NCBI GenBank assembly: GCA_973895155.1
Contig: OZ316899.1
Location: forward strand, 12,589,934 to 12,653,933
Direction: 5' to 3'
Length of the DNA: 64,000 bases
DNA from: Marsupella aquatica
Lineage: Eukaryota > Plantae > Marchantiophyta
Shown: positions 1 through 64,000 of the stretch, in pieces
Numbering within the stretch: the first letter of the stretch is position 1
Layout of the letters: the number at the start of each line of letters is the position of its first letter
The notes under the pieces: model-generated
What the model saw: the letters and a program-made list of their open reading frames with translations, nothing else
Told to the model about the DNA's origin: nothing
Databases searched by the model: none
Position numbers and translations under genes: made by a program

Positions 1-1767
1 TAGGGTTGGTCAACAAACTCCTTAACAAACATGGAATTGACCTTAGTCCCTTCCTCTAGTAGAACCACCAAGTACAATCCACAAACAACCCATTCCATCA
101 ATCGAAAATGCCTTCACTCTTTACTCTTGCAACTTCCCTCATGTATAATAACTACTTTCGAAAGTACCTTCATCCAACCCATCTACTTTCAAAAACACCT
201 TCAAGCTCACAACAACATTCGAAAATGGCATGAAGACATTCATTCTAATTATTCCATCACTCATAGCCAAAGCAAGGCATCAACACACATCTCAAAAACG
301 AGGATACCTCTCCTCTAAATGCATAGCAAGAAGGCACATGTAGCATCATGGCCTCCAAGTAAAAACATGGGTCACAAGCAAGACCCTCCTAGCAAAAATG
401 AATCATCACCAAGTCTAATCATCAACCAAGCATTCAAAATCCCTCCATAGCCTATCCAAGCTTCAAAACCCTAGTCTCCTTATCTCATACTTCCTTCTAT
501 CAACCAAATCTACTTTCGAAGCTTCAAGTCAAGGAGTTTACAAGAGAGTAGGCCTTCTTAGTGAGCCATCTCTAATGCAAGACTCCCAAGCTTCAACAAG
601 ATTAGGTCTCATCTCCTCTAAGCTTTTGAAAATCTCCTACAAGTCCATTCTCCTCAAAACTTGAAGCAACAAACCTACATTCGAGTATGCCTTCTTGTGG
701 GCAATCTCTCATGCAAGCTCCTTATACTTCCTACTCACATCCTACCTCCTTCCTAAGGCTTTGAGTCAGCCTCTCCTACATTCGAAACCTCTCTCCAAAT
801 CCCTAGAAAAACCGTCACAAAACTCAATCTCTTCACATTCAAAGCTTCTACTCCATCTATCTCTTCACAAAATCGCCTCTACATCTCCTACCCTCAAAAT
901 CCTAAGGCCACGGCCAAGGAGGAGGGCTCCCCCTTCACTCATGCCTCATGCTCGAGCTCCCCTCAAGAGGTTCGCTCCTACAACTAAAAATGGGACTTAA
1001 CACTCCAAAATGGCAAAACGGCAGCACTTCAGCAGCATCTAACCTCCGAACCCTTGGCCACTCGAACTTCCTCCTTTAGTACCCAAGTGGGAAGGCCCAG
1101 GGCACCCACAAGCTCCTCCACTTATGGTTTTAATCCTCGTTGAATCACAGCCCTCGATCTCACACCAATTAGATCAAACGGCCAAAAATGAGCCAAAAAA
1201 CCCCTCCTTAGTAACTTGTAAACCAAATGAGCTTCGACCTTTTTGAAAAAGCCACGACCTCCACCAAGCCCTAACTCACATCTCCACCTTCAATCCAAAC
1301 CATCCATTAACCAAAACCAAGATCCACCGTTGAAGTAGATACATTGAATCTGGTCCATTTAACACAAAAATCTGAATCTGGTCCAAATCTCACAAAACTG
1401 ATGCACTTGGACCAAACCCTCTTACATGCCTTGAACCTGGTCACCTCCTCCATGTATTCAATGAACCTGGTCACCATGTTGCCAAAACCCTAAATACCTT
1501 GCTTGTTGAGCAAGCAACCTCCATTCCACCAATCCGCCAAATGATAACTTAATCACTGGTCACAAATGAAAAACATACCCCACAATAGTAACAAGGGTGG
1601 GTAGGCTTGACCTCATCCCTACCTTGACCCTCATAACTCTACTTCCTCCTTCACCTTGGTCAAGTTAGCTCAAGTCAAGTCAACTTGCCCAAGTTAGAAG
1701 CAAAATAGGTTTCAACTTCCTTCACAAAACATGAGGATTCCTCCTTTAGGATGGAAACCTCATGACA
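1..1767 (-). mobile_element. Probable LTR fragment of an unassigned family (E) inserted into the A1 LTR; runs off the left window edge
   Basis: Homology to the family-A LTR starts abruptly at 1768. The sequence to the left ends ...CCTCATGACA (TGTCATGAGG on the - strand, an LTR-type TG/CA terminus with a CATGAGG...CCTCATG hairpin). It is G-poor with no convincing ORF. The other end and TSD partner are not in the window. Confidence 0.4.
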
Positions 1768-2871
1768 CCGAGGTACCAGATCCTCCACTAGAACATGCCG
1801 GGGAGGCCGTGGCCGATGCTGAGGCCGAAGCCGAGGGTGTACCCAGTCAGGCCGATGAAGAGTTGACTCGGTCCGGGGCAGGTAATCTGTCAGAGGACGG
1901 ACCAACGGCAGTGGCTGCGGAGGAAGCATTGGGGGCGTCCATTGAGGACCAGCCACCGGGGTCGTGACGGTGTAAGGGAGTCGTCCCTTTTAGGGAGGGT
2001 GGACGTGGAGGTAGGAGGCGTGAGTGGGCAGGGCGGGCGCTGATCTCCAAGTTTAGACTAAGGATCAGGACCAGGAGACTGCCCTGACACTTAGATTAGT
2101 GGGATTGCGGATCCACGAGTAAGGGCGACACTTATGCTCCTGCCTCGCTGTACATAGGTAGATTATAGTTAGGTAGATTACAGATAAGTAGATTAGGCTT
2201 ACGCTGCAAGGAATCAGGCGGATCCACAACCAGGATACGTACCTGGGCTGCGGGGAGTTCAGGGCCTCTTCTTTAGCAAGTTTTTAGTTGCACCAGCAGG
2301 GCTGGGATCAAGTAGTAAGAGAAGCTCTCGGTTAGTTATACAGTGACCCTTGTGTATATTCATGTTTCCTCATGCCTAAGAGTTGACCTCATGGCTTAGT
2401 TTGCAGAGCTTATGTATGAGATGTACTGTTTGTATGGCAAGTGCATGGTATAACTCAGTCAGAAGGAGTCATTTTGCTATTTGTGTGTCGCATTAACTTG
2501 TGTGAAGAGTGCCCACATCAATGAAGGGAAGTAGCAAGGGAGTGAGAGTTGGATGTGTTGAGCTGAGAGAGGTCTTAGCGGCTTAACCAAGCCAATTGAG
2601 GATCATTCCGGCGGCGGAATCCAAACATACCTAATGGAAGACAAGGAGAGAAATACAAGGGAGGGCCTAGAATAGGCCGGCTAAGTATCTCATGACCCGA
2701 TGAAGGATCTGTCCAGTATATGTGTGTAAAATGTTAATAGTAGTAGTAGAGGTGATTAGCAGCGTCCCATGCCGCTAAGCCACGGAAACGGCCTCGTCAA
2801 GGATGAAACCTGCGGGAATCGGCTTGTGCGGGGGGGGTTCTTGGGTTTGGGGAGCCATGGGACGCACCACA
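1768..2871 (+). repeat. 3' part of the 5' LTR of Gypsy family A, copy A1 (includes C-terminal end of the LTR-encoded ORF, stop at 1967)
   Basis: Reverse-complement match to 25005-26150 and 39900-41000. Ends ...GACGCACCACA immediately before the PBS. Peptide PDPPLEHAGEAVADAEAE...ALGASIEDQPPGS matches the end of ORF 25922..27838. Confidence 0.9.
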
Positions 2872-2875
2872 TTTT

Positions 2876-2893
2876 TGGCGCTAGATGGAGGGG
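2876..2893 (+). promoter_or_regulatory. Primer-binding site, tRNA-Asn type (A1)
   Basis: TGGCGCTAGATGGAGGGG, 4 nt after the LTR end. Complementary, with about 1 mismatch, to the plant tRNA-Asn(GUU) 3' end ...CCCCTCCTTCTAGCGCCA (recalled sequence). Confidence 0.85.
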
Positions 2894-2907
2894 GCATTTT
2901 CTAAGCC

Positions 2908-5398
2908 GTGAGATATGAAGTTAGGAAGGAAGCGTGGGTAATGACTGAAACTACGCCAAGAGAGGAAAGAGCGATTCAACGGGAGAGAGCTCGTCTGCAG
3001 CAGCTCGTCGGGTGGCATGATACACAACGACTGAGAGGGGCAGAAAGAGCTAGTAGCTCTGTAACTAAAAGTGGCATCGAAGAATACATACCAGAAGAAG
3101 GGTGGGTAAGGAGAAGTGAGTCTCCAACCGACATGGGGGAACCAGAGGCACGGCCAGATGAGAGGCCAGGGACCAGACTGAGCCAACGGTCGCATATTCA
3201 TTACAAGGCCTTTCATGGAAGAGGAGATGAGGATCCGGACAAATGGTTGGATGACTTCGAAGGAACCGCTGCAGCAAATGGAGAATCGGCCATCAAGATG
3301 CAAATTCTTCCCGGCCTGTTCAAGGGTGAGGCTAGGCCTTGGTACAGAGCATTGGACGTAGAAGATCAAGCCATCTGGAATACTTTCAGATCACTATTTA
3401 TCAAGGAGTTTCGACCCATTGGAACTTCAGAGTTAGCAGTGCTGAAGTTGGGACAACTTCGGTTCAAGGAGAACAAATCCTTTAGGAAGTTCTTGCAACG
3501 CTTCCAAAAGCTGGTAAGACGTACAAAGACCAATGCATCTGAAGGTATGCAACTTCAATGGTTAGTGAATGCTTTGCCACAGAAGATGAGTTTTGCAATT
3601 AGGAAGGAGAACCCAGAGACTTTAGCCGAGGCAATTAAGGATATTCAATTATACATTAATGCAGATATCACAAGCCGAAAGAAACAGCTTAAGTCTGAGA
3701 GTTCCTCATCGGAGGAAGGATCACCCCATAAGAAAAAAGATAAGAAAAAGAAACATTCTAAGAAGTCAAGAAGTGATAACTCAAGCTCGGATAGTGGGAG
3801 TAGCAAGAGTGAGTCATCTTCTAGTTCTGAAGAAGAAAAAACTAGGAAAAGGAAGGACACAAGGAGGGGAAAGATGAAAGTCAAACTAGAGGCTAAAACA
3901 CCAGATAACATCGTAGCCCTTACCGAGTAGCTTAAGGCTATAATAGCAGAGGTAAAACCAAAGAAGAAGGTAGTACAGGAGGATAGCTCTGTATGGTGTG
4001 CCTTATGTTATAAAACCGGACACCATAAAGATGCGTGTCCTAAACTTAATACTAGTCATGTTTGGCATGTGGCTGAGGTCAGACCATGTCAGGGAGAAGT
4101 AGAGTACTTTTTAGGGGATGTTGCTGATAGTGTTTTCGGCATCAGTGAGACTGGAGCACGAGACCTATCCAACAGACCTGCATCTCTCTGGTCAGGATTA
4201 AGGAACAAACTGGGAGAGATGTATCCTCGGATTATTCAGAATCCGTCAGTACCTCCTAGGCCAAATGTGCAAATATTTGCGGCATGCTATAATTGTGGTC
4301 AACCTGGTCATTTTGCTAGAGAATGCCCGAATGCACGCAAACAAGGTGATGGACAACCAGCTTAGCTATGTATGGGATGCCGACAGGAGGGTCACATGCT
4401 AGGACAATGTCCTACTTGGTTGGCAGGCCTGGCCGCAAATCATAAGCTCTTGCTAGTCAAGGTTTTACCGCCAGGTACTACCCCCGGAGGAGTTCAAATC
4501 AACCACATTGAACTTGGATGGCAAATAGATGCCGAAGCAGAGTTCGGACCATCCGATGATGAGGCCGAGGCCCTATCAACCTTCTCAGAGGAGGATTTGG
4601 ATCATGATTGCTACTGGGTCTCTACTCGATCTACCAGAAGGAAGGAAAGGTGGGATGGGCTGGCCAAAAATAAAGGGAAGGATAAGGAAGAAAGAATCGA
4701 CTCCTCGTCAACATCAACAAAGGGGAAGGAAAGGCGCCGGCAACACATGTAAGCCATGAGCCCCCCCATGAGCCCAATCCTTCACAGGAGAGCGACTTCA
4801 ATCGAGATCACCCTAGGTTGGTCTACCCCTCTATTACGGCTAGTGTTAAGGAACAATTGCGAGAATTAGAAACCCTGGAGAATACCGAAGCTATAGCCAA
4901 GGATGTGAAACGAGCAAAAGCGTTGTTTGCTTTGGAGGATCCAATGGCTGTGGAAACCAACGTGGAAAAACAGGCTGAAGCCAAGATGAAGACACCGCTA
5001 GAAGAGAAGCCGATAGTTCCCTATGACCTGGCTAAAGATGTGCTAGAATCTAGAGTCTCGGCAACCGTAGGTCAACTATTGAAAAATAGCCCGTACTTCC
5101 GGAAGCAGTTAAGGAAGGCGATTCTTGGCAAGACAAGATTACCCAAGGTAGCAACCAAATCCGATGTGCTCATGATAGAAGAAGATCAAGGAGCCCCAAC
5201 ATTACCATTAATGATTCAAGGAGAAATATTATTGCGAGTACCCATTGATGGAGGATCCGGGGTATGTATTATGATTGATTCAACAGCAAAAGGATGGGGT
5301 CTAACGCCGGAGATGACTGGAAGAGTGTTAAACATGGCCAATGGGTATCAGGTCATTCCCACGGGAGTGTTAACCGGCATCAAGACTGAGATAGGAGG
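2908..5398 (+). pseudogene. Gypsy A1 gag-protease, disrupted; truncated by insertion of the family C element at 5399
   Basis: Retrotransposon Gag core (FHGRGDEDPDKWLDDF...LFKGEARPWY), Ser/Lys tract, three CCHC knuckles (e.g. CYNCGQPGHFAREC) and aspartic protease VPIDGGSGVCIM. Several in-frame stops. Near-identical to 37252-39830 on the - strand. Confidence 0.93.
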
Positions 5399-5757
5399 TG
5401 TGACGCCGCCGGTACGGCGAGTAATGAGTAATTCAGTCTGGACCGCGCTTAGCACGCACGTTAGGGGTATCTTAGGCCGCTATTATTAGCATAACGACAT
5501 TATTTAGGTAACCATTATGAGTAGGAAATCATTAGTTAATAAGGGGAAATCATGTTCTGACTGGCGGCGTGTTGCCATTCGCACGCCCGGGTTGCGAGCG
5601 TGGAGGGGCCCCTCCCTCGGGTCCGTATAACGAACTTAGGGAAGCGGCCACTGACACGCGCTGACTCAGACCGGCGGAGTGGCCGGTACACTACAAGCAT
5701 GAACGGTTCAGCCTATAGGCAACGAGGAGACGTCGGGTGATCGACAAACCCTCAAGG

Positions 5758-5765
5758 TATAAAAA
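5758..5765 (+). promoter_or_regulatory. TATA-like box upstream of the LTR-encoded ORF (C1)
   Basis: GGTATAAAAAGGG followed by a pyrimidine patch (CTCTCTCGTTCTCTCT), about 100 nt before ATG 5866. Conserved in C2 (32396-32402). Confidence 0.6.
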
Positions 5766-5865
5766 GGGAGCCGACCCTTTGTAGTGCACCAGTCCATCAA
5801 TCCACACGCCAGCTTCGACCCCAGCTCTCTCGTTCTCTCTTAGTTGCCACTGCTATCTCCTCTTA

Positions 5866-8495
5866 ATGTCGCACACGATCCTCTCCAGTTTGGCCATTCG
5901 ATTCTGGACGCAGTTCCTATCTACCGGAAGACACTTGGCTGACTCATTGAAACACGCCAACCCGCGCCAATACGAAATCGAACGCGAGTACGAGAGAGCC
6001 ATCTGCCTAGCAGGACGACACCACTATATCCTTAACTTTGACTACCCGTCTTAGAGCGAGCTTTACCGACCAGCAGAGGTATCTGGGTACTTCTTCAACG
6101 GAGACAAATATATCGGTTTCTAGGAAGCATTGCTTTGGCTTCCGGACGAGGTCTTCAATATCCTGGGTACGATCGACTTGCACCGACATCACTTCGACCA
6201 CATCCCTGCTCAGGTTCGGGCTATCATCAACAACGAGTCCAACGCTACCCGTTCGACAAGGCCGTCTGCACTTGCTTCGGAGAACTTCTACCAGCACCTG
6301 CAGAGCTTCATGGGAACTAGACCCTCAACCGCCGGCGTCGGCCCAGTCGACCCCATACCCATATCCGCACCAACGCAGACTCAGGCTCAGCTTCAGTCTC
6401 AGTCTCAGCCTCAGCCTAGCCAACCCCACCGCCGATCGCCCCGCCTGTACAAGTACGCTCCGTCATCAACGCTATGGACCTTAGCGACGACGACGAGGCT
6501 ACCCCACCCTTGCTCAGGCGGCCCAGAGGAGCAAACACTCAAGGGGCCAACACTACAGTGTCCCCTCTCCATGCTCGGACCCAAGGAGCGGCTCCAGCAG
6601 ACAACACGGTGACCGTGGCCGCCCCGGGCCCAATACTAACGGCGGTAGCACTACCTATGCCCGATCGAGAGGATGGGGAGGTGTCACCCTCCCCGAGCCA
6701 GTCACGGGGGAAGAAGAGGAAGGAACCCGCCGCTGCATCCGGGTTACCATTGGCCATGGTAGCCGCGGCCAAGGTGACAATGCACCGCATGGGGGAAAAC
6801 GTGCATAAAAACATCCTCCATCCCAAACATGCGGTGTACCTGAAGACTCAGGGATTTGAGCACCTCGCCTCTCTCCCCTGGAACACTTGCAGGTACTACG
6901 GGGAGGACATGACGGAATTTGTCAAGAATTATGATGACGCACGTCAACATACTCGGCTGCGGGGAAGGAATATGTCCCTCACGGAAGAATGGCTCAAGAT
7001 GATCTTCGGGTTACCCGAAGGTGACCACCGAGTCAAATCATGGGCTCCCGGGGGCAAGGGAGCCAAGTACCAATCCTCAAGTTTTCCCTCAGAGGGAGCA
7101 GTGGACAATGGGTTCGTGATGAGGACCTGCCTCATCCCCGAGATAGCTGAGTGACTGGAGTTCCAAAGGTATGCCCTCCACATGATGGAACCCCAGGGGG
7201 AGATCTCCGCTGCCCAGGTTATCCAGGTCGAGAACTATCGACCTAGGAAGTGCGCGTCGTACTTTGCTAAGAAATTCCATGAAGAGATGGAGCGGCGAAG
7301 AAAGACGCTATACATTGGCGGGAAGGCGTATTTCGCTAGCCACATCGAGATCATTCTCGAGTGGTACGTTCGGTTTGATCGACGAACCCTTCCCTATGTC
7401 AACGTTACAAAGCTGGTCCCAGCTAGGTGGGTTTTCCCGGCCTTGGAGAGACGGCCCCAACCCGAGGCCCGAAGTCCAGTGGACACGCAGGCTTCACCCA
7501 CCCCACCTCCACAAGTAGCTATAGTCGTGACCGAGGAGGTACCGGATGGGTCGGTAATTGCAACCGTAGATGCGATCCAACAGGCCAGGCCAAGTACAGA
7601 AGTTGGTACAACGGAGGCCTTACTCGAGCCCGGGTCTCCCAAAGACCCACCGGTGGCTATTCCGGAGAACCGGACATTGCTGCAGGAGGACACTCCAACC
7701 CCTTCCAACACTACGTCCCCAGGGCTGGATGTCACTGCCCCGGCCCCCGCGTGTGTTGACGTTTGCCCGTGCCCAACTCTGGACAGGCACAACCTGGACC
7801 ACCCGGAACTCTTCGTACCGGGTACATTTCTGAACGGCCTTCTGGGAGATTTCTCTCATCAAATTGCCCGGGATACCGGGGAGTTCATGGCCCGGAAGGT
7901 AGCCTGTTTCTTCAATCAGGAGTTGGTTGTCGTAGTAAACGCAGGCCGGGCCCAGTCAGAGGCCCTTCAGAGGATAGAGTGGTACCGGGTGGAGTCCGTA
8001 TACTTAAAGAACAAAGTTGCGGCTCAAGAGGCTGAGCTTCTACAACTACGACCCAAAGTTGCAGCCGCCGATGAGTTGTTAGCAAAGGCGCACGCCCTTA
8101 CCGCCCTAGCCAAACAGGCCAAAGCTGGGAACGAGGCCGAGATTGCACGACTCCGGAACCAGATTGACAGTTTGAAGAATCAAACTGTCATCTGGCAGAA
8201 AGACCTGGAGGATGCCGAAGAACGGGCCCAGCGGGACACTACGGAGATAGCCACGCTACAGGCCAAAGTGGCGCGGCTCCAAACCGAAGCCGAGAAGCAG
8301 GACCAGCTGGCGGGCAAGCTGACGAGCGACGCCCAGCAGCTGGAGGAGGCAGTGGAGGAGACGGACGCGGCAAAGCGAGAGAACGAATCTCTGCTGGACC
8401 AAGTCCAGCTCCTCAAGGCGGACAACGACAGACTTCGTAAGCAACGGGATGGCCGCTCCCACTCGGGCGGCTCTGGCAAGCGTGCCAGGCATTAG
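5866..8495 (+). pseudogene. LTR-encoded PMD-like + coiled-coil protein, family C (about 875 aa ancestral), broken in C1
   Basis: ORF pieces 5866..6054, 6130..6612, 6474..7154 and 7182..8495 tile the C2 ORFs 32501..34456 and 34510..35130. C1 stops (TAG 6052, TAG 6121, TGA 7152) are sense codons (CAG, TGG, CGA) in C2. Confidence 0.85.
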
Positions 8496-9407
8496 CGACA
8501 GAGTAGGAATAGAATAGGGTTAGGAATAGCTAAATCAGGCTATGGGGACAAGAACCTGCCCTAGTTAGAGCAGCACCGCCATGCTGTCCAGTCTGCGTAG
8601 GTTAGGATCTTCTAATAAGACACAGCCGTTTTTTGGCCTGACAGTCAGATTAGTTAGGACCTAAGTCAGTGAATCTTTGGGCGGGAGGACACTCCGTTCC
8701 TTGGCCCTTAGTATTTAGTGCACCCCTCGGTAGAGGCAGGGTTGGGTTTTTTTAGTCTCAGTATTGGACATCCGCGGTATGTGCGGGGAGTCCCGACCTC
8801 TGGGAGTGGAAGAGTACCAAGGGGAGGGTGTAAGACTAAGCTTATTGGGCGAGTACGGAGCCGGGTTCCATTGTAGTGTACACCCTCGACCTCGGACCTG
8901 TTCACTCCAGAGCATTCGGGTCAACTAAGTGTACGCATATGTCTCTTATGGAGTAAAATCCCTTCCCGTTATTTCCTTCGTATAAATTGAGATTTTATGC
9001 TTGTGCGTATGTATGTGTGTGAATCTCGTGTATAGGTGCCAACGCTTGGCCGAACGCACTACCCAAGTAGTGCACGAGGTGCAGCTTGCGTGTACGTGGT
9101 TGCGAGCCCGGGTTGAGCACCCATTCCACCAAAATCCGGATCGAAGGCGGACAATATGAAGGCTTAGAAGCCCTTAAGCCAGGGTCGATCTTGCTATCGA
9201 TTGAGGTACGTTCCGGCGGCGGAACACAAATCATACCTAAGAGGTGTCCGTATATGATGATAGGCGCACTTAGCGCTATTTTATGTAAGTTGGGTGCATT
9301 CCGTGCCTCCCTCCCTGCCCGAACCCTCATTTTGACAAAGGTTGTGCCTATTTAAGCCAAAGCCCGGAGTAAGGCCAAGGCTGACGACGTGACATAGCCT
9401 TTGTTTT

Positions 9408-9425
9408 TGGCGCTAGATGGAGGGG
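9408..9425 (+). promoter_or_regulatory. Primer-binding site, tRNA-Asn type (C1)
   Basis: TGGCGCTAGATGGAGGGG, identical to the family A PBS, 13 nt downstream of the LTR end. Confidence 0.85.
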
Positions 9426-9640
9426 GCACTCTACGTGTAGTAGAGGGGAGACATGTGCGGGTGCACCTGGGCAGAATACACCAGGCCCGTGTGAGTTACT
9501 AACCATCGCGTGTATATGAGTAAATGTCCGTCACTCGTTCTCAAGCAGCCTACTTGAGGAGATTGACTAGCGAATGAGAGAGTGCAACCACAGCAAGCTC
9601 CGACTCTTTAGGATCGGAGGATTCGCAATCACCTCGGCAA

Positions 9641-12037
9641 ATGAACATACCACCAGGACCCTCGGGGTCCGGTCCAACCGGTCCTGCTCCAGTTCCTGCT
9701 GCACCACCGCCACCAGTACCTATGGCAGCCACCCCGCCGATGGCCCGCGTTGCCCAAGCTCCTCCACAAACATCGCAACGGTCGCGGTTTCATTATCGAC
9801 CTTTCAAAGGGCATCATGGGGATGATCCGAATGAATGGTTGGATGAGTTTGAAGCCACTGCTAAGGCTAACGGGGAAGACGCCATTAAGCTAACTGTCCT
9901 CCCTGGAGTGATGCGGGGAGAAGCTCATCCATGGTACAACTCACTGCCACCCGGTACTACATGGGCACAATTCCAAGTTGCGTTGCTGCAAGAATTTTGT
10001 GCTATTGGATCCGAGCAACGCTCTTTATTAAAGATCGGCCAGCTTCGCATGGGAAAAAAAGAGTCCCTGCAAAAGTTCATTCAAAAGTTTCAGAAACTTG
10101 CTGCCAAGATACGGCCTAGGCCTGGTGACGCACTCCAGCTTACGTGGTTCCTCCATGGTTTGCCCACGAATATGCAATTCTGGGTGCGCCAGAATAACCC
10201 AATTTCAATGCAAGCAGCCATAGCGTGCGCCGAAACCTACCGGGAGTCCACCTATAATTCTTGGCGAAGCCAGCGGGCACACCGCAAGAAGGGCAAGTAC
10301 GAGACCTTCAGTGACAGTTACTCTGAATCAGACGACGAGAAGAAGAAGAAGCGCAAGAAGAAGAAGAAATGCAAGAAGAAGAAGAAACATCGTTCGACCT
10401 CGTCCAGTTCGGAGACAGAATCTAGTTCAGATTCAACTTCAAACAGCGTGTCCTCCACCACCAACTCATCGGGAAGTGATTCAGAGAGCAAGAGCCAGAG
10501 CAAGAAGAAGAAAAGGAGGGTTAAGAAGGAGGGGAAAATCAAACCCCGTGCTTGAAGAACGATACCCGATCCAAGGCTGCCGAAGCAGACAAGCTTAACA
10601 AAATCACGGATCGCCTCAAAGCACTGTCAGTACATCTCGCGGAAAAGCCGGTGGAGAAGAAGAAGCCATCTGAGATCCGAGCCCATGCGTGGTGTTCAAA
10701 GTGCTTCCAATCCGAGCATGTCGTGCAAGAATGCCCAAGATGGAAGAACCGAGTTCACCAGGTGGAATTAGATGATGTCGACAACCCGGGACCTGAAGCG
10801 GAGTCCACGGAGTATTTCTTTGAAGACCCTCCTGATTCGGTGTATCAGATTTCAATGGTGGGTCCGCGTAACTTAGCAGGTAGCACTGCATACCCCTACC
10901 CAAACAATAGCCGAAGTTTCCAAGTTATCAGTAATCCTAGCATTACCCCTAAACCAGGGATTTGGCGATCCTCGGTTTGTTACAACTGTGAGAAGCCAGG
11001 CCACTTTGCGAGGGAATGCACAGAACCAAGACGCAGGGGGATGGCCGTGGCATGCCACTATGTCAAGTCTGCAAAATGGAAGCTCATTCCATGGCCAATT
11101 GTCCATTGGTAATAGCCGCTCGAACAAATGGAGCAAGACCAGCTCAGGGCGGACCGGCCACGAGCGATGCAATCGTCCAAATGACTGTTGTGGAATGGCA
11201 AGATGACAACACCGAGTGGGTGAATCTGGTGGATGTGGCGGAGCACCCTAATCCATCTGACGAGGCTGAGTGCTACCGAGTGTCAACAAGAGCCGAACGG
11301 AAGGAAGAGAAGCAGGAGGAGAAACGCAGGAAAAAGCAAGATACTACTCCGGTGCAGCCAGCGATAGACATACCCCCAGAGAAAGATGATTACTACCGTA
11401 GGGACGACCCGAAGCTAATTTTCTTCCGCATCAAAGAAATGGTAAAGAAACAGCTGGAGGCCTATGAAGCTCGAGAATACCAGAAGGCAATCGATAAGGA
11501 CATCAAAGCAGCTGAAGCCGCCTGACGACAGGAGCAAGAAAAGCAGGAGGAAGGCAAGCAGCAGCCGAAGGAAGAAAAGAAGGAGGACTATGATATTAAG
11601 GAAGACGTGAAGAGTTGCCCGGTTACAGCAACAGTAGGACAACTGCTACAAAACAATCCACAGTACCGACGGCAACTGAGGGAGTTGCTTATGGGTCGAT
11701 GACGGAGGCGACTACCCCGTGTTGGGATCGCGGATTGCAACATGATATGCGAGGACCTGGGAGCGCCCGACATCTTGATTGAAATAAATAATTGTACCAT
11801 CAAGATGGTTCTCGTGGACGGAGGAGCAGGCGTCAACATCATGACTGAAGAAACATCAGTCAAGTTATGATACCTCACGTATCAACCCACGGCCCGAGCT
11901 ATCAGATTAGCAAATAGGGCAAGGGTCCTCCCATTAGGCACGCTCACACGGGTGCTCACTCTGGTGGGAGGGGTGGAGTTCTATCTCAACTTCCTAGTCA
12001 TGAGGAAGGTTCGGCCCTCCTCTTATCCGGTCCTCCG
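9641..12037 (+). pseudogene. Gypsy C1 gag-protease, frameshifted and truncated
   Basis: FKGHHGDDPNEWLDEF...MRGEAHPWY Gag core, poly-Lys/Ser tract, three CCHC knuckles (WCSKC, CYNCEKPGHFAREC, CQVCKMEAHSMANC) and protease VLVDGGAGVNIM near 11810. Coding sequence breaks off at ...SSYPVL, at telomere-like repeats. Confidence 0.9.
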
Positions 12038-12057
12038 TTTAGGGTTTAGGGTTTTAG
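12038..12057 (+). repeat. Plant telomere-type repeats (TTTAGGG)2-TTTTAG at a rearrangement junction
   Basis: Sequence TTTAGGGTTTAGGGTTTTAG lies exactly where C1 protease coding stops. Confidence 0.7.
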
Positions 12058-12818
12058 CAGCATGTGTGTGCCGCATGCCTTTTTAGTTTAGGGATTTCTT
12101 AGTGCAGGGTTTTAGCGGCGCCGCTAGGGTAGCCGCCATCGTTGTGACCCCATGAGGGGTGCTTTGGTGTGGTTTTTTGGTATTTAGGGGGAGAGCCCCG
12201 AAGTAGTTAGGGGGGAAACTTAGCGTAGTGCTTTGATGCTTTTGAGTAGATTTTGTGAGTAGCGCACCGATTAGGAGAAGTTCAAGTCAGAGTAGTGAGG
12301 TGGAGAACGTAGCACTTGTCCCCGGGAGGCAGGAGTTGGGTAGACGGCAGGAGGCCGGGTTGTCCTTGCATGTGTTACGGGAAACACCAAGAGATATGGA
12401 TTTGGCTTGAGGTTCCAATATTTTGTGTGTCACTTGTTGTTGCTTGTGTTGTTTGTTTTCCTCCCCTAGTGCATGTGGTCGGTTTCGTTGTGGAAACATT
12501 TTCCCTTGTCACTAGTGTTCAAACCTTATTGTAAACGTTTGTATGCTTGCCCATTGAGGGGGGGTGGTGACAACACTCACCCGGTGGGTATGAGTTGTAG
12601 ATGGTAGGACCAGTCCCTTGGACTTGATCAAAAACGGAGAGACCAATCGGTAGACTTGATCAAAAAGTACACTTCCGGGAGCGGAATCAAACATACTCAT
12701 CCTTAGGTGTGGAAATACTCCAAATAGCGTCCCTCCACGACCCCGTAATACGATACCAACGGTTTAAGCGAAGAAACGTACGGTTTGCACGTATTAATCG
12801 TTGGATAGGCAAGTGACA
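12058..12818 (+). mobile_element. 3' (U5) end of an LTR of a fourth family (D), inserted in the A3 LTR
   Basis: Ends ...AAGTGACA at 12818, followed directly by family-A ORF sequence (CTTGGCCAC, cf. 27122). Carries the TTCCG-N4-CGGAA..AAACATAC motif found near the 3' ends of A and C LTRs. Confidence 0.65.
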
Positions 12819-13541
12819 CTTGGCCACTTGCAGGTCTTCCACCTCGGCTTCCTTCTCTTTAAGCCGTCGGATGACCTCGTCCTTCTTGCTTCTCTCCAAA
12901 GCCACCGCTTCTTCTAATCGGTGCTTTTCCAACATCTCCCTCTGGAAAAAGGGTCCCTGCTCCAACTCCTCCCCAAAGATGCTAAGCGCCAGGTCCCCAC
13001 ACATCTCCCCGTACTCCATGGCTCTATCCTTAGCATAGGTGGAGTAACTAGAAGTCATCGGCATCAACCACTGCGGCCTCTGCTCCCAAGCCGTCTTGCG
13101 GATTTCTTCTACGGTGGCAAGAGGGTTGCTTCTTTTTTCGGCAAGCCGCCTGATGTCCTCCGGCCAATCTCCTCCTGGTAAATCCTTCTCCCTAGCCAGG
13201 GCTGCTCTCTCTTCCTCCCTAAGTTGCTCCTGAAATTCTTGTGCCGTTTGCTTTATGCTGTCAAAGCTCGGGGGAGCAACCTCTGGTGGGGGAGACTCGG
13301 GGTTACTCTGCTGGGTGGGGTCCCCTCAAACTACTCTTGGAAGCATGGGGATAAATCGGCCACAGGTCCTTACTCCTGGAACATGATGATCCGACCCATA
13401 GCCGGAGTTATCATTGCTGTAGTCCTCCACCGCCTCCTCCACTACTTGGACTCCCGGCTCCTCTGCCTCTGATTTGGGGCTTGAGGCTCCCACGTACATT
13501 CGCACTCCCGGCTTGTGTTCTGGCCTGAATCTCTCCTTGGT
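12819..13541 (-). mobile_element. Older family-A LTR (A3), left piece; host of element B
   Basis: Homologous to 27122-27875 (MMPMTSS..YAKDRAMEYGEMCG). Joins 46746 seamlessly once B and one TTGGT copy are removed. Confidence 0.9.
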
Positions 13542-16500
13542 TGTAGAGTAGGGTTTAAGGAAATATGAATTACTTTCCTCTTAAACAACTAGAATTCGTT
13601 CCCGTTAAGAGCTTGTGAGACCTAAAAGATTGTATTAATATACTTTGAGATAGTTAAGCTAACTTATCTCAGATTTTAAGCCTTTACCAACATGCTTAGG
13701 TCAGATGGAAGGAGTTTTTAATACATCCTCAGGTATTGTGATGTTTGTATCATCAACAGTGCAATAATCAATTCTAAAACTATAATAAAACAACCAAAAG
13801 CCGGAGGCGTAAAGAGAGGATTAGGCGAGCCTTAAATGTCTCATCTCCTCTTGCCACTTAGCAATCTGTGACTAAGTTAGGCATGATTAAGAGTCAACAG
13901 AGAGTCTGACAAAATTAGGCTGATGCCTAAAGCTCATCTTTAAAGCCAACCATCTAAGAATTTGTAAAAGATGCATATAAGATAGCCCGTATTAACTTTC
14001 TGACCTATGTCAAGACAAAGGTGGTACTGATTACTCCGAACTAACTTATTCTTCTATTCAATCCTTCAGATTGCTCTTTTAGGACTACGCAATTTGTGAG
14101 TTCTCGTATGGTGTTTCTTCCACTAATACTTAATAAGCCATAAGTATTCCATAGTCAACATGAATCTTTAGACCTTTGCATGGACTCAGGCATGCATTTC
14201 CAGTCAGCCTAAAGGTTAACTATGACATTGCTAGTCACTTTCCATAGATTTTCTAGCAAGAATGGTCACACACTAATGTCCAAACACAAAGCATAGATCA
14301 CCAAAATTATGAATCTATTACTTCTCTTCAAAGAAGGAGACTTTCAAAAGTGAAATGCAAGTCTGAGTAAAATGGTGGAAACTTTCCCTCTTATACTTAG
14401 GGACAAGTCTCCTCTAAACAAAAGTTGAAGAGGTATGCCCCTTCAATTCCTAACCTAAGTGTAAAAGTAAAAAGTAATGCTAAAGTCTGAAACTAGACTA
14501 TGAGATAAAGTGCTCAGCAAAAATTCAAAGTCTAATTCTTCCTATACTAAGTTTTATAGGGCTTCAAACACGAAACCGGATCAAAAACCGAGTGGGAAAC
14601 CGGATGGAAAGCCGGTTCAACTTCCGGATGGAATAACTTTTTACTCTTCAGGAGTTGAACATCAATGAAGTACTGCTTGAATAGTTGGGTCTGTACCAGG
14701 TCCTCTCCCTTGGTTTCTACTAAGGGTTCCAGGTGATCCATAGCTCTGGAAATGTTATCGAAGAGTAGTTGCTCCACTGTGGTCTTCTCCTTTGCCTTGT
14801 GCAGCAACTGTTCAAGATGATACTTCTTCTTCTCTTTCTCTAATGATTTCTCTAGCTGCTCAATCTTGACCTTGTTCTCATCTCCTTTCATCAGGTCCTC
14901 CACTTTCTTCACAAGGTCAGCAGGAGCCACACCAGTCACATGGGAGAGCCTTGAGAGCACTGGTTCCATGATTCCCATCTTGGTCTTGATGGCCGAAAGA
15001 TCCTTGAATAAACAAGAAAAATGGTGTAGGGTAGAGTGTGAAAGACCAGCTGAAGAGGTAGTAGCGCCACTCATCGGGTAGGAAACCGGGTCAGAAACCG
15101 GTTCAGAAGCCGGTTCAGTTTTGTCGAGTTTCCTCTTCTTGGTTGGCCCTACAAAGTCGATCTCTTCCGGCTCTGGGTCATCTTCAGACTCTGGTAAGCT
15201 CTGAATTTCTGGATCCAAGACTCCATATTTCACATAGCTGCTCTTGGTGCCAAATGCACTCTTCTCATGTTTGAATAAGGTTTGGTCATGAGAGTATAGA
15301 TGTACCAAGTAACAGGAGAGAGCAGTGGGGGCTCTGTTGGACAGGGCGGAGACCTGCTTCTCTAGAACACTTGAGAAGATAGTAGCCCATGATACCTCTA
15401 TGGTTTTGAAGAAGGAAGCAATGATAGTACTTCCTACTTTAAGAATCACCCTCCTTGGTTTCTCTGGATAGATGAGGGGGACTAGGAATGCCATCACGTT
15501 CCTGAGGTCCTTGTGAGTACACTGGTTGATGGTCCATCCTTCTTTGGCATCCATCTTGCCACCAAAGTATTCCACTGTGAGATTCTCTCCTCTGGGGCAG
15601 AAGCCACTCCCTTTCACTGGTAGCTGAAAAGCTTCTCCAACGAATGCCTTGGTCCAAGCTTCTGGTCGAGCTCGTGCAGTCTTCTGAAATTCTGTGGGAG
15701 GAACTCCTGCCAGCACTTCCCTTACCATGTCTTCACTCAGAAATCCCCAAGTAAGATCCATCAAGGAGGCACAGCCCATTAGTGTAAGATCTTTTCGGAG
15801 CTGTTCCTTCTCAGCTGCATCAGTAGGAATGAGGGGTCTCAAGGGCTTCATGGTGATCTGAGCCTCCTTCCTCTTTGAACGTCGTACTTCAGGCTTTACT
15901 GGAGTCCCACTCTGAGTCTTGGAAGAAGGACTGCTCTTGGCACTCTTCATACTGCCTGGTAGTTGGAGTAGCAAACAGATTTGAACCGGTGAAGGCAGAA
16001 GGTATGAGCTAGAAGTGAATATAGCCTCTATAATTACTCCGTCGCGTATATCAGCCAACCTTCTCCATCTCAGCACACTTTCAGCGAAAACAAACGTCCA
16101 GCAAGCGAGATATAGCAGAAACCGGTTCGCCACCGGTTCAGTTCCGGTTCAGAAACCGGCTCAAGCCCCGGAAGTAGACAACTATCAAAACAGGGGGCCT
16201 TAGCGCCAATCTCCACATCCCCAGCCTTCCCTCCAAGCGTAGGAGTAGGCTGCCACCTCACACGAGTCTGTCAAGGATCTCTTATACCTTTCTCTCACAG
16301 AAACTAGAATGGTCCTATAATCCGGACCCAAGATCCTCAACCGAAAGGGAAGAGCCTCCTTTCTCTACTGCTTCAACAAGCCTATTCACTCGGGAGCTCA
16401 AAACTTACTCTGTTCAGCTTTGAGAGGTGTGAGAAGAGCAAAACCGGTTCGTCCTTAAGAGGGATTCCGGCTCACTGTCAGGAGTCCAATGCTTATGGGT

Positions 16501-16793
16501 TTTCCCCAGGACGAAGAGCGTAGCCTTGGCTTCAAGAACCTGGTGTTAGATTTTCTTGATAGCGTCCGGAGACAATTTTACGGCTTCCGGTTCGTGGTCC
16601 GGTTTCCTTCTCTTTACCAAGAAATACTTTCTTCCGATTGAGCCTCTTTTCCTTCTCTTAATCTCTTGAATGGTTGTTAGACTTTCAATAATGGTTTGCT
16701 TAGCATTTAAGGTTCTTCTTTCCCGCTTCAAAGGCAAAAAAAATTTAATTTTTCCACTTTCTTTATTCCTTTCTTCTTAACCATGTTATCACA
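13542..16793 (-). repeat. 3' LTR of element B (3252 bp; carries a 362-bp internal deletion relative to the 5' LTR)
   Basis: Direct repeat of 43122-46740. Begins TGTGATAAC and ends CTCTACA on the - strand. Lacks 44240-44601 (GAA microhomology). Confidence 0.95.
14547..15950 (-). CDS. LTR-encoded PMD-like + coiled-coil protein, family B (3' LTR copy; C-terminus altered by the deletion)
   Basis: Open frame 14547..16133 with first ATG at 15950 (MKSAKSS). Motif LMGCASLMDLTW...EDMVREVL...ARARPEAWT..F.LP...EGWTINQC...VMAFL aligns with the A and C LTR proteins. Confidence 0.8.
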   Translation of the reverse strand: MKSAKSSPSSKTQSGTPVKPEVRRSKRKEAQITMKPLRPLIPTDAAEKEQLRKDLTLMGCASLMDLTWGFLSEDMVREVLAGVPPTEFQKTARARPEAWTKAFVGEAFQLPVKGSGFCPRGENLTVEYFGGKMDAKEGWTINQCTHKDLRNVMAFLVPLIYPEKPRRVILKVGSTIIASFFKTIEVSWATIFSSVLEKQVSALSNRAPTALSCYLVHLYSHDQTLFKHEKSAFGTKSSYVKYGVLDPEIQSLPESEDDPEPEEIDFVGPTKKRKLDKTEPASEPVSDPVSYPMSGATTSSAGLSHSTLHHFSCLFKDLSAIKTKMGIMEPVLSRLSHVTGVAPADLVKKVEDLMKGDENKVKIEQLEKSLEKEKKKYHLEQLLHKAKEKTTVEQLLFDNISRAMDHLEPLVETKGEDLVQTQLFKQYFIDVQLLKSKKLFHPEVEPAFHPVSHSVFDPVSCLKPYKT

Positions 16794-16804
16794 TAACCCC
16801 CTCC
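16794..16804 (-). promoter_or_regulatory. Polypurine tract of element B
   Basis: GGAGGGGGTTA between the pol stop and the TGTG start of the 3' LTR. Confidence 0.85.
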
Positions 16805-19800
16805 TCAAACGGTGTCGCGCCCTCGCAAACCGGCTGAATAAGGAAGATGATATTTCTTGACTCGAGACCCATTGACTCGGGTAGGTAATTCCTCACCTTG
16901 TAAATCTTCCAAGATTAAGGATCCATTAGGGAAAATTTGCCGCACCTTATAAGGTCCAAGCCACCTTGTGTGTAATGTCCCAGGAAATATCATGTACCGG
17001 TTATCATATAATAACACATAATCATTTGCCTGTATTTCCACCTTCTTCAATTTTTTATCAAATCTTTGGCTCCTGATTCTCTGTTGCTTCTCTGTTTCAA
17101 CCAAGGAGAAGTGTCGATCTTCCTTGAGCTTGTCCAAACTTTCCAATCTTAATATTTGACTTTGTTCAACATCGAGTCGTTGAGGATTGGCCACTCGGTC
17201 AGTGGGTACCTCGAATTCAATGGGTACTATACTGTCCAAGCCATAGACTAAATAAAATGGAGTTCGACGCGTTGTAATCTTTTCTGCGGTGCGGTAGGCC
17301 CATAGAGCAGAGTGTAATTTCTGATCCCAATCTGACTTATGTGCAGAAACTACCTTAATTAAAATTCTCTCCATTAATCCATTAGCCTTCTCAGTTAAGC
17401 CATTTGCTTTGGGGTTATAGGGGGTAGTCTTTCTATGCTTAATGAGATACTTGTCAGTGATATGTGCGATCGTATTATTTAGAAAATGTAAGCCTCTGTC
17501 ACTGACTAGTTCTAATGGGCACCCAAACCGTGTAATGATGTCTTCAAATAAGAATTTAGCAGCAGTGGCAGCATCATTTCGCTTGGTGGCTCGTGCTTCT
17601 ACCCATTTAGTAGTGTAATCCGTAGCTAGGATGATGTATCGATTACGAGTGTGAGCAGCTGCAGGTTGAATAGGCCCTATAAAATCAATTCCCCATTTTT
17701 CAAAAGGAGCTAAAGGTAAGATGGGAGTTAAAGGCCAATGAGAAGTAGAGGTGGGTTTACCCATGCGTTGGCACGGATCACATGACTTGATAAATTGATG
17801 TGTATCTTGATGCATGGTGGGCCACCAATATCCGGCATCCCGTATTTTCTTTACTGTAACATTGACTGCATAATGGCCTCCAACTTCTTCCATGTGCATG
17901 GCAGCAATAACCTTCCTAACTTCTCGTTCTTCCAAGCAACGCTTAAGTTTCTGATCCGGGGAAAGTTTATAGAGGATTCCTTGCTTCAAGGTATAAGGTC
18001 CAACCTTATGCAAGAAAACAGCACGTTGCTCGGGGTTGAGGTTAGGGGGAAACATTCCTTGAGTTAGCATTTGAACAATGTCTACATACCATGATTCTTC
18101 ACCCTCGATGTGCCATAATGTCTCATCTGGAAAATCATCATTCAATGGCTCTCTAGATTCATCGCCTTCCAATCGTGAGAGGAAATCAGCGTTGTCATGA
18201 TGCTTCCCAGGTCTTACCCGGACTTCAAAATCATATTCTTGTAGAAGCAAAACCCAACGTGCAATCCTTCCTGAAAGATCTGCTTGGTTAACAAGGTACT
18301 TAAGTGAAGAGTGGTCAGTGTGGAAAATGGTTTTGTACCCCAACAAGTAGTGGCAAAATTTCTTGCATGAGAAGATTACTGACAAAGCTTCTTTCTCTGT
18401 CACCGTATAATTCTTCTCTGCTGCATTCATTTGTCGACTTGCAAAATAAATGGGGTGATCCTTCTGATCATCATCTTGCTGGCTTAGGACAGCTCCAATA
18501 CAGAAAGCTGAAGCATCAATGTAAACGTGAAATTCCTTTTCCCAATTTAGTGGAACTAAAACAGGAGCTCGGGTTAATCTGCCTTTGAGTTCTTCAAAGG
18601 CCTTCTGTCTCAAGGCTGTCCACTCATAATCAACATCCTTTTTCAACAGTTGAGTAAGTGGCATGGCAAGGTTAGCATAATGGCGAATAAATCGACGGTA
18701 GTATACTACGTAACCTAGAAATCCCCTCAACTCTCTTAGATTAGAAGGAGGTTGTAGTTTTAGGATAACTCTGACCTTCTCAGCATCAATCTCAATTCCC
18801 CGGCTAGATATGACATGCCCTAGCAAGATACCCTCTCGCATGCCAAAAAAGCATTTCTCGGGGTGTAGAGAGAGCTGTGATTCCCTACACTTTTGGAAAG
18901 TCAATCCGAGCTTTTCTAAATGGATTTCGTCTGAACTATAAACACAGAAATCATCAATAAAAATTTCTATAAATCTGTGGAGGTACTCTTGAAATATGAT
19001 CATCATTATTCGTTGAAATGTTCCAGGGGCGTTGCATAACCCAAAAGGCATCACATTAAATGCATAAGTTCCCCAATCCGTCGTGAACGTTGTTTTATCC
19101 CGATCCTCCTCTCGTACTGAAACTTGGTTATACCCTGAGTATCCATCAAGGAAACTATAAAGAGAATGAGCAGCTACTGCATCAAGCACAGTGTCAATGA
19201 ATGGTAAGGGATAATGATCTTTCCTTGTTGCAGAATTCAATTTCCGATAATCTTGACACACACGAATCTTCACTTTGCCATCTGGTCCAGACTTCTTAGG
19301 CACAATAACAATGGGTGATACCCATTCGCTGCTAAGGACTGGAAAAATGAATCCAGCCTCCGTTAACTTGTCAATTTCCTCTTTTACCATCATGGAATAC
19401 TTAGGGTTGAGCCGATATTGTCTTTGCCGGATCGGAATTGATCCTTCAATGAGGTCAATTCAATGTTGCACAAGGTAAGGGGGAATTCCTTTGATGTCCT
19501 TGTGACTCCATGTGAATATATCTCGGTATTGCTTCAGCAAATCTATATATTTTTCCCTCAATTCTCCTTGAATATGTTTACTGATATTGAGGAATTTCCC
19601 TGGCTCAATCTCAATCTTCTGGCAGGATTTGGGATCAACTATCCTTTCAGTCATTCCCAAAGACTCCTTTTCCCAAGTGTTTAGGTTTGATGGGTCTTTT
19701 ATACTTCCAATTTTACTACTAGGATCTCCCCTAGAATCCTCACTTTCTGGAAAAGTTTTGGTCAATTTTGAAGTCGGGAAGGTAGTTTTCCGGATAGGTT

Positions 19801-22800
19801 TTGGTAAAGATGGATGGGGAACTGGGAGTCATGCCGGCTCAGGACCCGGCTCAAAAACAGGTTCAGTAACCGGTTGAGGAACCGGTTCAAGGGCTGGTTC
19901 GGGAACCGGATCCCCCGTGTTTTTCGGATGGTACTTATTAACTGGCTGATTTAAATCTGGTGATTGTATAGAAGGGTTAGGAGTAGCGTACCTCTCTAAA
20001 TCTAAACTACAAGCTTCACTTGGTTCGTCAAATTCAAAGATATCAAGAAATCTGATATGTGCATCAGTATCTCTTGACAGTTTTGAGGATTGGGATTGGT
20101 TGACTTCTTCATCATCTGATGATGAACTTGAAGAATTAGAGGTGTAACCATCATCTTCTTCTGTTTCACCAAAGTGTCGCTCATCTTCCCAACTCAAAGT
20201 TACTTTTGGAGACCCAAAACTGAATTGCTTTGCATGCCAATTAACTCTGACGCGTGCTAAGTACAGCCAAGGTCGTCCCAACAAAACAGGAAATGTGGAT
20301 GGTGTTGATGGTCAAATTATGATGTAATCTAATGAAAATATTCTTCCTCCAATTAGGGTATCAATTTTCAGTAACGAACCTACAGGAATCACCCTGGATT
20401 GGTCTGCCATTCGTAGGATCCGAGATGTGGGCTGAAATTTGAAAAATCCCAGATCAGCAGCGGTCTGTTCTGTCATAATATTGACACTTGATCCTCCATC
20501 CACAGGGACCTTAGGGATCACACATCCTGAAATTTGTATCTCTATTTCAGGTGGACCATGGTCAGTAGATTCCACCTTCCAACATCCATTAACTTCCACT
20601 TCTGGTAACTTAAATGGACGCCTCCGCGAAGTGACCAATGTCTTCATTTGTTTTCTAAAATGGGCATTGGACTTGAGCAATTCTCCAAATGTAATGTTGG
20701 CTTTCAAATTACTCACATCTGCAACTATATTATAAGTATCCATCCGTCCATCAATATGCACATGGTGAGGATCAACTTTGAAACTTACCTTTTTCCCTGG
20801 TTCCAAGGGAGTATCAGTTTTTCCCTTACCCATTTCCTTCGCGAGGATTTCCTTAACTTCGTCAGAGATGTCGGGGAGAAAATACTTAGGATCGTGTCGA
20901 TCATATACATTTTCCTCTTCAATCAATTCCTTCCCTCATTTTGGATTTGACTTTTCCGCTGATTTGGATGTTGATTTTGGTTTGACGATTGAATCTGCCT
21001 CTTTTGCCTTCTGCTTGGAACAAGTCGTAGCAAAGACATTTAGTATCTGATCACTCTCTCTGATCTCCAAGTTAGGTTGGCCTAGTTCTCCTTCTTTTAA
21101 TAAGTGTCGATGATCCTTATCATATGTAATCCCAGCAGGTCCTCCTCTCGACAATACTGGGTTATGGATGTCACTTACACACCCTACAATATTTTCTTCA
21201 TAGCTGTCCACTAGGCCGCAAGGTGAATCATCCTCTTCTTCATAATAGACCAGACGAACTGATGGTTCAGGCAGTGCTGCTTCCTTGACTGGGTCCTTGA
21301 CATAACGAACCATCATCTTTGGTTTCTTTGGTTGGGGACATTCAATTGGAAGATGACCACTTCCTCCACAATTTCCACAAATTGGTTCGTATCCTACATC
21401 TCTTTTTGGCCAGGGGCACGAAGGTGAGAAATGATCCTTTGCCCCACAATTCCAACATACTCCTCTGACCAATTGGGACCTGGGTGGGTAACCACCAGGT
21501 GGTGCCATTGGCGGTTTATACACTGGCTTATTAAAATTAGAAACTGGTCTTGGAGGAGGGTTAGGAAAGTACTGTACAGGGGCTGGCCCTGCAATTGTTG
21601 GAGGTCCCATTTGGACTTGGTAGCTAGCCTCAAGGTAATATGGGTGCAATAATGGGTCTTCTCCTTCTTCATAATTAGGGTACTCCCCATTGGTCAAATA
21701 ATTTACTGATTTGAGTAAGGGACACTCTTGTGGGCAGTGTCCTGGTTTCCGGCATACTGTACACCATACATTTGCCCTCTGAGGTGTCAATTGTTTCCTT
21801 GGGGGTCGTGTTGCAGCTGCATTAACATTCAGGTACTTCATTTCTTCAAGGAGACTAGCCATTTGTCCCGACATTTTATTCAATTCTGCACTTTTAGGTT
21901 GCGAAACCTTTTTCCCCTTTCTTGTAATTTTTGGGGAAGATTCCTCATCTGATGAGCTGTTGGTCTCGCTACTGGATTGAGATGTGGAACTGTCTTGTTC
22001 TGAACTGGAAGTGTCACTTGTTGAGGTAGAGGATTCAGCCTTTTTCTTCTTAGATTTCTTCTTGCTCCTTTTCTTTTTCGACTTACTGTCCTTCCGTAAC
22101 TCTCTCAACAAGTGTTTCCTTTGTGACATCTCAGAGTCAATATAAGACTGAGCTAAGTCGTATGCTCTCTCTAGGGTTGCGGGAGCCCCTTGTCTTACAA
22201 AAGTGTTTAATTTTGTATACAAACCTTGCATGAACCACTCCTTAATTAAGTTTGCAGGCGGAGGTGGTGTCACTTTATTTGCCAGCTTGGTGACTTTTTG
22301 TAAGTAGGTTCTTAAGGAATCGCCTTTCTTCATATTTACAAAACTTAATCTTGTAAAAGCTCTAGAAGTAGCTCCCTCTTCCCTGAAAGTTTTGAGGAAC
22401 TCTGCTCGAACAATTGGCCAATTTGTCTTATCGGGCAAACTTGAATACCAAGTTCGGGCTTCTCCCTTCATTAAACCTCCAAATACTTTTGCCTTTAGAT
22501 CAGGGGTATCATCCCCATTGGATGTCGCCACGGCTTCAAAATCATCCATCCATGCTTCAGCATCTGCTTTCTTGCCACGAAAGTTTTCATAACGGACTCG
22601 TGAACGACTCGCCATGATTGTTGTTGTTGTGACTTTTCTTGAAGCAAATGGAAGAAGTGGCGGGATAGATATTATGATAGGTGATACAGATGTGCCAGTT
22701 GAGAGGTTAGGGGACACTTGCATGTTTTGGTTTGGGGAGTTATCCAATCCTGAGGTGCTTGGGCTACTTCTGTATCCTCCTGAATCAGAAGTGGGATTTG

Positions 22801-23398
22801 TGAATTCCTCTTCTGATCGCTCAAAACCTTCGCCCACCAATTGCTCAGGTGAGTCAAAGAATTCCTCAGGTGTGATCTGTGCAAGAGAGCCGACTAAAGA
22901 GGGTTCCCGTTGGCTCGTATTAGAGAGACGAGGTGATACTGTTTGGTCTTCTCTTAATATTTCAGACTTATGGCCTTTAGCTTGGTCATGATCCGCAGGT
23001 TCCGAACCCCCTGAGTCAGCACTGGTCAAAGTTGTGTTGTGTCCCACGTCCTTCTTCACATTAGAGATGCCGTAAGCCGTAAATCCTGGTGACCCTAGGG
23101 ATATATCTCCGTCTAGGCTGGTGGATCTCCTTAGTGCTTTACCTTGCGGCTTCCTTGGTTTCCTGGGGACTATCTCTTTAGGTCCCGAGCGCAAGTTAAC
23201 AAACAATGGTCTACTAGCAGATGGCTTCTCTAGTGTGCCACTTCCTTTTTGTTGTTGTAAGAGTGACACCCGACTTGTGACATTCCCCGGTGCTGGAAAT
23301 TCTGGTGAGCGGAATTTGTTAAGCAATTCTGGAGAGTCTGATGGTTTGTCCGGTAACCCTTCCCTCTTCTTCCAAATGTGTTTATTCCTATCAGTCAT
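16805..23398 (-). pseudogene. Element B single-frame gag-pol (about 2197 codons) interrupted by four in-frame TGA codons
   Basis: ORFs 20936..23398, 20312..20926, 19829..20284, 19460..19765 and 16805..19393 are all in one frame. Contains Gag with 3 CCHC knuckles, PR (VPVDGGSSVNIM), RT (LDGYSGYNQ, FIDDF), RNase H and INT (WGIDFIGP, SDRG, WLGPYKV). Confidence 0.95.
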
Positions 23399-23962
23399 TC
23401 CTCATGGTGTTAGATACTTACTCCCTTTGGTGTTTTGCTTTCCAATGTAACCCCTAGTATGCGGCTTTGGTCAGCCCCCTCTTCCTAGGTGAACAGTCAT
23501 GACCCATCCTGTCTATGGTCACGTTGGTTGACTCAAGAGTCATGTGGATGAAGAGTCATAACGGTCAGTGGGGTTGTCCAAAAACCTCACAGCCTCCGGT
23601 TTCTGAGCCGATGGCTGATCCGGTTCCTGAGCCGGATTTCTTCCGTCACCTTCTCCCTTGCCTGGCTATCACCCTAGCTAATTCAGGGATGGAAATAATC
23701 GCATAATGTTCCCCTGTAATCTGTCCATTTATTGTTAAAATTACTAAATGTAAATCTGCTGCTTCCCACCAGGTAATGGATAGCGTGTGTACTCCCCGTC
23801 TACCTCGTTGGATTAGTGTCCTAATGCGATTTGAAGCATTCCTTAAGTTTTGCGCTCTAAAGGAACCCAAACTCCTTCGTGGTGGCATGTTTTAATAAGC
23901 TTCTGCAGAGCTCGGACAGGATTGAGTTGCTTGGTGAGTTTTGATCAGATTCCCTTTTTATT

Positions 23963-24862
23963 TTAATCATCCCAGGCTTCCTCGTCATCCTCATTATAAG
24001 GGAGTCTTAACTGAACCAGGTCTTGGTAGCTATTCAACAAATTTTCCAAACAATCAACTGAATCTGTCCATGGTGTTTCTACCAAATGTAATTTGTTCAG
24101 AACCTCCTCATACTTCTGTTCTTCCTCGGGTGTAACACGTGCAATTGGAATCTTGTGTTTCTTTAAGAAGAAGTCTAAATCATATTCCTCTTCCATCGGC
24201 TGCAACCTTACTCCTTCCATCCACTTCCTTTTTAGCACTAGGACATTAACCAACCTTGCTATCGGAGGTAGATCTGTCGTCCATTTGAATGAAGTTTGGC
24301 CATTGATAGGAAGCTCCCTTCTTATCACCTCCCAACTCTCATTGTAAGGATCTCTTAATTGATCTATTAAACGACATCGAGCCAAGGTCATCACCGACTT
24401 CTCCTTCCCTAGCAAATGATTTGAATTCTCATAATAATACTTCAATACATGTTCAAGTTCAATCCCCCAATTTGGATTTTCACTTAAATGTCCCAATGCT
24501 GATATCAATTCTCCTTGTGCATCTGCCTCTAAAGTTTCTTCCTCCAATTGGTTAGCAATTATGAATTCCGGAATGATAATTTGGTCAAATTCGTGGTCTG
24601 CTGTGGCCGTTACCAATTCTAGGAGCCCATCAACAGCTCGCTTGAAGACAAAGATCTTATCAAATAGAACATTAGTGGTCCAGGATTTGAGAGGGACTAA
24701 ATCTTTACCCCAATAATAGCTTTCTCCCAAATCATCCTCTTGTCTTCTCTTCAGTATTGTGGAGCGACCTTGTGCACAATTACACTTAATAGTGTAGATC
24801 TGATTTTCCCTAGACCTGATTTGGGCTCGTTCTCTCTTTCCTGGTCTGTGCCGCCTTACCAT
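23963..24862 (-). CDS. Extra ORF (299 aa, unknown function) between PBS and gag of element B
   Basis: Uninterrupted ATG-started ORF with globular-protein composition, on the element's sense strand within the 5' leader. Confidence 0.55.
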   Translation of the reverse strand: MVRRHRPGKRERAQIRSRENQIYTIKCNCAQGRSTILKRRQEDDLGESYYWGKDLVPLKSWTTNVLFDKIFVFKRAVDGLLELVTATADHEFDQIIIPEFIIANQLEEETLEADAQGELISALGHLSENPNWGIELEHVLKYYYENSNHLLGKEKSVMTLARCRLIDQLRDPYNESWEVIRRELPINGQTSFKWTTDLPPIARLVNVLVLKRKWMEGVRLQPMEEEYDLDFFLKKHKIPIARVTPEEEQKYEEVLNKLHLVETPWTDSVDCLENLLNSYQDLVQLRLPYNEDDEEAWDD

Positions 24863-25004
24863 TGGTGAAACACCAATCCTTTAGACTCAATTGTCTCTTA
24901 TTTCATGCTCCATTCTTCCTAGATTCCTTCTGGAGTCTATAATCCCTCATTCTCATTATTCTTCTAAGTCTGCCTCTTGGCAATGTTTCACCAATGACCG
25001 TCCC

Positions 25005-28000
25005 TGTGGTGCGTCCCATGGCTCCCTAAACCCAAGAAACCCCCCAGCTCAAGCCGATTCCCGCAGGTTTCGCGCTTGGCGAGGCCGTTTCCGCGGCTTA
25101 GCGGCATGGGACGCTGCTAACCTTCTACTACTACTATTAACATTTTACACACATATACTGGACAGATCCTTCATCGGGTCATGAGATACGTAGCCGGCCT
25201 AATCTAGGCCTTCCCTTGTCTTCCCCTCCGTCTTGTTAGGTATGTTTGGATTCCGCCGCCGGAATGATCCCCAATAGGCTTGGTTAAGCCGCTAAGACCT
25301 CTCTCAGCTCGACACATCCAACTCTCACTCCCCTGCTTACTTTCCTTCCTTCTGTTAGTTGATGTGGGCACTCTTCACACAAGTTAATGTGACACACAAA
25401 TAGCAAAATGACTCATTCTGACTGAGTCATACCATGCACTTGCCATACAAACAGTACATCTCATACACAAGCTCTGCAAACTAAGCCGTGAGGCCAACTC
25501 TATTCAGCTCTTAGGCATGAGGAAACATGAATATACACAAGGGTCACTGTATGACTAACCGAGAGCTTCCCTTACTACTTGATCCCAGCCCGGCTGGTGC
25601 AAACTAAAAACTTGCTAAAGAAGAGGCCCTGAGCTCCCCGTTGCCCAGGTACTTATCCTGGTAGTGGATCCGCCTAATTCTTTGCAGCATAAGCCTAATC
25701 TACCTAACAGTAATCTACTTGCCCGGATCTACCTATGTACAGCAAGGCAGGAGCACAAGTGTTGCTCCTACCAGTGGAACCGCAATCCCACTAAGCTAAC
25801 TGTGAGGGCCGCTCCTGGTCCTGATCCTAATCCTAAACTTGGAGATCAGCGCCCGCCCTGCCCACTCACGCCTCCTACCTCCACGTCCGCCCTTCCTAAA
25901 AGGAACGGTGCCCTTGCACCGTCACGACACCGGTGGTGGATCCTCAATGGACGCCCCCAACGCTTCCTCCTCAGCCACTGCCGTAGGTTCGTTTTCTGAC
26001 AGATTACTTGCCTTTGACTGAGTCAACTCTCCATCGGCCTGACTGGGTCCACCATCGGCATCGGCTCGGGAATCATTCTCGGCTACGGCCTCAGCCTCGG
26101 CTATGGTCTCCCCGGCCTGCTCAAGAGGCGGATCTGGGATACCGGCCTCATTACTGAGTAGTTCGGCTTGGGCCGCACCATCCCCACCTTTGATGATAGC
26201 GGGATCTATTGTCGTGTTCATGCCGGAGGTTGGTGCTGGGTCTACCTCCTTGGTCACCACGGCCTGTGGAGTCAGATTACTCCTTGACCCTGAAGGTTTC
26301 CGCTTCTTCTTCTTTTCTGGTTCGGCAGCTGGTCCCTTCCCCTTCCCACTTACTTCCGGCACTGGTGCAGGTGGCGCGGCTTGTTCTTCGGCCAGTACCA
26401 CTCCTGGTAACTTGGTTGCCCCAATTGGAGTTGGGCCTGATGAAGACAAGCACTTAAATACTGCGGCTTGTTTCTTCAGCCGCTCTGTTTGGTTGTCGGC
26501 CCGCCGCTGGAGGTTCTCCATCTTCCTCGTGATTTCCTCCAACTCCTCCTGGGTCTCATCCAGGTCCTTGCGCGCCTCCTTTAGTTCCTTCTGGGCTTCC
26601 TCCCGTTCCCTGTGGGCTTCCTCCAGTTCTTTCTTCAAGGTAGCCCTCTCCTCTCGGGTTGCTCTTAGCTCCTTGTCGAGCTCTGCAATGATGACAGACT
26701 CCATCTGGTTCATCTTGGCGTAAGTCTGATCGAGCATCTCGTCCTTCTCCCTTAGGTCGGCCTTGAAGCTGGCCGTCAGGGACGCAAGCTCCTGCTGCAG
26801 CGCCATAATCCCTTGATAGGATTTCCCTAACTCGGCCTCCTTCTGCTCAAGGGCTCCGCGAATTTTCTCGAGCTCCCCCTTCAACGCCCATTCCTTTCTT
26901 TGGGTCTCCGCCATGGCCCGGCTGTTGGCTGTTATGTGGGCCTCCTCTGCATTCCTCAGCTCTCGCTTCCACTTCTCCCTCTCTTTGATCGTATCGGCCA
27001 ACTCTCCTTGGGTCCGCGTCAGTAGATTCTCGATCATTCGATTATCAGATTGTGCGGTATCCAACTGGCCCTGCATGATATTTAGCTCATGCCGCTTAAT
27101 CCGCAGCTCATCTTGGGCTTTCTTGGCCACCCTCAGGTCCTTGATTTCGGCTTCCCTTTCCCTAAGCCGACGGATGACCTCGTCCTTCTTGCTTCTTTCC
27201 AAGGCCACCGCTTCTTCTAATTGGCGCTTCTCCAACATCTCCCTCTGGAAAAAGGGTCCCTGCTCCAACTCCTCCCCAAAGATGCTGAGCGCCAGTTCTC
27301 CACACATCTCCCCGTACTCCATGGCTCTGTCTTTAGCATAGGTGGAGGAAGTAGAAGTCATCGGCATCATCCACCGCGGCCTCTGCTCCCAAGCCGTCTT
27401 GCGGATCTCTTCAATCGTGGCTAGAGGTTTGCTTCCTTTTTCGGCTAGCCGTTTGATGTCCTCCGGCCAATCTCCTCCTGGCAAATCCTTTTCTCTAGCC
27501 AGGGCTGCCTCCTCTTCCTGCCTGATTTGCTCCTGAAATTCCTGCGCCGTCTGTTTTATGCCGTCAAAGCTCGGGGGAGCAACATCTGGTGGGGGAGACT
27601 CAGGGCTACTCTGCTGGTTGGGGTCCCCTCGTACTACCCTTGGAAGTGTGGGGATAAACCGGCCATAGGTCCTTACTCCTGGAACGTGATGGTCCGACCC
27701 ATAGCCGGAGTTATCATGGCTGCAGTCCTCCACTGCCTCCTCTACTTCTTGGACTTCCGGCTTCTCCCTCTCCTCTTCGTCCGTAGGAGCTTCAGGCAAT
27801 TCTGCCTCAGATTCAGAGCTTGAGACTCCTACGTACATTCGAACACCCGGCTTGGATTATGGCCTCTCCTTGTCTCCAGTAAAGGGGTTTTCCCTTGTAA
27901 GCCGGTGTAGGCCTACCTCTGGAGCAGTGTCCTGCATTGTTGCCGTTGTCGTTGCCGATGTCGATCTCTTTTCTTTCTCCAGTAGTTTCAGCAGATTTTG

Positions 28001-29681
28001 CATGCCTGGTTGCTGCATCGGCAAGTCCTCCGTCCTTGGCCTAAACACCTGCTCGATCGTAGGGCTAACAGGTGGTTGAGGCTTCTCTGCTACCGGCCTC
28101 GGTGCTGGAGCTTCCTCGGGTGCCCTTACCTGTAGGGGAAGTACTGGGGCAAAGGTCTGACCTCTGGCATACCGGCACAACAGCGGCATGTGATAGCCAA
28201 GCTGCGACACGCTCCCCATGCCGATTACCTGCTGCTCCTCCTTTAAGATCTTCTTCAATTGGTTGAGGAGGTACCCGTTGTAGTCCCGGCTTGGGTCTGG
28301 CCTCTCTGCCAGATAGACCTGTGCCTTGCCGATCTCTGCCCTCGGCAAGTTACAGTGCATGGTCACCCTCAAGAAGTCGATCATCTCTCCTATGTGCGGG
28401 TTGGTGCAGGTGTTCCGGAAGAAGCCATTCTTCGTTGATGGCCCGGGGAACGACCGGAACTCCTTGTCAGGCAAGGTCTTCCTGGTATCAACTTTGATCT
28501 TATTGCCTATCGGCAAGCCAAACACTTCGGCAATCACCTTGGGAGTAAGATAGAAATCCTTCCCATATATCCTCGTGCAATTGGTCTCGGGTTCCCATGA
28601 CCCCACGAATTCTAATAGGTCTGAATCCGGCACCTCCAGCTTCAGCCATGGTAATCTTACAAAGGCCTCTAAGCCGGATCCGGCCATGAAGCCTTGGTAC
28701 TTCTTGGTTTGCATGGTCGTAAAGCATGCATCCTCCTCCCGTGCAAAATGTAGTTGCACCTCCACCGGTAGGGTTGCCGCCCAGCCTTTCCAGGTGTCAT
28801 CCCTGGTTGGAATGGCCTTGATGGGATCGACCTCCTCCTCTTCGGCTTCTCCCTGCCTCCTGCTCTGCTGCTCGGTTGGCTTCTTTGGTGCCGCCGACCT
28901 CGTTCTTTTTGCCGGGGTGGCTTCATCGTTGATGGCTCCCTTCCTCTTCATCTCTGCTGCCGTGGAGGTTTCTCCTAGCACCGTTGCCTGGGTCCACCTT
29001 TCCGTGCTACCCTTTAATTCCCAGTGTATGTCGTTGCAGTTCTTGATGGCGTCTCGAATGCCGATGATGTTGTCTTTGCAAAATAGAAGATCGTCGAGCT
29101 GATTGGAAGTAGGAGTCCACAAGAACTCGTCCTTGATGAGTTCGCCTCCTAAGAAAGCCGTCTTCTGCAGCTCCCACAATTGAGCGAGCTCCTGCCGTTC
29201 TCGAGCTGCCCTTTCTGATTCCTCGTCCTCGTAAGTCTTGATGTACTCAGTTTCCCGTTCGAACAGGCATCCCCAGAAATGTGCCGCTTGATTGACGTTG
29301 CTCATACCCTCCTTAGGTCGATCGTCGGTATCTACTCTCTCCCCGAGTGCTTGCCTAAGCAGCTGACAGTAGTTGGCCTCCCGTAGTCGTCTGCCTAGTT
29401 CGTGCTCGCAAATGAGCCACCATTTCTTGCAAGCACTCCTTACCCCTCTCCTCTTCCGGTCCTTCCTCCCCTTGATCCTTCCTAGCCGCCGACGCTTAAC
29501 GTGCCCTAACCCTAATTGAGTTTTCACCCCCAACTTCCTTACCTCCAGCCTCGGCCCGGGTTCCATGGTCGCCCCTAATTGTTTATATTTTCCTTGTTTT
29601 GTCCCTATACTAAGGTGTTTCTAGGGTGCATTCCTGCTTTACCCACTTAACTGGCCGAGTGATTCCTGTCTAGGCATCACA
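25005..29681 (-). repeat. 3' LTR of A2 (4677 bp)
   Basis: Direct repeat of 39900-42668 apart from a 1910-bp deletion in the latter. Bounded by the TSD and the PPT. Confidence 0.95.
25922..29566 (-). CDS. LTR-encoded PMD-like + long coiled-coil protein, family A (about 1214 aa; one in-frame TAA at 27857)
   Basis: ORFs 27857..29566 and 25922..27838 are in the same frame, 18 nt apart. The A3 copy reads through (P-E-H-K-P-G-V-R-M-Y versus P-*-S-K-P-G-V-R-M-Y). Motif EFVGSWEPETNCTRIYGKDFYLTPKVIAEVFGLPIG. Heptad-rich E/K/L/R stretch. TATAAA at 29582-29587. Confidence 0.85.
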
Positions 29682-32036
29682 TAGCTCCCCACTTAATTGT
29701 GAAGCGTCCTCGCGAACAACTTCATCTTCGTCCATATAGTATTTCTTGAGGCGGTCATAATGGATGCGAACTGGATATACTTCTCCCGTAATGTTGGCCA
29801 ATTGTACGGATCCATTGGAGAACTTCATGGTTACTCTAAAGGGTCCTAACCAGCGAGTGTAAAGCTTTCCTGGAAACTTACTATACCTACTGTCATAAAG
29901 TAACACAAGATCACCGGTGTGAATACTAACTACTTTCAACTTTTTATCATACTGCTGCTTCATGATATTCTGTCTATATTCTACTCTCTCGGCTGAAATC
30001 ATTCTAGCCTCCTCTAAAGCTTCTAACCTATGTTCTCGCTCCTTTAGGCTCTCCTCCGCTGAGGCTCTTTCCTCAATTGTAACTTGAAATGTCGGTATCT
30101 CAAGTTGCATGGGTACCAGGGCTTCTTGTCCAAAGGTTAAGAAGAAGGGTGTATGACCGGTAGTGGATTTATAGGCTAGATTGTAAGCAAAAACAGCAGC
30201 AAACAATTTATCATCCCAATCAAGTTTGTTCTGAGCTACTGTCTTGTTCAATATCTTTCCTATAATTCCGTTTGCTCGTTCTGTCAACCCATTTGCCTTT
30301 GGATGGTAGGGAGTAGTAGGCCTATGTCTAACTAAATACTGCTCATTTAAACGACTAATTATATCATTCAGAAAATGGGTTCCTCTATCACTAACTAATT
30401 CTAGGGGTGCTCCATACCTGGTGAAGATCTGCTCATACATGAATCTAGCCGTAGTAATTGCATCATCCTTCGTGGTCGGTCTGGCCTCTACCCATTTAGT
30501 TGCATAATCCGTAGCCAGGATTATGTACTTGTTCCGTCGAGGGTGGGTCAGTGGTTTCAGAGGTCCGATGTAATCAATACCCCACTTCTCGAATGGTGCC
30601 AGAGGTAGAATAGGGTGCAGTGGATGTCTGGTGGACGCCCTTGGTCCTCCCGCTCGTTGACAAGGATCGCATTGTTTGATAAACTGATAGACATCCTTGT
30701 GCAAGGTGGGCCACCAGTAACCGGCATTTAATATCTTTTTAGACGTGGTTACTGGGGCAAAATGTCCTCCGGCCTCCTCTCCATGCATGGCCCGTAGGAC
30801 TCATTTTACCTCTCCCTTTTCCAAACACCTTTGAATCGTGCCGTTGATTCCATGCTTGTGCAGTATGCCTTTAATGCACTGATACTGTCTGACCTTCCGC
30901 ACAAAGACTGCGGCTTGTTCTCGGCTTAATCCTGGCTGTAATCTGGAAGTGCTGAGAAAATGTAAAATCTCAGGGTACCATGTATCAGCTATTTCCACAA
31001 CGAATAGCTCCTCGTCGGGGAATCGATCATCGATGCAATCCGTGGCAGGTTCACCTGTGATTCTTGAAAAAAAATCGGCATTGGCATGTAATTTTCCCGG
31101 CTTGATCCTCAGCTCATAGTCAAACTCCTGTAATAGCAAAATCCATCTTGCTACTCTGCCTGTAAGGTCCGGCTTATTGACTAGGTACTTCAAACTTTCA
31201 TGATCGGTATGAAAGATTACCTTGTACCCTAGTAAATAATGCCTAAACTTTTTACACAAATAAATGACTCCTAATGCTTCCCTCTCTGTGGTGGAGTAGT
31301 TCCGTTCGGCATCGGCAAGCTGACGGCTTGCGAAGTATATAGGATGGTCCCTTCCTTTCTCATTTAACTGACTTAGTACTGAGCCGATACAGAAGCCCGA
31401 GACATCTACAAAAACATGAAAATCTTTGTTCCAGTCCGGTGCTATCATGACTGGGGCCTCTACTAACATCTGCTTCAATTCTACCACTGCTGTGACTCGT
31501 TTGGGTGTGGGTTCGAAGTCTGCTCCTGCCTTGAGCATGTTGGTTAATGGTAAAGCTAGCTTGGCAAAATCCTTGATGAACCGGTGATAGTAACCAATGC
31601 ATCCCAAGAAGGATCTTACATCCTTTATGTTCTTAGGTTGCATGATATCTAGCCATACTGCTAGCTTACCTTTGTCAATCTCAATGCCCTTCCTTGATAC
31701 CTTGTGACCTAGTAGCACCCCCTCGGTTACTGCAAAGAAACATTTATCTGGGTGTAACTTGAGACCCACCTCTCTGCATCTCATGAAGGTTTTTCTGAGA
31801 TATTTAGCATGTTTCGATGCCTTCCCGAATACTGCAAAGTCATCAATGAAGATTTCCATGAACTTTCTCAAGTAATCATGAAAAATGTTCACCATCAATC
31901 GTTGGAACATAGCTGGTGCGTTGCAGAGTCCAAACGGCATACGATTGAAGACATAGATCCCCCATTCCGTGATGAAGGCCGTCTTGATTTGGTCTTCCTG
32001 CCGAATCCTGATTTGGTTATAACCAGAGTACCCATC
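29670..32036 (-). pseudogene. A2 pol: RT (C-terminal part), RNase H, integrase; the reading frame runs through the PPT into the 3' LTR
   Basis: YSGYNQ, MPFGLCNAP, FIDDF, NYSTTEREAL, WGIDYIGP, SDRG and WLGPFRV motifs. Stop at 29670 lies 10 nt inside the LTR. Confidence 0.93.
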
Positions 32037-35000
32037 TGTGACGCCGCCGGTACGGCGGTTAATGAGTGATTCAGTTTAACTGCGCTCGGCACGCGCGTTA
32101 GGAGTGTCTTAGGCCGCTATTATTAGCATAACGACAGTATTTAGGTAATCATTATGGGTAGGATATCATTAGGCAATAAGGGGGAATTCAGGTTCGGACT
32201 GGCGGCTGGTCGCTATTCGCACACCCGGGTTACGAGCGTGGAGGGGCCCCTCCCTCGGGTCCGTATAACAAACTTAAGGAAGCGGCCACTGACACGCGCT
32301 GACTCAGACCGGCGGAGTGGCCGACACACCACAAGCGTGAGCGGTTCAGCCTATGGGCATCGAGGAGACGTCGGGGGATCGACAAGCCCTCAAGGTATAA
32401 AAGGGGAGCCAACCCTTTGTAGTGCACCAGTCCATTAGTCCACGCGCCAGCTTCGACCCTAGCTCTCTCGTTCGCTCTAAGTCGCCACTATCTCCTCTGA
32501 ATGTCGCACACGATCCTCTCCAACTCGGCCATTCGATTCTGGACGCAGTTCCTATCTACCGGAAGGCACTTGGCCGACTCATTGAAACACGCCAACCCGC
32601 GCCGATACAAAATCGAACGCGAGTACGAGAGAGCCATCCTCCTAGCAGGACGACACCACTACATCCTTAACTTTGACTACCCGTCTCAGAGCGAGCTTTA
32701 TCGACCAGCAGAGGTATCCGCGTACTTCTTCAGCGGAGACAAATATATCGGGTTCTGGGAAGCATTGCTTCGGCTTCCGGACGAGGTCTTCAATATCCCG
32801 GGTATGATCGACTTGCAACGACATCACTTTGACCACATCCCTGCTCAGGTTCGGGCTATCATCAACAGCGAGTCCAGCACAACCCGTTCGACAAGGTCGT
32901 CTGCACTCGCTTCGGAGAACTTCTACCAGCACCTACAGAGCTTCATAGGAACTCGGCCAGCAACCAACATGACCAACTCAGTCGTACCCGTACCCGTACC
33001 CATACAACCTCAGGCTCAACTTCAGCTTCAGCCGCAGCCTAGCCAAACCCCACCACCGATCGCCCAGCCAGCACAAGTACGCTCCGTCATCAACGCTGTG
33101 GATCTTAGCGATGACGACGAGGCTACCCTACCCTTGACCAGGTGGCCCAGAGGAACAAGCGCTCAGGGGGCCGACACTATATCGTCCCCACCCCCTGCTC
33201 TGACCCCAGGAGCGGCCCCGGCAGACAACATGGTGACCGTGGCCGACCCGGGCCCGTTACTAACGGCAGCGGCACTACCCAGGCCCGATCGGGAGGATGG
33301 GGAGGTGTCACCTTCCCCGAGCCAGTCACGGGGGAAGAAGAGGAAGGAATCCGCCACTGCATCCGGGTTACCGTTGGCCACGGTAGTCGTGGCCAAGGTG
33401 ACGATGCACCGCATGGGGGAAAACATTCACAAAAACATCCTCCATCCCAAGCATGCGGTGTACCTGAAGACTCAGGGATTCGAGCACCTCGCCTCCCTCC
33501 CCTGGAACACTTGCAGGTACTACGGGGAGGACATGACGGAGTTCGTCAGGAATTATGACGACGCGCGTCAACATACTCGGCTGCAGGGAAGGAGTATGTC
33601 CCTCACAAAAGAACGGCTCAGGATGATCTTCGAGTTACCCGAAGGTGACCATCGAGTCGAATCACGGGCTCCCGGGGGCAAGGGAGCCAAGTACCAATCT
33701 TCAAGTTTTCCCTCAGAGGGAGCAGTGGACAACGGGTTCGTGATGAAGACCTGCCTCATCCCCGAGATAGCTGAGCGACTGGAGTTCCAGAGGTACGCCC
33801 TCCACATGATGGAACCCCGGGGGGAGATCTCCGCCGCCCAGGTTATCCAGGTCGAGAACTATCAACCTAGGAGGTGGGCGTCGTACTTCGCTAAGAAATT
33901 CCATGAAGAGATGGAGCGGCGAAGGAAGACGCTGTACATTGGCGGGAAGGCGTATTTTGCTAGCCACATCGAGATCATTCTTGAGTGGTACGCCCGGTTT
34001 GATCGACGAACCCTTCCCCGTGTCAACGTTACAAAGCTGGTCCCAGCTAGGTGGGTTTTCCCGGCCTTGGAGAGACGGCCCCAACCCGAGCCCCGAAGTC
34101 CAGCGGACACGCCAGCTTCACCCACCGCACCTCCACAAGTAGCTGTAGTCGTAACCAAAGAGGTACCGGATGGGTCGGTTGTCGCAACCGTTGATGCGAC
34201 CCAACAAGCCGGGCTAAGTACAGAAGTCGGTACGACGGAGGTCTTACCCGAGCCAGGGTCTCCCAAAGACCCACCGATGGCTATTCCGGAGAACCGGACA
34301 TTGCTGCAGGAGGACACTCCAGCCCTTCCAACGTTACGTCCTCAGGGCTGGACGTCACTGCCCCGGCCCCCGCGCGTGTTGATGTCTGCCCGTGCCCAAC
34401 TCCGGACAGGCACAACCTGGACCACCCGGAACTCTTCGTACCGGGTACATTTCTGAATGGGCTTCTGGGAGATTTCTCTCATCAAATTGCCCGGGATACC
34501 GGGGAGTTCATGGCCCGAAAGGTAGCTTGTTTCTTCAATCAGGAGTTGGTTGCCGCAGTAAAGGCAGGTCGGGCCCAGTCAGAGGCCCTTCAGAGAATAG
34601 AGCGGTACCGAGTGGAGTCCGTGTACCTAAAGAACGAAGTTGCGGCTCAAGAGGCTGAGCTTCTGCAACTACGACCCAAGGTTGCAGCCGCCAATGAGTT
34701 GTTAGCAAAGGCGCACGCTCTTACCGCCCTAGCCGAACAGGCCAAAGCTGGGAACGAGGCCGAGATTACACGACTCCGGAACCAGATTGACAGTTTGAAG
34801 AATCAAACTGTCACCTGGCAGAAAGACCTGGAGGAGGCCGAGGAACGGGCCCAACGGGACACGGCGGAGATAGCCACGCTGCAGACCGAGGTGGTGCGGC
34901 TCCAAACCGAGGCCGAGAAGCAGGACCAGCTGGCGGGTAAACTGACAAGTGACGCCCAGCAGCTGGAGGAGGCTTGTCAGGAGGCAGCAGAGGAGACGGA

Positions 35001-36026
35001 CGCGGCGAGGCGAGAGAACGAATCTCTGCTGGACCAGGTCCAGCTCCTCAAGGCGGACAATGACAGGCTTCGAAGGCAGCGGGATGGCCGCTCCCATTCG
35101 GGCGGCTCTGGCAAGCGTGCCAGGCATTAGCAGCGGAGTAGGAATAGATTAGGATTAGGACTGGCTTAGTCAGGCTCTTGGGACAGGCACCTGCCTTAGG
35201 TACAGCAGCGCTGCCGTGCTGTCCAGCCTGCGTAGATTAGGATCTTCTAATAAGACACAGCCGTTTTCCGGCCTGACTGTCAGCTTAGTTAGGACCTTAG
35301 TCAGCGAATCTTCGGCGAGAGGACACCCCGTCCCTCGCCCCTTAGTATTTAGTGCACCCCTCGGTAGAGGCAGGGGGGTTTTTAGTTGCAGAGTTGGGCG
35401 TCCGCGGTATGTGCGTGGAGTCCCGACCTCTGGGAATGAAAGAGTACCAAGGGGAGGGGGTAGGACTAAGCTCGCCGGGCGAGTGCGGAGCCGGGCTCCG
35501 TTGTAGTGTGCACCCTCGGCCTTGGACCTGTTCATTCCGGGGCTGTCAGGTCAACTAAGTGTACACATATGTTCCCTTTGTAGTAAAATCCTTTCCCATC
35601 ATTTTCCTTCGTGTAAATCGAGATTGTATGCATGTGCGCGTGTATGTGTGTGGGTTTCTCGTATATGGGTGGCAGCGCCAGGCCGAACGCACTACCCGAG
35701 ACGTGCACAGGGTGCAGCCTGCGGGTAAGTGGTTGCGAGCACGGGTTGAGGACCTGTATCATCGAATCCGGATCGAAGGCGGACAGCACGAAGGCTTAGA
35801 AGCCCTTAAGCCGGGGTTGATCCTACTATCGACTAAGGTACATTCCGGCGGCGGAACACAAACCATACCTAGGAGGTGTCCGTATTTAGCAGTATGCGCA
35901 CTTAGCGCTAGTTTACGAGAATAAGGTGCATTACGTGCTTCCCTTCCTGCCCGAACCCTCAGATTTACGAGGGATGTGCCCGTCTAAGCTGAAGTCTGAG
36001 TTAAGGCCGCAGCCGATGACGTGACA
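32037..36026 (+). mobile_element. Solo LTR of family C (C2, 3990 bp) inserted into A2 reverse transcriptase
   Basis: TGTGACG...CGTGACA flanked by TSD CCATC (32032-32036, 36027-36031). Splits RT at SFMDG|YSGYNQ. No PBS or PPT adjacent. Confidence 0.96.
32501..35130 (+). CDS. LTR-encoded PMD-like + coiled-coil protein, family C (single 1-bp frameshift near 34325)
   Basis: ORFs 32501..34456 and 34510..35130. Comparison with C1 (7690-7710) shows a 1-nt deletion. Motif QGFEHLASLPW...DMTEFVRNYD..RQHTRLQGRSMSLT.E.L.MIFELPEG. Confidence 0.85.
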
Positions 36027-39000
36027 CCATCCATGAATGAATATAGTTCATGACTGGCTACCATGTCTAGTACCATATCAGTAAAGGGTAAGGGAAAATG
36101 GTCTTTTAACGTTGCTTCATTCAGCTTCCTGTAATCCTGACAAACCCGGATCTTGGGTTTACCATCGGGTCCAGCTTTCTTGGGAACTATCACAATTGGA
36201 GACACCCAGTCTGAATGTAGGACTGGAGTGATGAATCCAGCTTCCACTAGTTTGTCGATTTCCATTTTGACCAGCAGGGAATACTTCGGGTTCATCCTTC
36301 GAATTGGTTGTCGAAATGATTTGGCTCCTAACATGAGATCAATTCGATGTTCCCCTAATGTTGGATCTACTCCCTTTAGATCTTGGTGACTCCATGCAAA
36401 CACATCCTGAAATTCAATCAATAAGTCACTGATCTCTCTCTCGAGCTCAGGTGCTAGGTTTCTCCCTAAGTTTAGTTCCCTTCCCTCTCCTAAGTTGAGC
36501 TTCCGATATTGCCGTGCTTGGATCATATTAATCTGCTTCTTCAAATTCGGGTCCAGCTCGGCGTCCAATCTCTCCAGTCTCATACCTCCATAAACTGGAA
36601 TCTCGGCTGTACTAGCCGAGTCGGTCTCTTCCTTGGTGTCCATAGATTGTCCCCTTGCCGGTTTATCCGGTTTTGAATTGGTGGTCGGCTTCCCTTCCTG
36701 CCTCGGCTCTGGATTCTGTCTGTGCATCTCATCCACCTCTTCCTCCTGAGGGTCAGTCCGCTGTGCTCTCCCGGCTTCTAATAGGGCCTCAATTTGTTCT
36801 GCCCTCGTAATCGGCTTGTATGCCGATCCCTTGGTATTTAATTCCTTGCCGATGATCGATGGCGTTGTGAACCCTGCCGGCTCTACCACAACGCCTGCAG
36901 AAAATCCACTGTCCCTGCTACTGCTCCCCACTTAGCCGTTTTATCCAATTGGTCTACATCCTTTACTTCCTCTGGAATTGCAGCTAAAAAGGTGGATTCT
37001 ATTGTAAAGCAGTCCTTGACCTCTTCGTCTTCTTCTTCCAAGTCACCTTCCATTGGTTCTTGCCATAATCCGCTGGGGGGTACCTCCGGTCCAAAGACAC
37101 TTTCTTCGGTTAGGTCAGTGAGGCATTCTAGCCAACGGACTTCATCGGCTGACTCCAGTCCACTATCGTACCCGTCTACCTCCCTGATGCTTTTCCTACG
37201 GTCATCCTTAGTGTCCCAGGATACCGTGATAGAGGGGGTCCCGAAAGTGAACTACTTTTTACCCCAATCTTCTATTACCTCGGCTAGGTATAGCCACGGC
37301 CTACCAATCAATAGCCGGAATGACGTAGGATTTACCGGCTTCATTACTACATAGTTAATGCTAAAAAAAACACCTCCTATCTCTGTCTTGATGCCGGTTA
37401 ACACTCCCGTGGGAATGACCTGATACCCATTGGCCATGTTTAGCACTCTTCCAGTCATCTCTAGTGTTAGACCCCACCCTTTTGCTATTGAATCAATCAT
37501 AATACATACCCCTGATCCTCCATCGATGGGTACCCGTAGTAATAATTCTCCTTGAATCATTAATGGTAATGCTGGGGCTCCTTGATCTTCTTCTATCATT
37601 AGTACGTCGGATCTGGTCGCTACCTTGGATAATCTCGGCTTGTCGAGAATAGCCTTCCTTAATTGCTTCCGGAAGTACGGGCTATTTTTCAATAGTTGAC
37701 CAACTGTTGCCGAGACTCTAGACTCTAGTACATCTTTAGCCAGGTCATAGGGAACAATCGGCTTCTCCTCTGGTGGTGTCTCCATCTTGGATTCGGCCTA
37801 TTTTGCCACGCTAGTCTCCACAGCTGTTGGATCCTCCAAAGCAAACAATGCTTTTGCTCGTTTCACATCCTTGGCAATGGCTTCGGTATTCTCCAGGGTT
37901 TCTAATTCTCTCAGTTGTTCCTTAACACTAGCCGTAACAGAGGGGTAGAACAACTTAGGATGATCTCGATTGAAGTCGCTATCTTGTGAAGGATTGGGTT
38001 CACTGGTGGGCTCATGGCTTACCTGTATTGCCGGAGCCCTCCCTTCTCCTTCCGTTGATGTTGACGAAGAGTCGATCTTTTCCTCCGTAACCTTCCCTTT
38101 ATTTTTGGCCAGCCCATCTCACCTTTCCTTCCTTCTGGTAGATCGAGTAGAGACCCGGTAGCAATCATGATCTAAATCCTCTTCTGAGAAGGTTGATAGG
38201 GCTTCGGCCTCATCATCAAATGGTACAAACTCTGCCTCGGCATCCTCTTGCCATCCTAGTTTGATGTGGTTGATTTGAACTCCTCCGGGGGTAGTACCTG
38301 GCGGTAAGACCTTTACTGGCAAAAGTTTATGATTTGCGGCCAGGCCTGCCACCCAAGTAGGACATTGCCCTAGCATATGACCTTCCTGTCGGCATCCCAG
38401 ACATAGCTGAGCTGGTTGTCCATCACCCTGTTTGCATGCATTCGGGCATTCTCTAGCAAAATGGCCAGGTTGACCACAATTATAGCATGCCGCAAATCTT
38501 TGCACATTCGGCCTAGGAGATACTGACGGGTTCTGAATAATCCGAGGATACATCTCTCCTGGATTGTTCCTTAATCCTGACCACATGGATGCAGGTCTGT
38601 TGGATAGGTCTCGTGCTCCAGTCTCACTGATGCCGAAAACACTATCAGCGGCATCTCCTAAAAAGTACTCTACTTCTCCCTAACATGGTCTGATCTCGGC
38701 CACATGCCGAACATGATTAGTATTAAGTTTAGGACACGCATCTTTATGGTGTCTGGTTTTATAACATAAGGCACACCATACAGAGCTATCCTCCTGTACT
38801 ACCTTCTTCTTCGGCTTTACCTCTGCAATTATAGCCTTAAGTTGCTCGATAAGGGCCACGATGTTATCTGTGGCTTAGCCTCCAGCTTGACTTTCGTCTT
38901 CCCTCTCCTTCTGCCCTTCCTTTTCCTAGTTTTTTCTTCTTCAGAACTAGAAGATGACTCACTCTTGCTACTTCCACTATCCGAGCTTGAGTTATCACTT

Positions 39001-39830
39001 CTTGACTTCTTAGAATGTTTCTTCTTCTTATCTTTTTTTTTATGGGGAGATCCCTCCTCTGATGAGGAACTCTCAGACTTAAGCTGTTTCTTCCGGCTTG
39101 TGATATCTGCATTAATGTATAATTGAATATCCTTAATTGCATCGGCTAAAGTCTCCGGGTTCTCCTTCCTAATTGCAAAACTCATCTTCTGTGGCAAAGC
39201 ATTCACCAACCATTGAAGTTGCATACCTTCAGATGCATTGGTCTTTGTACGTCTTACCAGTTTCTGAAAGCGTTGCAAGAACTTCCTGAAGGATTTGTTC
39301 TCCTTGAACCGAAGTCGTCCCAACTTCAGCACTGCTAGTTCTGAAGTTCCAATGGGTCAAAACTCCTTAACAAAGAGTGTTTTGAAGATATCCCAGATGG
39401 CTTGATCTTCCACATCTAATGCTCTGTACCAAGGCCTAGCCTCACCCTTGAACAGGCCGGGAAGAATCTGCATCTTGATGGCCGATTCTCCATTTGCTGC
39501 AGCGGTTCCCTTGAAATCATCCAACCATTCGTCCGGATCCTCATCTCCTCTCCCATGAAATGCCTTGTAATGTATGCGCGACCGTTGGCTCAGTCTGGTC
39601 CCTGGCCTCTCGTCTGGCCGTGCCTCTGGTTCCCCCATGTCGGTTGGAGACTCACTTCTCCTTACCGACTCTTCTTCTGGTATGTCTTCTTCGACGCCAC
39701 TTCCAGCTTCGGAGCTACCAGCTCTTTCTGCCCCTCTCAGTCGCTGTGTATCATGCCACTCGGCGAGCTGCTGCAGTCGAGCTCTCTCCCGTTGAATCAC
39801 TCTTTCTTCCCTCGGTGTAAGGTCAGTCAT
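36027..39830 (-). pseudogene. A2 gag-protease-RT (N-terminal part), disrupted
   Basis: Gag core, 3 CCHC knuckles, VPIDGGSGVCIM protease, LLIGRPWL, and WVSPIVIVPKK..IRVCQDYRKLN RT start. Multiple stops and frameshifts. Confidence 0.93.
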
Positions 39831-39877
39831 TACCTACGCTTCCTTTTTAACTTCATATCTCACGGCTTAAGAAATGC

Positions 39878-39895
39878 CCCCTCCATCTAGCGCCA
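39878..39895 (-). promoter_or_regulatory. Primer-binding site, tRNA-Asn type (A2)
   Basis: TGGCGCTAGATGGAGGGG on the - strand, 4 nt from the LTR end. Confidence 0.85.
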
Positions 39896-39899
39896 AAAA

Positions 39900-42668
39900 T
39901 GTGGTGCGTCCCATGGCTCCCTAAACCCAAGAAACCCCCCAGCTCAAGCCGATTCCCGCAGGTTTCGCGCTTGGCGAGGCCGTTTCCGCGGCTTAGCGGC
40001 ATGGGACGCTGCTAACCTTCTACTACTACTATTAACATTTTACACACATATACTGGACAGATCCTTCATCGGGTCATGAGATACGTAGCCGGCCTAATCT
40101 AGGCCTTCCCTTGTCTTCCCCTCCGTCTTGTTAGGTATGTTTGGTTCCGCCGCCGGAATGATCCCCAATAGGCTTGGTTAAGCCGCTAAGACCTCTCTCA
40201 GCTCGACACATCCAACTCTCACTCCCCTGCTTACTTTCCTTCCTTCTGTTGTTGATGTGGGCACTCTTCACACAAGTTAATGCGACACACAAATAGCAAA
40301 ATGACTCCTTCTGACTGAGTCATACCATGCACTTGCCATACAAACAGTACATCTCATACACAAGCTCTGCAAACTAAGCCGTGAGGCCAACTCTATTCAG
40401 CTCTTAGGCATGAGGAAACATGAATATACACAAGGGTCACTGTATGACTAACCGAGAGCTTCCCTTACTACTTGATCCCAGCCCGGCTGGTGCAAACTAA
40501 AAACTTGCTAAAGAAGAGGCCCTGAGCTCCCCGCTGCCCAGGTACTTATCCTGGTAGTGGATCCGCCTAATTCTTTGCAGCGTAAGCCTAATCTACCTAA
40601 CAGTAATCTACTTGCCCGGATCTACCTATGTACAGCAAGGCAGGAGCACAAGTGTTGCTCCTACCAGTGGAACCGCAATCCCACTAAGCTAAGTGTGAGG
40701 GCCGCTCCTGGTCCTGATCCTAATCCTAAACTTGGAGATCAGCGCCCGCCCTGCCCACTCACGCCTCCTACCTCCACGTCCGCCCTTCCTAAAAGGAACG
40801 GCGCCCTTGCACCGTCACGACACCGGTGGTGGATCCTCAATGGACACCCCCAACGCTTCCTCCTCAGCCACTGCCGTAGGTTCGTTTTCTGATAGAGTAC
40901 CTGCCCTTGACTGAGTCAACTCTCCATCGGCCTGACTGGGTCCACCATCGGCATCGGCTCGGGAATCATTCTCGGCTACGGCCTCAGCCTCGGCTATGGT
41001 CTTAGGGTTTAGGGTTGGCAAGTCTTCCTTCCTTGGCCTAAACACCTGCTCGATCGTAGGGCTAACAGGTGGTTGAGGCTTCTCTGCTACCGGCCTCGGT
41101 GCTGGAGCTTCCTCGGGTGCCCTTACCTGCAGGGGAAGTACTGGGGCAAAGGTCTGTCCTCTGGCATACCGGCACAACAGCGGCATGTGATAGCCAAGCC
41201 GCGACACGCTCCCCATGCCGATTACCTGCTGCTCCTCCTTTAAGATCTTCTTCAATTGGTTGAGGAGGTAGTCCCGGCTTGGGTCTGGCCTCTCTGCCAG
41301 ATAGACCTGTGCCTTGCCGATCTCTGCCCTCGGCAAGTTACAGTGCATGGTCACCCTCAAGAAGTCGATAATCTCTCCTATGTGCGGGTTGGTGCAGGTG
41401 TTCCGGAAGAAGCCATTCTTTGTTGATGGCCCGGGGAACGACCGTAACTCCTTGTCAGGCAAGGTCTTCCTGGTATCAACTTTGGTCTTATTGCCTATCG
41501 GCAAGCCAAACACTTCGGCAATCACCTTGGGAGTAAGATAGAAATCCTTCCCATATATCCTCGTGCAATTGGTCTCGGGTTCCCATGACCCCACGAATTC
41601 TAATAGGTCTGAATCCGATACCTCCGGCTTCAGCCATGGTAATCTTACAAAGGCCTCTAAGCCGGATCCGGCCATGAAGCCTTGGTACTTCTTGGTCTGC
41701 ACGGCCGTAAAGCATGCATCCTCCTCTCGTGCAAAATGTAGTTGCACCTCCACCGGTAGGGTTGCCGCCCAGCCTTTCCAGGTGTCATCCCTGGTTGGAA
41801 TGGCCTTGATGGGATCGACCTCCTCCTCTTCGGCTTCTCCCTGCCTCCTGCTCTGTTGCTCGGCTGGCTTCTTTGGTGCCGCCGACCTCGTTCTTTTTTC
41901 CGGGGTGGCTTCATCATTGACGGCTCCCTTCCTCTTCATCTCTGCTGCCGTGGAGGTTTCTCCTAGCACCGTTACCTGGGTCCACCTTTCCGTGCTACCC
42001 TTTAATTCCCAGTGTATGTCGTTGCAGTTCTTGATGGCGTCTTGAATGCCGATGATGTTGTCTTTGCAAAACAGAAGATCGTCGAGCTGATTGGAAGTAG
42101 GAGTCCACAAGAACTCGTCCTTGATGAGTTCGCCTCCTAAGAAAGCCGTCTTCTGCAGCTCCCACAATCGAGCGAGCTCCTGCCGTTCTCAAGTGCCCTT
42201 TCTGATTCCTCGTCCTCGTAAGTCTTGATGTACTCAGTTGCCTGTTCGAATAGGCATCCCCAGAAATGTGCCGCTTGATTGACGTTGCTCATACCCTCCT
42301 TAGGTCGATCATCGGTATCTACTCTCTCCCCGAGTGCTTGCCTAAGCAGCTGACAGTAGTTGGCCTCCCGTAGTCGTCTGCCTAGTTCGTGCTCGCAAAT
42401 GAGCCACCATTTCCTGCAAGCGCTCCTTACCCCTCTCCTCTTCCGGTCCTTCCTCCCCTTGATCCTTCCTAGCCGCCGACGCTTAACGCGCCCTAACCCT
42501 AATCGAGTTTTCACCCCCAGCTTCCTTACCTCCGGCCTCGGCCCGGGTTCCATGGTCGCCCCTAATTGTTTATATTTTCCTTGTTTTGTCCCTATACTAA
42601 GGTGTTTCTAGGGTGCATTCCTGCTTTACCCACTTAACTGGCCGAGTGATTCCTGTCTAGGCATCACA
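39900..42668 (-). repeat. 5' LTR of A2 (2769 bp), internal deletion bridged by telomeric filler
   Basis: Lacks the equivalent of 26110-28019, replaced by TAGGGTTTAGGGTT at 41003-41016. Fused ORF 40815..42167. Confidence 0.95.
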
Positions 42669-43100
42669 GTCCCCTCTCCCAAATTTTCTTCAATGATTGG
42701 TAATATCAATCCCGGAGCATTGTCCAATGAAAATGTTATAGTCTGGAATGAGAAGTCTTGCCCAAAGGTAGGCATCTCCATGATCAGCAATTTTGCAATC
42801 TTCTCAATCTTCAAAATGTTGATTCACAACTCCTAGGATCCTTCTCCCATAAATGTTTCATAAATCTTATGGGTAAGCTTGAAAAGTGAAGAGTTGTGGA
42901 TCCCATTTCCTCCAATCAGAATAAATTCTCTCTCCTTGGCACCCTTTGCCTTTCTTCCTAGTATCAAAGAAGTCTTAAGTTAGGGAGATAACTTCCCCAC
43001 AAGAACATCCTTGGGGGTGGCTTCTCTCCCCCGTCAAATCCATTCTCCTTTGTCTGGCATTAACGTCCTTTTCTTCTCCAATCTCTTGGTCTCAGGTTGC

Positions 43101-43118
43101 TCCCCGGCAGCGGCGCCA
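43101..43118 (-). promoter_or_regulatory. Primer-binding site, tRNA-Asp type (element B)
   Basis: TGGCGCCGCTGCCGGGGA, 3 nt from the LTR end. One mismatch to the Athila-type tRNA-Asp PBS TGGCGCCGTTGCCGGGGA. Confidence 0.88.
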
Positions 43119-43121
43119 AAA

Positions 43122-46100
43122 TGTAGAGTAGGGTTTAAGGAAATATGAATTACTTTCCTCTTAAACAACCAGAATTCATTCTCGTTAAGAGCTTGTGAGA
43201 CCTAAAAGATTGTATTAATATACTTTGAGATAGTTAAGCTAACCTATCTCAGATTTTAAGCCTTTACCAACATGCTTAGGTCAGGTGGAAGGAGTTTTTA
43301 ATACATCCTCAGGTATTGTGATGTTTGTATCATCAACAGTGCAATAATCAATTCTAAAAATATAATAAAACAACCAAAAGCCGGAGGCGTAAAGAGAGGA
43401 TTAGGCGAGCCTTAAATGTCTCATCTCCTCTCGCCACTTAGCAATCTGTGACTAAGTTAGGCATGATTAAGAGTCAACAGAGAGTCTGACAAAATTAGGC
43501 TGATGCCTAAAGCTCATCTTTAAAGCCAACCATCTAAGAATTTGTAAAAGATGCATATAAGATAGCCCGTATTAACTTTCTGACCTATGTCAAGACAAAG
43601 GTGGTACTGATTACTTCGAACTAACTTATTCTTCTATTCAATCCTTCGGATTGCTCTTTTAGGACTACACAATTTGTGAGTTCTCGTATGGTGCTTCTTC
43701 CACTAATACTTAATAAGCCATAAGTATTCCATAGTCAACATGAATCTTTAGACCTTTACATGGACTCAGGCATGCATTTCCAGTCAGCCTAAAGGTTAAC
43801 TATGACATTGCTAGTCACTTTCCATAGATTTTCTAGCAAGAATGGTCACACACTAATGTCCAAACACAAAGCATAGATCACCAAAATTATGAATCTATTA
43901 CTTCTCTTCAAAGAAGGAAACTTTCAAAAGTGAAATGCAAGTCTGAGTAAAATGGTGGAAACTTTCCCTCTTATACTTAGGGACAAGTCTCCTCTAAACA
44001 AAAGTTGAAGAGGTATGCCCCTTCAATTCCTAATCTAAGTGTAAAAGTAAAAAGTAATGCTAAAGTCTGAAACTAGACTATGAGATAAAGTGCTCAGCAA
44101 AAATTCAAAGTCTAATTCTTCCTATACTAAGTTTTATAGGGCTTCAAACACGAAACAGGATCAAAAACCGGGTGGGAAACCGGATGGGAAGCCGGTTCAA
44201 CTTCCGGATGGAATAACTTTTTACTCTTCAAGAGTTGAAGTGTCAGGCTTCACCGACGTGGAGTCTACTGCTGGATCAATGGAGTTGAGAGGGTTTGGCA
44301 TGAAAGTGATACCTCCAAAGGTAATAGTAAATGGTGAGGTCGGAATGGGTGGAAAATTGGGTGTAACTGTGGTAGAAGTAATATCAGGATCAGGAGAGTC
44401 AGCCCATCCTTCTGCTGGTGTCACCTGTGGGGATGGAACAGTGACTTTCTCTGCAAATTGAGTCTGCTCCTCATCAGAAAGGTCATAGAATTTTTTCAGT
44501 TCAGCAAGGATAAGCTTGAGGGCAGAGAGGCATTCTTCCACCTTGTCACCATAGTCATGTGCAATTTGGATGACTAAGGGCATGAGAATGGGGATTGGGA
44601 ACATCTGAAGTACTGCCTGAATAGTTGGGTCTGTACCAGGTCCTCTCCCTTGGTTTCTACTAAGGGTTCCAGGTGATCCATAGCTCTGGAAATGTTATCG
44701 AAGAGTAGTTGCTCCGCTGTGGTCTTCTCCTTTGCCTTGTGCAGCAACTGTTCAAGATGATAGTTCTTCTTCTTCTTCTCTTCCTCTAATGATTTCTCTA
44801 GCTGCTCAATCTTGAACTTGTTCTCATCTCCTTTCATCAGGTCCTCCACTTTCTTCACAAGGTCAGCAGGAGCCACACCAGTCACCTGGGAGAGCCTTGA
44901 GAGCACTGGTTCCATGATTCCCATCTTGGTCTTGATGGTCGAAAGATCCTTGAATAAACAAGAAAAATGGTGTAAGGTAGAGTGTGAAAGACCGGCTGAA
45001 GAGGTAGTAGCGCCACTCATCGGGTAGGAAACCGGGTCAAAAACCGGTTCAGAAGCCGGTTCAGTTTTGTCGAGCTTCCTCTTCTTGGTTGGCCCTACAA
45101 AGTTGATCTCTTCCGGCTCTGGGTCATCTTCAGACTCTGGTAAGCTCTGAATTTCTGGATCCAAGACTCCATATTTCACATAGCTGCTCTTGGTGCCAAA
45201 TGCACTCTTCTCATGTTTGAATAAGGTTTGGTCATGAGAGTATAGATGTACCAAGTAACAGGAGAGAGCAGTGGGGGCTCTGTTGGACAGGGCGGAGACC
45301 TGCTTCTCTAGAACACTTGAGAAGATAGTAGCCCATGATACCTCTCTGGTTTTGAAGAAGGAAGCAATGATAGTACTTCCTACTTTAAGAATCACCCTCC
45401 TTGGTTTCTCTGGATAGATGAGGGGGACTAGGAATGCCATCACGTTCCTGAGGTCCTTGTGAGTACACTGGTTGATGGTCCATCCTTCTTTGGCATCCAT
45501 CTTGCCACCAAAGTATTCCACTGTGAGATTCTCTCCTCTGGGGCAGAAGCCACTCCCTTTCACTGGTAGCTGAAAAGCTTCTCCAACGAATGCCTTGGTC
45601 CAAGCTTCTGGTCGAGCTCGTGCAGTCTTCTGAAATTCTGTGGGAGGAACTCCTGCCAGCACTTCCCTTACCATGTCTTCACTCAGAAATCCCCAAGTAA
45701 GATCCATCAAGGAGGCACAGCCCATTAGTGTAAGATCTTTTCGGAGCTGTTCCTTCTCAGCTGCATCAGTAGGAATGAGGGGTCTCAAGGGCTTCATGGT
45801 GATCTGAGCCTCCTTCCTCTTTGAACATCGTACTTCAGGCTTTACTGGAGTCCCACTCTGAGTCTTGGAAGAAGGACTGCTCTTGGCACTCTTCATACTG
45901 CCTGGTAGTTGGAGTAGCAAACAGATTTGAACCGGTGAAGGCAGAAGGTAGGAGCTAGAAGTGAATATAGCCTCTATAATTACTCCGTCGCGTATATCAG
46001 CCAACCTTCTCCATCTCAGCACACTTTCAGCGAAAACAAACATCCAGCAAGCGAGATATAGCAGAAACCGGTTTGCCACCGGTTCAGTTCCAGTTCAGAA

Positions 46101-46740
46101 ACCGGCTCAAGCCCTGGAAGTAGACAACTATCAAAACAGGGGGCCTTAGCGCCAATCTCCACATCCCCAGCCTTCCTTCCAAGCGTAGGAGTAGGCTGCC
46201 ACCTCACACGAGTCTGTCAAGGATCTCTTATATCTTTCTCTCACAGAAACTAGAATGGTCCTATAATCCGGACCCAAGATCCTCAACCGGAAGGGAAGAG
46301 CCTCCTTTCTCTACTGCTTCGACAAGCCTATTCACTCGGGAGCTCAAAACTTACTCTGTTCAGCTTTGAGAGGTGTGAGAAGAGCAAAACCGGTTCGTCC
46401 TTAAGAGGGATTCCGGCTCACTGTCAGGAGTCCAATGCTTATGGGTTTTCCCCATGACAAAGAGCGTAGCCTCGGCTTCAAGAACCTGGTGTTAGATTTT
46501 CTTGATAGCGTCCGGAGACGATTTTATGGCTTCCAGTTCGTGGTCCGGTTTCCTTCTCTTTACCAAGAAATACTTTCTTCCGATTGAGCCTCTTTTCCTT
46601 CTCTTAATCTCTTGAATGGTTGTTAGACTTTCAATAATGGTTTGCTTAGCATTTAAGGTTCTTCTTTCCCGCTTCAAAGGCAAAAAAAATTAAATTTTTC
46701 CACTTTCTTTATTTCCTTTCTTCTTAACCATGTTATCACA
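43122..46740 (-). repeat. 5' LTR of element B (3619 bp)
   Basis: Direct repeat of 13542-16793. Bounded by the TSD and the PBS. Confidence 0.95.
44221..45896 (-). CDS. LTR-encoded PMD-like + coiled-coil protein, family B (5' LTR copy; frameshift near 44605)
   Basis: ORF 44574..46079 (ATG 45896) overlaps ORF 44221..44604, which supplies the C-terminus that is deleted in the 3' LTR. Confidence 0.78.
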
Positions 46741-48565
46741 TTGGTTCCGGTAAAGGGGTCTTCCCTTCTGAGTCGGCTTAGGTTGACTTCTGGGGCAGCG
46801 TCCTGTATCGGTGCCGTTGCCGTTGCCATTGCCGTTGCCGGAACCGTTCTCTTTTCCTTCTCCAGCAATTTCAGCAGATTTTGCATGCCTGGTTGCTGCA
46901 TCGGCAAGTCTTCTTTCCTTGGCCTAAACACCTGCTTGATCGTTGGACTGTCGGGCTGGTTGGGCTTCTCTGGTGCCGGCCTCTGCTTCGGGACCTCCTC
47001 CGGTGCCCTTGCCGATAGGGGAAGTACTGGGGCAAAGATTTGACTTCTGGCATACCGGCACAACAGCGGCATGTGATAGCCAAGCCGGGACACCCTTCCT
47101 ACGTCGATCACTTGCTGTTCCTCCTTCAAGATCTTCTTCAGTTGGTTGAGGAGGTACCCGTTGTAATCCCGGCTTGGGTCTGGCCTTTCTGTTAGGTAGA
47201 CCTGAGCCTTGCCGATCTCTGCCCTCGGCAAGTTACAGTGCATGGTCACTCGCATTAAATTGATCATCTCTCCATGTGCGGGTTGGTGCAGGTGTTCCGG
47301 AAGAAGCCATTCTTCGTTGATGGTCCTGGGAACGACCAAAACTCATTGTTAGGTAAGGTCTTCCTGGTATCAACCTTGGTCTTATTACCCATCGGCAAGC
47401 CAAACACCTCAGCAATCACCCGGGGAGTGAGATAGAAATCCTTCCCATACACCCTCGTGGAATTGGTCTTGGGTTCCCATGATCCCACAAATTCTAATAA
47501 GTCTGAGTCCGGCACCTCCGGCTTCAGCCATGGTAATCTTACAAAGGCTTCCAAGCCGGATCCGGCCATGAAGCCTTGGTACTTCTTGGTCTGCATGGCC
47601 ATAAAGCATGCATCCTCCTCCCGTGCAAAGTGTAATTGCACTTCCTCCGGTAGGGTCGCCGCCCAGCCTTTCCAGGTGTCATCATTTGTTGGAATGACAT
47701 TGATGGGATCGACCTCTTCCTCATCGGCTTCTCCCCTTGTCCTGCTCTACTGCTTTGCTAGCTTCCTAGGTGCCGCCGACCTCGTTCTTTTTGCCGGTGT
47801 GGCCTCTTTGTTGTTGTTTCCTTTCCTCTTCATCTCGGCTGCCGTGGATGTTTCTCCTAGAAAGGTTGCCTTTGTCCACCCCTCTGTGTTACCCTTCAAC
47901 TCCCAGTGTAGGTCGTTGCAGCGATTTATGGCGTCCTGGATGCCGACGATTCTGTTTTCGCAAAACAGAAGGTCATCGAGCTGATTGGCAGTAGGAGTCC
48001 ACAAGAACTCGGCCTTGATAAGTTCTCCTCCTAAGAAATCTGTCTTCTGCAGTTCCCAGAGCCGAGCGAGCTCCTGCCGTTCTTGAGCTGCTCTCTCCGA
48101 TTCTTCATCCTTGTAAGTCCTGACGTACTCACCTGCCCGTTCGAACAGTCATCCCCAAAAATGTGCCGCTTGATTGACGTTGCTCATACCCTCCTTGAGT
48201 CGATCGTTGGTATTTGTTCCCACCCCGAGTGCTTGTCTAAGCAGCTGACAGCATTTGGCCTCCCGTAGTTGTTTGCCCAGTTCGTTCTTGCAAATGAGCC
48301 ACTATTCCTCGCGAGCGATCCTTACCCCTCTCCTCCTCTGGTCTCCCCTCCCGTTGGTCACCCCTAGCCGCCGAAGCTTACCGCGCCCTAACCCTAATTG
48401 TATTCTCTTCCCCGACGTCCTTACTTCCGGCCTCGGCCCGGGTTCCATAGTCACCCTTAATTGTTTATATTTTCCTTGTTTTTGGTCCTATACTAAGGTG
48501 TTTCCGGGGTACACTCCTGCTTTACCATGTAAACCGGGCTTAGTGATTCCTGGCTAGGCATCACA
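46741..48565 (-). mobile_element. Older family-A LTR (A3), right piece, including its TGTGATGCC start at 48565
   Basis: Homologous to 27875-29681 but more diverged and with stops. Its terminus abuts another A-type ORF rather than a PPT. Confidence 0.9.
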
Positions 48566-48951
48566 AACACTTTGGCAATCACCTGGGGAGTGAGATAGAA
48601 ATCCTTCCCATACACCCTTGTGGAATTTGTCTCGAGATTCCATGATCCCACAAATTCTAATAAGTCAGAATCCGGCACCTCCGGCTTCAGCCACGATAAT
48701 TTCACAAAGGCTTCCAAGCCGGATCCGACCATGAAGCCCTGGTACTTCCAAGTCTGCATAGCCGTAAAGCATGCATCCTCCTCTCATGCAAAGTGTAATT
48801 GCATTTTCTTGCGGAGGGTCGTCGCCCAGCCTCTCCAGGTGTCATCCCTTGTTGGAACGACATTGATGGGGTAGACCTCCTCTTCTTTGGCTTCTCCTTG
48901 CCTCTTGCTTCCTTGGTGCCACCGACCTCGTTCTCTTTGCAGGGGTGGCCT
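48566..48951 (-). mobile_element. Fragment of a further family-A LTR (A4), host of A3
   Basis: Encodes KYQGFMVGSGLEAFVKLSW...TRVYGKDFYLTPQVIAKVF, homologous to 28520-28920. Confidence 0.85.
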
Positions 48952-51900
48952 GGAGGGTGGGAAGAGAGAACTATGTGGACCCGCGTATTTGATTTACTAA
49001 TGGAAGCCGGAGACTGAAACAAACTCTTAAGGAGATTCAAGCCAAGCCAAGGACGACGGAGGTGGAGATGGCTTTTCAGAGAGCTCAATTGAGGACACTT
49101 AAGATGGCCATTCTAGAAAATCATTTGGAGGAGGACATTGTTGATTTCATGGATGTTGAGGACACATTGCATGCTGCGGAACTGGAGGAAGCTCACAGAG
49201 GACGCAGGCTAGCCAGAGTTAAGTGGTTGGGGGAAGGAGATGAATCCACTAAATTTTTCTTTGCCACAGTGAAAGCCAAGAGATCCAGGGAGGCTATGTC
49301 TTCTTTGAGCAGGGTGGATGGGAGCACGATCTCTCACCCCGGAATGATTTTGAAGGAGGTTGAAGAGTTTTGTGAAACACTATACTCACCTGAGCCTTTT
49401 TCCGAAGCGGAGGCTAAAGAGAGACGTCTGGCTCGCTATAGACTGCTCAACAACACAAGGTTTGCCCTTTCAAGAGAGGACATTTTAAAGATGGAGAAGC
49501 TCCCGACATACCAAGAGGTGAAGGATGTGTTGTGGCTCTTGCCAAGTGATAAAACACCGGGGCCTGATGGTATGACAGCTGAGGTTTATAGAGCATGCTG
49601 GGGTTTTATTGGTCAGGATTTAGTGGATATGATACAAGAATTTTGGCTTACAGGTGCCCTCGATGCTGGTATTTGTGAAGGGATTGTTAAATTCATACCC
49701 AAGAAACCGGACAAGCGCTTCTTACGTGACTGGCGCCCATTGACAATGCTAAATACGATATACAAGCTAATAGCCAATATCCTTGCCTTGCGATTAAAAC
49801 CTATCCTACACTTGATAATCAGTCCGCAACAAACTGGATTTATCCCTGGACGCCACATATTAGAAAACATTTCCCTTGCTTGGCTTGCCTGTGATTGGGT
49901 TCACAAAAGGAGACGAGAGGCATTGTTTCTGAAACTAGACTTTGAGAAGGCTTTTGACCGTGTTTTGCATGAATATATATGGGAATGTATGCAGCTGCTA
50001 GGGATAAGCGGAAGTTTCATCACTCTGGTAAGAGCGTTGTTGGCTCGGGCATCCTCACGTGCCTTGGTGAATGGCTTACTAACAAACACGTTTGAGCTCA
50101 AGCGTGGGGTAAGACAGGGCTGCCCTTTATCACCATTGCTGTTTGTGATTTCCACGCAGCCACTCATGGATTTTCTTGATGCAGAGCTGGCAGCGGGTAG
50201 ACTGTGTGGCTTGCAGATCTCGCTTGATCTCACTATTTGTTACAGACTATTTGCGGATGATGTGGGGATGTTTATCCCTACATCTGAGAATGCTTTTGAA
50301 GAAGCAACAACTGCTCTTGACTGTTACGAGAAGGCTAGCGGTGCTCAACTGAATTTGAAAAAATCAGTTGTGATCCCATTGGCAATGGAGGAGGTCCCGG
50401 CTTGGCTGAATAACACGGGTTGTCATATCAGTCAAAGGGGAGAGATGCAGAAATATCTTGGTGCACCATTTGGTGTGGGCTTGAGCACGGAACAACTGCA
50501 CAAATTCTGCCTTGACAAAATCTGTGCCAGGCTTGCTGTTTGGTCCAACAAGCTGCTTTCCTTTACTGGTCGATCATTACTAGTTAAACAGGTACTGCTT
50601 GCTATTCCGATCTACCATGTAATGTATTGCAAGGCGTCTGCTGGTCTAGCCAAGAAGATTATTGCTCTCAGTAGGGATTTTCTATGGGGATACAATGACT
50701 AAGGAGGGAAGAAGGTTCCGTTGGTGGCTTGGGACAGGATGGCACTGCCACGGGTGGAGGGGGGACTGGGATTTTGGGATTTCTGCAGTCACTCTGATGC
50801 CCTACTCTTGCAATGGTTCACTAAAGCACTGAACTCGCCTGAACTGGAATGGTCCAAGATGTTGGCGGCCAATCTGGGACTGTTGGGGTGGATGAACTAC
50901 AAGGTTATTAGGAGAAATGGTTACTCCTTCCAAGACCAGCTGCTTTTATGTACACCTCGTACTTTTAGTGGGCTCCCCTACACTACGGGTCTCTGGCAAT
51001 GCTAGGAGCTTGTGAGACCTCATCTATCCTTTGAGCCTGGTCGGGGGGGGGCGGCGCCTGCCCGGTGAAGCATCACCGACACACTCAGATGCATGGTGGG
51101 CTTTCATTCTCTTCCTAATTCGGCCATTATGGACATTGCAACGATCTGTGGCCGGCTGGGAATGAGATCGATTGGTGATGGTTGGTCGGCAGAGGAAGGA
51201 TGTTGGAAGGACCTCCCACTTAGATGGAGCAATATGCGTGGCTTCTCTACGGAGCATCAATTGCTTGCACGGAAGTTCTTGGAAAGCATATGGAGCGCTT
51301 CACACTGCCGGTCAGAGTACTTCCTGTATGCCAAACAGTGGAGGTGGACAGATAGACCTGAACCATTGAAGGATTTGAGAATTGAGAATTGCAGAGTGTA
51401 TGACTTCCTGCGGCCCAAGACCTCAAATCACGAACGCCTGAATAGGATCTGGTCTCTTACCCGAGAGGAGAGAGGTTGGAATGAGAGCTGGTACAGACTG
51501 TGGAGATCGGATTTACCAACCAGAGGCAAGACCGTTATTTGGAGGATCATTGTGGGGGGCTTGTTCACTGGGGCCCGTGCGCTTCGATTAGAGGTGAGCA
51601 ACGGTGACTGCAAGTTGTGCAACGGACGGCTGGAAACCATCCCTCACCTTTTTTTCCATTGTGCACATGCTGTCTACTGCTGGCGTATCTGTTTGACCTC
51701 ATTGAGTGCGCTGGATATGCCAATTGGACAAGGGTTGATGGCCCTTTTAGATGCTGCCTATGGGAGGGAGCCTGTGGGAGTGGCGCAGCTTTTTGTCTTG
51801 CACCAGATTCTCTGGAGGCTCTGGATTGGGAGAAACACTCACATGTTTCAGAAGGGGGGGAGACGGGTGTTTGACTTGGGACTTGTCCTGTCGGAGGCAG

Positions 51901-52309
51901 TGGAGAACTTATTTGCTGCTGGTCGGCGTTGCCCCCCAAGGAGGAAGTGCACGCGCCTGCTACGGGCCAAATCATGTATTATGGGCTTCGCAGGAGCTGG
52001 CTTGGCGGTGGGGGGACCAGTTTCACTTCCGCTGGTTGACTCTGATTTTGCTGTGAGGTTGGAACGTTGAGACCGTTGAATGTATATGGTTCTGGGGGCA
52101 TGGATGCCCTCTAGATGGTTATTAGGTTGTGTGGTCGTCCTCTTTTGCTGTTAGGTGTCGTCGAGGAGATTAATTCCCTGCTTGATGTGGGTTTGAGGTA
52201 GTTTTTTGTGGTTTGGTCCTCTGTTTTGTCTGGGCTGTCTCCCGGGAATATGTTCTGTTTGTGCACCCTCCCCGTGGGGCTTTTCGCGGGGGGACTGAAG
52301 TATATAAAA
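48952..52309 (+). mobile_element. 5'-truncated L1-clade LINE, ORF2 pseudogene (RT + C-terminal zinc-binding domain)
   Basis: KWLGEGDESTKFFF, KTPGPDG, DWRPLTMLNTIYK, LKLDFEKAFDRV, RGVRQGCPLSPLLF, LFADD, KYLGAPF, GGLG and CKLC..ETIPHLFFHC. Stops at 50700 and 51003. GC hairpin at about 52269-52294 then TATATAAAA marks the likely 3' end. No endonuclease domain. Confidence 0.93.
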
Positions 52310-53248
52310 TGGCTACAATTCCAAGGAAGAGCTGGTCGGGTCAAGGAGAAAAGGGGAAAAGGCTCAAGGTTGACCGTCCGGACCCCCGAACGGACTTTGA
52401 GTTCTGAGGGCTTGAATGTAAGCTCCTCTTGGGCCCAAGGCTAATGGAGTTGACTCCATGGGCAACGGACGTTTGGGGCGTGAGTTATGGCCCGATCCGG
52501 GTTTGGCCGATCGGGAACCCCAAACAATGATGAGACCTGAGGGCCTAGGCATGAGCACTGGGTTGGCCCAATCACAACGGGCTAAGGCAATCTTCTTGCA
52601 GACGCCTAACGAGAAAGTTATGGGCGTTGTCAGTTAATGGCGTGCCTAGTATGCGCGATAGAATCCGGGTTGGAGGCCAAATGTTTAGGGACCAAAGTTG
52701 ATCAGGGGGTGGCAGGTCTCCAGAAGCATATATGAGGGAGTGGTGTCTCCATAGGGGCCAAGGGCAAGCCGAAGTCGTGAGCCGCGGCGGTCGCGACACT
52801 AAGGGAAAGCGCCAAACAGAAACGGCGATATCTTCCCAACGGGAAGTGCGTTGGAAAACTCTCAAGGAGGGCTACGTCCTCCTCATCAGGAAATTGGGGT
52901 GATGAATGTTCATCAAATAATCATCAATGAAATTGACTGTGCGGGGTACGATATTGACCAAGTAATGTGTCATTGCTTATTACATGCTGACATGTCATTG
53001 TTGAATTTACAATGATTATTCATTGATTCCATGCTTTGTATTTTTTTCAAATTGATTCATCAATTATCCATTGTATGATCAAGATTGATTCAATTTAATT
53101 CAAAAATAATAAACAATGAATTTGCATTGATTCATCATTGGTCTAGCATGTTGAAATTCAATATATCAATGCCACATTAGTGTGTAATCACCGTGTTTTC
53201 ATTGTGTAAAAGCCATATTTTCATGGAAGGATCATTCATGTTTCATTG

Positions 53249-54238
53249 GAGATATATGCTTGATGGGCCCCCTGGTGAACCTTTCTTACCTGATGGGCCC
53301 CTAGGGAATTTTTTTTACCAAGTAGGACCCTTCTTAATGACTAGTACACCTGTTCTTGTGTGGTGCCTACACCTGTCCTTGTGTGGTGCCTACTATGTAT
53401 GGTGACTCCAAGCAAACTGCAAGTTGAACTGTGCAGTCAACCTTGCATGGTCGACCGAGAAACCATGGAGATGATTCGGGAGAAACCGCGAAAAGCGACT
53501 GCCGCTGTCAAAACTATGATTTGAAGACAATATGCATTATGTCTTTGGATTCAATGGGTTAATGCCTGAAGACTCAATGGATTATGTCTTCCCGTGTTTC
53601 AAGGTTTAGGGTGTACCCGACACCTTTGGGTCTGTCTTCTTTGGAAATTGTTTGTATGCATTACATAGGGGAGTATTACCATTTTTTGAGCGCATTTGTC
53701 AATCATTTGCCAATTTTTGTTGTGGCGGCAGTAGGCAAATTCCGAACATTGAACTTGAATATTCTTTGTGGACATTTGGAGGTACCCCACACTGACGCTG
53801 ACAGTTGTGCATGAAAACATCGTGAAAAACCCATGTGCACAACGTGAAAAACATACCTAATAACTACCCCACGATACGGTAAAAATTTGAACCCAAAGAC
53901 ATAATCCATTGTGTCTTCAGGCATTAACCCAGTGAATCCGAAGACATAATGCATATTGTCTTCAAATCGCAGATTCGGCAGCGGTAGTCGCTTTTCGCGG
54001 TTTCTCCCAAATCATCTCCGTGGTTTCTCGGTCAACCATGCAAGGTTGACCACACGGTTCAACTGTGCAGTTTGCTTGGAGTCACCATACATAGTAGGCA
54101 CCACACAAGGACAGGTGTAGGCACCACACAAGAACATGTGTACTGGTCATTAAGAGGGGTCCTACTTGGTAAAAAAAGTTCCCTAGGGGCCCATTAGGTA
54201 AGAAAGGTTCACCAGGGGGCCCATCAAGCATATATCTC
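53249..54238. mobile_element. Non-autonomous Mutator-like (MULE/foldback) element with about 340-bp terminal inverted repeats
   Basis: 53249-53590 is the reverse complement of 53896-54238. Termini GAGATATAT/ATATATCTC. Flanks TGTTTCATTG and TGTTTCAATTG look like a degenerate 10-bp TSD. Confidence 0.82.
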
Positions 54239-55107
54239 TGTTTCAATTGCTTATTCATTATCACTTCATTGACAAATCATTGTCCTTTCATCATGAACCA
54301 TTATCATTAGTCCATTGTCATTCAGTCAATATTGATTCAATACCATTCCATTGATCCATCATCATGATTTCCATAATATTGTATCATGAGTTCATCATTA
54401 TTTCATCATCTGTTAAATTGTCATTTCAGTGCCATTTCATTGTGACATTGGTCATCATTTGGTCCTCGTTAAACAACTGTGTTTTGTAGTTGGTTTGTTG
54501 TTAGTTCAACATAGTTTTCAAAATATCACCAGTGTGATTTATTTGTCATTTTTTCATTACAGATTCCTTTTCAGTTCCTCGTTGAATCTATGTCAATTTA
54601 ATGTCATTTCATTAGCATTTCAATATGATTTTCTCATTATCATTTCCTTATATTTGCATTGTCATTTATTGGTGAGAAGTTGTCATTCCATTGTTATTTC
54701 ATCAATCTCCCTTAAGCTCATCAATGTTGTTGACTGAGACAATGATTTGTTGTTGATGAATCACAAGTATCATTGAATAGATAATTTATTTGGGGTATCC
54801 CAATTTTTCCAATTTGAATACACTTTGGCAACCTATTTCAAAAGCTTTCACTTTAAATGTTTCCAATGAACTTTTGATCAAGATGCAAAAGAAATTTGAG
54901 CTCTGTAGTCAAATATTCGTCTCCATATTAAAGGTCGACTAGAGCTAGAGTTATCAAAGTTTTAACAAATATGTGACCGCTGGATTCCAATCATAATGAT
55001 AGTTTGTCCTAGAGAATCATAAGAGAACTTTTCTAATTTAAGATTAACTTGGGCTAGTCCAGAGCTCTAAATCTTGAGAGAAGACTTGTTTTTCTGGTGC
55101 TTGCCGA

Positions 55108-56445
55108 CCTATCCTGCCACTCTCTTCATACATGTGAACCAGCGCAGAGCCCACACACAAATCCAACTCCAGTCCGGCATTTCTAGCATGGCCATGAACC
55201 TCCTTCACCCACTCCAAAGCCTTTGTACTTGCAGATGCATTCAGAATACTTGCATGGTAAATGCATCTGGTTCAAAGCCTTCCGGTCTCATTTGGAGAAA
55301 CAATCAATATGCTTGGTGCCCACATCCATGTTGTGCAAGTCCTCCTATCATTACATTCCATGTGATTACGTCGCATTTCTCCATTCTGTCAAAAACCAGT
55401 CGGGCGTCACCTATCCTGCCACTCTCTGCATACATGTGAACCAGCGCAGAGCCCACACGCAAATCTGACTCCAGTCCCGCTTTCCTAGCGTGGCCATGAA
55501 CGTCCTTCACCCATGCCAAACCCCCATCACATGCGGATGCACTTAGCATGCTCGTAAAGGTTATTGCATTTGGTTTGAAGCCATCCCGTCTCATTTGCAG
55601 GAATAGTCGATATGCTTCCACACCATCACCACGTTCTGCACATGCTCCAATCATAACATTCCATGTAATGACATTTTGATTAGTAACTTTTCAAAAGCTT
55701 TCCTTGCCTTGGTGATGCACCCACATTTAGCGTACATCAGTATGAGAGTAGTCCCTACACGCAAGTCTGATTCAAAGCCGGCATGTCGAATACCCTGATG
55801 AATTTATTTTCCCCAATTGGGAGCTAATGGGCTTGAACATGCATTCAGGATGCTTAGATACATGATCTCATTCAGCTTCATGCCTTCTTGGCGCATTAGA
55901 TTGAAAATTTTGAGTGCAGATTCAGCATGATAACTCCTAGCGTATCCCGCCATCATGTTGGTCCAAGTAATAACACTCTTCTTATCAATTTGATCAAAAA
56001 CTCTGCGTGCATCCGATAAACCTCCGCATTTGATATACACATTCAAAAGCGTGATTGCCACAAATGGATTTTCGTGAATTCCACTCTCGATGATGCAATC
56101 ATGAATTTACTTGGCTCCTGAAAGGTCTTTCTATTGCAAGCACATTTGCAGAACTTTAACATATGTGTACAAGTCTATAGCAATGCCTCACTGTAGACGA
56201 TCTTTCAATGTAGCAATTGTTTAACCCGTGGTACCAGGATGCATATGCCTACTGCCAATCCCTTTCGCAGTGACTTGAGACCGATCTCTCGTGCAATAAA
56301 CAACATTAGATGGAAATCTGCAATGAGTAACCAAATTCGCCCTTGCCTTAACCCACGTTGGGGTTGACAATCCATCCACCCAAAGTGCTAGTCTTGTCAA
56401 CTTCTGATTGAACTCAGTGCTCTGGGCTTCCTCTGTCGGCACCAC
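55108..56445 (-). pseudogene. PLS-class pentatricopeptide repeat (organellar RNA-editing factor type) pseudogene, 3'-truncated
   Basis: GIAIDLYTYVKVLQMC.., LLNVYIKCGGLSDARRVFDQI..VITWT, AGLESDLRVGSALVHMYAESGRIGDARLVFDRM..DVITWNVMIGG. Many stops and frameshifts. No E or DYW domain before homology ends at about 55108. Confidence 0.9.
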
Positions 56446-57421
56446 AACCCCCGATCAGATTTGCTACCAGGATAAAATCCAGGAGATTCCACAAGGTGCA
56501 ATGAATTTGTAGTTATTTCTTGACGACTATGTTTCCAATGATCTTTCTACAGTGAGTGTTCATAAATGGATAGCAGACCGGTAAGCCTCTCAAGTTCTAG
56601 GGTGCATGCCTACCTCCGTCCAAAGATGTATTTTCTTGTCTCCCTTGCTTTGCTGTGATCTTTGGTACAGATAACTTGCAAAAGTTAAATGACTCCTTTC
56701 CAATTGAGAGTAACGGCTATCTGTCAAGAATGCAATGATCTTAGAATAGAATATTGAAATAATTGTGAAAGGCATATCTAGGTATCAAGAAGCTCGTTCC
56801 TTCTCCCGTATTTCACTGTACCCACAGAAAGGACAGAGTCAAGAGCCTATCAAATTGGTACTAAAATACTTCAGCCAGAAGTCACATGTTATCCTTGGGT
56901 TGTGTAAAGGACAGACTTTTAGGGCATCTTGATAGGCGTTCATTTGTAAGTTGCCTACACTGTCCTTTCTACGCTATACACAAACCAAAATCTAAGGTTT
57001 CTGAAAAGAGACTACTTAGAAATAAATCCTAGCCATCATCTGTAGAATCCATCGTGACTAGACACAGATGACATGAACGTTGTCGCGAGGACTTAAAGTT
57101 AGGGGCTCCTCGGGCAAATTGCGCGTTTCTGGCTGTGATTGGGATAGGCGACAAGCACTTTTTGGAGCGAACTCTCACTCCTTTATTTTTTTTACTTTTC
57201 TCACAAAGGTTACAATGGGTGCCCTCAAGTAAGCTTGCCCGCAAGAGTATAGTAGCTGGCCCTACGGCGGGCCGCTACCTCTAACTTGTCGAGTTGAACT
57301 CCTTGAGTGACTATCTACTCAAAATCTGACGGAAAAACTCTCCTCAGCTCACAAAACCAAAATTTGACTAGCTACTCCACTAGTCTAAAATAGCTCTCAC
57401 GGAACTTGGGCCTGGACCAAT

Positions 57422-57532
57422 GAGGCTCCAAACTTGAGAAATCCCCGCCTGGATCAACGAGGCTCCAAACTTGAGAAATCCCCGCTTGGATCGATGAGGC
57501 TCCAAACTTGAGAAATCCCCGCTTGGATTGAA
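57422..57532 (+). repeat. Tandem repeat, 37 bp x 3
   Basis: GAGGCTCCAAACTTGAGAAATCCCCGCYTGGATYRAH units starting at 57422, 57459 and 57496. Confidence 0.9.
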
Positions 57533-59012
57533 AACTCCACACCTGGATCCAACACTCACATAGAACTCCAAAACCGCCGCACAACAGTCGAGTTCCGCAG
57601 AACGGAGCGGAACTCATAGAACGAAACTCAACAGATCTCAATAGACAACCGCCAACCTCAATGAGCCGAGGCCCAAGTCTTAAGTAGCATCGGAAACCCA
57701 ACCATCCAGCCTGAGCCAGCTGCCATCAGCGAGGCTCATCTAAACTCCAAGCCTGGTGACTCACCCAAATACCAAACCTGGTGACGACGAGTCACCCAAT
57801 CACCAAACCTCAATCCATCCAACCAAGCAGCCCCTCCGAGTCAGCATGCACGCAACCCAACCGGGAGGCCTCGCCCATCATCCCCTATAAAAGCCATTCC
57901 TGAGCCAAAATCTTTTGGCACGACATCCTCCCCCAGTAAACCTGAGCAGCCTCCGGTCTGCTCCAATCCATCAGATTTCCTCTAAGTCTGAGTCCAAACT
58001 TGAGCCATGCGCCTGGACCACTTCCTCCTCAAGAAACTCAAACCCAAAGCCTTCAGACTCGGTCTTAGGCACTCCACTTTCCATAAACTTGAAGTCCAAC
58101 TGTAAGTAGTGGGTAATTCCAAAAGCATGAAGAAACTGAAAATTTTTAAATTTTTTATGGTGTTTAGACTGCAATTATTGCTAACTATAACTGAAACAAC
58201 ATTCAAAGTTACTAAGTTCCTAAGTTACGAGTAAACTCAGTTTACGAGTTTACTAGTTCATTGCTTTACGAGTTACACCTTAAGAGTTGACGACCCTGTG
58301 ATCGTGACATCTTACGACTAGTTCAACGGGACTCCACAACGGATGAAGAGCTCACCTTGAAAGGGAAGGAATGCAAGACATAGGCGCTCATTACTGATTT
58401 CTCTTCCACCTTACCTCTCAAACTCTGCCCAGCTTCAACCGGTATTTCAGAGATGTCAAATGGAGGCTTCACCCTTTCTATTCCAGGATGCTGAACTCTG
58501 ATGACTTCCTATACCATTATCCCCAAGTATATGCTGCTACTTGCAATAATTATGACGTGATTGGGATGTATAGAGAAGCTCTTCGAATAGACATATGTTT
58601 CTAAGGAGAAGAATGCCCTTGATGTATCCTGAAAGGCAATTGAGATGCCTACCCTACTCTCGAGGATCCCCACGCCAGGCTGAACTGATGGAAGTTACAC
58701 AGAATCAAACTGTCACAGCAGTGGAGCTACTCGAACCAGATGACATCCGACAACAAGCTTGAGGAGTAGTCTAAGTGTTTTTAGTTAGTTTTAAGAGTAG
58801 TGCATCTTTCCCTATTTTTCAAAATGTGTTATAGAGCTTTAAAAGCTATGAGACTTCTTCAATAGGTAGTCTGTACCTAGGAAAACCTGCTGGAAAAATT
58901 TCAGAGTTTTCCAGAATAGGAGTAAAAAGTTAAAAATAATTGAATTTGCTAAGTCTTTAAGTCTACCGCATTTACCGGATTACGCCTTTATGCTCTTACG
59001 CTTATATGTTTT

Positions 59013-59209
59013 TGTTGTAAACCCTAGTTTACCCCTTAACCATAGGGCGAGAACCCTTAACCATAGTATGAGAACTCCTAACCATAGGACCAGTATAAGG
59101 GCATTTGCCTACCATGTAACCAAGGGGATATATATATCCCCTCATCAATAGTAATGGATCTATCTTGTTGGAGTATCTTTGAGCGTTCCTTTAGTTGTCT
59201 ATTACAACA
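59013..59209 (+). repeat. 5' LTR (197 bp) of a Ty1/Copia element
   Basis: Perfect 8-bp terminal inverted repeat TGTTGTAA...TTACAACA. Three C(T/C)TAACCATAG repeats and a GGGGATATATATATCCCC palindromic TATA region. Followed directly by the PBS. Confidence 0.85.
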
Positions 59210-59223
59210 CGTTATCAGCACGA
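59210..59223 (+). promoter_or_regulatory. Half-tRNA primer-binding site (tRNA-Ile anticodon arm), Bianca type
   Basis: CGTTATCAGCACGA, lacking the TGG start. Complementary to TCGTGCT[A/I]ATAACG of plant tRNA-Ile(AAU/IAU), recalled sequence. Confidence 0.75.
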
Positions 59224-59571
59224 GCCAGTCTCTAAAATCATTTTTTTTCAAGCAGATGCAATCGAGTTTTACACGAGGAGAATGCTCGTAAAGTGGCATT
59301 TTTTTTTAGAAACTGCCATAACCGTTTTTTTTTCTTGGTCTCCATTCTTTTGCCTCAGAGTTGAATTTTTTTTTTAAAAAACACGAAATTTCACATAGAG
59401 CATCAATTCGGGACCAGCATATCGAGAGTCCAAAGGACTAATACTTTATTGGCATGATTGAAAGCTCCCTCAGCTCCATATACAAGCTTCCAACCGGTCA
59501 ATTGTACAATCGAGATACTTCACTCGATTCAATCTTCACCAAAGTTCTTAAATCAACTGACATCCCGAATA

Positions 59572-62500
59572 ATGAATACAGTCGAAAAATTATTATGGCC
59601 AGCACTTAAAGTCGACGGATCCAACTATTTGACGTGGATCACAGATGTCGAAACTTACTTTACATCACAAGACCTTGAAGACACCTTAGATACCGACATC
59701 GATGTCACGCTCAAACAAAAGGCTAAGGCAGCGTTTCTACTCAGGCAACATCTAACCCCTCAACTAAAGAATGAGTATATGAACGAAATTAATCCAAGAA
59801 AACTATGGGATCTCCTCAAAGCCCGATTTGATCATATGAGGGAGATATGGCTCCCAGAGGCAAGAAGGGATTGGCATAACCTGCGCGTCATGGACCACAC
59901 CACAATTGCCAATTACAATAGCGCACTGTGCAGAATTACATCTCAATTAGAAATGTGTGGACATCCAATAAATGACATAGATAGAATCGATAAGACACTA
60001 TCGACATTCCCTGAATCTAATATCACATTAGGTACACAATATAGGAACATGCGTTTCACTAAGTACTCAGATCTGATTGCTCACTTACTTGTGGAAGAGA
60101 AGCAACAGATCGTGGCCTTGCAAAACGCCATAAAGCGCCCAGCAGGATCAGACCCCCCACCACATCGACCTGAAACCCACTACACCAATTATGAAGACAA
60201 ACAACGAGGAAATTACCGGGGCGGACGAACTCAATTCAGAGGCGGAAGAAACCAATTCAGGGGCGGGAGAAATCAATTCAGAGGACAAGGCAAACCTTAT
60301 AACCGACCCTCCGGATCCAATAACACGTGGCGCAGAGGCACCATGAATAATAGAGGAAGAGGACGAAGCAACCAATACGACACTGCAAACAATTCCCAGA
60401 AAATGTGTTACCGATGTGGCAAAATTGGCCACATTAGAAACGCATGTGCAGCCACAGAACAAGAGGCCCACAGATACATAAACGACAGAAATAAGTCCAG
60501 ACAAAACCCCCAAGGACATTATATGGAGATAGAAGAAGAATTGATTGCCTCTCAGAGAGAAGAAACACAAGAACAGATAGAAGTACATACCTCTCTTACT
60601 GACTGGAAATACCCGACATTAGACGACCCCGATACGGGCATCATCGACAGCGGAACCTCACATACTATCTTAAAACACAGCAAGTATTTCGAGGCCATCA
60701 CCCCATCATCCCGCGCTATCACCACCATAGCAGGACTTAATCATATAGAAGAAGGCAAAGGACGAGCCACATTTATACTACCAGGAGGAACTAAAATCAC
60801 CGTGAAGTCAGCAATTTATGCCCCGAAAGCAACCCGAAACCTCATCAGCTTCCAGGATATCAGATCCAATAACCTCCAACTGCGCACGAATACTCAGGGC
60901 AAAACAGAGACATTACAGATCATACAAGACATACAGGGTAAGCCATCCATTAAAGAAACATTTGCATTGATCCCCCCAGGCCTATACGCAACCAGTATCC
61001 AAACATTCCATATACACCAAGAATCAGAGGATATGACATACATCTGGCACTGTCGACTGGGCCACCCGGGTACCACTATGTACAACAGGATTATAAGGGA
61101 CTCCAAAGGAATCCCCAAGACAGTCAAGCCAAAGGTAAAAACAGCCTGCATAGCGTGCTCACAAGGAAAAATGACCATACGACCATCAATACCAAAAACA
61201 ATATTTTCAATACCACAGTTCCTAGAGCAGATCAATGCAGATATCTGCGGACCTATAGACCCCCCGAGCGGCCCTTTCAAATATTTCCTGGTAATCATCG
61301 ACTCATCAACTAAATGGCTGCAGATTTCATTGCTATCTACCCGCAACTTGGCATTTGCGCGGATCTTAGCACATATTCTTAAATTAAGAGCACAGTTCCC
61401 AGAGTATCCTACAAGAAGATTAAGAGTAGATGGAGCTGGCGAGTTCACATCAAGAACATTCGACGACTTTTGCTGGGCAGCGGGCATCGATACTCAATAT
61501 CCAGTTCCCCACGTTCATTTTCAGAACGGTATAGCTGAGTCGGTTATTAAGAGACTTCAAATGGTGGCAAGACCACTGTTAATGAAGTCAAACTTACCCA
61601 CATCAGCATGGGGACATGCCATCCTTCACGCAGCTGCACTAATCCAATATAGACCGTCAGCATATAACTCTAAGACACCATACCACCTGGCGTTCGGCAT
61701 ACCACCGGACCTGTCCCACCTACGCGTTTTCGGATGCCAGGTAATGGTGCCTATCTTAGGACCAAAGAGAACAAAACTCGGACCCCAACGGAATGCAGGT
61801 ATCTATGTTGGGTTTGACTCTACTTCGATCATTAGATACCTTGAACCGACTACGGCAGACCTGTTCAAGGCAAGACATCAGGACTGCCATTTTTATGAAG
61901 ATCAATTCCCACAGCTCACGAATACAGCATCAACACAATCCAAGGACACAACGAAAATGCCCATAAATTGGAAAGCAGACCAAAACAGAAATGACCCCAG
62001 AACCAAGCAGGCAGACGAAGAAGTCAGAAGACTTCTCCACCTACATGAAATGCTCGAAAAGATTCCAGACTCATTTAACGACGCTGCAAATGTCACAAGA
62101 TCCCACAACTTAGCAGCTAATGCGCCATCGCGAGTACAAACCTCCTCGACACCGGCCAATGTAACAGCCCCCAGAGCAAAGCGAGGCAGACCACCAGGGA
62201 TCAAGGACTCCCAGCCTCGCCAACGTAAAACTCCAGCAGCAAACTTGGGTACACCCGCGCTGGAACCAGCGATCACACTTAACGTGACAGCGATAAATCA
62301 AAACGACCCACTGAGTGAAGAAAACGAGGAAATGTCAATCACATACATGCAAACAGGTAACATATATAAACGACTGACAACCCAAATTGATGAACAATTT
62401 GCCTATAACGTAATACAGGAAATCACCAACGATATTCCTGATCCGCTCACTATAAACGAGGCAAAGAAACAACCAGATTGGCCAAAGTGGCAAGCAGCAA

Positions 62501-64000
62501 TACATACCGAGATGGACGCCCTCATCAAGCGACAAGTATTCGGACCATTTAAAATGGCATTACCAGGTACACATTACACCGACTCTCGATTTACATTCTT
62601 GAAAAAACGAAATGAGAAAGGCATAGTAGTAAGATATCGAGCCCGGCTAGTAGCCAAAGGCTACACACAAATCCCGGGCAGGGACTACGATTTAACATAC
62701 TCACCAGTAATGGACGCTACTACATATCGCTATCTCACAGCACATTCAGTCCACCATAAACTGGTTAATAACCTTATGGACGTGGTAACCGCGTACCTTT
62801 ACGGCACACTCGATACTGAGATATACATGACTGCCCCCCCGGAACTGATAGAGAGGGTCAAGCAGCACATTCAGGGGGAGACGTCCCAGAACCTGAATAC
62901 AGAGATTAAAAAGGGCATCAGCCAAATAATACCTGATGGGGATACAAAGGCCCTCTTGATGCAAAGTGGAAATACACAGGCAATGCATACCAGAGGAAAG
63001 AAATTAACAACAAAACTTACAGTCCAAGTGTTACGTTCCATCAACGGACTTAAACAGAGCGGCAGAATCTGGTATCAGAAATTCCAGACAGAGATGCTCG
63101 CCCTCGGATTTACAAATAGCGGACTGGCCCCCTGCATCTTCATCAAAAAGCATATGGACGAAGTCCTGATACTAGCACTGTACGTGGACGATGTGAACTT
63201 ATTCGGGACTAAACAGATGATGAAAGACACAATACATACACTGAAAGGAGTCTTCGAGATGAAGGACCTTGGAAGACCCAACCACTGCCTAGGCCTGCAG
63301 ATCGAACACTTAGAAACAGGCATATTCCTTTACCAATCGACATACACGCAGAAGATACTTCATCAATTCAACATGCAGAAATCCTACCCTGTCTCCACCC
63401 CGATGGAACTCAGATCTCTAGACCCGATCAAAGATATGTTTCGGAAGCGCCAAGAAGACGAACCCATACTGGGATCAGAAAAACCGTACCTATCAGCGGT
63501 GGGCGCCCTTATGTATCTAGCGAACCAGACGAGACCTGACATATCGTTCGCCGTCAGTCTCTTAGCGAGACACAGCGCACAGCCCACCATCAGGCATTGG
63601 AACGGCATCAAGAGGATCATGAGATACCTACAAGGGACGATCGACCTTGGACTATTCTTTCCTAAGAATAGCCCCGATACGCTTACCGGTTACACTGATG
63701 CCGGCTACCTGTCGGACCCCCAGGACTCCAAATCACAGACTGGGTACGTGTTCTTACAGGGGACGACAGCAATATCTTGGCGAAGTTCAAAGCAAACGAT
63801 GACCACAACGTCATCCAACCACTCGGAAATCATAGCGTTATACGAGGCGTGCAGAGAAGCTGTATGGCTACGAAGCATTATCAATCATATTAGGTCCAGC
63901 ACCGGTAAACCACAGATAACAGAGCCAACCACAATCTACGAAGACAATAAGGCGTGTATCGACCAGATAACCAACGGAATCCTGAAGACCGAGAGGACCA
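59572..64000 (+). CDS. Ty1/Copia (Bianca-like) gag-pol polyprotein, uninterrupted, runs off the window end
   Basis: Frame 1 from ATG 59572. Gag ALKVDGSNYLTW...LWDLLKARFDH..WLPEARRDW, CYRCGKIGHIRNAC knuckle, PR IIDSGTSHTIL, WHCRLGHP, INT DICGP/VDGAGEF/QNGIAE, RT YVDDVNLFG, RNase H GYTDAGYLSD/YEDNKAC. It is absent from the ORF track, consistent with no stop before the edge. Confidence 0.94.
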   Translation, partial: MNTVEKLLWPALKVDGSNYLTWITDVETYFTSQDLEDTLDTDIDVTLKQKAKAAFLLRQHLTPQLKNEYMNEINPRKLWDLLKARFDHMREIWLPEARRDWHNLRVMDHTTIANYNSALCRITSQLEMCGHPINDIDRIDKTLSTFPESNITLGTQYRNMRFTKYSDLIAHLLVEEKQQIVALQNAIKRPAGSDPPPHRPETHYTNYEDKQRGNYRGGRTQFRGGRNQFRGGRNQFRGQGKPYNRPSGSNNTWRRGTMNNRGRGRSNQYDTANNSQKMCYRCGKIGHIRNACAATEQEAHRYINDRNKSRQNPQGHYMEIEEELIASQREETQEQIEVHTSLTDWKYPTLDDPDTGIIDSGTSHTILKHSKYFEAITPSSRAITTIAGLNHIEEGKGRATFILPGGTKITVKSAIYAPKATRNLISFQDIRSNNLQLRTNTQGKTETLQIIQDIQGKPSIKETFALIPPGLYATSIQTFHIHQESEDMTYIWHCRLGHPGTTMYNRIIRDSKGIPKTVKPKVKTACIACSQGKMTIRPSIPKTIFSIPQFLEQINADICGPIDPPSGPFKYFLVIIDSSTKWLQISLLSTRNLAFARILAHILKLRAQFPEYPTRRLRVDGAGEFTSRTFDDFCWAAGIDTQYPVPHVHFQNGIAESVIKRLQMVARPLLMKSNLPTSAWGHAILHAAALIQYRPSAYNSKTPYHLAFGIPPDLSHLRVFGCQVMVPILGPKRTKLGPQRNAGIYVGFDSTSIIRYLEPTTADLFKARHQDCHFYEDQFPQLTNTASTQSKDTTKMPINWKADQNRNDPRTKQADEEVRRLLHLHEMLEKIPDSFNDAANVTRSHNLAANAPSRVQTSSTPANVTAPRAKRGRPPGIKDSQPRQRKTPAANLGTPALEPAITLNVTAINQNDPLSEENEEMSITYMQTGNIYKRLTTQIDEQFAYNVIQEITNDIPDPLTINEAKKQPDWPKWQAAIHTEMDALIKRQVFGPFKMALPGTHYTDSRFTFLKKRNEKGIVVRYRARLVAKGYTQIPGRDYDLTYSPVMDATTYRYLTAHSVHHKLVNNLMDVVTAYLYGTLDTEIYMTAPPELIERVKQHIQGETSQNLNTEIKKGISQIIPDGDTKALLMQSGNTQAMHTRGKKLTTKLTVQVLRSINGLKQSGRIWYQKFQTEMLALGFTNSGLAPCIFIKKHMDEVLILALYVDDVNLFGTKQMMKDTIHTLKGVFEMKDLGRPNHCLGLQIEHLETGIFLYQSTYTQKILHQFNMQKSYPVSTPMELRSLDPIKDMFRKRQEDEPILGSEKPYLSAVGALMYLANQTRPDISFAVSLLARHSAQPTIRHWNGIKRIMRYLQGTIDLGLFFPKNSPDTLTGYTDAGYLSDPQDSKSQTGYVFLQGTTAISWRSSKQTMTTTSSNHSEIIALYEACREAVWLRSIINHIRSSTGKPQITEPTTIYEDNKACIDQITNGILKTERT

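What the first reader, a model, noticed from the sequence alone, without database searches (positions are those of the whole stretch)
5399..46740. Three Gypsy families carry a large homologous gene inside their LTRs
Seen: TSDs, PBS and PPT fix the LTR boundaries at about 4.7 kb (A), 3.6 kb (B) and 4.0 kb (C). Each LTR contains a sense ORF of about 1214, 560-600 and 875 codons respectively, so every full element has two copies of the gene. The three LTRs show no obvious DNA similarity, yet the proteins align by eye. A: GLEAFVRLPW..DLLEFVGSWEPETNCTRIYGKDFYLTPKVIAEVFGLP..FPGPSTKNGFFRNTC..EMIDFL. C: GFEHLASLPW..DMTEFVKNYDDARQHTRLRGRNMSLTEEWLKMIFGLP..FPSEGAVDNGFVMRTC..ERLEF. B: GCASLMDLTW..DMVREVL..TARARPEAWTKAFVGEAFQLP..FGGKMDAKEGWTINQC..NVMAFL. 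Each is followed by a low-complexity linker and a coiled coil. Known: extra ORFs in plant Gypsy elements (Ogre ORF1, Athila env-like, Retand antisense) lie between the LTRs. LTR-encoded genes are known mainly from retroviruses (MMTV sag, lentiviral nef overlap). Inference: an old, selected accessory gene fixed within the LTR of a whole bryophyte lineage. I do not know a description of this architecture but cannot check the literature.
Basis: partly seen in the sequence, partly recalled or inferred. Interest (0 to 1): 0.92.

Follow-up and report, generated by a model that had tools for sequence, protein, structure and literature searches.

The report
Anti-silencing-fold gene inside retrotransposon LTRs
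Three distantly related Gypsy retrotransposon families in this plant DNA (likely a liverwort) carry a large related gene inside their long terminal repeats, kept by selection in the two families where this could be measured, and its core is predicted to fold like the transposon anti-silencing protein VANC, so each terminal repeat likely makes a DNA-binding protein that would shield its own family from host silencing.

Summary
The architecture is real. TG..CA ends, 5-bp target duplications, PBS/PPT and an empty site in 4 of 4 public runs fix LTRs of 4677 (A), 3619 (B) and 3990 bp (C), each holding a long sense ORF; every copy here is damaged. The ORFs are under purifying selection (core and coiled coil dN/dS 0.16-0.20 in A and C, like gag at 0.17). 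The three cores are homologous (A-C E 3e-19; B to A/C profile, probability 97%). Named relatives are from the liverworts Calypogeia and Riccia. The domain is not an orphan: the AlphaFold model of the C core (pLDDT 95) matches only VANC21 among 48,161 PDB chains (Z 8.2, next 2.4), and the Atlas points to Transposase_32, ATHILA, PMD and DUF1985. Families A and B each carry their own over-represented CG-containing word (81 vs 15; 20 vs 2.6 expected), as VANC-targeted transposons do; C shows none. Best reading: an LTR-borne, VANC/PMD-fold, sequence-specific anti-silencing factor that survives solo-LTR formation (function inferred, about 55%). Ten literature searches found no such LTR location in plants; this scan noted unrelated LTR-internal genes in fungi.

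The parts
25005..29681 (-). Family A 3' LTR (4677 bp), PPT directly upstream at 29682-29694
25922..29305 (-). A LTR ORF, selected part from the second ATG (about 1127 codons; in-frame stop at 27857-27859 in this copy); N-terminal region, core, linker, long coiled coil, acidic tail
28133..28759 (-). A core domain (VANC/PMD-fold family), dN/dS 0.16 against A'
39900..42668 (-). Family A 5' LTR, 2769 bp, about 1.9 kb missing at 41002/41017 with a telomere-like filler; core at 41130-41747; PBS at 39899 downward; element TSD GTCCC at 25000-25004 and 42669-42673
29682..39899 (-). A internal region: gag, zinc knuckles, protease region, RT-RH, integrase; no extra RNase H, no chromodomain hit; interrupted by the C solo LTR
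46746..48565 (-). A' LTR (85% to A), 5' part; interrupted by element B; continues at 13536 downward to about 12036
43122..46740 (-). Family B 5' LTR (3619 bp); ORF 44221-45896 with a frame break near codon 441; core 45159-45797; PBS at 43121 downward; TSD TTGGT at 13537-13541 and 46741-46745
13542..16793 (-). Family B 3' LTR (3252 bp, lacks 360 bp of B5); ORF 14547-15950 open for 467 codons; core 15213-15851; PPT at 16794-16806
16794..24999 (-). B internal region: 305-codon ORF of no known family (23963-24880), gag, protease region, RT-RH-integrase
32037..36026 (+). Family C solo LTR (3990 bp), TSD CCATC, inside A's RT; empty site seen in 4 of 4 runs
32501..35130 (+). C LTR ORF (about 875 codons, one frame break near 34320); core 33398-34030, coiled coil 34360-35127 ending in a basic motif; an uninterrupted 906-aa relative (P0074) aligns from start to end
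32396..32402 (+). TATA box at LTR position 360, 105 bases before the ATG; same in C1 at 5758-5764 (promoter role inferred)
5399..9394 (+). Family C 5' LTR (3996 bp, 88.7% to the solo LTR), ORF 5866-8495 with a stop at 7152 and frame breaks; PBS and gag follow, 3' end of the element absent
44167..44197 (.). B-family AACCGG word in a 12-bp-period array, about 30 bases upstream of a TATA-like site (44130-44139); further arrays at 45031-45061, 46067-46105, 19869-19909, 23596-23625
1776..5398 (+). Element D, a partial A-family copy (3' end of LTR, PBS, gag) into which C1 inserted; gag control dN/dS 0.17
35843..35856 (+). Short inverted-repeat word shared by the C and A LTRs 184-266 bases before the LTR end (also 9211, 25264, 40158, 2606); not more stable than shuffles

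Best explanation
Three diverged non-chromovirus Gypsy families carry a related accessory gene inside their 3.6-4.7 kb LTRs, under purifying selection in the two families where it could be measured; its core is predicted to have the VANC/PMD fold, and the protein likely binds a short family-specific DNA word scattered through its own family and would thereby keep those elements out of host silencing. Shown here: LTR location, selection (A, C), homology of the three cores, fold match for the C core, family-specific CG-containing words in A and B. Inferred: expression from a TATA promoter near the LTR 5' end (C, probably A), nuclear import through basic motifs, oligomerisation through the coiled coil, direct binding of the word, and protection from methylation or Polycomb marks. 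Consequence (follows from the anatomy): both LTRs and every solo LTR carry the gene, so LTR-LTR recombination, which removes gag-pol, leaves the trans-acting gene behind.
For: Selection: C core dN/dS 0.18 (95% CI 0.09-0.36, 205 codons), C coil 0.17 (0.10-0.31, 251), shifted-frame controls 0.90-1.96; A core 0.16 (0.08-0.28, 208), A coil 0.20 (0.12-0.33, 231); gag control 0.17. Homology: A-C 27% over 232 aa, E 3e-19; B scores 24.5 bits on a profile built without B, best of 4000 shuffles 6.3; profile-profile probability 97.1, E 6e-11, 160 columns; 31 of 71 A/C relatives beat the best of 1420 shuffles on the B profile. Fold: C core model pLDDT 95.4; Foldseek top hit VANC21-DNA 9lnj, probability 0.94, TM 0.57, next hit 0.03; VIA-align Z 8.2, rmsd 4.0, 197 residues, next best of 48,161 chains Z 2.4. 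Atlas: B core to Transposase_32 in 22 of 30 hits (0.91), ATHILA 0.89; C core to PMD and DUF1985 clusters at 0.86, a lead only. Words: WWGCCG 81 in A against 14.9 (max 25 of 200 shuffles), 69 against 25.6 under synonymous-codon shuffles, top z 7.0 above the highest null 5.5; AACCGG 20 sites in B against 2.6, 12 against 0.7 in non-coding parts, in 12-bp arrays; neither is enriched in C, LINE, Copia or host DNA. Silent CpG bases inside the A word kept 28 of 30 against 76 of 101 outside, p 0.04. VANC21 binds a family-specific motif that is arrayed in tandem repeats (PMC5735166, sections 8 and 9 read). No membrane-spanning stretch (highest 19-residue hydropathy 1.43).
Against: Foldseek E-value 0.09 and 8-11% identity: the fold is shared but remote, and a fold shows no function. 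The B model was poor (pLDDT 66, one of five models) and did not find VANC21; A was not folded. No window protein hits PMD, Transposase_32, ATHILA or DUF1985 in Pfam; only 3 of 56 and 1 of 8 relatives give sub-threshold Transposase_32 hits. Family C, the one with the fold match, shows no enriched word. The A word is also mildly raised in B (15 against 7.9, 2 of 200 shuffles), is spread through coding DNA, unlike VANC21 motifs, and the B word is not significant under codon shuffles. The words were found in the same data they are tested on, one or two copies per family. PMD relatives in Arabidopsis also promote silencing of transposons (PMC5418596, passages), so the direction of effect is open.
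Confidence: 0.55

Rival explanations
1. The protein is a nuclear or particle-associated replication helper (RNA chaperone, long strong-stop DNA synthesis, nuclear import or integration targeting, for example into other elements or centromeres); the DNA words are binding sites of host transcription factors or by-products of peptide repeats.
For: C has the gene and no detectable word. The B word also encodes a repeated short peptide in linkers and contains a core that I recall as a plant MYB site (recalled, untested). All elements here sit inside other elements of the same group. Long coiled coils suggest a structural role. An earlier scan note (e1-7572074, not checked) reports motif loads in fungal elements lacking the extra gene.
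Against: The only solved fold match is a sequence-specific DNA-binding anti-silencing protein. The words differ between families in one host and are absent from LINE and Copia controls; 12 of 20 B sites are non-coding. The base after GCCGA in A is rarely C (22 of 144 at that position), unlike the recalled DRE core.
Confidence: 0.25
2. The protein binds the family word but acts as a Tas/Tat-like transcriptional activator or as a self-limiting repressor rather than by removing silencing marks.
For: A B-word array lies about 30 bases upstream of a TATA-like site in the B LTR; A ends in an acidic tail; PMD-C proteins act on gene expression (bioRxiv 2024.09.27.615353, passages).
Against: Words are spread over gag and pol in A, far from any promoter, and their CpGs are better kept, which fits protection from methylation-driven decay.
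Confidence: 0.15
3. The long LTRs are artefacts (segmental duplication or nested host/DNA-transposon gene) or the ORFs are neutral relics.
For: Every copy in the window is broken; B5 against B3 gives dN/dS 0.95 on 13 differences, as expected for sister LTRs of one insertion; two Riccia relatives are modelled with a Harbinger-type DDE fragment.
Against: Exact TG..CA ends with TSDs for A, B and the C solo LTR, PBS and PPT abutting the ends, empty site in 4 of 4 runs, dN/dS 0.16-0.20, an uninterrupted 906-aa relative.
Confidence: 0.05

Closest known systems
VANC anti-silencing proteins of Arabidopsis VANDAL (Mutator-like) DNA transposons (PMC5735166; PDB 9LNJ/9LNK)
   Same: Predicted fold of the core (Z 8.2 to VANC21 residues 298-556); transposon-encoded; low-complexity variable regions and coiled coil; family-specific short words, partly in tandem arrays.
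   Different: Here in LTR retrotransposons of a likely liverwort, inside the LTR; 8-11% identity; no DUF1985 Pfam hit; words contain CG and in A run through coding DNA; activity untested.
Extra ORFs of OTA Gypsy elements: Athila ORF1/Transposase_32 (PF03078, PF20167), Ogre PMD-A (PF10536), Retand Transposase_28 (PMC6317226, PMC7264820, PMC5418596, PMC11728184)
   Same: Accessory ORF of a non-chromovirus Gypsy with a PMD/Athila-like domain followed by coiled coil; sense orientation as Athila 3' ORFs.
   Different: Those are described upstream or downstream of gag-pol in the internal region, one copy per element; here the gene lies between the LTR ends, is doubled, and stays in solo LTRs; below Pfam cut-offs.
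MMTV sag and other retroviral LTR ORFs (recalled; MMTV seen only in search listings)
   Same: A protein-coding gene inside the LTR, probably with an LTR-internal promoter.
   Different: Unrelated protein; ORFs here are 560-1130 codons and fill about half to three quarters of the LTR; no infection step.
Rice Retrosat2/RIRE3/RIRE8 (PMC3485330, passages)
   Same: LTRs over 3 kb plus an extra ORF.
   Different: Their ORF0 is described upstream of gag-pol, is grass-specific, and they are a different lineage.

Membership tests
LTR (structural definition) | Direct terminal repeats with TG..CA ends, TSD, PBS after the 5' copy, PPT before the 3' copy | tested here: met
   A and B complete; C by solo LTR with TSD, 5' LTR with PBS, and empty site
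Ty3/Gypsy | RT-RH-INT order | tested here: met
   A and B; C pol is absent from the window
Non-chromovirus OTA (Athila or aRH-less Tat Z) | 5-bp TSD, no chromodomain, extra ORFs, large LTRs | tested here: met
   lineage table in supplement 5 of PMC6317226
Non-chromovirus OTA (Athila or aRH-less Tat Z) | Placement of RT/RH/INT in the REXdb tree | not testable with these tools
   No reference set on hand; Tat Z1/Z2 without aRH are reported from Marchantia (PMC10508981, PMC13468544, passages)
Athila | PBS for tRNA-Asp or tRNA-Asn | tested here: inconclusive
   B has one PBS type, A/C/D another; their assignment to Asp and Asn is recalled, no tRNA in the window
Tat with additional RNase H (TatI-III, Ogre, Retand) | aRH domain | tested here: not met
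   No second RNase H hit in A or B pol regions
Phygy / Selgy | 4-bp TSD, short elements filled by the polyprotein | tested here: not met
   5-bp TSDs and multi-kb LTRs
VANC/DUF1985-PMD fold group | Shared fold | tested here: met
   C core: Z 8.2, 197 residues, rmsd 4.0, only chain above Z 2.4 of 48,161; B model too poor; A not folded
Pfam PMD, DUF1985, Transposase_32, ATHILA | Score above the curated cut-off | tested here: not met
   No hit for window proteins; relatives reach 15-18 bits against a cut-off of 45
VANC-type anti-silencing system | Family-specific short motif accumulated in the element, often in tandem | tested here: inconclusive
   Met for A and B, not found for C
VANC-type anti-silencing system | Sequence-specific DNA binding and loss of methylation on the cognate family | not testable with these tools
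   Needs binding and methylation assays
env-like membrane protein | Transmembrane helix | tested here: not met
   Highest 19-residue Kyte-Doolittle mean 0.65-1.43 in five translated segments

The most novel reading that the evidence does not exclude
A lineage of liverwort Gypsy elements has turned the LTR into a self-contained anti-silencing cassette: promoter, VANC-fold gene and its target words in one repeat, so that solo LTRs left by host-driven deletion keep licensing the family in trans; protein and word have diverged together family by family; and the VANC/PMD/Athila-ORF1 fold was already a retrotransposon counter-defence in early land plants, which would explain the long-unexplained 'env-like' and PMD ORFs of Athila and Ogre.
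Probability: 0.35. Interest if true: 0.93.

Novelty: new variant of a known kind. Interest (0 to 1): 0.82.

Why it matters
The function of the extra ORFs of Athila, Ogre and Retand is stated as unknown in the reviews read (PMC7264820, PMC6317226), and sequence-specific anti-silencing is established for DNA transposons (VANC). This locus gives predicted protein-word pairs (A core with WWGCCG, B core with AACCGG arrays) that make the question testable with a binding assay. It bears on the open ancestry of the fold: PMC5418596 leaves the order of retrotransposon and genic PMDs open, and PMC13547354 proposes that VANC arose from MAIN-like host proteins; liverwort element-borne relatives are a missing outgroup (no tree was built here). 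The LTR location changes the evolutionary logic of solo-LTR formation, and means such families are likely mis-annotated as host genes (the Calypogeia and Riccia relatives are 'unnamed' or 'hypothetical' gene models) or missed by LTR finders with short length limits. New sequence-specific chromatin-opening proteins would also be useful epigenome tools.

Tried and rejected
No whole genome is held for the window, so no genome-wide copy survey. No RNA holder listed among 5 runs: no evidence on expression either way. Word-based homolog search with the C core found nothing among 922 candidates. Profile-profile A/C against B with only window rows was not significant (probability 0.6); it became so with relatives. 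Sequence search of PDB with the family profile found only two coiled-coil matches at E 0.5-1. BFVD gave no credible fold match. B model and its PDB search were uninformative. Two metagenome scans for DNA around relatives found none (79 and 55 pattern matches, 0 confirmed), so LTR location outside this genome is untested. Summed contig depth was higher over LTR bins than internal bins but is no copy number and was not used; none of the 15 joints shown (186 not shown) skips an LTR ORF cleanly. A second read-laying over B3/A3 gave no result. One search had one A segment in the wrong frame; it was redone; its CpG count (82 of 95 against 254 of 380) counts each pair in both directions. One search stopped at the B comparison, redone. 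The A/C shared inverted-repeat word is no more stable than shuffles (z -0.03 to -1.26). env-like reading rejected (no hydrophobic segment). U3 versus R/U5 position of the ORF could not be decided: TATA boxes lie before the ORF in C (both copies) and A, but B has its best TATA-like site at the ORF's end. Literature: ten full-text searches listed no paper on a plant retrotransposon gene inside the LTR or on VANC-like retrotransposon proteins; the VANC21 structure paper was not held, Steinbauerova 2011 was seen only as a reference, and the large element table of PMC6317226 (file 1) could not be read and may hold ORFs that lie in LTRs.
Full report
Anatomy. Self-comparison and junction reading resolve a nest of Gypsy elements. 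Element B (13542-46740, minus strand, TSD TTGGT) has LTRs of 3619 and 3252 bp, 98.2-98.4% identical, and lies in an A-family LTR (A'). Element A (25005-42668, minus, TSD GTCCC) lies in B's leader; its 3' LTR is 4677 bp and its 5' LTR lacks about 1.9 kb; loose ends at 41017 in 3 of 4 public runs read on into the stretch that the 3' LTR has there, so the loss belongs to this copy. A solo LTR of family C (32037-36026, TSD CCATC) interrupts A's RT, and contigs of 4 of 4 runs join 32031 to 36027. A second C LTR (5399-9394) is followed by a PBS and gag and sits in a partial A-family element D. All six LTRs start TG and end CA; PBS and PPT abut them. Pfam gives gag, zinc knuckle, RT, RNase H and integrase in Gypsy order, with no chromodomain and no extra RNase H. 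With 5-bp TSDs this fits Athila or the aRH-less Tat clades, not Phygy or Selgy (lineage table; passages of PMC10508981 and PMC13468544); no tree could be built. A and B pol are 54-55% identical, the gags 25-41%, so these are old, separate families.

The ORFs. Each LTR holds a long sense ORF ending 0.9-1.1 kb before the LTR end. Every copy is damaged. Codon-by-codon comparison of real copies shows selection: C2 against C1, core 0.18, coiled coil 0.17, N-terminal part 0.56, linker 0.52; A3 against A', core 0.16, coil 0.20, linker 0.31; gag of D against A 0.17. In A the 86 codons before the second ATG give 1.47 and the next 180 give 0.27, so the gene probably starts at 29305, downstream of a TATA-like site at LTR position 95. 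In C a TATA box at position 360 is the same in both copies, about 105 bases before the ATG, and an uninterrupted 906-aa relative (P0074) aligns from residue 8 to the basic C-terminal end (E 9e-86 and 4e-14). B's two LTRs differ at only 13 coding positions (0.95, uninformative); its constraint shows in 43-49% identity to five Calypogeia proteins.

Homology. A and C cores align by BLASTP; B does not. A profile of window A and C rows found 71 relatives among 1.84 billion representatives. A profile of those, built without B, scores B at 24.5 bits against a best shuffle of 6.3; the reciprocal test and hhalign agree. Of 20 relatives looked up, 5 are named Calypogeia fissa, 3 Riccia sorocarpa and 12 carry no organism; that the host is a liverwort is an inference from this.

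What the domain is. Pfam is silent for the window proteins; 3 of 56 scanned relatives (55 of the 71 hits plus P0001) and 1 of 8 more show sub-threshold Transposase_32. The Atlas gives Transposase_32 and ATHILA for B and, weakly, PMD and DUF1985 for C. The C core folds with pLDDT 95.4 on 66 sequences. Its only credible match in PDB is VANC21 bound to DNA: Foldseek probability 0.94, TM 0.57, E 0.09; VIA-align Z 8.2 over the whole model, with the next of 48,161 chains at 2.4. The tool warns that Z near 8 can be a common arrangement, but here the match stands alone and covers the whole domain. The B model was poor and gave nothing. [quoted passage not shown]

A prediction tested. VANC21 targets a family-specific motif, often in tandem arrays (PMC5735166 abstract and sections 8-9). 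Tandem-repeat output and word counts showed such words. B: AACCGG at 20 CG sites against 2.6 expected, 12 of them non-coding against 0.7, mostly in 12-bp-period arrays in the LTR, spacers and linkers, none in the core, gag or protease. A: WWGCCG 81 times against 14.9, on both strands (44 and 37), surviving synonymous-codon shuffles (69 against 25.6; best-word z 7.0 against a highest null of 5.5), with better retention of silent CpG bases (28 of 30 against 76 of 101). Against: C shows no word; the A word is mildly raised in B; the B word does not stand out under codon shuffles; A's word runs through coding DNA; copies are few. LINE, Copia and host controls show neither word.

Mechanism. The most likely reading is a nuclear, oligomeric, sequence-specific DNA-binding protein made from the LTR that marks its own family and keeps it out of silencing (0.55). 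Replication helper (0.25) and transcriptional regulator without an epigenetic step (0.15) remain; artefact or relic is nearly excluded (0.05). Whether the ORF lies in U3 or R/U5 is open: TATA sites precede it in C and A, while B's best TATA-like site follows it, just downstream of a word array. No RNA run was listed. In either case a solo LTR keeps the gene with its upstream sequence, as C2 shows.

Novelty. The parts are known separately; the reviews read place plant extra ORFs in the internal region (PMC7264820, parts 1-2 of 3 read). Ten searches listed no plant LTR-internal gene and no VANC-like retrotransposon system; subscription papers and the large REXdb table were not visible. Other papers seen as passages without a precedent: PMC3485330, PMC12885004, PMC1560396, PMC12859917, bioRxiv 2026.05.08.723830. 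Earlier notes of this scan report LTR-internal genes of other families in fungi and motif-studded fungal retrotransposons; none matches this sequence and none was checked. Verdict: a real, selected, VANC/PMD-fold gene inside the LTRs of three Gypsy families; new variant of a known kind; interest 0.82.

Noticed in passing
window 23963-24880 (-): Element B has a second extra ORF of 305 codons between PBS and gag, with no credible Pfam hit and no similarity to the LTR ORFs.
   Followed up: partly
window 41002-41016 and 12037-12054: Telomere-like 7-bp repeats sit at the deletion junction of the A 5' LTR and where the C gag region meets the A' LTR remnant; possibly repair filler.
   Followed up: no
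window 35843, 9211, 25264, 40158, 2606, about 12680: A 14-base inverted-repeat word is shared by the A, A', C and D LTRs 184-266 bases before the LTR end, although the LTRs are otherwise unalignable; a candidate packaging or strand-transfer signal.
   Followed up: partly
P0053, P0057 (Riccia sorocarpa gene models): The same domain family is modelled next to a DDE_Tnp_4 (Harbinger-type) fragment, so it may also ride DNA transposons in liverworts.
   Followed up: no
   Followed up: partly
window 1776-48565: Five insertions of this group are nested in each other (C in D, B in A', A in B, C in A), which may reflect targeting of related elements.
   Followed up: no
window 48564-48951: A further fragment of the A-family core region lies directly beside the A' LTR start.
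   Followed up: no
window 48993-52067 (+), 59458-64000 (+), 55107-55690: A LINE with RT and zf-RVT, a Copia with an open polyprotein of at least 1514 codons, and a PPR-repeat fragment; an inverted repeat pair at 53249-54238 looks like a small DNA element.
   Followed up: no
window 32037-36026 and 43122-46740: CpG observed/expected differs strongly by family: C LTRs 0.85-0.89, A 0.65, B 0.37, while 1-1775 is depleted in both CG and CHG (0.33, 0.29).
   Followed up: partly

What the first reader, a model, noticed from the sequence alone, without database searches (positions are those of the whole stretch)
28270..28720. The LTR protein's conserved domain resembles the plant mobile domain (PMD / MAIN-like): candidate anti-silencing factor
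Seen: EFVGSWEPETNCTRIYGKDFYLTPKVIAEVFGLPIG. Known: the PMD (PF10536) signature is roughly ALVERW.PETHTFH...GE.TITL.DV...LGLPI.G. Arabidopsis PMD proteins MAIN and MAIL1 act in transposon silencing and gene expression, and PMDs are carried by Gypsy and MULE elements. The plant transposon domain PF20167 is an alternative match. The proteins have basic NLS-like patches (KRTRS, KKRKE, KKRKL) and no transmembrane segment. Inference: a nuclear, oligomerising chromatin regulator encoded by the very LTR it could regulate.
Basis: partly seen in the sequence, partly recalled or inferred. Interest (0 to 1): 0.75.

Follow-up and report, generated by a model that had tools for sequence, protein, structure and literature searches.

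The report
Anti-silencing-type gene inside retrotransposon LTRs
Three jumping-gene families in this plant DNA carry a protein gene inside their own end repeats, and its conserved domain is predicted to share the shape of VANC21, a known transposon protein that binds its own DNA and lifts silencing, so it likely helps each family stay active.

Summary
The quoted peptide is real (28505-28612, minus strand). It lies in a ~210-residue domain of a ~1,127-codon gene inside the 4.68-kb LTR of a gypsy element; this copy has one internal stop. The domain is under purifying selection (dN/dS 0.17). Two other LTR families in the window carry related genes, one in a solo LTR.

It is not a Pfam PMD member: no PF10536 hit for it or for 66 homologues. 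The nearest family lead is Transposase_32/ATHILA. However, its AlphaFold2 model (pLDDT 92) has VANC21 bound to DNA (9LNK) as top match among 48,161 chains (Z 8.7, 203 of 210 residues; next Z 2.4). Published work links the VANC and MAIN/MAIL1 PMD folds.

Family A also carries its own hexamer, AWGCCG, enriched about 3-4-fold in the LTR gene, gag, pol and non-coding DNA, a candidate binding site.

Best reading: a likely VANC-like, family-specific DNA-binding anti-silencing factor encoded in the LTR (about 0.5). Expression, binding and effect on methylation are untested. Named relatives are from liverworts. Verdict: new variant of a known kind.

The parts
25005..29681 (-). 3' LTR of gypsy family A (4,677 bp, TG...CA) that holds the gene
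29306..29681 (-). Likely promoter and 5' leader; the frame is open here but evolves neutrally (dN/dS 1.5 for codons 19-106); TATAAA-like box about 95 bp into the LTR
   Evidence: promoter role inferred
25922..29305 (-). LTR gene, about 1,127 codons from the likely start Met; this copy is broken by one in-frame stop at 27857-27859
   Evidence: another window copy is open across the same place
28976..29305 (-). Conserved N-terminal ~110-residue domain of unknown type, weakly similar to the start of the family B protein and its relatives
   Evidence: dN/dS 0.24; 11.1 bits versus at most 6.2 in 500 shuffles
28895..28909 (-). Basic patch KRTRS (NLS-like, untested)
28151..28780 (-).
   Evidence: 65 homologues; dN/dS 0.17
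27857..27859 (-). In-frame stop specific to this copy
   Evidence: most or all laid contig depth differs at this codon in 6 of the 8 runs laid, the other 2 show no cover in that row
26447..27259 (-). Long predicted coiled coil (about 270 residues)
   Evidence: only sub-threshold coiled-coil Pfam hits; dN/dS 0.13 on 73 codons
26297..26314 (-). Basic patch KKKKRK (NLS-like, untested)
25005..25921 (-). Non-coding 3' part of the LTR with 3'-UTR-like TGTA-rich stretch and the palindrome TTCCGGCGGCGGAA (25251-25264) shared with LTR B
   Evidence: role inferred
29670..39833 (-). gag-protease-RT-RNaseH-integrase of element A, no chromodomain or second RNase H hit; integrase ORF ends inside the LTR start; interrupted by solo LTR B
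39878..39895 (-). Primer-binding-site-like sequence (tRNA-Asn type, recalled, not tested)
39900..42668 (-). 5' LTR of element A, 98-99% identical to the 3' LTR, with a ~1.9-kb internal deletion; keeps the globular domain
32037..36026 (+). Solo LTR of family B (3,990 bp, TSD CCATC) with a homologous gene from 32501 (domain about 33377-34000, then a frameshift and a coiled coil)
   Evidence: 28% identity to A domain; dN/dS 0.20
5399..9394 (+). 5' LTR of a family B element with a decayed copy of the gene
13542..16793 (-). 3' LTR of family C with a more distant gene (domain about 15249-15836)
43122..46740 (-). 5' LTR of family C with the same gene
46742..48565 (-). Older family A LTR, split by the family C element; it continues at 13541-12819

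Best explanation
The LTR of this gypsy family contains a selected protein gene whose central domain is predicted to have the VANC21 fold, and the protein likely binds a short family-specific DNA motif spread over its own element and likely keeps that family from being silenced. SHOWN: gene inside the LTR in three families; purifying selection; top structural match to VANC21; AWGCCG enrichment specific to family A. INFERRED: the first ~380 bp of the LTR is the promoter and the last ~900 bp ends the transcript, so both LTRs and solo LTRs would be complete transcription units acting in trans; basic patches would import the protein; the coiled coil would oligomerise it; AWGCCG would be its site; binding would lower DNA methylation or Polycomb silencing, as for VANC and MAIL1/MAIN.
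For: Model pLDDT 92.1, pTM 0.88, no templates. Top hit 9lnk_A, VANC21 with target DNA: Z 8.7, rmsd 4.0, 203 of 210 residues, 9% identity; only 1 of 48,161 chains at Z>=5, next 2.4. The entry was released in December 2025, after AlphaFold2's training (recalled). The family C model also ranks 9lnk_A first (Z 5.7, rmsd 4.3, 177 aligned; next 3.0). dN/dS 0.17 (A) and 0.20 (B), close to gag/protease values of 0.09-0.31. AWGCCG observed versus synonymous-shuffle expectation: LTR gene 21/6.5, gag 10/2.5, pol 13/4.5; non-coding 6/1.3 under a Markov control. Held-out check: AAGCCG and ATGCCG rank 3 and 4 of 2,080 hexamers in the LTR gene alone, 4 and 1 in gag-pol alone, and 318-1994 in the six other coding sets. 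VANC proteins bind short motifs that accumulate in their own TE. VANC21 is predicted to self-associate through a coiled coil.
Against: Foldseek found nothing in PDB at E<=0.001 and did not list 9LNK. Z 8.7 is near the typical best Z (7-8) for models without a Foldseek match, and a shared fold shows no function. The C model shares most alignment rows with the A model, so it is not independent. No Pfam hit to DUF1985, PMD or PF20167 for the protein. The motif is scattered through coding DNA, not in the non-coding tandem arrays typical of VANC targets. Family B shows no motif above the shuffle maximum; the C motif AACCGG is strong in its LTR but ranks only 90 in C gag-pol; AWGCCG is also mildly raised in C gag (5 vs 1.3). 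CpG observed/expected in family A (0.59-0.66) is below that of the copia element (0.80), so no general protection from methylation decay is seen. The domain's net charge is near neutral (26 K+R, 24 D+E). All window copies of the A gene are broken.
Confidence: 0.5

Rival explanations
1. Same fold and DNA binding, but another job: a transcriptional trans-activator, a copy-number repressor, or a tether for integration or nuclear import of the element, with no direct effect on silencing marks.
For: A fold match gives no function (note). Plant extra ORFs have been proposed to act like retroviral accessory proteins. No sign of raised CpG retention across family A.
Against: The characterised relatives of this fold, VANC and MAIL1/MAIN/MAIL2, both oppose silencing at motif-bearing targets. 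Motif copies run through the whole element rather than clustering at the promoter or the ends. CpGs in the motif are somewhat better kept between copies, 49 of 59 against 285 of 411 (sites counted from both copies, so p 0.03 is optimistic).
Confidence: 0.3
2. The protein is a distant ATHILA ORF1/Transposase_32-type accessory protein that acts on RNA or particles (export, packaging, scaffolding), and AWGCCG is a host transcription-factor site or a mutational signature unrelated to it.
For: Atlas feature hits are PF20167 clusters (0.90, 0.89) and a PF03078 cluster (0.89). 1 of 66 homologues hits PF20167 at E 0.006. The motif resembles GCC/DRE cores of AP2/ERF factors (recalled).
Against: Whole-domain match to a DNA-bound VANC21 structure. 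Bases after the hexamer are not fixed as GCC or DRE boxes would need. The motif is confined to one family, and family C has a different one. No transmembrane segment, so an env-like role is unlikely.
Confidence: 0.15
3. A true PMD (PF10536) captured from a host gene or an Ogre-like element, acting like MAIN/MAIL1 on host genes.
For: By eye, the W-to-GL spacing (26 residues) and one Thr match PMD sequences seen in the Ikeda 2017 supplement. Gypsy elements carry PMD-A.
Against: No PF10536 hit; no usable Atlas hit once PF20167/PF03078 are skipped; the domain is ~200 residues against ~340-370 for the PMD rows seen; the ET[HN]TF motif is absent from the family alignment.
Confidence: 0.05

Closest known systems
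VANC21 (DUF1985) of VANDAL Mutator-like DNA transposons; PDB 9LNK
   Same: Predicted fold over nearly the whole domain; TE-encoded; coiled coil; a family-specific short motif in the own element.
   Different: Encoded by an LTR retrotransposon and inside the LTR; 9% identity and no DUF1985 Pfam hit; host probably a liverwort while VANC is described as dicot-specific; motif dispersed through coding DNA, not in non-coding tandem arrays; activity untested.
Plant mobile domain PF10536 (MAIN/MAIL1/MAIL2; PMD-A of Ogre-type Gypsy elements)
   Same: Local pattern around the hairpin and GLP turn; reported structural homology of PMD with VANC; carriage by Gypsy elements.
   Different: Fails the HMM test; shorter domain; PMD survey covered angiosperms only; reviewed extra ORFs lie in the internal region, not in the LTR.
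Transposase_32 (PF20167) / ATHILA ORF1 (PF03078) extra ORFs
   Same: Closest family by language-model features and one weak homologue hit; accessory ORF of non-chromovirus gypsy elements; Athila domain also predicted to oligomerise by coiled coils.
   Different: Far below the gathering score (16.9 against 45 bits, one homologue only); position inside the LTR.
LTR-encoded retroviral genes such as MMTV sag, HIV nef, foamy virus bel/tas (recalled, no call)
   Same: A coding sequence within or overlapping the LTR.
   Different: Here the whole ~3.4-kb gene fills about 72% of the LTR, has an unrelated fold, and is in a plant retrotransposon.

Membership tests
Plant mobile domain PF10536 | HMM score at or above the Pfam cut-off | tested here: not met
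   No hit at E<=1 for P0001; 0 of 66 homologues at E<=0.01
Plant mobile domain PF10536 | W-x-x-ET[HN]TF...T[IV]TL.DV...LGL signature | tested here: inconclusive
   Spacing matches by eye in this copy, but the ET[HN]TF core is not conserved in the family
Plant mobile domain PF10536 | Fold like MAIN/MAIL1 | not testable with these tools
   No AlphaFold DB library; only indirect support through VANC21 and papers
Transposase_32 PF20167 / ATHILA PF03078 | HMM score at or above the Pfam cut-off | tested here: not met
   Query none; 1 of 66 homologues at 16.9 bits against cut-off 45
Transposase_32 PF20167 / ATHILA PF03078 | Remote similarity by language-model features | tested here: inconclusive
   Scores 0.89-0.90, 146-151 shared features of 256; a lead only
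VANC / DUF1985 anti-silencing proteins | VANC21-type fold | tested here: met
   Z 8.7, rmsd 4.0, 203 of 210 aligned, next Z 2.4; missed by Foldseek
VANC / DUF1985 anti-silencing proteins | DUF1985 Pfam hit | tested here: not met
VANC / DUF1985 anti-silencing proteins | Encoded by a VANDAL/MULE DNA transposon | tested here: not met
   Encoded in gypsy LTRs
VANC / DUF1985 anti-silencing proteins | Family-specific short motif accumulated in the own element, often as non-coding tandem repeats | tested here: inconclusive
   AWGCCG specific to family A and cross-validated, but dispersed and not in tandem arrays; none clear for family B
VANC / DUF1985 anti-silencing proteins | Sequence-specific DNA binding and induced hypomethylation | not testable with these tools
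   Needs EMSA/DAP-seq and methylome data
Ty3/gypsy non-chromovirus LTR retrotransposon | TG...CA LTRs, TSD, PBS, PPT, gag-PR-RT-RH-INT order, no chromodomain | tested here: met
   the exact lineage (Athila, Tat Z, Phygy, Selgy) was not tested

The most novel reading that the evidence does not exclude
Liverwort gypsy elements run a VANC-like sequence-specific anti-silencing system from inside their LTRs: each family encodes its own reader and carries its own motif, and solo LTRs act as stand-alone trans-activating genes. VANC, PMD and ATHILA/Transposase_32 would then be one ancient TE-borne fold older than flowering plants, so VANC need not derive from capture of a host MAIN-like gene.
Probability: 0.4. 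Interest if true: 0.88.

Novelty: new variant of a known kind. Interest (0 to 1): 0.72.

Why it matters
In the papers read here, sequence-specific anti-silencing by a plant TE protein is shown for VANC of eudicot DNA transposons, and most extra ORFs of plant LTR retrotransposons have no known function. A VANC-fold gene in retrotransposons of a non-seed plant, with a named candidate motif, makes the function of these ORFs directly testable. It also bears on whether the PMD fold began in TEs or in host genes, which Ikeda 2017 leaves open. A gene inside the LTR survives solo-LTR formation, the usual way hosts purge retrotransposons, so the remnants could still act in trans. New reader-motif pairs would add to epigenome-editing tools.

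Tried and rejected
No result: word-indexed homologue search with the domain; the 'longer' search, which covered only 1,368-3,905 aa and so says little; PDB sequence searches; Foldseek against PDB and its VIA second look; metagenome loci; Rfam over 24900-43200; earlier findings (the one does not bear on this).

BFVD gave one unnamed hit, A0A890CAY5 (E 0.016, TM 0.34), not used. No RNA holder was listed, so expression is untested. No whole genome is held, so copy number, intact copies and solo-LTR share were not measured; summed contig depths are not copy numbers.

Rejected: a start at the first Met (29566), because codons 19-106 evolve neutrally; an env-like role (no transmembrane segment); the repeats as segmental duplicates (TSDs and LTR termini). 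Direct A-versus-C profile comparison was weak (probability 5%); C joins only through the second-round profile (E about 1e-8 in a small local set). No complex job was run. The VANC21 structure paper and Sasaki 2022 were not held, so DNA-contact residues were not mapped. bioRxiv supplements showing the PMD-VANC overlay could not be seen.

Full report
OBSERVATION. The quoted peptide is encoded at 28505-28612 on the minus strand and again at 41493-41600. It lies in frame 27857-29620, which continues in the same frame after one stop to 25922. Another window copy is open across the position of that stop. Contigs of 6 of the 8 public runs laid differ at that codon in most or all of their depth; the other 2 show no cover in that row. 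The stop is therefore damage to this copy. The three basic patches cited come from three different families, and there is no transmembrane segment.

CONTEXT. Self-comparison and boundary inspection show nested gypsy elements. Element A spans 25005-42668 with TSD GTCCC, TG...CA ends, a primer-binding-like site, a purine tract and gag-PR-RT-RH-INT without chromodomain. Its 3' LTR is 4,677 bp and begins at the end of integrase, so there is no room for an ordinary extra ORF between pol and the LTR: the gene is inside the LTR. Family B (3,990-bp solo LTR, TSD CCATC) and family C (3.3-3.6-kb LTRs, TSD TTGGT) also hold long ORFs. B is 28% identical to A over 185 residues. C is distant: weak in direct comparison, found by the second-round profile.

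CODING STATUS. Against the older A copy, dN/dS is 0.17 for the domain, 0.24 for codons 107-215 and 1.5 for codons 19-106. Shifted frames are neutral. The coiled coil gives 0.13 (A) and 0.17 (B), the B domain 0.20; gag and protease give 0.09-0.31. The young LTR pairs A1/A2 and C1/C2 have too few differences to test. The likely start is the Met at 29305, whose following residues align weakly with the N-termini of B-type proteins. That leaves about 380 bp of leader, similar to 465 bp in B, and about 1,127 codons: N-terminal domain, basic patch, globular domain, linker, coiled coil, basic patch, acidic tail.

RELATIVES. A profile search of 1.84 billion proteins gave 65 at E<=0.001. Of 20 looked up, 7 carry an organism name: 6 Calypogeia fissa and 1 Riccia sorocarpa. 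The C-family relative is also from C. fissa. A liverwort host is thus inferred, not shown, and I did not check whether these relatives lie in LTRs.

FAMILY TESTS. Pfam gives nothing for the protein at E<=1. Of 66 homologues, 0 hit PF10536 and 1 hits PF20167 at E 0.006, below its cut-off. The ESM Atlas ranks an unnamed cluster (0.91), PF20167 clusters (0.90, 0.89) and a PF03078 cluster; with those families skipped nothing usable remains. PMD sequences in the Ikeda supplement show the same W-to-GL spacing by eye but a longer domain and an ET[HN]TF core that this family lacks. It is not a PF10536 member.

STRUCTURE. AlphaFold2 with 52 sequences gave pLDDT 92.1. Foldseek found no PDB match. The wide VIA search of 48,161 chains ranked 9lnk_A, VANC21 bound to target DNA, first: Z 8.7, rmsd 4.0, 203 of 210 residues, next Z 2.4. 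The C-family model (pLDDT 83) also ranked it first at Z 5.7, next 3.0, though it shares most alignment rows. The Z is moderate, but the gap, the coverage and the fact that the hit is a plant TE accessory protein argue for real homology.

CANDIDATE TARGET. VANC binds short motifs enriched in its own TE, so I looked for family-specific words. AWGCCG was picked after the fact and then tested. It exceeds controls in all four parts of A: 21/6.5, 10/2.5, 13/4.5 (synonymous shuffle) and 6/1.3 (Markov), each at the floor p 0.005 of 200 shuffles. It does not in B, C pol, the C LTR gene, copia or LINE; C gag is mildly raised at 5/1.3. Ranked separately, its two forms are in the top 4 of 2,080 hexamers in both non-homologous halves of A, which share 4 of their top 20 words against 0-2 for the other 27 pairs. 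Against this reading: the motif is not in tandem arrays, B has no clear motif, and CpG content of A is not unusually high.

MECHANISM. Most likely (0.5) the LTR is a self-contained transcription unit whose product enters the nucleus, oligomerises, binds the family motif along the element and opposes silencing. Gene position, selection, predicted fold and motif enrichment are shown; transcription, localisation, binding and chromatin effect are inferred. The rivals are a DNA-binding regulator with another job (0.3), an RNA or particle factor with an unrelated motif (0.15) and a true PMD (0.05). Whether the gene lies in U3 or in a very long R region cannot be told without RNA; no RNA holder was listed.

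LITERATURE SEEN. Neumann 2019: passages and section 9. Vicient and Casacuberta 2020: parts 1-2 of 3, covering the main text. Passages only: bioRxiv 2024.09.27.615353 (37), PMC13547354 (outline 78), PMC5735166, PMC5418596 (supplement rows 103), PMC11728184, PMC7466625, PMC13468544, PMC12859917, PMC13317346, PMC12885004, PMC6673714, PMC10508981. Tanaka 2026 and Sasaki 2022 were seen only as citations. Searches listed no report of a protein gene inside plant LTRs or of a VANC-fold protein in bryophyte retrotransposons; the library lacks most subscription papers, including Steinbauerova 2011. MMTV sag, nef, tas, the tRNA type of the PBS and the GCC/DRE likeness are recalled.

VERDICT. Observation confirmed; interpretation partly supported. 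New variant of a known kind: a VANC/PMD-superfamily accessory gene placed inside LTRs, with a candidate cognate motif. Interest 0.72.

Noticed in passing
window 41002-41016: The 1.9-kb deletion in the 5' LTR of element A has two telomere-like TTAGGGT units at its junction, possibly filler from break repair.
   Followed up: no
window 25251, 40145, 2606 (family A); 9211, 35843 (family B): The palindrome TTCCGGCGGCGGAA is shared by LTRs A and B about 170-250 bp before their ends, though the LTR DNA is otherwise unalignable; no Rfam match.
   Followed up: partly
window 23966-24880 (-): Family C has a further 305-codon frame upstream of gag with no Pfam hit, next to the site where element A inserted.
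   Followed up: no
window 15082-15118, 16120-16154, 19834-19909, 23596-23635: Family C carries short 12-bp tandem arrays around AACCGG(TT) in the LTR, pol and leader, closer to VANC-type target arrays than family A's dispersed motif.
   Followed up: partly
window 12819-48565: Four-level nest: solo LTR B in the RT of element A, A in the leader of element C, C in an older A LTR; TSDs CCATC, GTCCC and TTGGT.
   Followed up: yes
window 53249-54238: An inverted repeat with ~340-bp arms, 94% alike, about 300 bp apart, MITE- or foldback-like.
   Followed up: no
window 59458-64000 (+): An uninterrupted copia polyprotein frame of at least 1,514 codons; a LINE RT lies at 48993-52070.
   Followed up: no
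P0067 (Riccia sorocarpa): One homologue has a weak DDE_Tnp_4 hit at its N-terminus (E 0.0008): a gene-model fusion, or the domain also rides on DNA transposons.
   Followed up: no
BFVD A0A890CAY5: An unnamed 805-residue viral-database protein is the only fold hit above noise (E 0.016, probability 0.77).
   Followed up: no

Follow-up and report, generated by a model that had tools for sequence, protein, structure and literature searches.

An accessory gene with a predicted VANC21-like core lies inside the long terminal repeats of Ty3 retrotransposons in the liverwort Marsupella aquatica and is retained in a solo LTR

VANC proteins bind short motifs of their own transposon family and strip silencing marks in trans (PMC10398659). 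The PMD domains resemble the DUF1985 domain of VANC, and one of their clades, PMD-A, is encoded by retrotransposons (bioRxiv 10.1101/2024.09.27.615353; PMC13547354); PMD is found in 57% of Ogre elements (PMC6317226). Given this kinship and the occurrence of PMD in Ogre, a VANC/PMD-type fold is to be expected in Ty3 elements of plants. The consulted parts of the reports on plant accessory ORFs place these genes in the internal region of the element (PMC7264820, PMC6317226, PMC11963269, PMC11728184, PMC3485330), and all statements cited here and below refer to such parts of their sources. The literature searched, mostly papers available without subscription, contained no account of genes located within the LTRs of plants, liverworts included. 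What is new in the elements described below is, thus, the place of the accessory gene inside a plant LTR.

We analysed a stretch of 64,000 nucleotides of Marsupella aquatica (the window), for which a solo LTR holding a gene cassette had been predicted from the sequence. This LTR, named C2, belongs to a family that we call C, and includes the following features:

32032-32036 (left) and 36027-36031 (right), plus strand: target-site duplication (TSD) CCATC, inside the reverse transcriptase (RT) gene of element H
32037-36026, plus strand: solo LTR C2, 3990 bp, with the ends TGTGACG (32037) and CGTGACA (36026)
32396-32500, plus strand: putative promoter, with a TATA box (TATAAAA at 32396) and a CT-rich leader (around 32460-32500), both kept in C1
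32501-32890, plus strand: N-terminal conserved domain of about 120 amino acids, aligned to the homologues P0045 and P0005
33335-33346, plus strand: basic stretch KKRK directly before the core domain, a candidate nuclear signal
33383-34045, plus strand: core domain of 221 amino acids, with a predicted VANC21/DUF1985/PMD-like fold
34320-34326, plus strand: the single frameshift of C2, 1 nt, near 34321, judged against C1
34330-35130, plus strand: C-terminal part, coiled-coil-like
35131-36026, plus strand: non-coding 3′ portion of C2, with 83% identity to C1

C2 has the features of a solo LTR: it has TG...CA ends, is flanked by a TSD of 5 bp and lacks an internal region. It is inserted into the reverse transcriptase of the minus-strand Ty3 element H, and the corresponding empty site (32031 joined to 36027) is present in public DNA contigs from four of four runs. 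In addition, contigs with unlike flanks begin at 32037 (20, 7, 1 and 22 contigs in the four runs), so that this position is a family boundary at which many insertions start. Ends, duplication and empty site, therefore, agree with the TSD-bounded solo LTR of the original prediction, and the TATA box, the pyrimidine patch and the ATG (32501) that it named are all located within C2. A 31-bp word of C2 (35841-35871) is also present in the LTRs of family H.

The nature of the family C unit is clarified by a second copy, C1, elsewhere in the window:

5399-9394, plus strand: C1, 5′ LTR of family C, 3996 bp, 88.7% identical to C2, an insertion into the protease region of another element, A
9408-12020, plus strand: primer-binding site (9408), gag, zinc knuckle and protease-like region following C1; the element ends near 12020

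No target duplication surrounds C1; the primer-binding site lies within 14 bp of its end, and gag comes directly after. C1 is, therefore, a 5′ LTR rather than a solo, and the unit that it shares with its twin C2 is an LTR. Family C is represented in the 64-kb window by gag and protease only. As the element of C1 ends in the protease, the window offers neither a second family C LTR nor a polypurine tract within a single element of this family, and no family C purine tract could be discerned in the loose ends of contigs (agreement 0.40-0.47). We infer the two-LTR structure of family C from C1 and from two sister families, H and D, for which the window contains complete elements:

25005-42668, minus strand: host element H, complete, TSD GGGAC, with the same primer-site word as family C
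25005-29681, minus strand: 3′ LTR of H, 4677 bp, beginning with TG right after the purine tract downstream of integrase; its ORF has one in-frame stop at 27857-27859
39900-42668, minus strand: 5′ LTR of H, 2769 bp, with the same start as the 3′ LTR; some 1.9 kb are deleted within its ORF
13542-46740, minus strand: element D, complete, TSD ACCAA, with a primer site unlike that of families C and H; H is nested in its leader
13542-16793, minus strand: 3′ LTR of D, 3252 bp, with a distant ORF homologue at 15950-14547
43122-46740, minus strand: 5′ LTR of D, 3619 bp, also with a distant ORF homologue

Both H and D show an LTR pair and a purine tract within one element. The ORF in the H LTRs is homologous to that of C2 (26% identity, E 2e-17), and the more distant D ORFs match the C2 ORF family in profile searches (E 6e-8 and 5e-9) and in a profile-profile comparison (probability 95.6, E 1e-8). 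Homologous ORFs in the paired LTRs of two complete elements establish the gene-in-LTR layout with its paired repeats, and family C provides the third case: an accessory gene inside the LTR is almost certainly a layout common to the three families. In H and D alike, the gene order is gag-protease-RT-RH-INT and a chromodomain is absent, by which we class both elements as non-chromoviral Ty3, OTA-like. An additional RNase H was not detected in either with Pfam, and only some 100 amino acids separate RH from INT. We take the primer site of D to be of the Athila type, for which the primer is tRNA-Asp. Throughout the window, such elements lie nested in one another. The original prediction was silent on the layout shared with H and D, as well as on the identity of the protein.

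The ORF of C2 measures about 2.6 kb, two thirds of the LTR. It consists of two open frames (32501-34456 and 34195-35130) starting at the ATG at 32501 and offset by a single 1-nt shift with respect to C1, in keeping with the prediction of an ORF to 35130 with one frameshift only. A natural intact homologue of 906 amino acids, P0045, matches both pieces in order (E 1e-85 and 3e-14), meaning that the two frames are one gene. The ORF of C1 carries three stops (6052, 6121 and 7152) and, near 6421, a frameshift; none of these coincides with the lesion of C2, as had also been noticed beforehand. The encoded protein comprises, in this order, the N-terminal domain, a low-complexity linker with the KKRK stretch, the core domain, another linker and the coiled coil. 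Basic stretches are present in the C, H and D family proteins, all three. None of the three has a transmembrane segment, with the highest 19-residue hydropathy ranging between 0.65 and 1.43 over five pieces, and this lack speaks against an envelope-like ORF.

A library-wide search identified 44 homologues of the LTR protein at E 0.001. Proteins of the liverwort Calypogeia fissa, whose gene models include CAM6101869/70 and CAM6101879/80, make up four clusters among the 10 homologues that were looked up, and the best homologue of the D ORF also comes from this species (one of four matches named). Word-index searches with the C2 protein gave no match (the second of them covered proteins of 1303-3720 amino acids), the N-terminal domain had no usable match in the Atlas, and scans of metagenomes found no locus. 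Of the suggestion that such solos are mis-annotated as host genes, this much is borne out: a liverwort annotation lists homologues as ordinary proteins, at loci that may or may not be solos.

Between separate insertions, the gene is under purifying selection. The C1 and C2 ORFs differ with a dN/dS of 0.35 (interval 0.26-0.47), compared to a neutral baseline of 0.70 (0.52-0.96) simulated with the same transition bias and to 1.14 and 0.87 in the shifted frames. The value is 0.22 in the core domain and 0.20 in the C-terminal part, as against 0.79 in the low-complexity linker. Two separate H-family LTRs yielded 0.23 (0.17-0.30) for the ORF, near the values of gag (0.18) and protease (0.19) in that family. 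The LTR ORF is, thus, a real gene. Within LTR pairs of the same element, dN/dS was 0.56 (0.30-1.19; 0.45 for H and 0.96 for D), which is compatible with neutrality in what is a weak test, based on 42 differences. The selection seen here, with low values between insertions and neutral-compatible values within pairs, is selection on the replicating lineage.

A model of the core domain built from a 42-sequence alignment reached a pLDDT of 93.6 and a pTM of 0.89 (the single-sequence model had a pLDDT of 31). The top Foldseek match was DNA-bound VANC21 (probability 0.97, TM 0.54, E 0.047), with the next row at a probability of 0.02. When 48,161 chains were searched independently of Foldseek, VANC21 alone exceeded Z 5 (Z 8.3, rmsd 4.1, 206 residues aligned; next Z 2.2). 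The two proteins share 9-11% identity over 206-208 of the 221 residues. Unrelated models can attain values not far from Z 8, but the VANC21 match spans the whole domain and stands alone. The language-model neighbours of the core agree with it: they are plant clusters, among them DUF1985 (0.90) and PMD (0.89, 14% of members). At the sequence level, no Pfam family passed the cut-off for the core, none of the 42 members matched PF09331 or PF10536 (DUF1985, PMD) even at E 0.1, the core profile did not find VANC21 among the PDB sequences, and the search of the latter was without any real match. From the models, the core domain probably adopts a VANC/PMD-type fold, and the VANC21 match itself is borderline: its Z and Foldseek E are barely within what the tool counts as trustworthy, without sequence-level support. 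A shared fold is no proof of function, and host PMD proteins use the same one. The C-terminal part has sub-threshold Pfam matches of the coiled-coil type.

Two other identities were considered for the protein. Transposase_32, suggested by a likeness of motifs, matched one of 42 members at E 0.059 and was not accepted, and a viral nucleoprotein or envelope found no support, a viral structure library giving no match at E 0.001.

On balance, we favour reading C2 as the solo LTR of a non-chromoviral Ty3 element in which an LTR-borne accessory gene specifies a protein with a predicted VANC21-like DNA-binding domain, likely a regulator sustaining the activity of its own family, with the retention in solos as a by-product. 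That the LTR protein acts as a DNA-binding regulator of its own family is, by itself, slightly better than an even call. The TATA promoter at the start of the LTR would drive the gene, and its RNA would end in the 3′ part of the LTR. The protein would go to the nucleus, oligomerise via its coiled coil and bind short family-specific words in the element, where it would counter silencing or activate transcription, with an effect in trans on every member of the family. Each full element would hold two copies of the gene. As LTR-LTR recombination leaves one LTR, and one gene copy with it, the retention of the gene in solos is mechanical; selection would act on the replicating copies. The gene may have entered the LTR by a shift of the purine tract to a position upstream of a 3′ accessory gene, which would put the gene in U3 (as is the case for MMTV sag), or by a shift of the primer site to a position downstream of a 5′ gene, which would put it in R/U5.

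Candidate target words for such a protein occur in two of the three families. In H, GCCGA is present 62 times versus 23 expected under an order-2 Markov model and AAGCCG 31 times versus 7 (47 versus 26 and 25 versus 8.5, respectively, with synonymous shuffles; reached in 0 of 200 each). In D, AACCGG is present 26 times versus 4.5 under the same type of model and 9 times versus 2.4 with synonymous shuffles (0 of 200). Neither AAGCCG nor AACCGG is enriched in the other two families, and the words are dispersed in H and D. In family C, neither an enriched word nor a tandem array of the kind known from VANC targets was detected; its CpG observed/expected ratio is 0.85-0.89, versus 0.43-0.65 in H and D. 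Since the words were picked post hoc, from the same sequences that served for the test, and both contain CCG, so that mutation bias may contribute to the enrichment, AAGCCG (H) and AACCGG (D) are but a hint of family-specific targets. An enrichment of ACTAAG in the 3′ region of C2 (one in 24 tests) is absent from C1 and was dismissed.

These words bear on the best surviving alternative, in which layout and fold are the same and the role is another: RNA export or packaging, a component of the particle, or the tethering of integration to chromatin. The absence of enriched words and of tandem arrays from family C would suit such a role, as would the fact that plant accessory ORFs have no established function, and the mutual insertion of these elements across the window is what targeting would give. 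Nesting is, however, common in repeat-dense regions regardless, H and D do have family-specific words, and the sole structural match is a DNA-bound anti-silencing protein, so that we deem another role rather unlikely.

The second alternative, put forward in the original prediction, is that solos keep the gene working as dispersed donors acting in trans and that this advantage explains its placement in the LTR. The cassette is physically complete in the solo, VANC acts in trans on its family, the layout is common to three families, homologues are called as proteins in liverwort annotation, and C2 has only one lesion and a high CpG content (observed/expected 0.89). However, C2 is frameshifted, and its one lesion fits a young age. 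The LTR pairs differ at 49 of 2769 sites in H and at 47 of 3251 in D, and C2 is younger than its host element H. At 0.3-0.9% change since the insertion of C2, 0.3-1.4 stops are expected and the probability of zero stops is 0.25-0.77, so that a single frameshift needs no selection. The same-element LTR pairs, weak test as they are, gave no sign of selection after insertion, and as solos cannot replicate, it would presumably have to operate through kin elements. The C2 copy is probably dead and decaying neutrally, and a functional C2 solo strikes us as highly unlikely. With a single solo available (n = 1), we hold the donor explanation in general to be distinctly improbable. Of the proposal that placement in the LTR lets the gene survive removal and act in trans, the first half stands, as a whole, once-selected gene is physically left in the solo; the second, a working copy that acts in trans, is unsupported, C2 being frameshifted and young enough for neutral decay.

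It is extremely improbable that the 4-kb unit is a small non-autonomous element, a host gene captured between short repeats or an assembly collapse, as the absence from the window of one element with a second family C LTR or a purine tract and the annotation of homologues as host proteins might suggest: no internal terminal repeats were found within C2, C1 has no TSD and directly adjoins primer site and gag, H and D have the same layout as true LTR pairs, and one boundary occurs with many independent flanks.

The favoured reading, an LTR-borne regulator of the element's own family, can be extended into a broader and tentative scenario, which we consider unlikely as a whole: liverwort OTA elements may have moved a VANC-type, sequence-specific anti-silencing gene into their LTRs, and LTR-LTR recombination, the chief means by which the host removes them, may then scatter cassettes of promoter and gene that temporarily de-silence the family in trans; the LTR-embedded state may also link the accessory ORF positions of Ogre (5′) and Athila (3′).

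The function of the accessory ORFs of plant retrotransposons is a long-standing question, to which the three families contribute a confidently modelled domain whose single structural match is an anti-silencing protein bound to DNA, as well as candidate family-specific words in two of them. Their layout runs counter to the customary assumption of non-coding LTRs in plants, explains LTRs of 3-5 kb and doubles the gene in each element. Solos and LTRs of this kind can end up listed as lineage-specific proteins in the gene catalogues of liverworts.

The closest protein, VANC21 of the Arabidopsis element VANDAL21 (PDB 9lnj/9lnk; PMC10398659), resembles the LTR protein in the predicted core fold and in being a transposon-borne accessory protein; another report, in the part consulted, predicts that VANC21, too, associates with itself by means of a coiled coil (PMC13547354), which recalls the coiled-coil-like part found here. 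VANC, as described in these sources, is carried by Mutator-like DNA transposons of eudicots and has its motifs in tandem repeats, whereas the present protein, known from sequence, is carried by retrotransposons, shares little identity with VANC21 and, in family C, has no tandem array at its disposal. A protein gene within an LTR with an LTR-internal promoter is known from the sag/naf ORF in U3 of MMTV (PMC9412291); according to the portion of that source used, it belongs to a mammalian retrovirus and encodes a superantigen, a protein unrelated to the product of the liverwort ORF, which at about 2.6 kb fills two thirds of its LTR.

Amongst plant elements, rice Retrosat2, RIRE3 and RIRE8, compared by their description, are alike in having LTRs of more than 3 kb, an extra ORF and many solos, and differ in that their ORF0 is placed upstream of gag-pol and not in the LTR in the passages seen (PMC3485330). 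The apparent absence of an additional RNase H from H and D fits the state described, in the sections consulted, for liverwort Tat Z2, which lacks it, and for Athila (PMC13468544). The extra ORFs of OTA (Ogre/Tat/Athila) elements, namely PMD in Ogre, Transposase_28 in Retand and ORF-1 in Athila (PMC6317226; PMC7264820; PMC11963269), gave no Pfam match to the LTR protein at the cut-off. They share with the LTR gene its conservation, its sense orientation and its setting in Ty3 elements that are non-chromoviral and have long LTRs, of as much as about 5 kb, and PMD is structurally akin to VANC. In the accounts available, these ORFs are internal, situated either ahead of gag or behind pol, whereas in the liverwort elements, the whole gene resides in both LTRs and is kept in solos.

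The proof that the gene is carried within the LTR is elements H and D, not the solo LTR C2 of family C; in these two additional complete elements of the window, the homologous gene is located inside both LTRs.

25005-29681 and 39900-42668, LTRs of H (the Ty3 element hosting C2) with the homologous gene
13542-16793 and 43122-46740, LTRs of D (in whose leader H is nested) with the homologous gene

About 360 bp near the ORF end (44240-44598) in the D 5′ LTR are absent from its 3′ LTR. Plant telomere-like repeats occur at the deletion junction of the H 5′ LTR (41003-41016) and at about 12025-12045, where the element to which C1, a family C 5′ LTR, belongs ends abruptly. Upstream of D gag, an open frame of 305 codons without a Pfam match (23963-24880, minus strand) is a possible second accessory ORF.

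Elements of this group have inserted into one another five times (window positions 5399, 32037, 42668, 46740 and 48565), and both family C copies reside in pol genes of one host family (A, which hosts C1, and H are 91% identical). Outside their coding regions, the LTRs of families C and H are unalignable, apart from a 31-bp word near the LTR 3′ end (90-94% identical between the families). This word could serve as a cis signal in packaging, dimerisation or 3′ processing.

35841-35871, 25237-25266, 40132-40160 and 2604-2633, the 31-bp word
near 12670-12710, a similar word

The window also includes the following:

48993-52070, plus strand, LINE-type RT with zf-RVT
53249-53590 / 53896-54238, inverted repeat (343 bp)
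55107-55672, tandem pair (264 bp)

In the liverwort Calypogeia fissa, the protein homologues of the LTR ORF (P0013, P0051, P0052 and P0053) form two accession pairs on a single contig (CAM6101869/70 and 79/80), as one element's two LTRs, or two near copies, would give.
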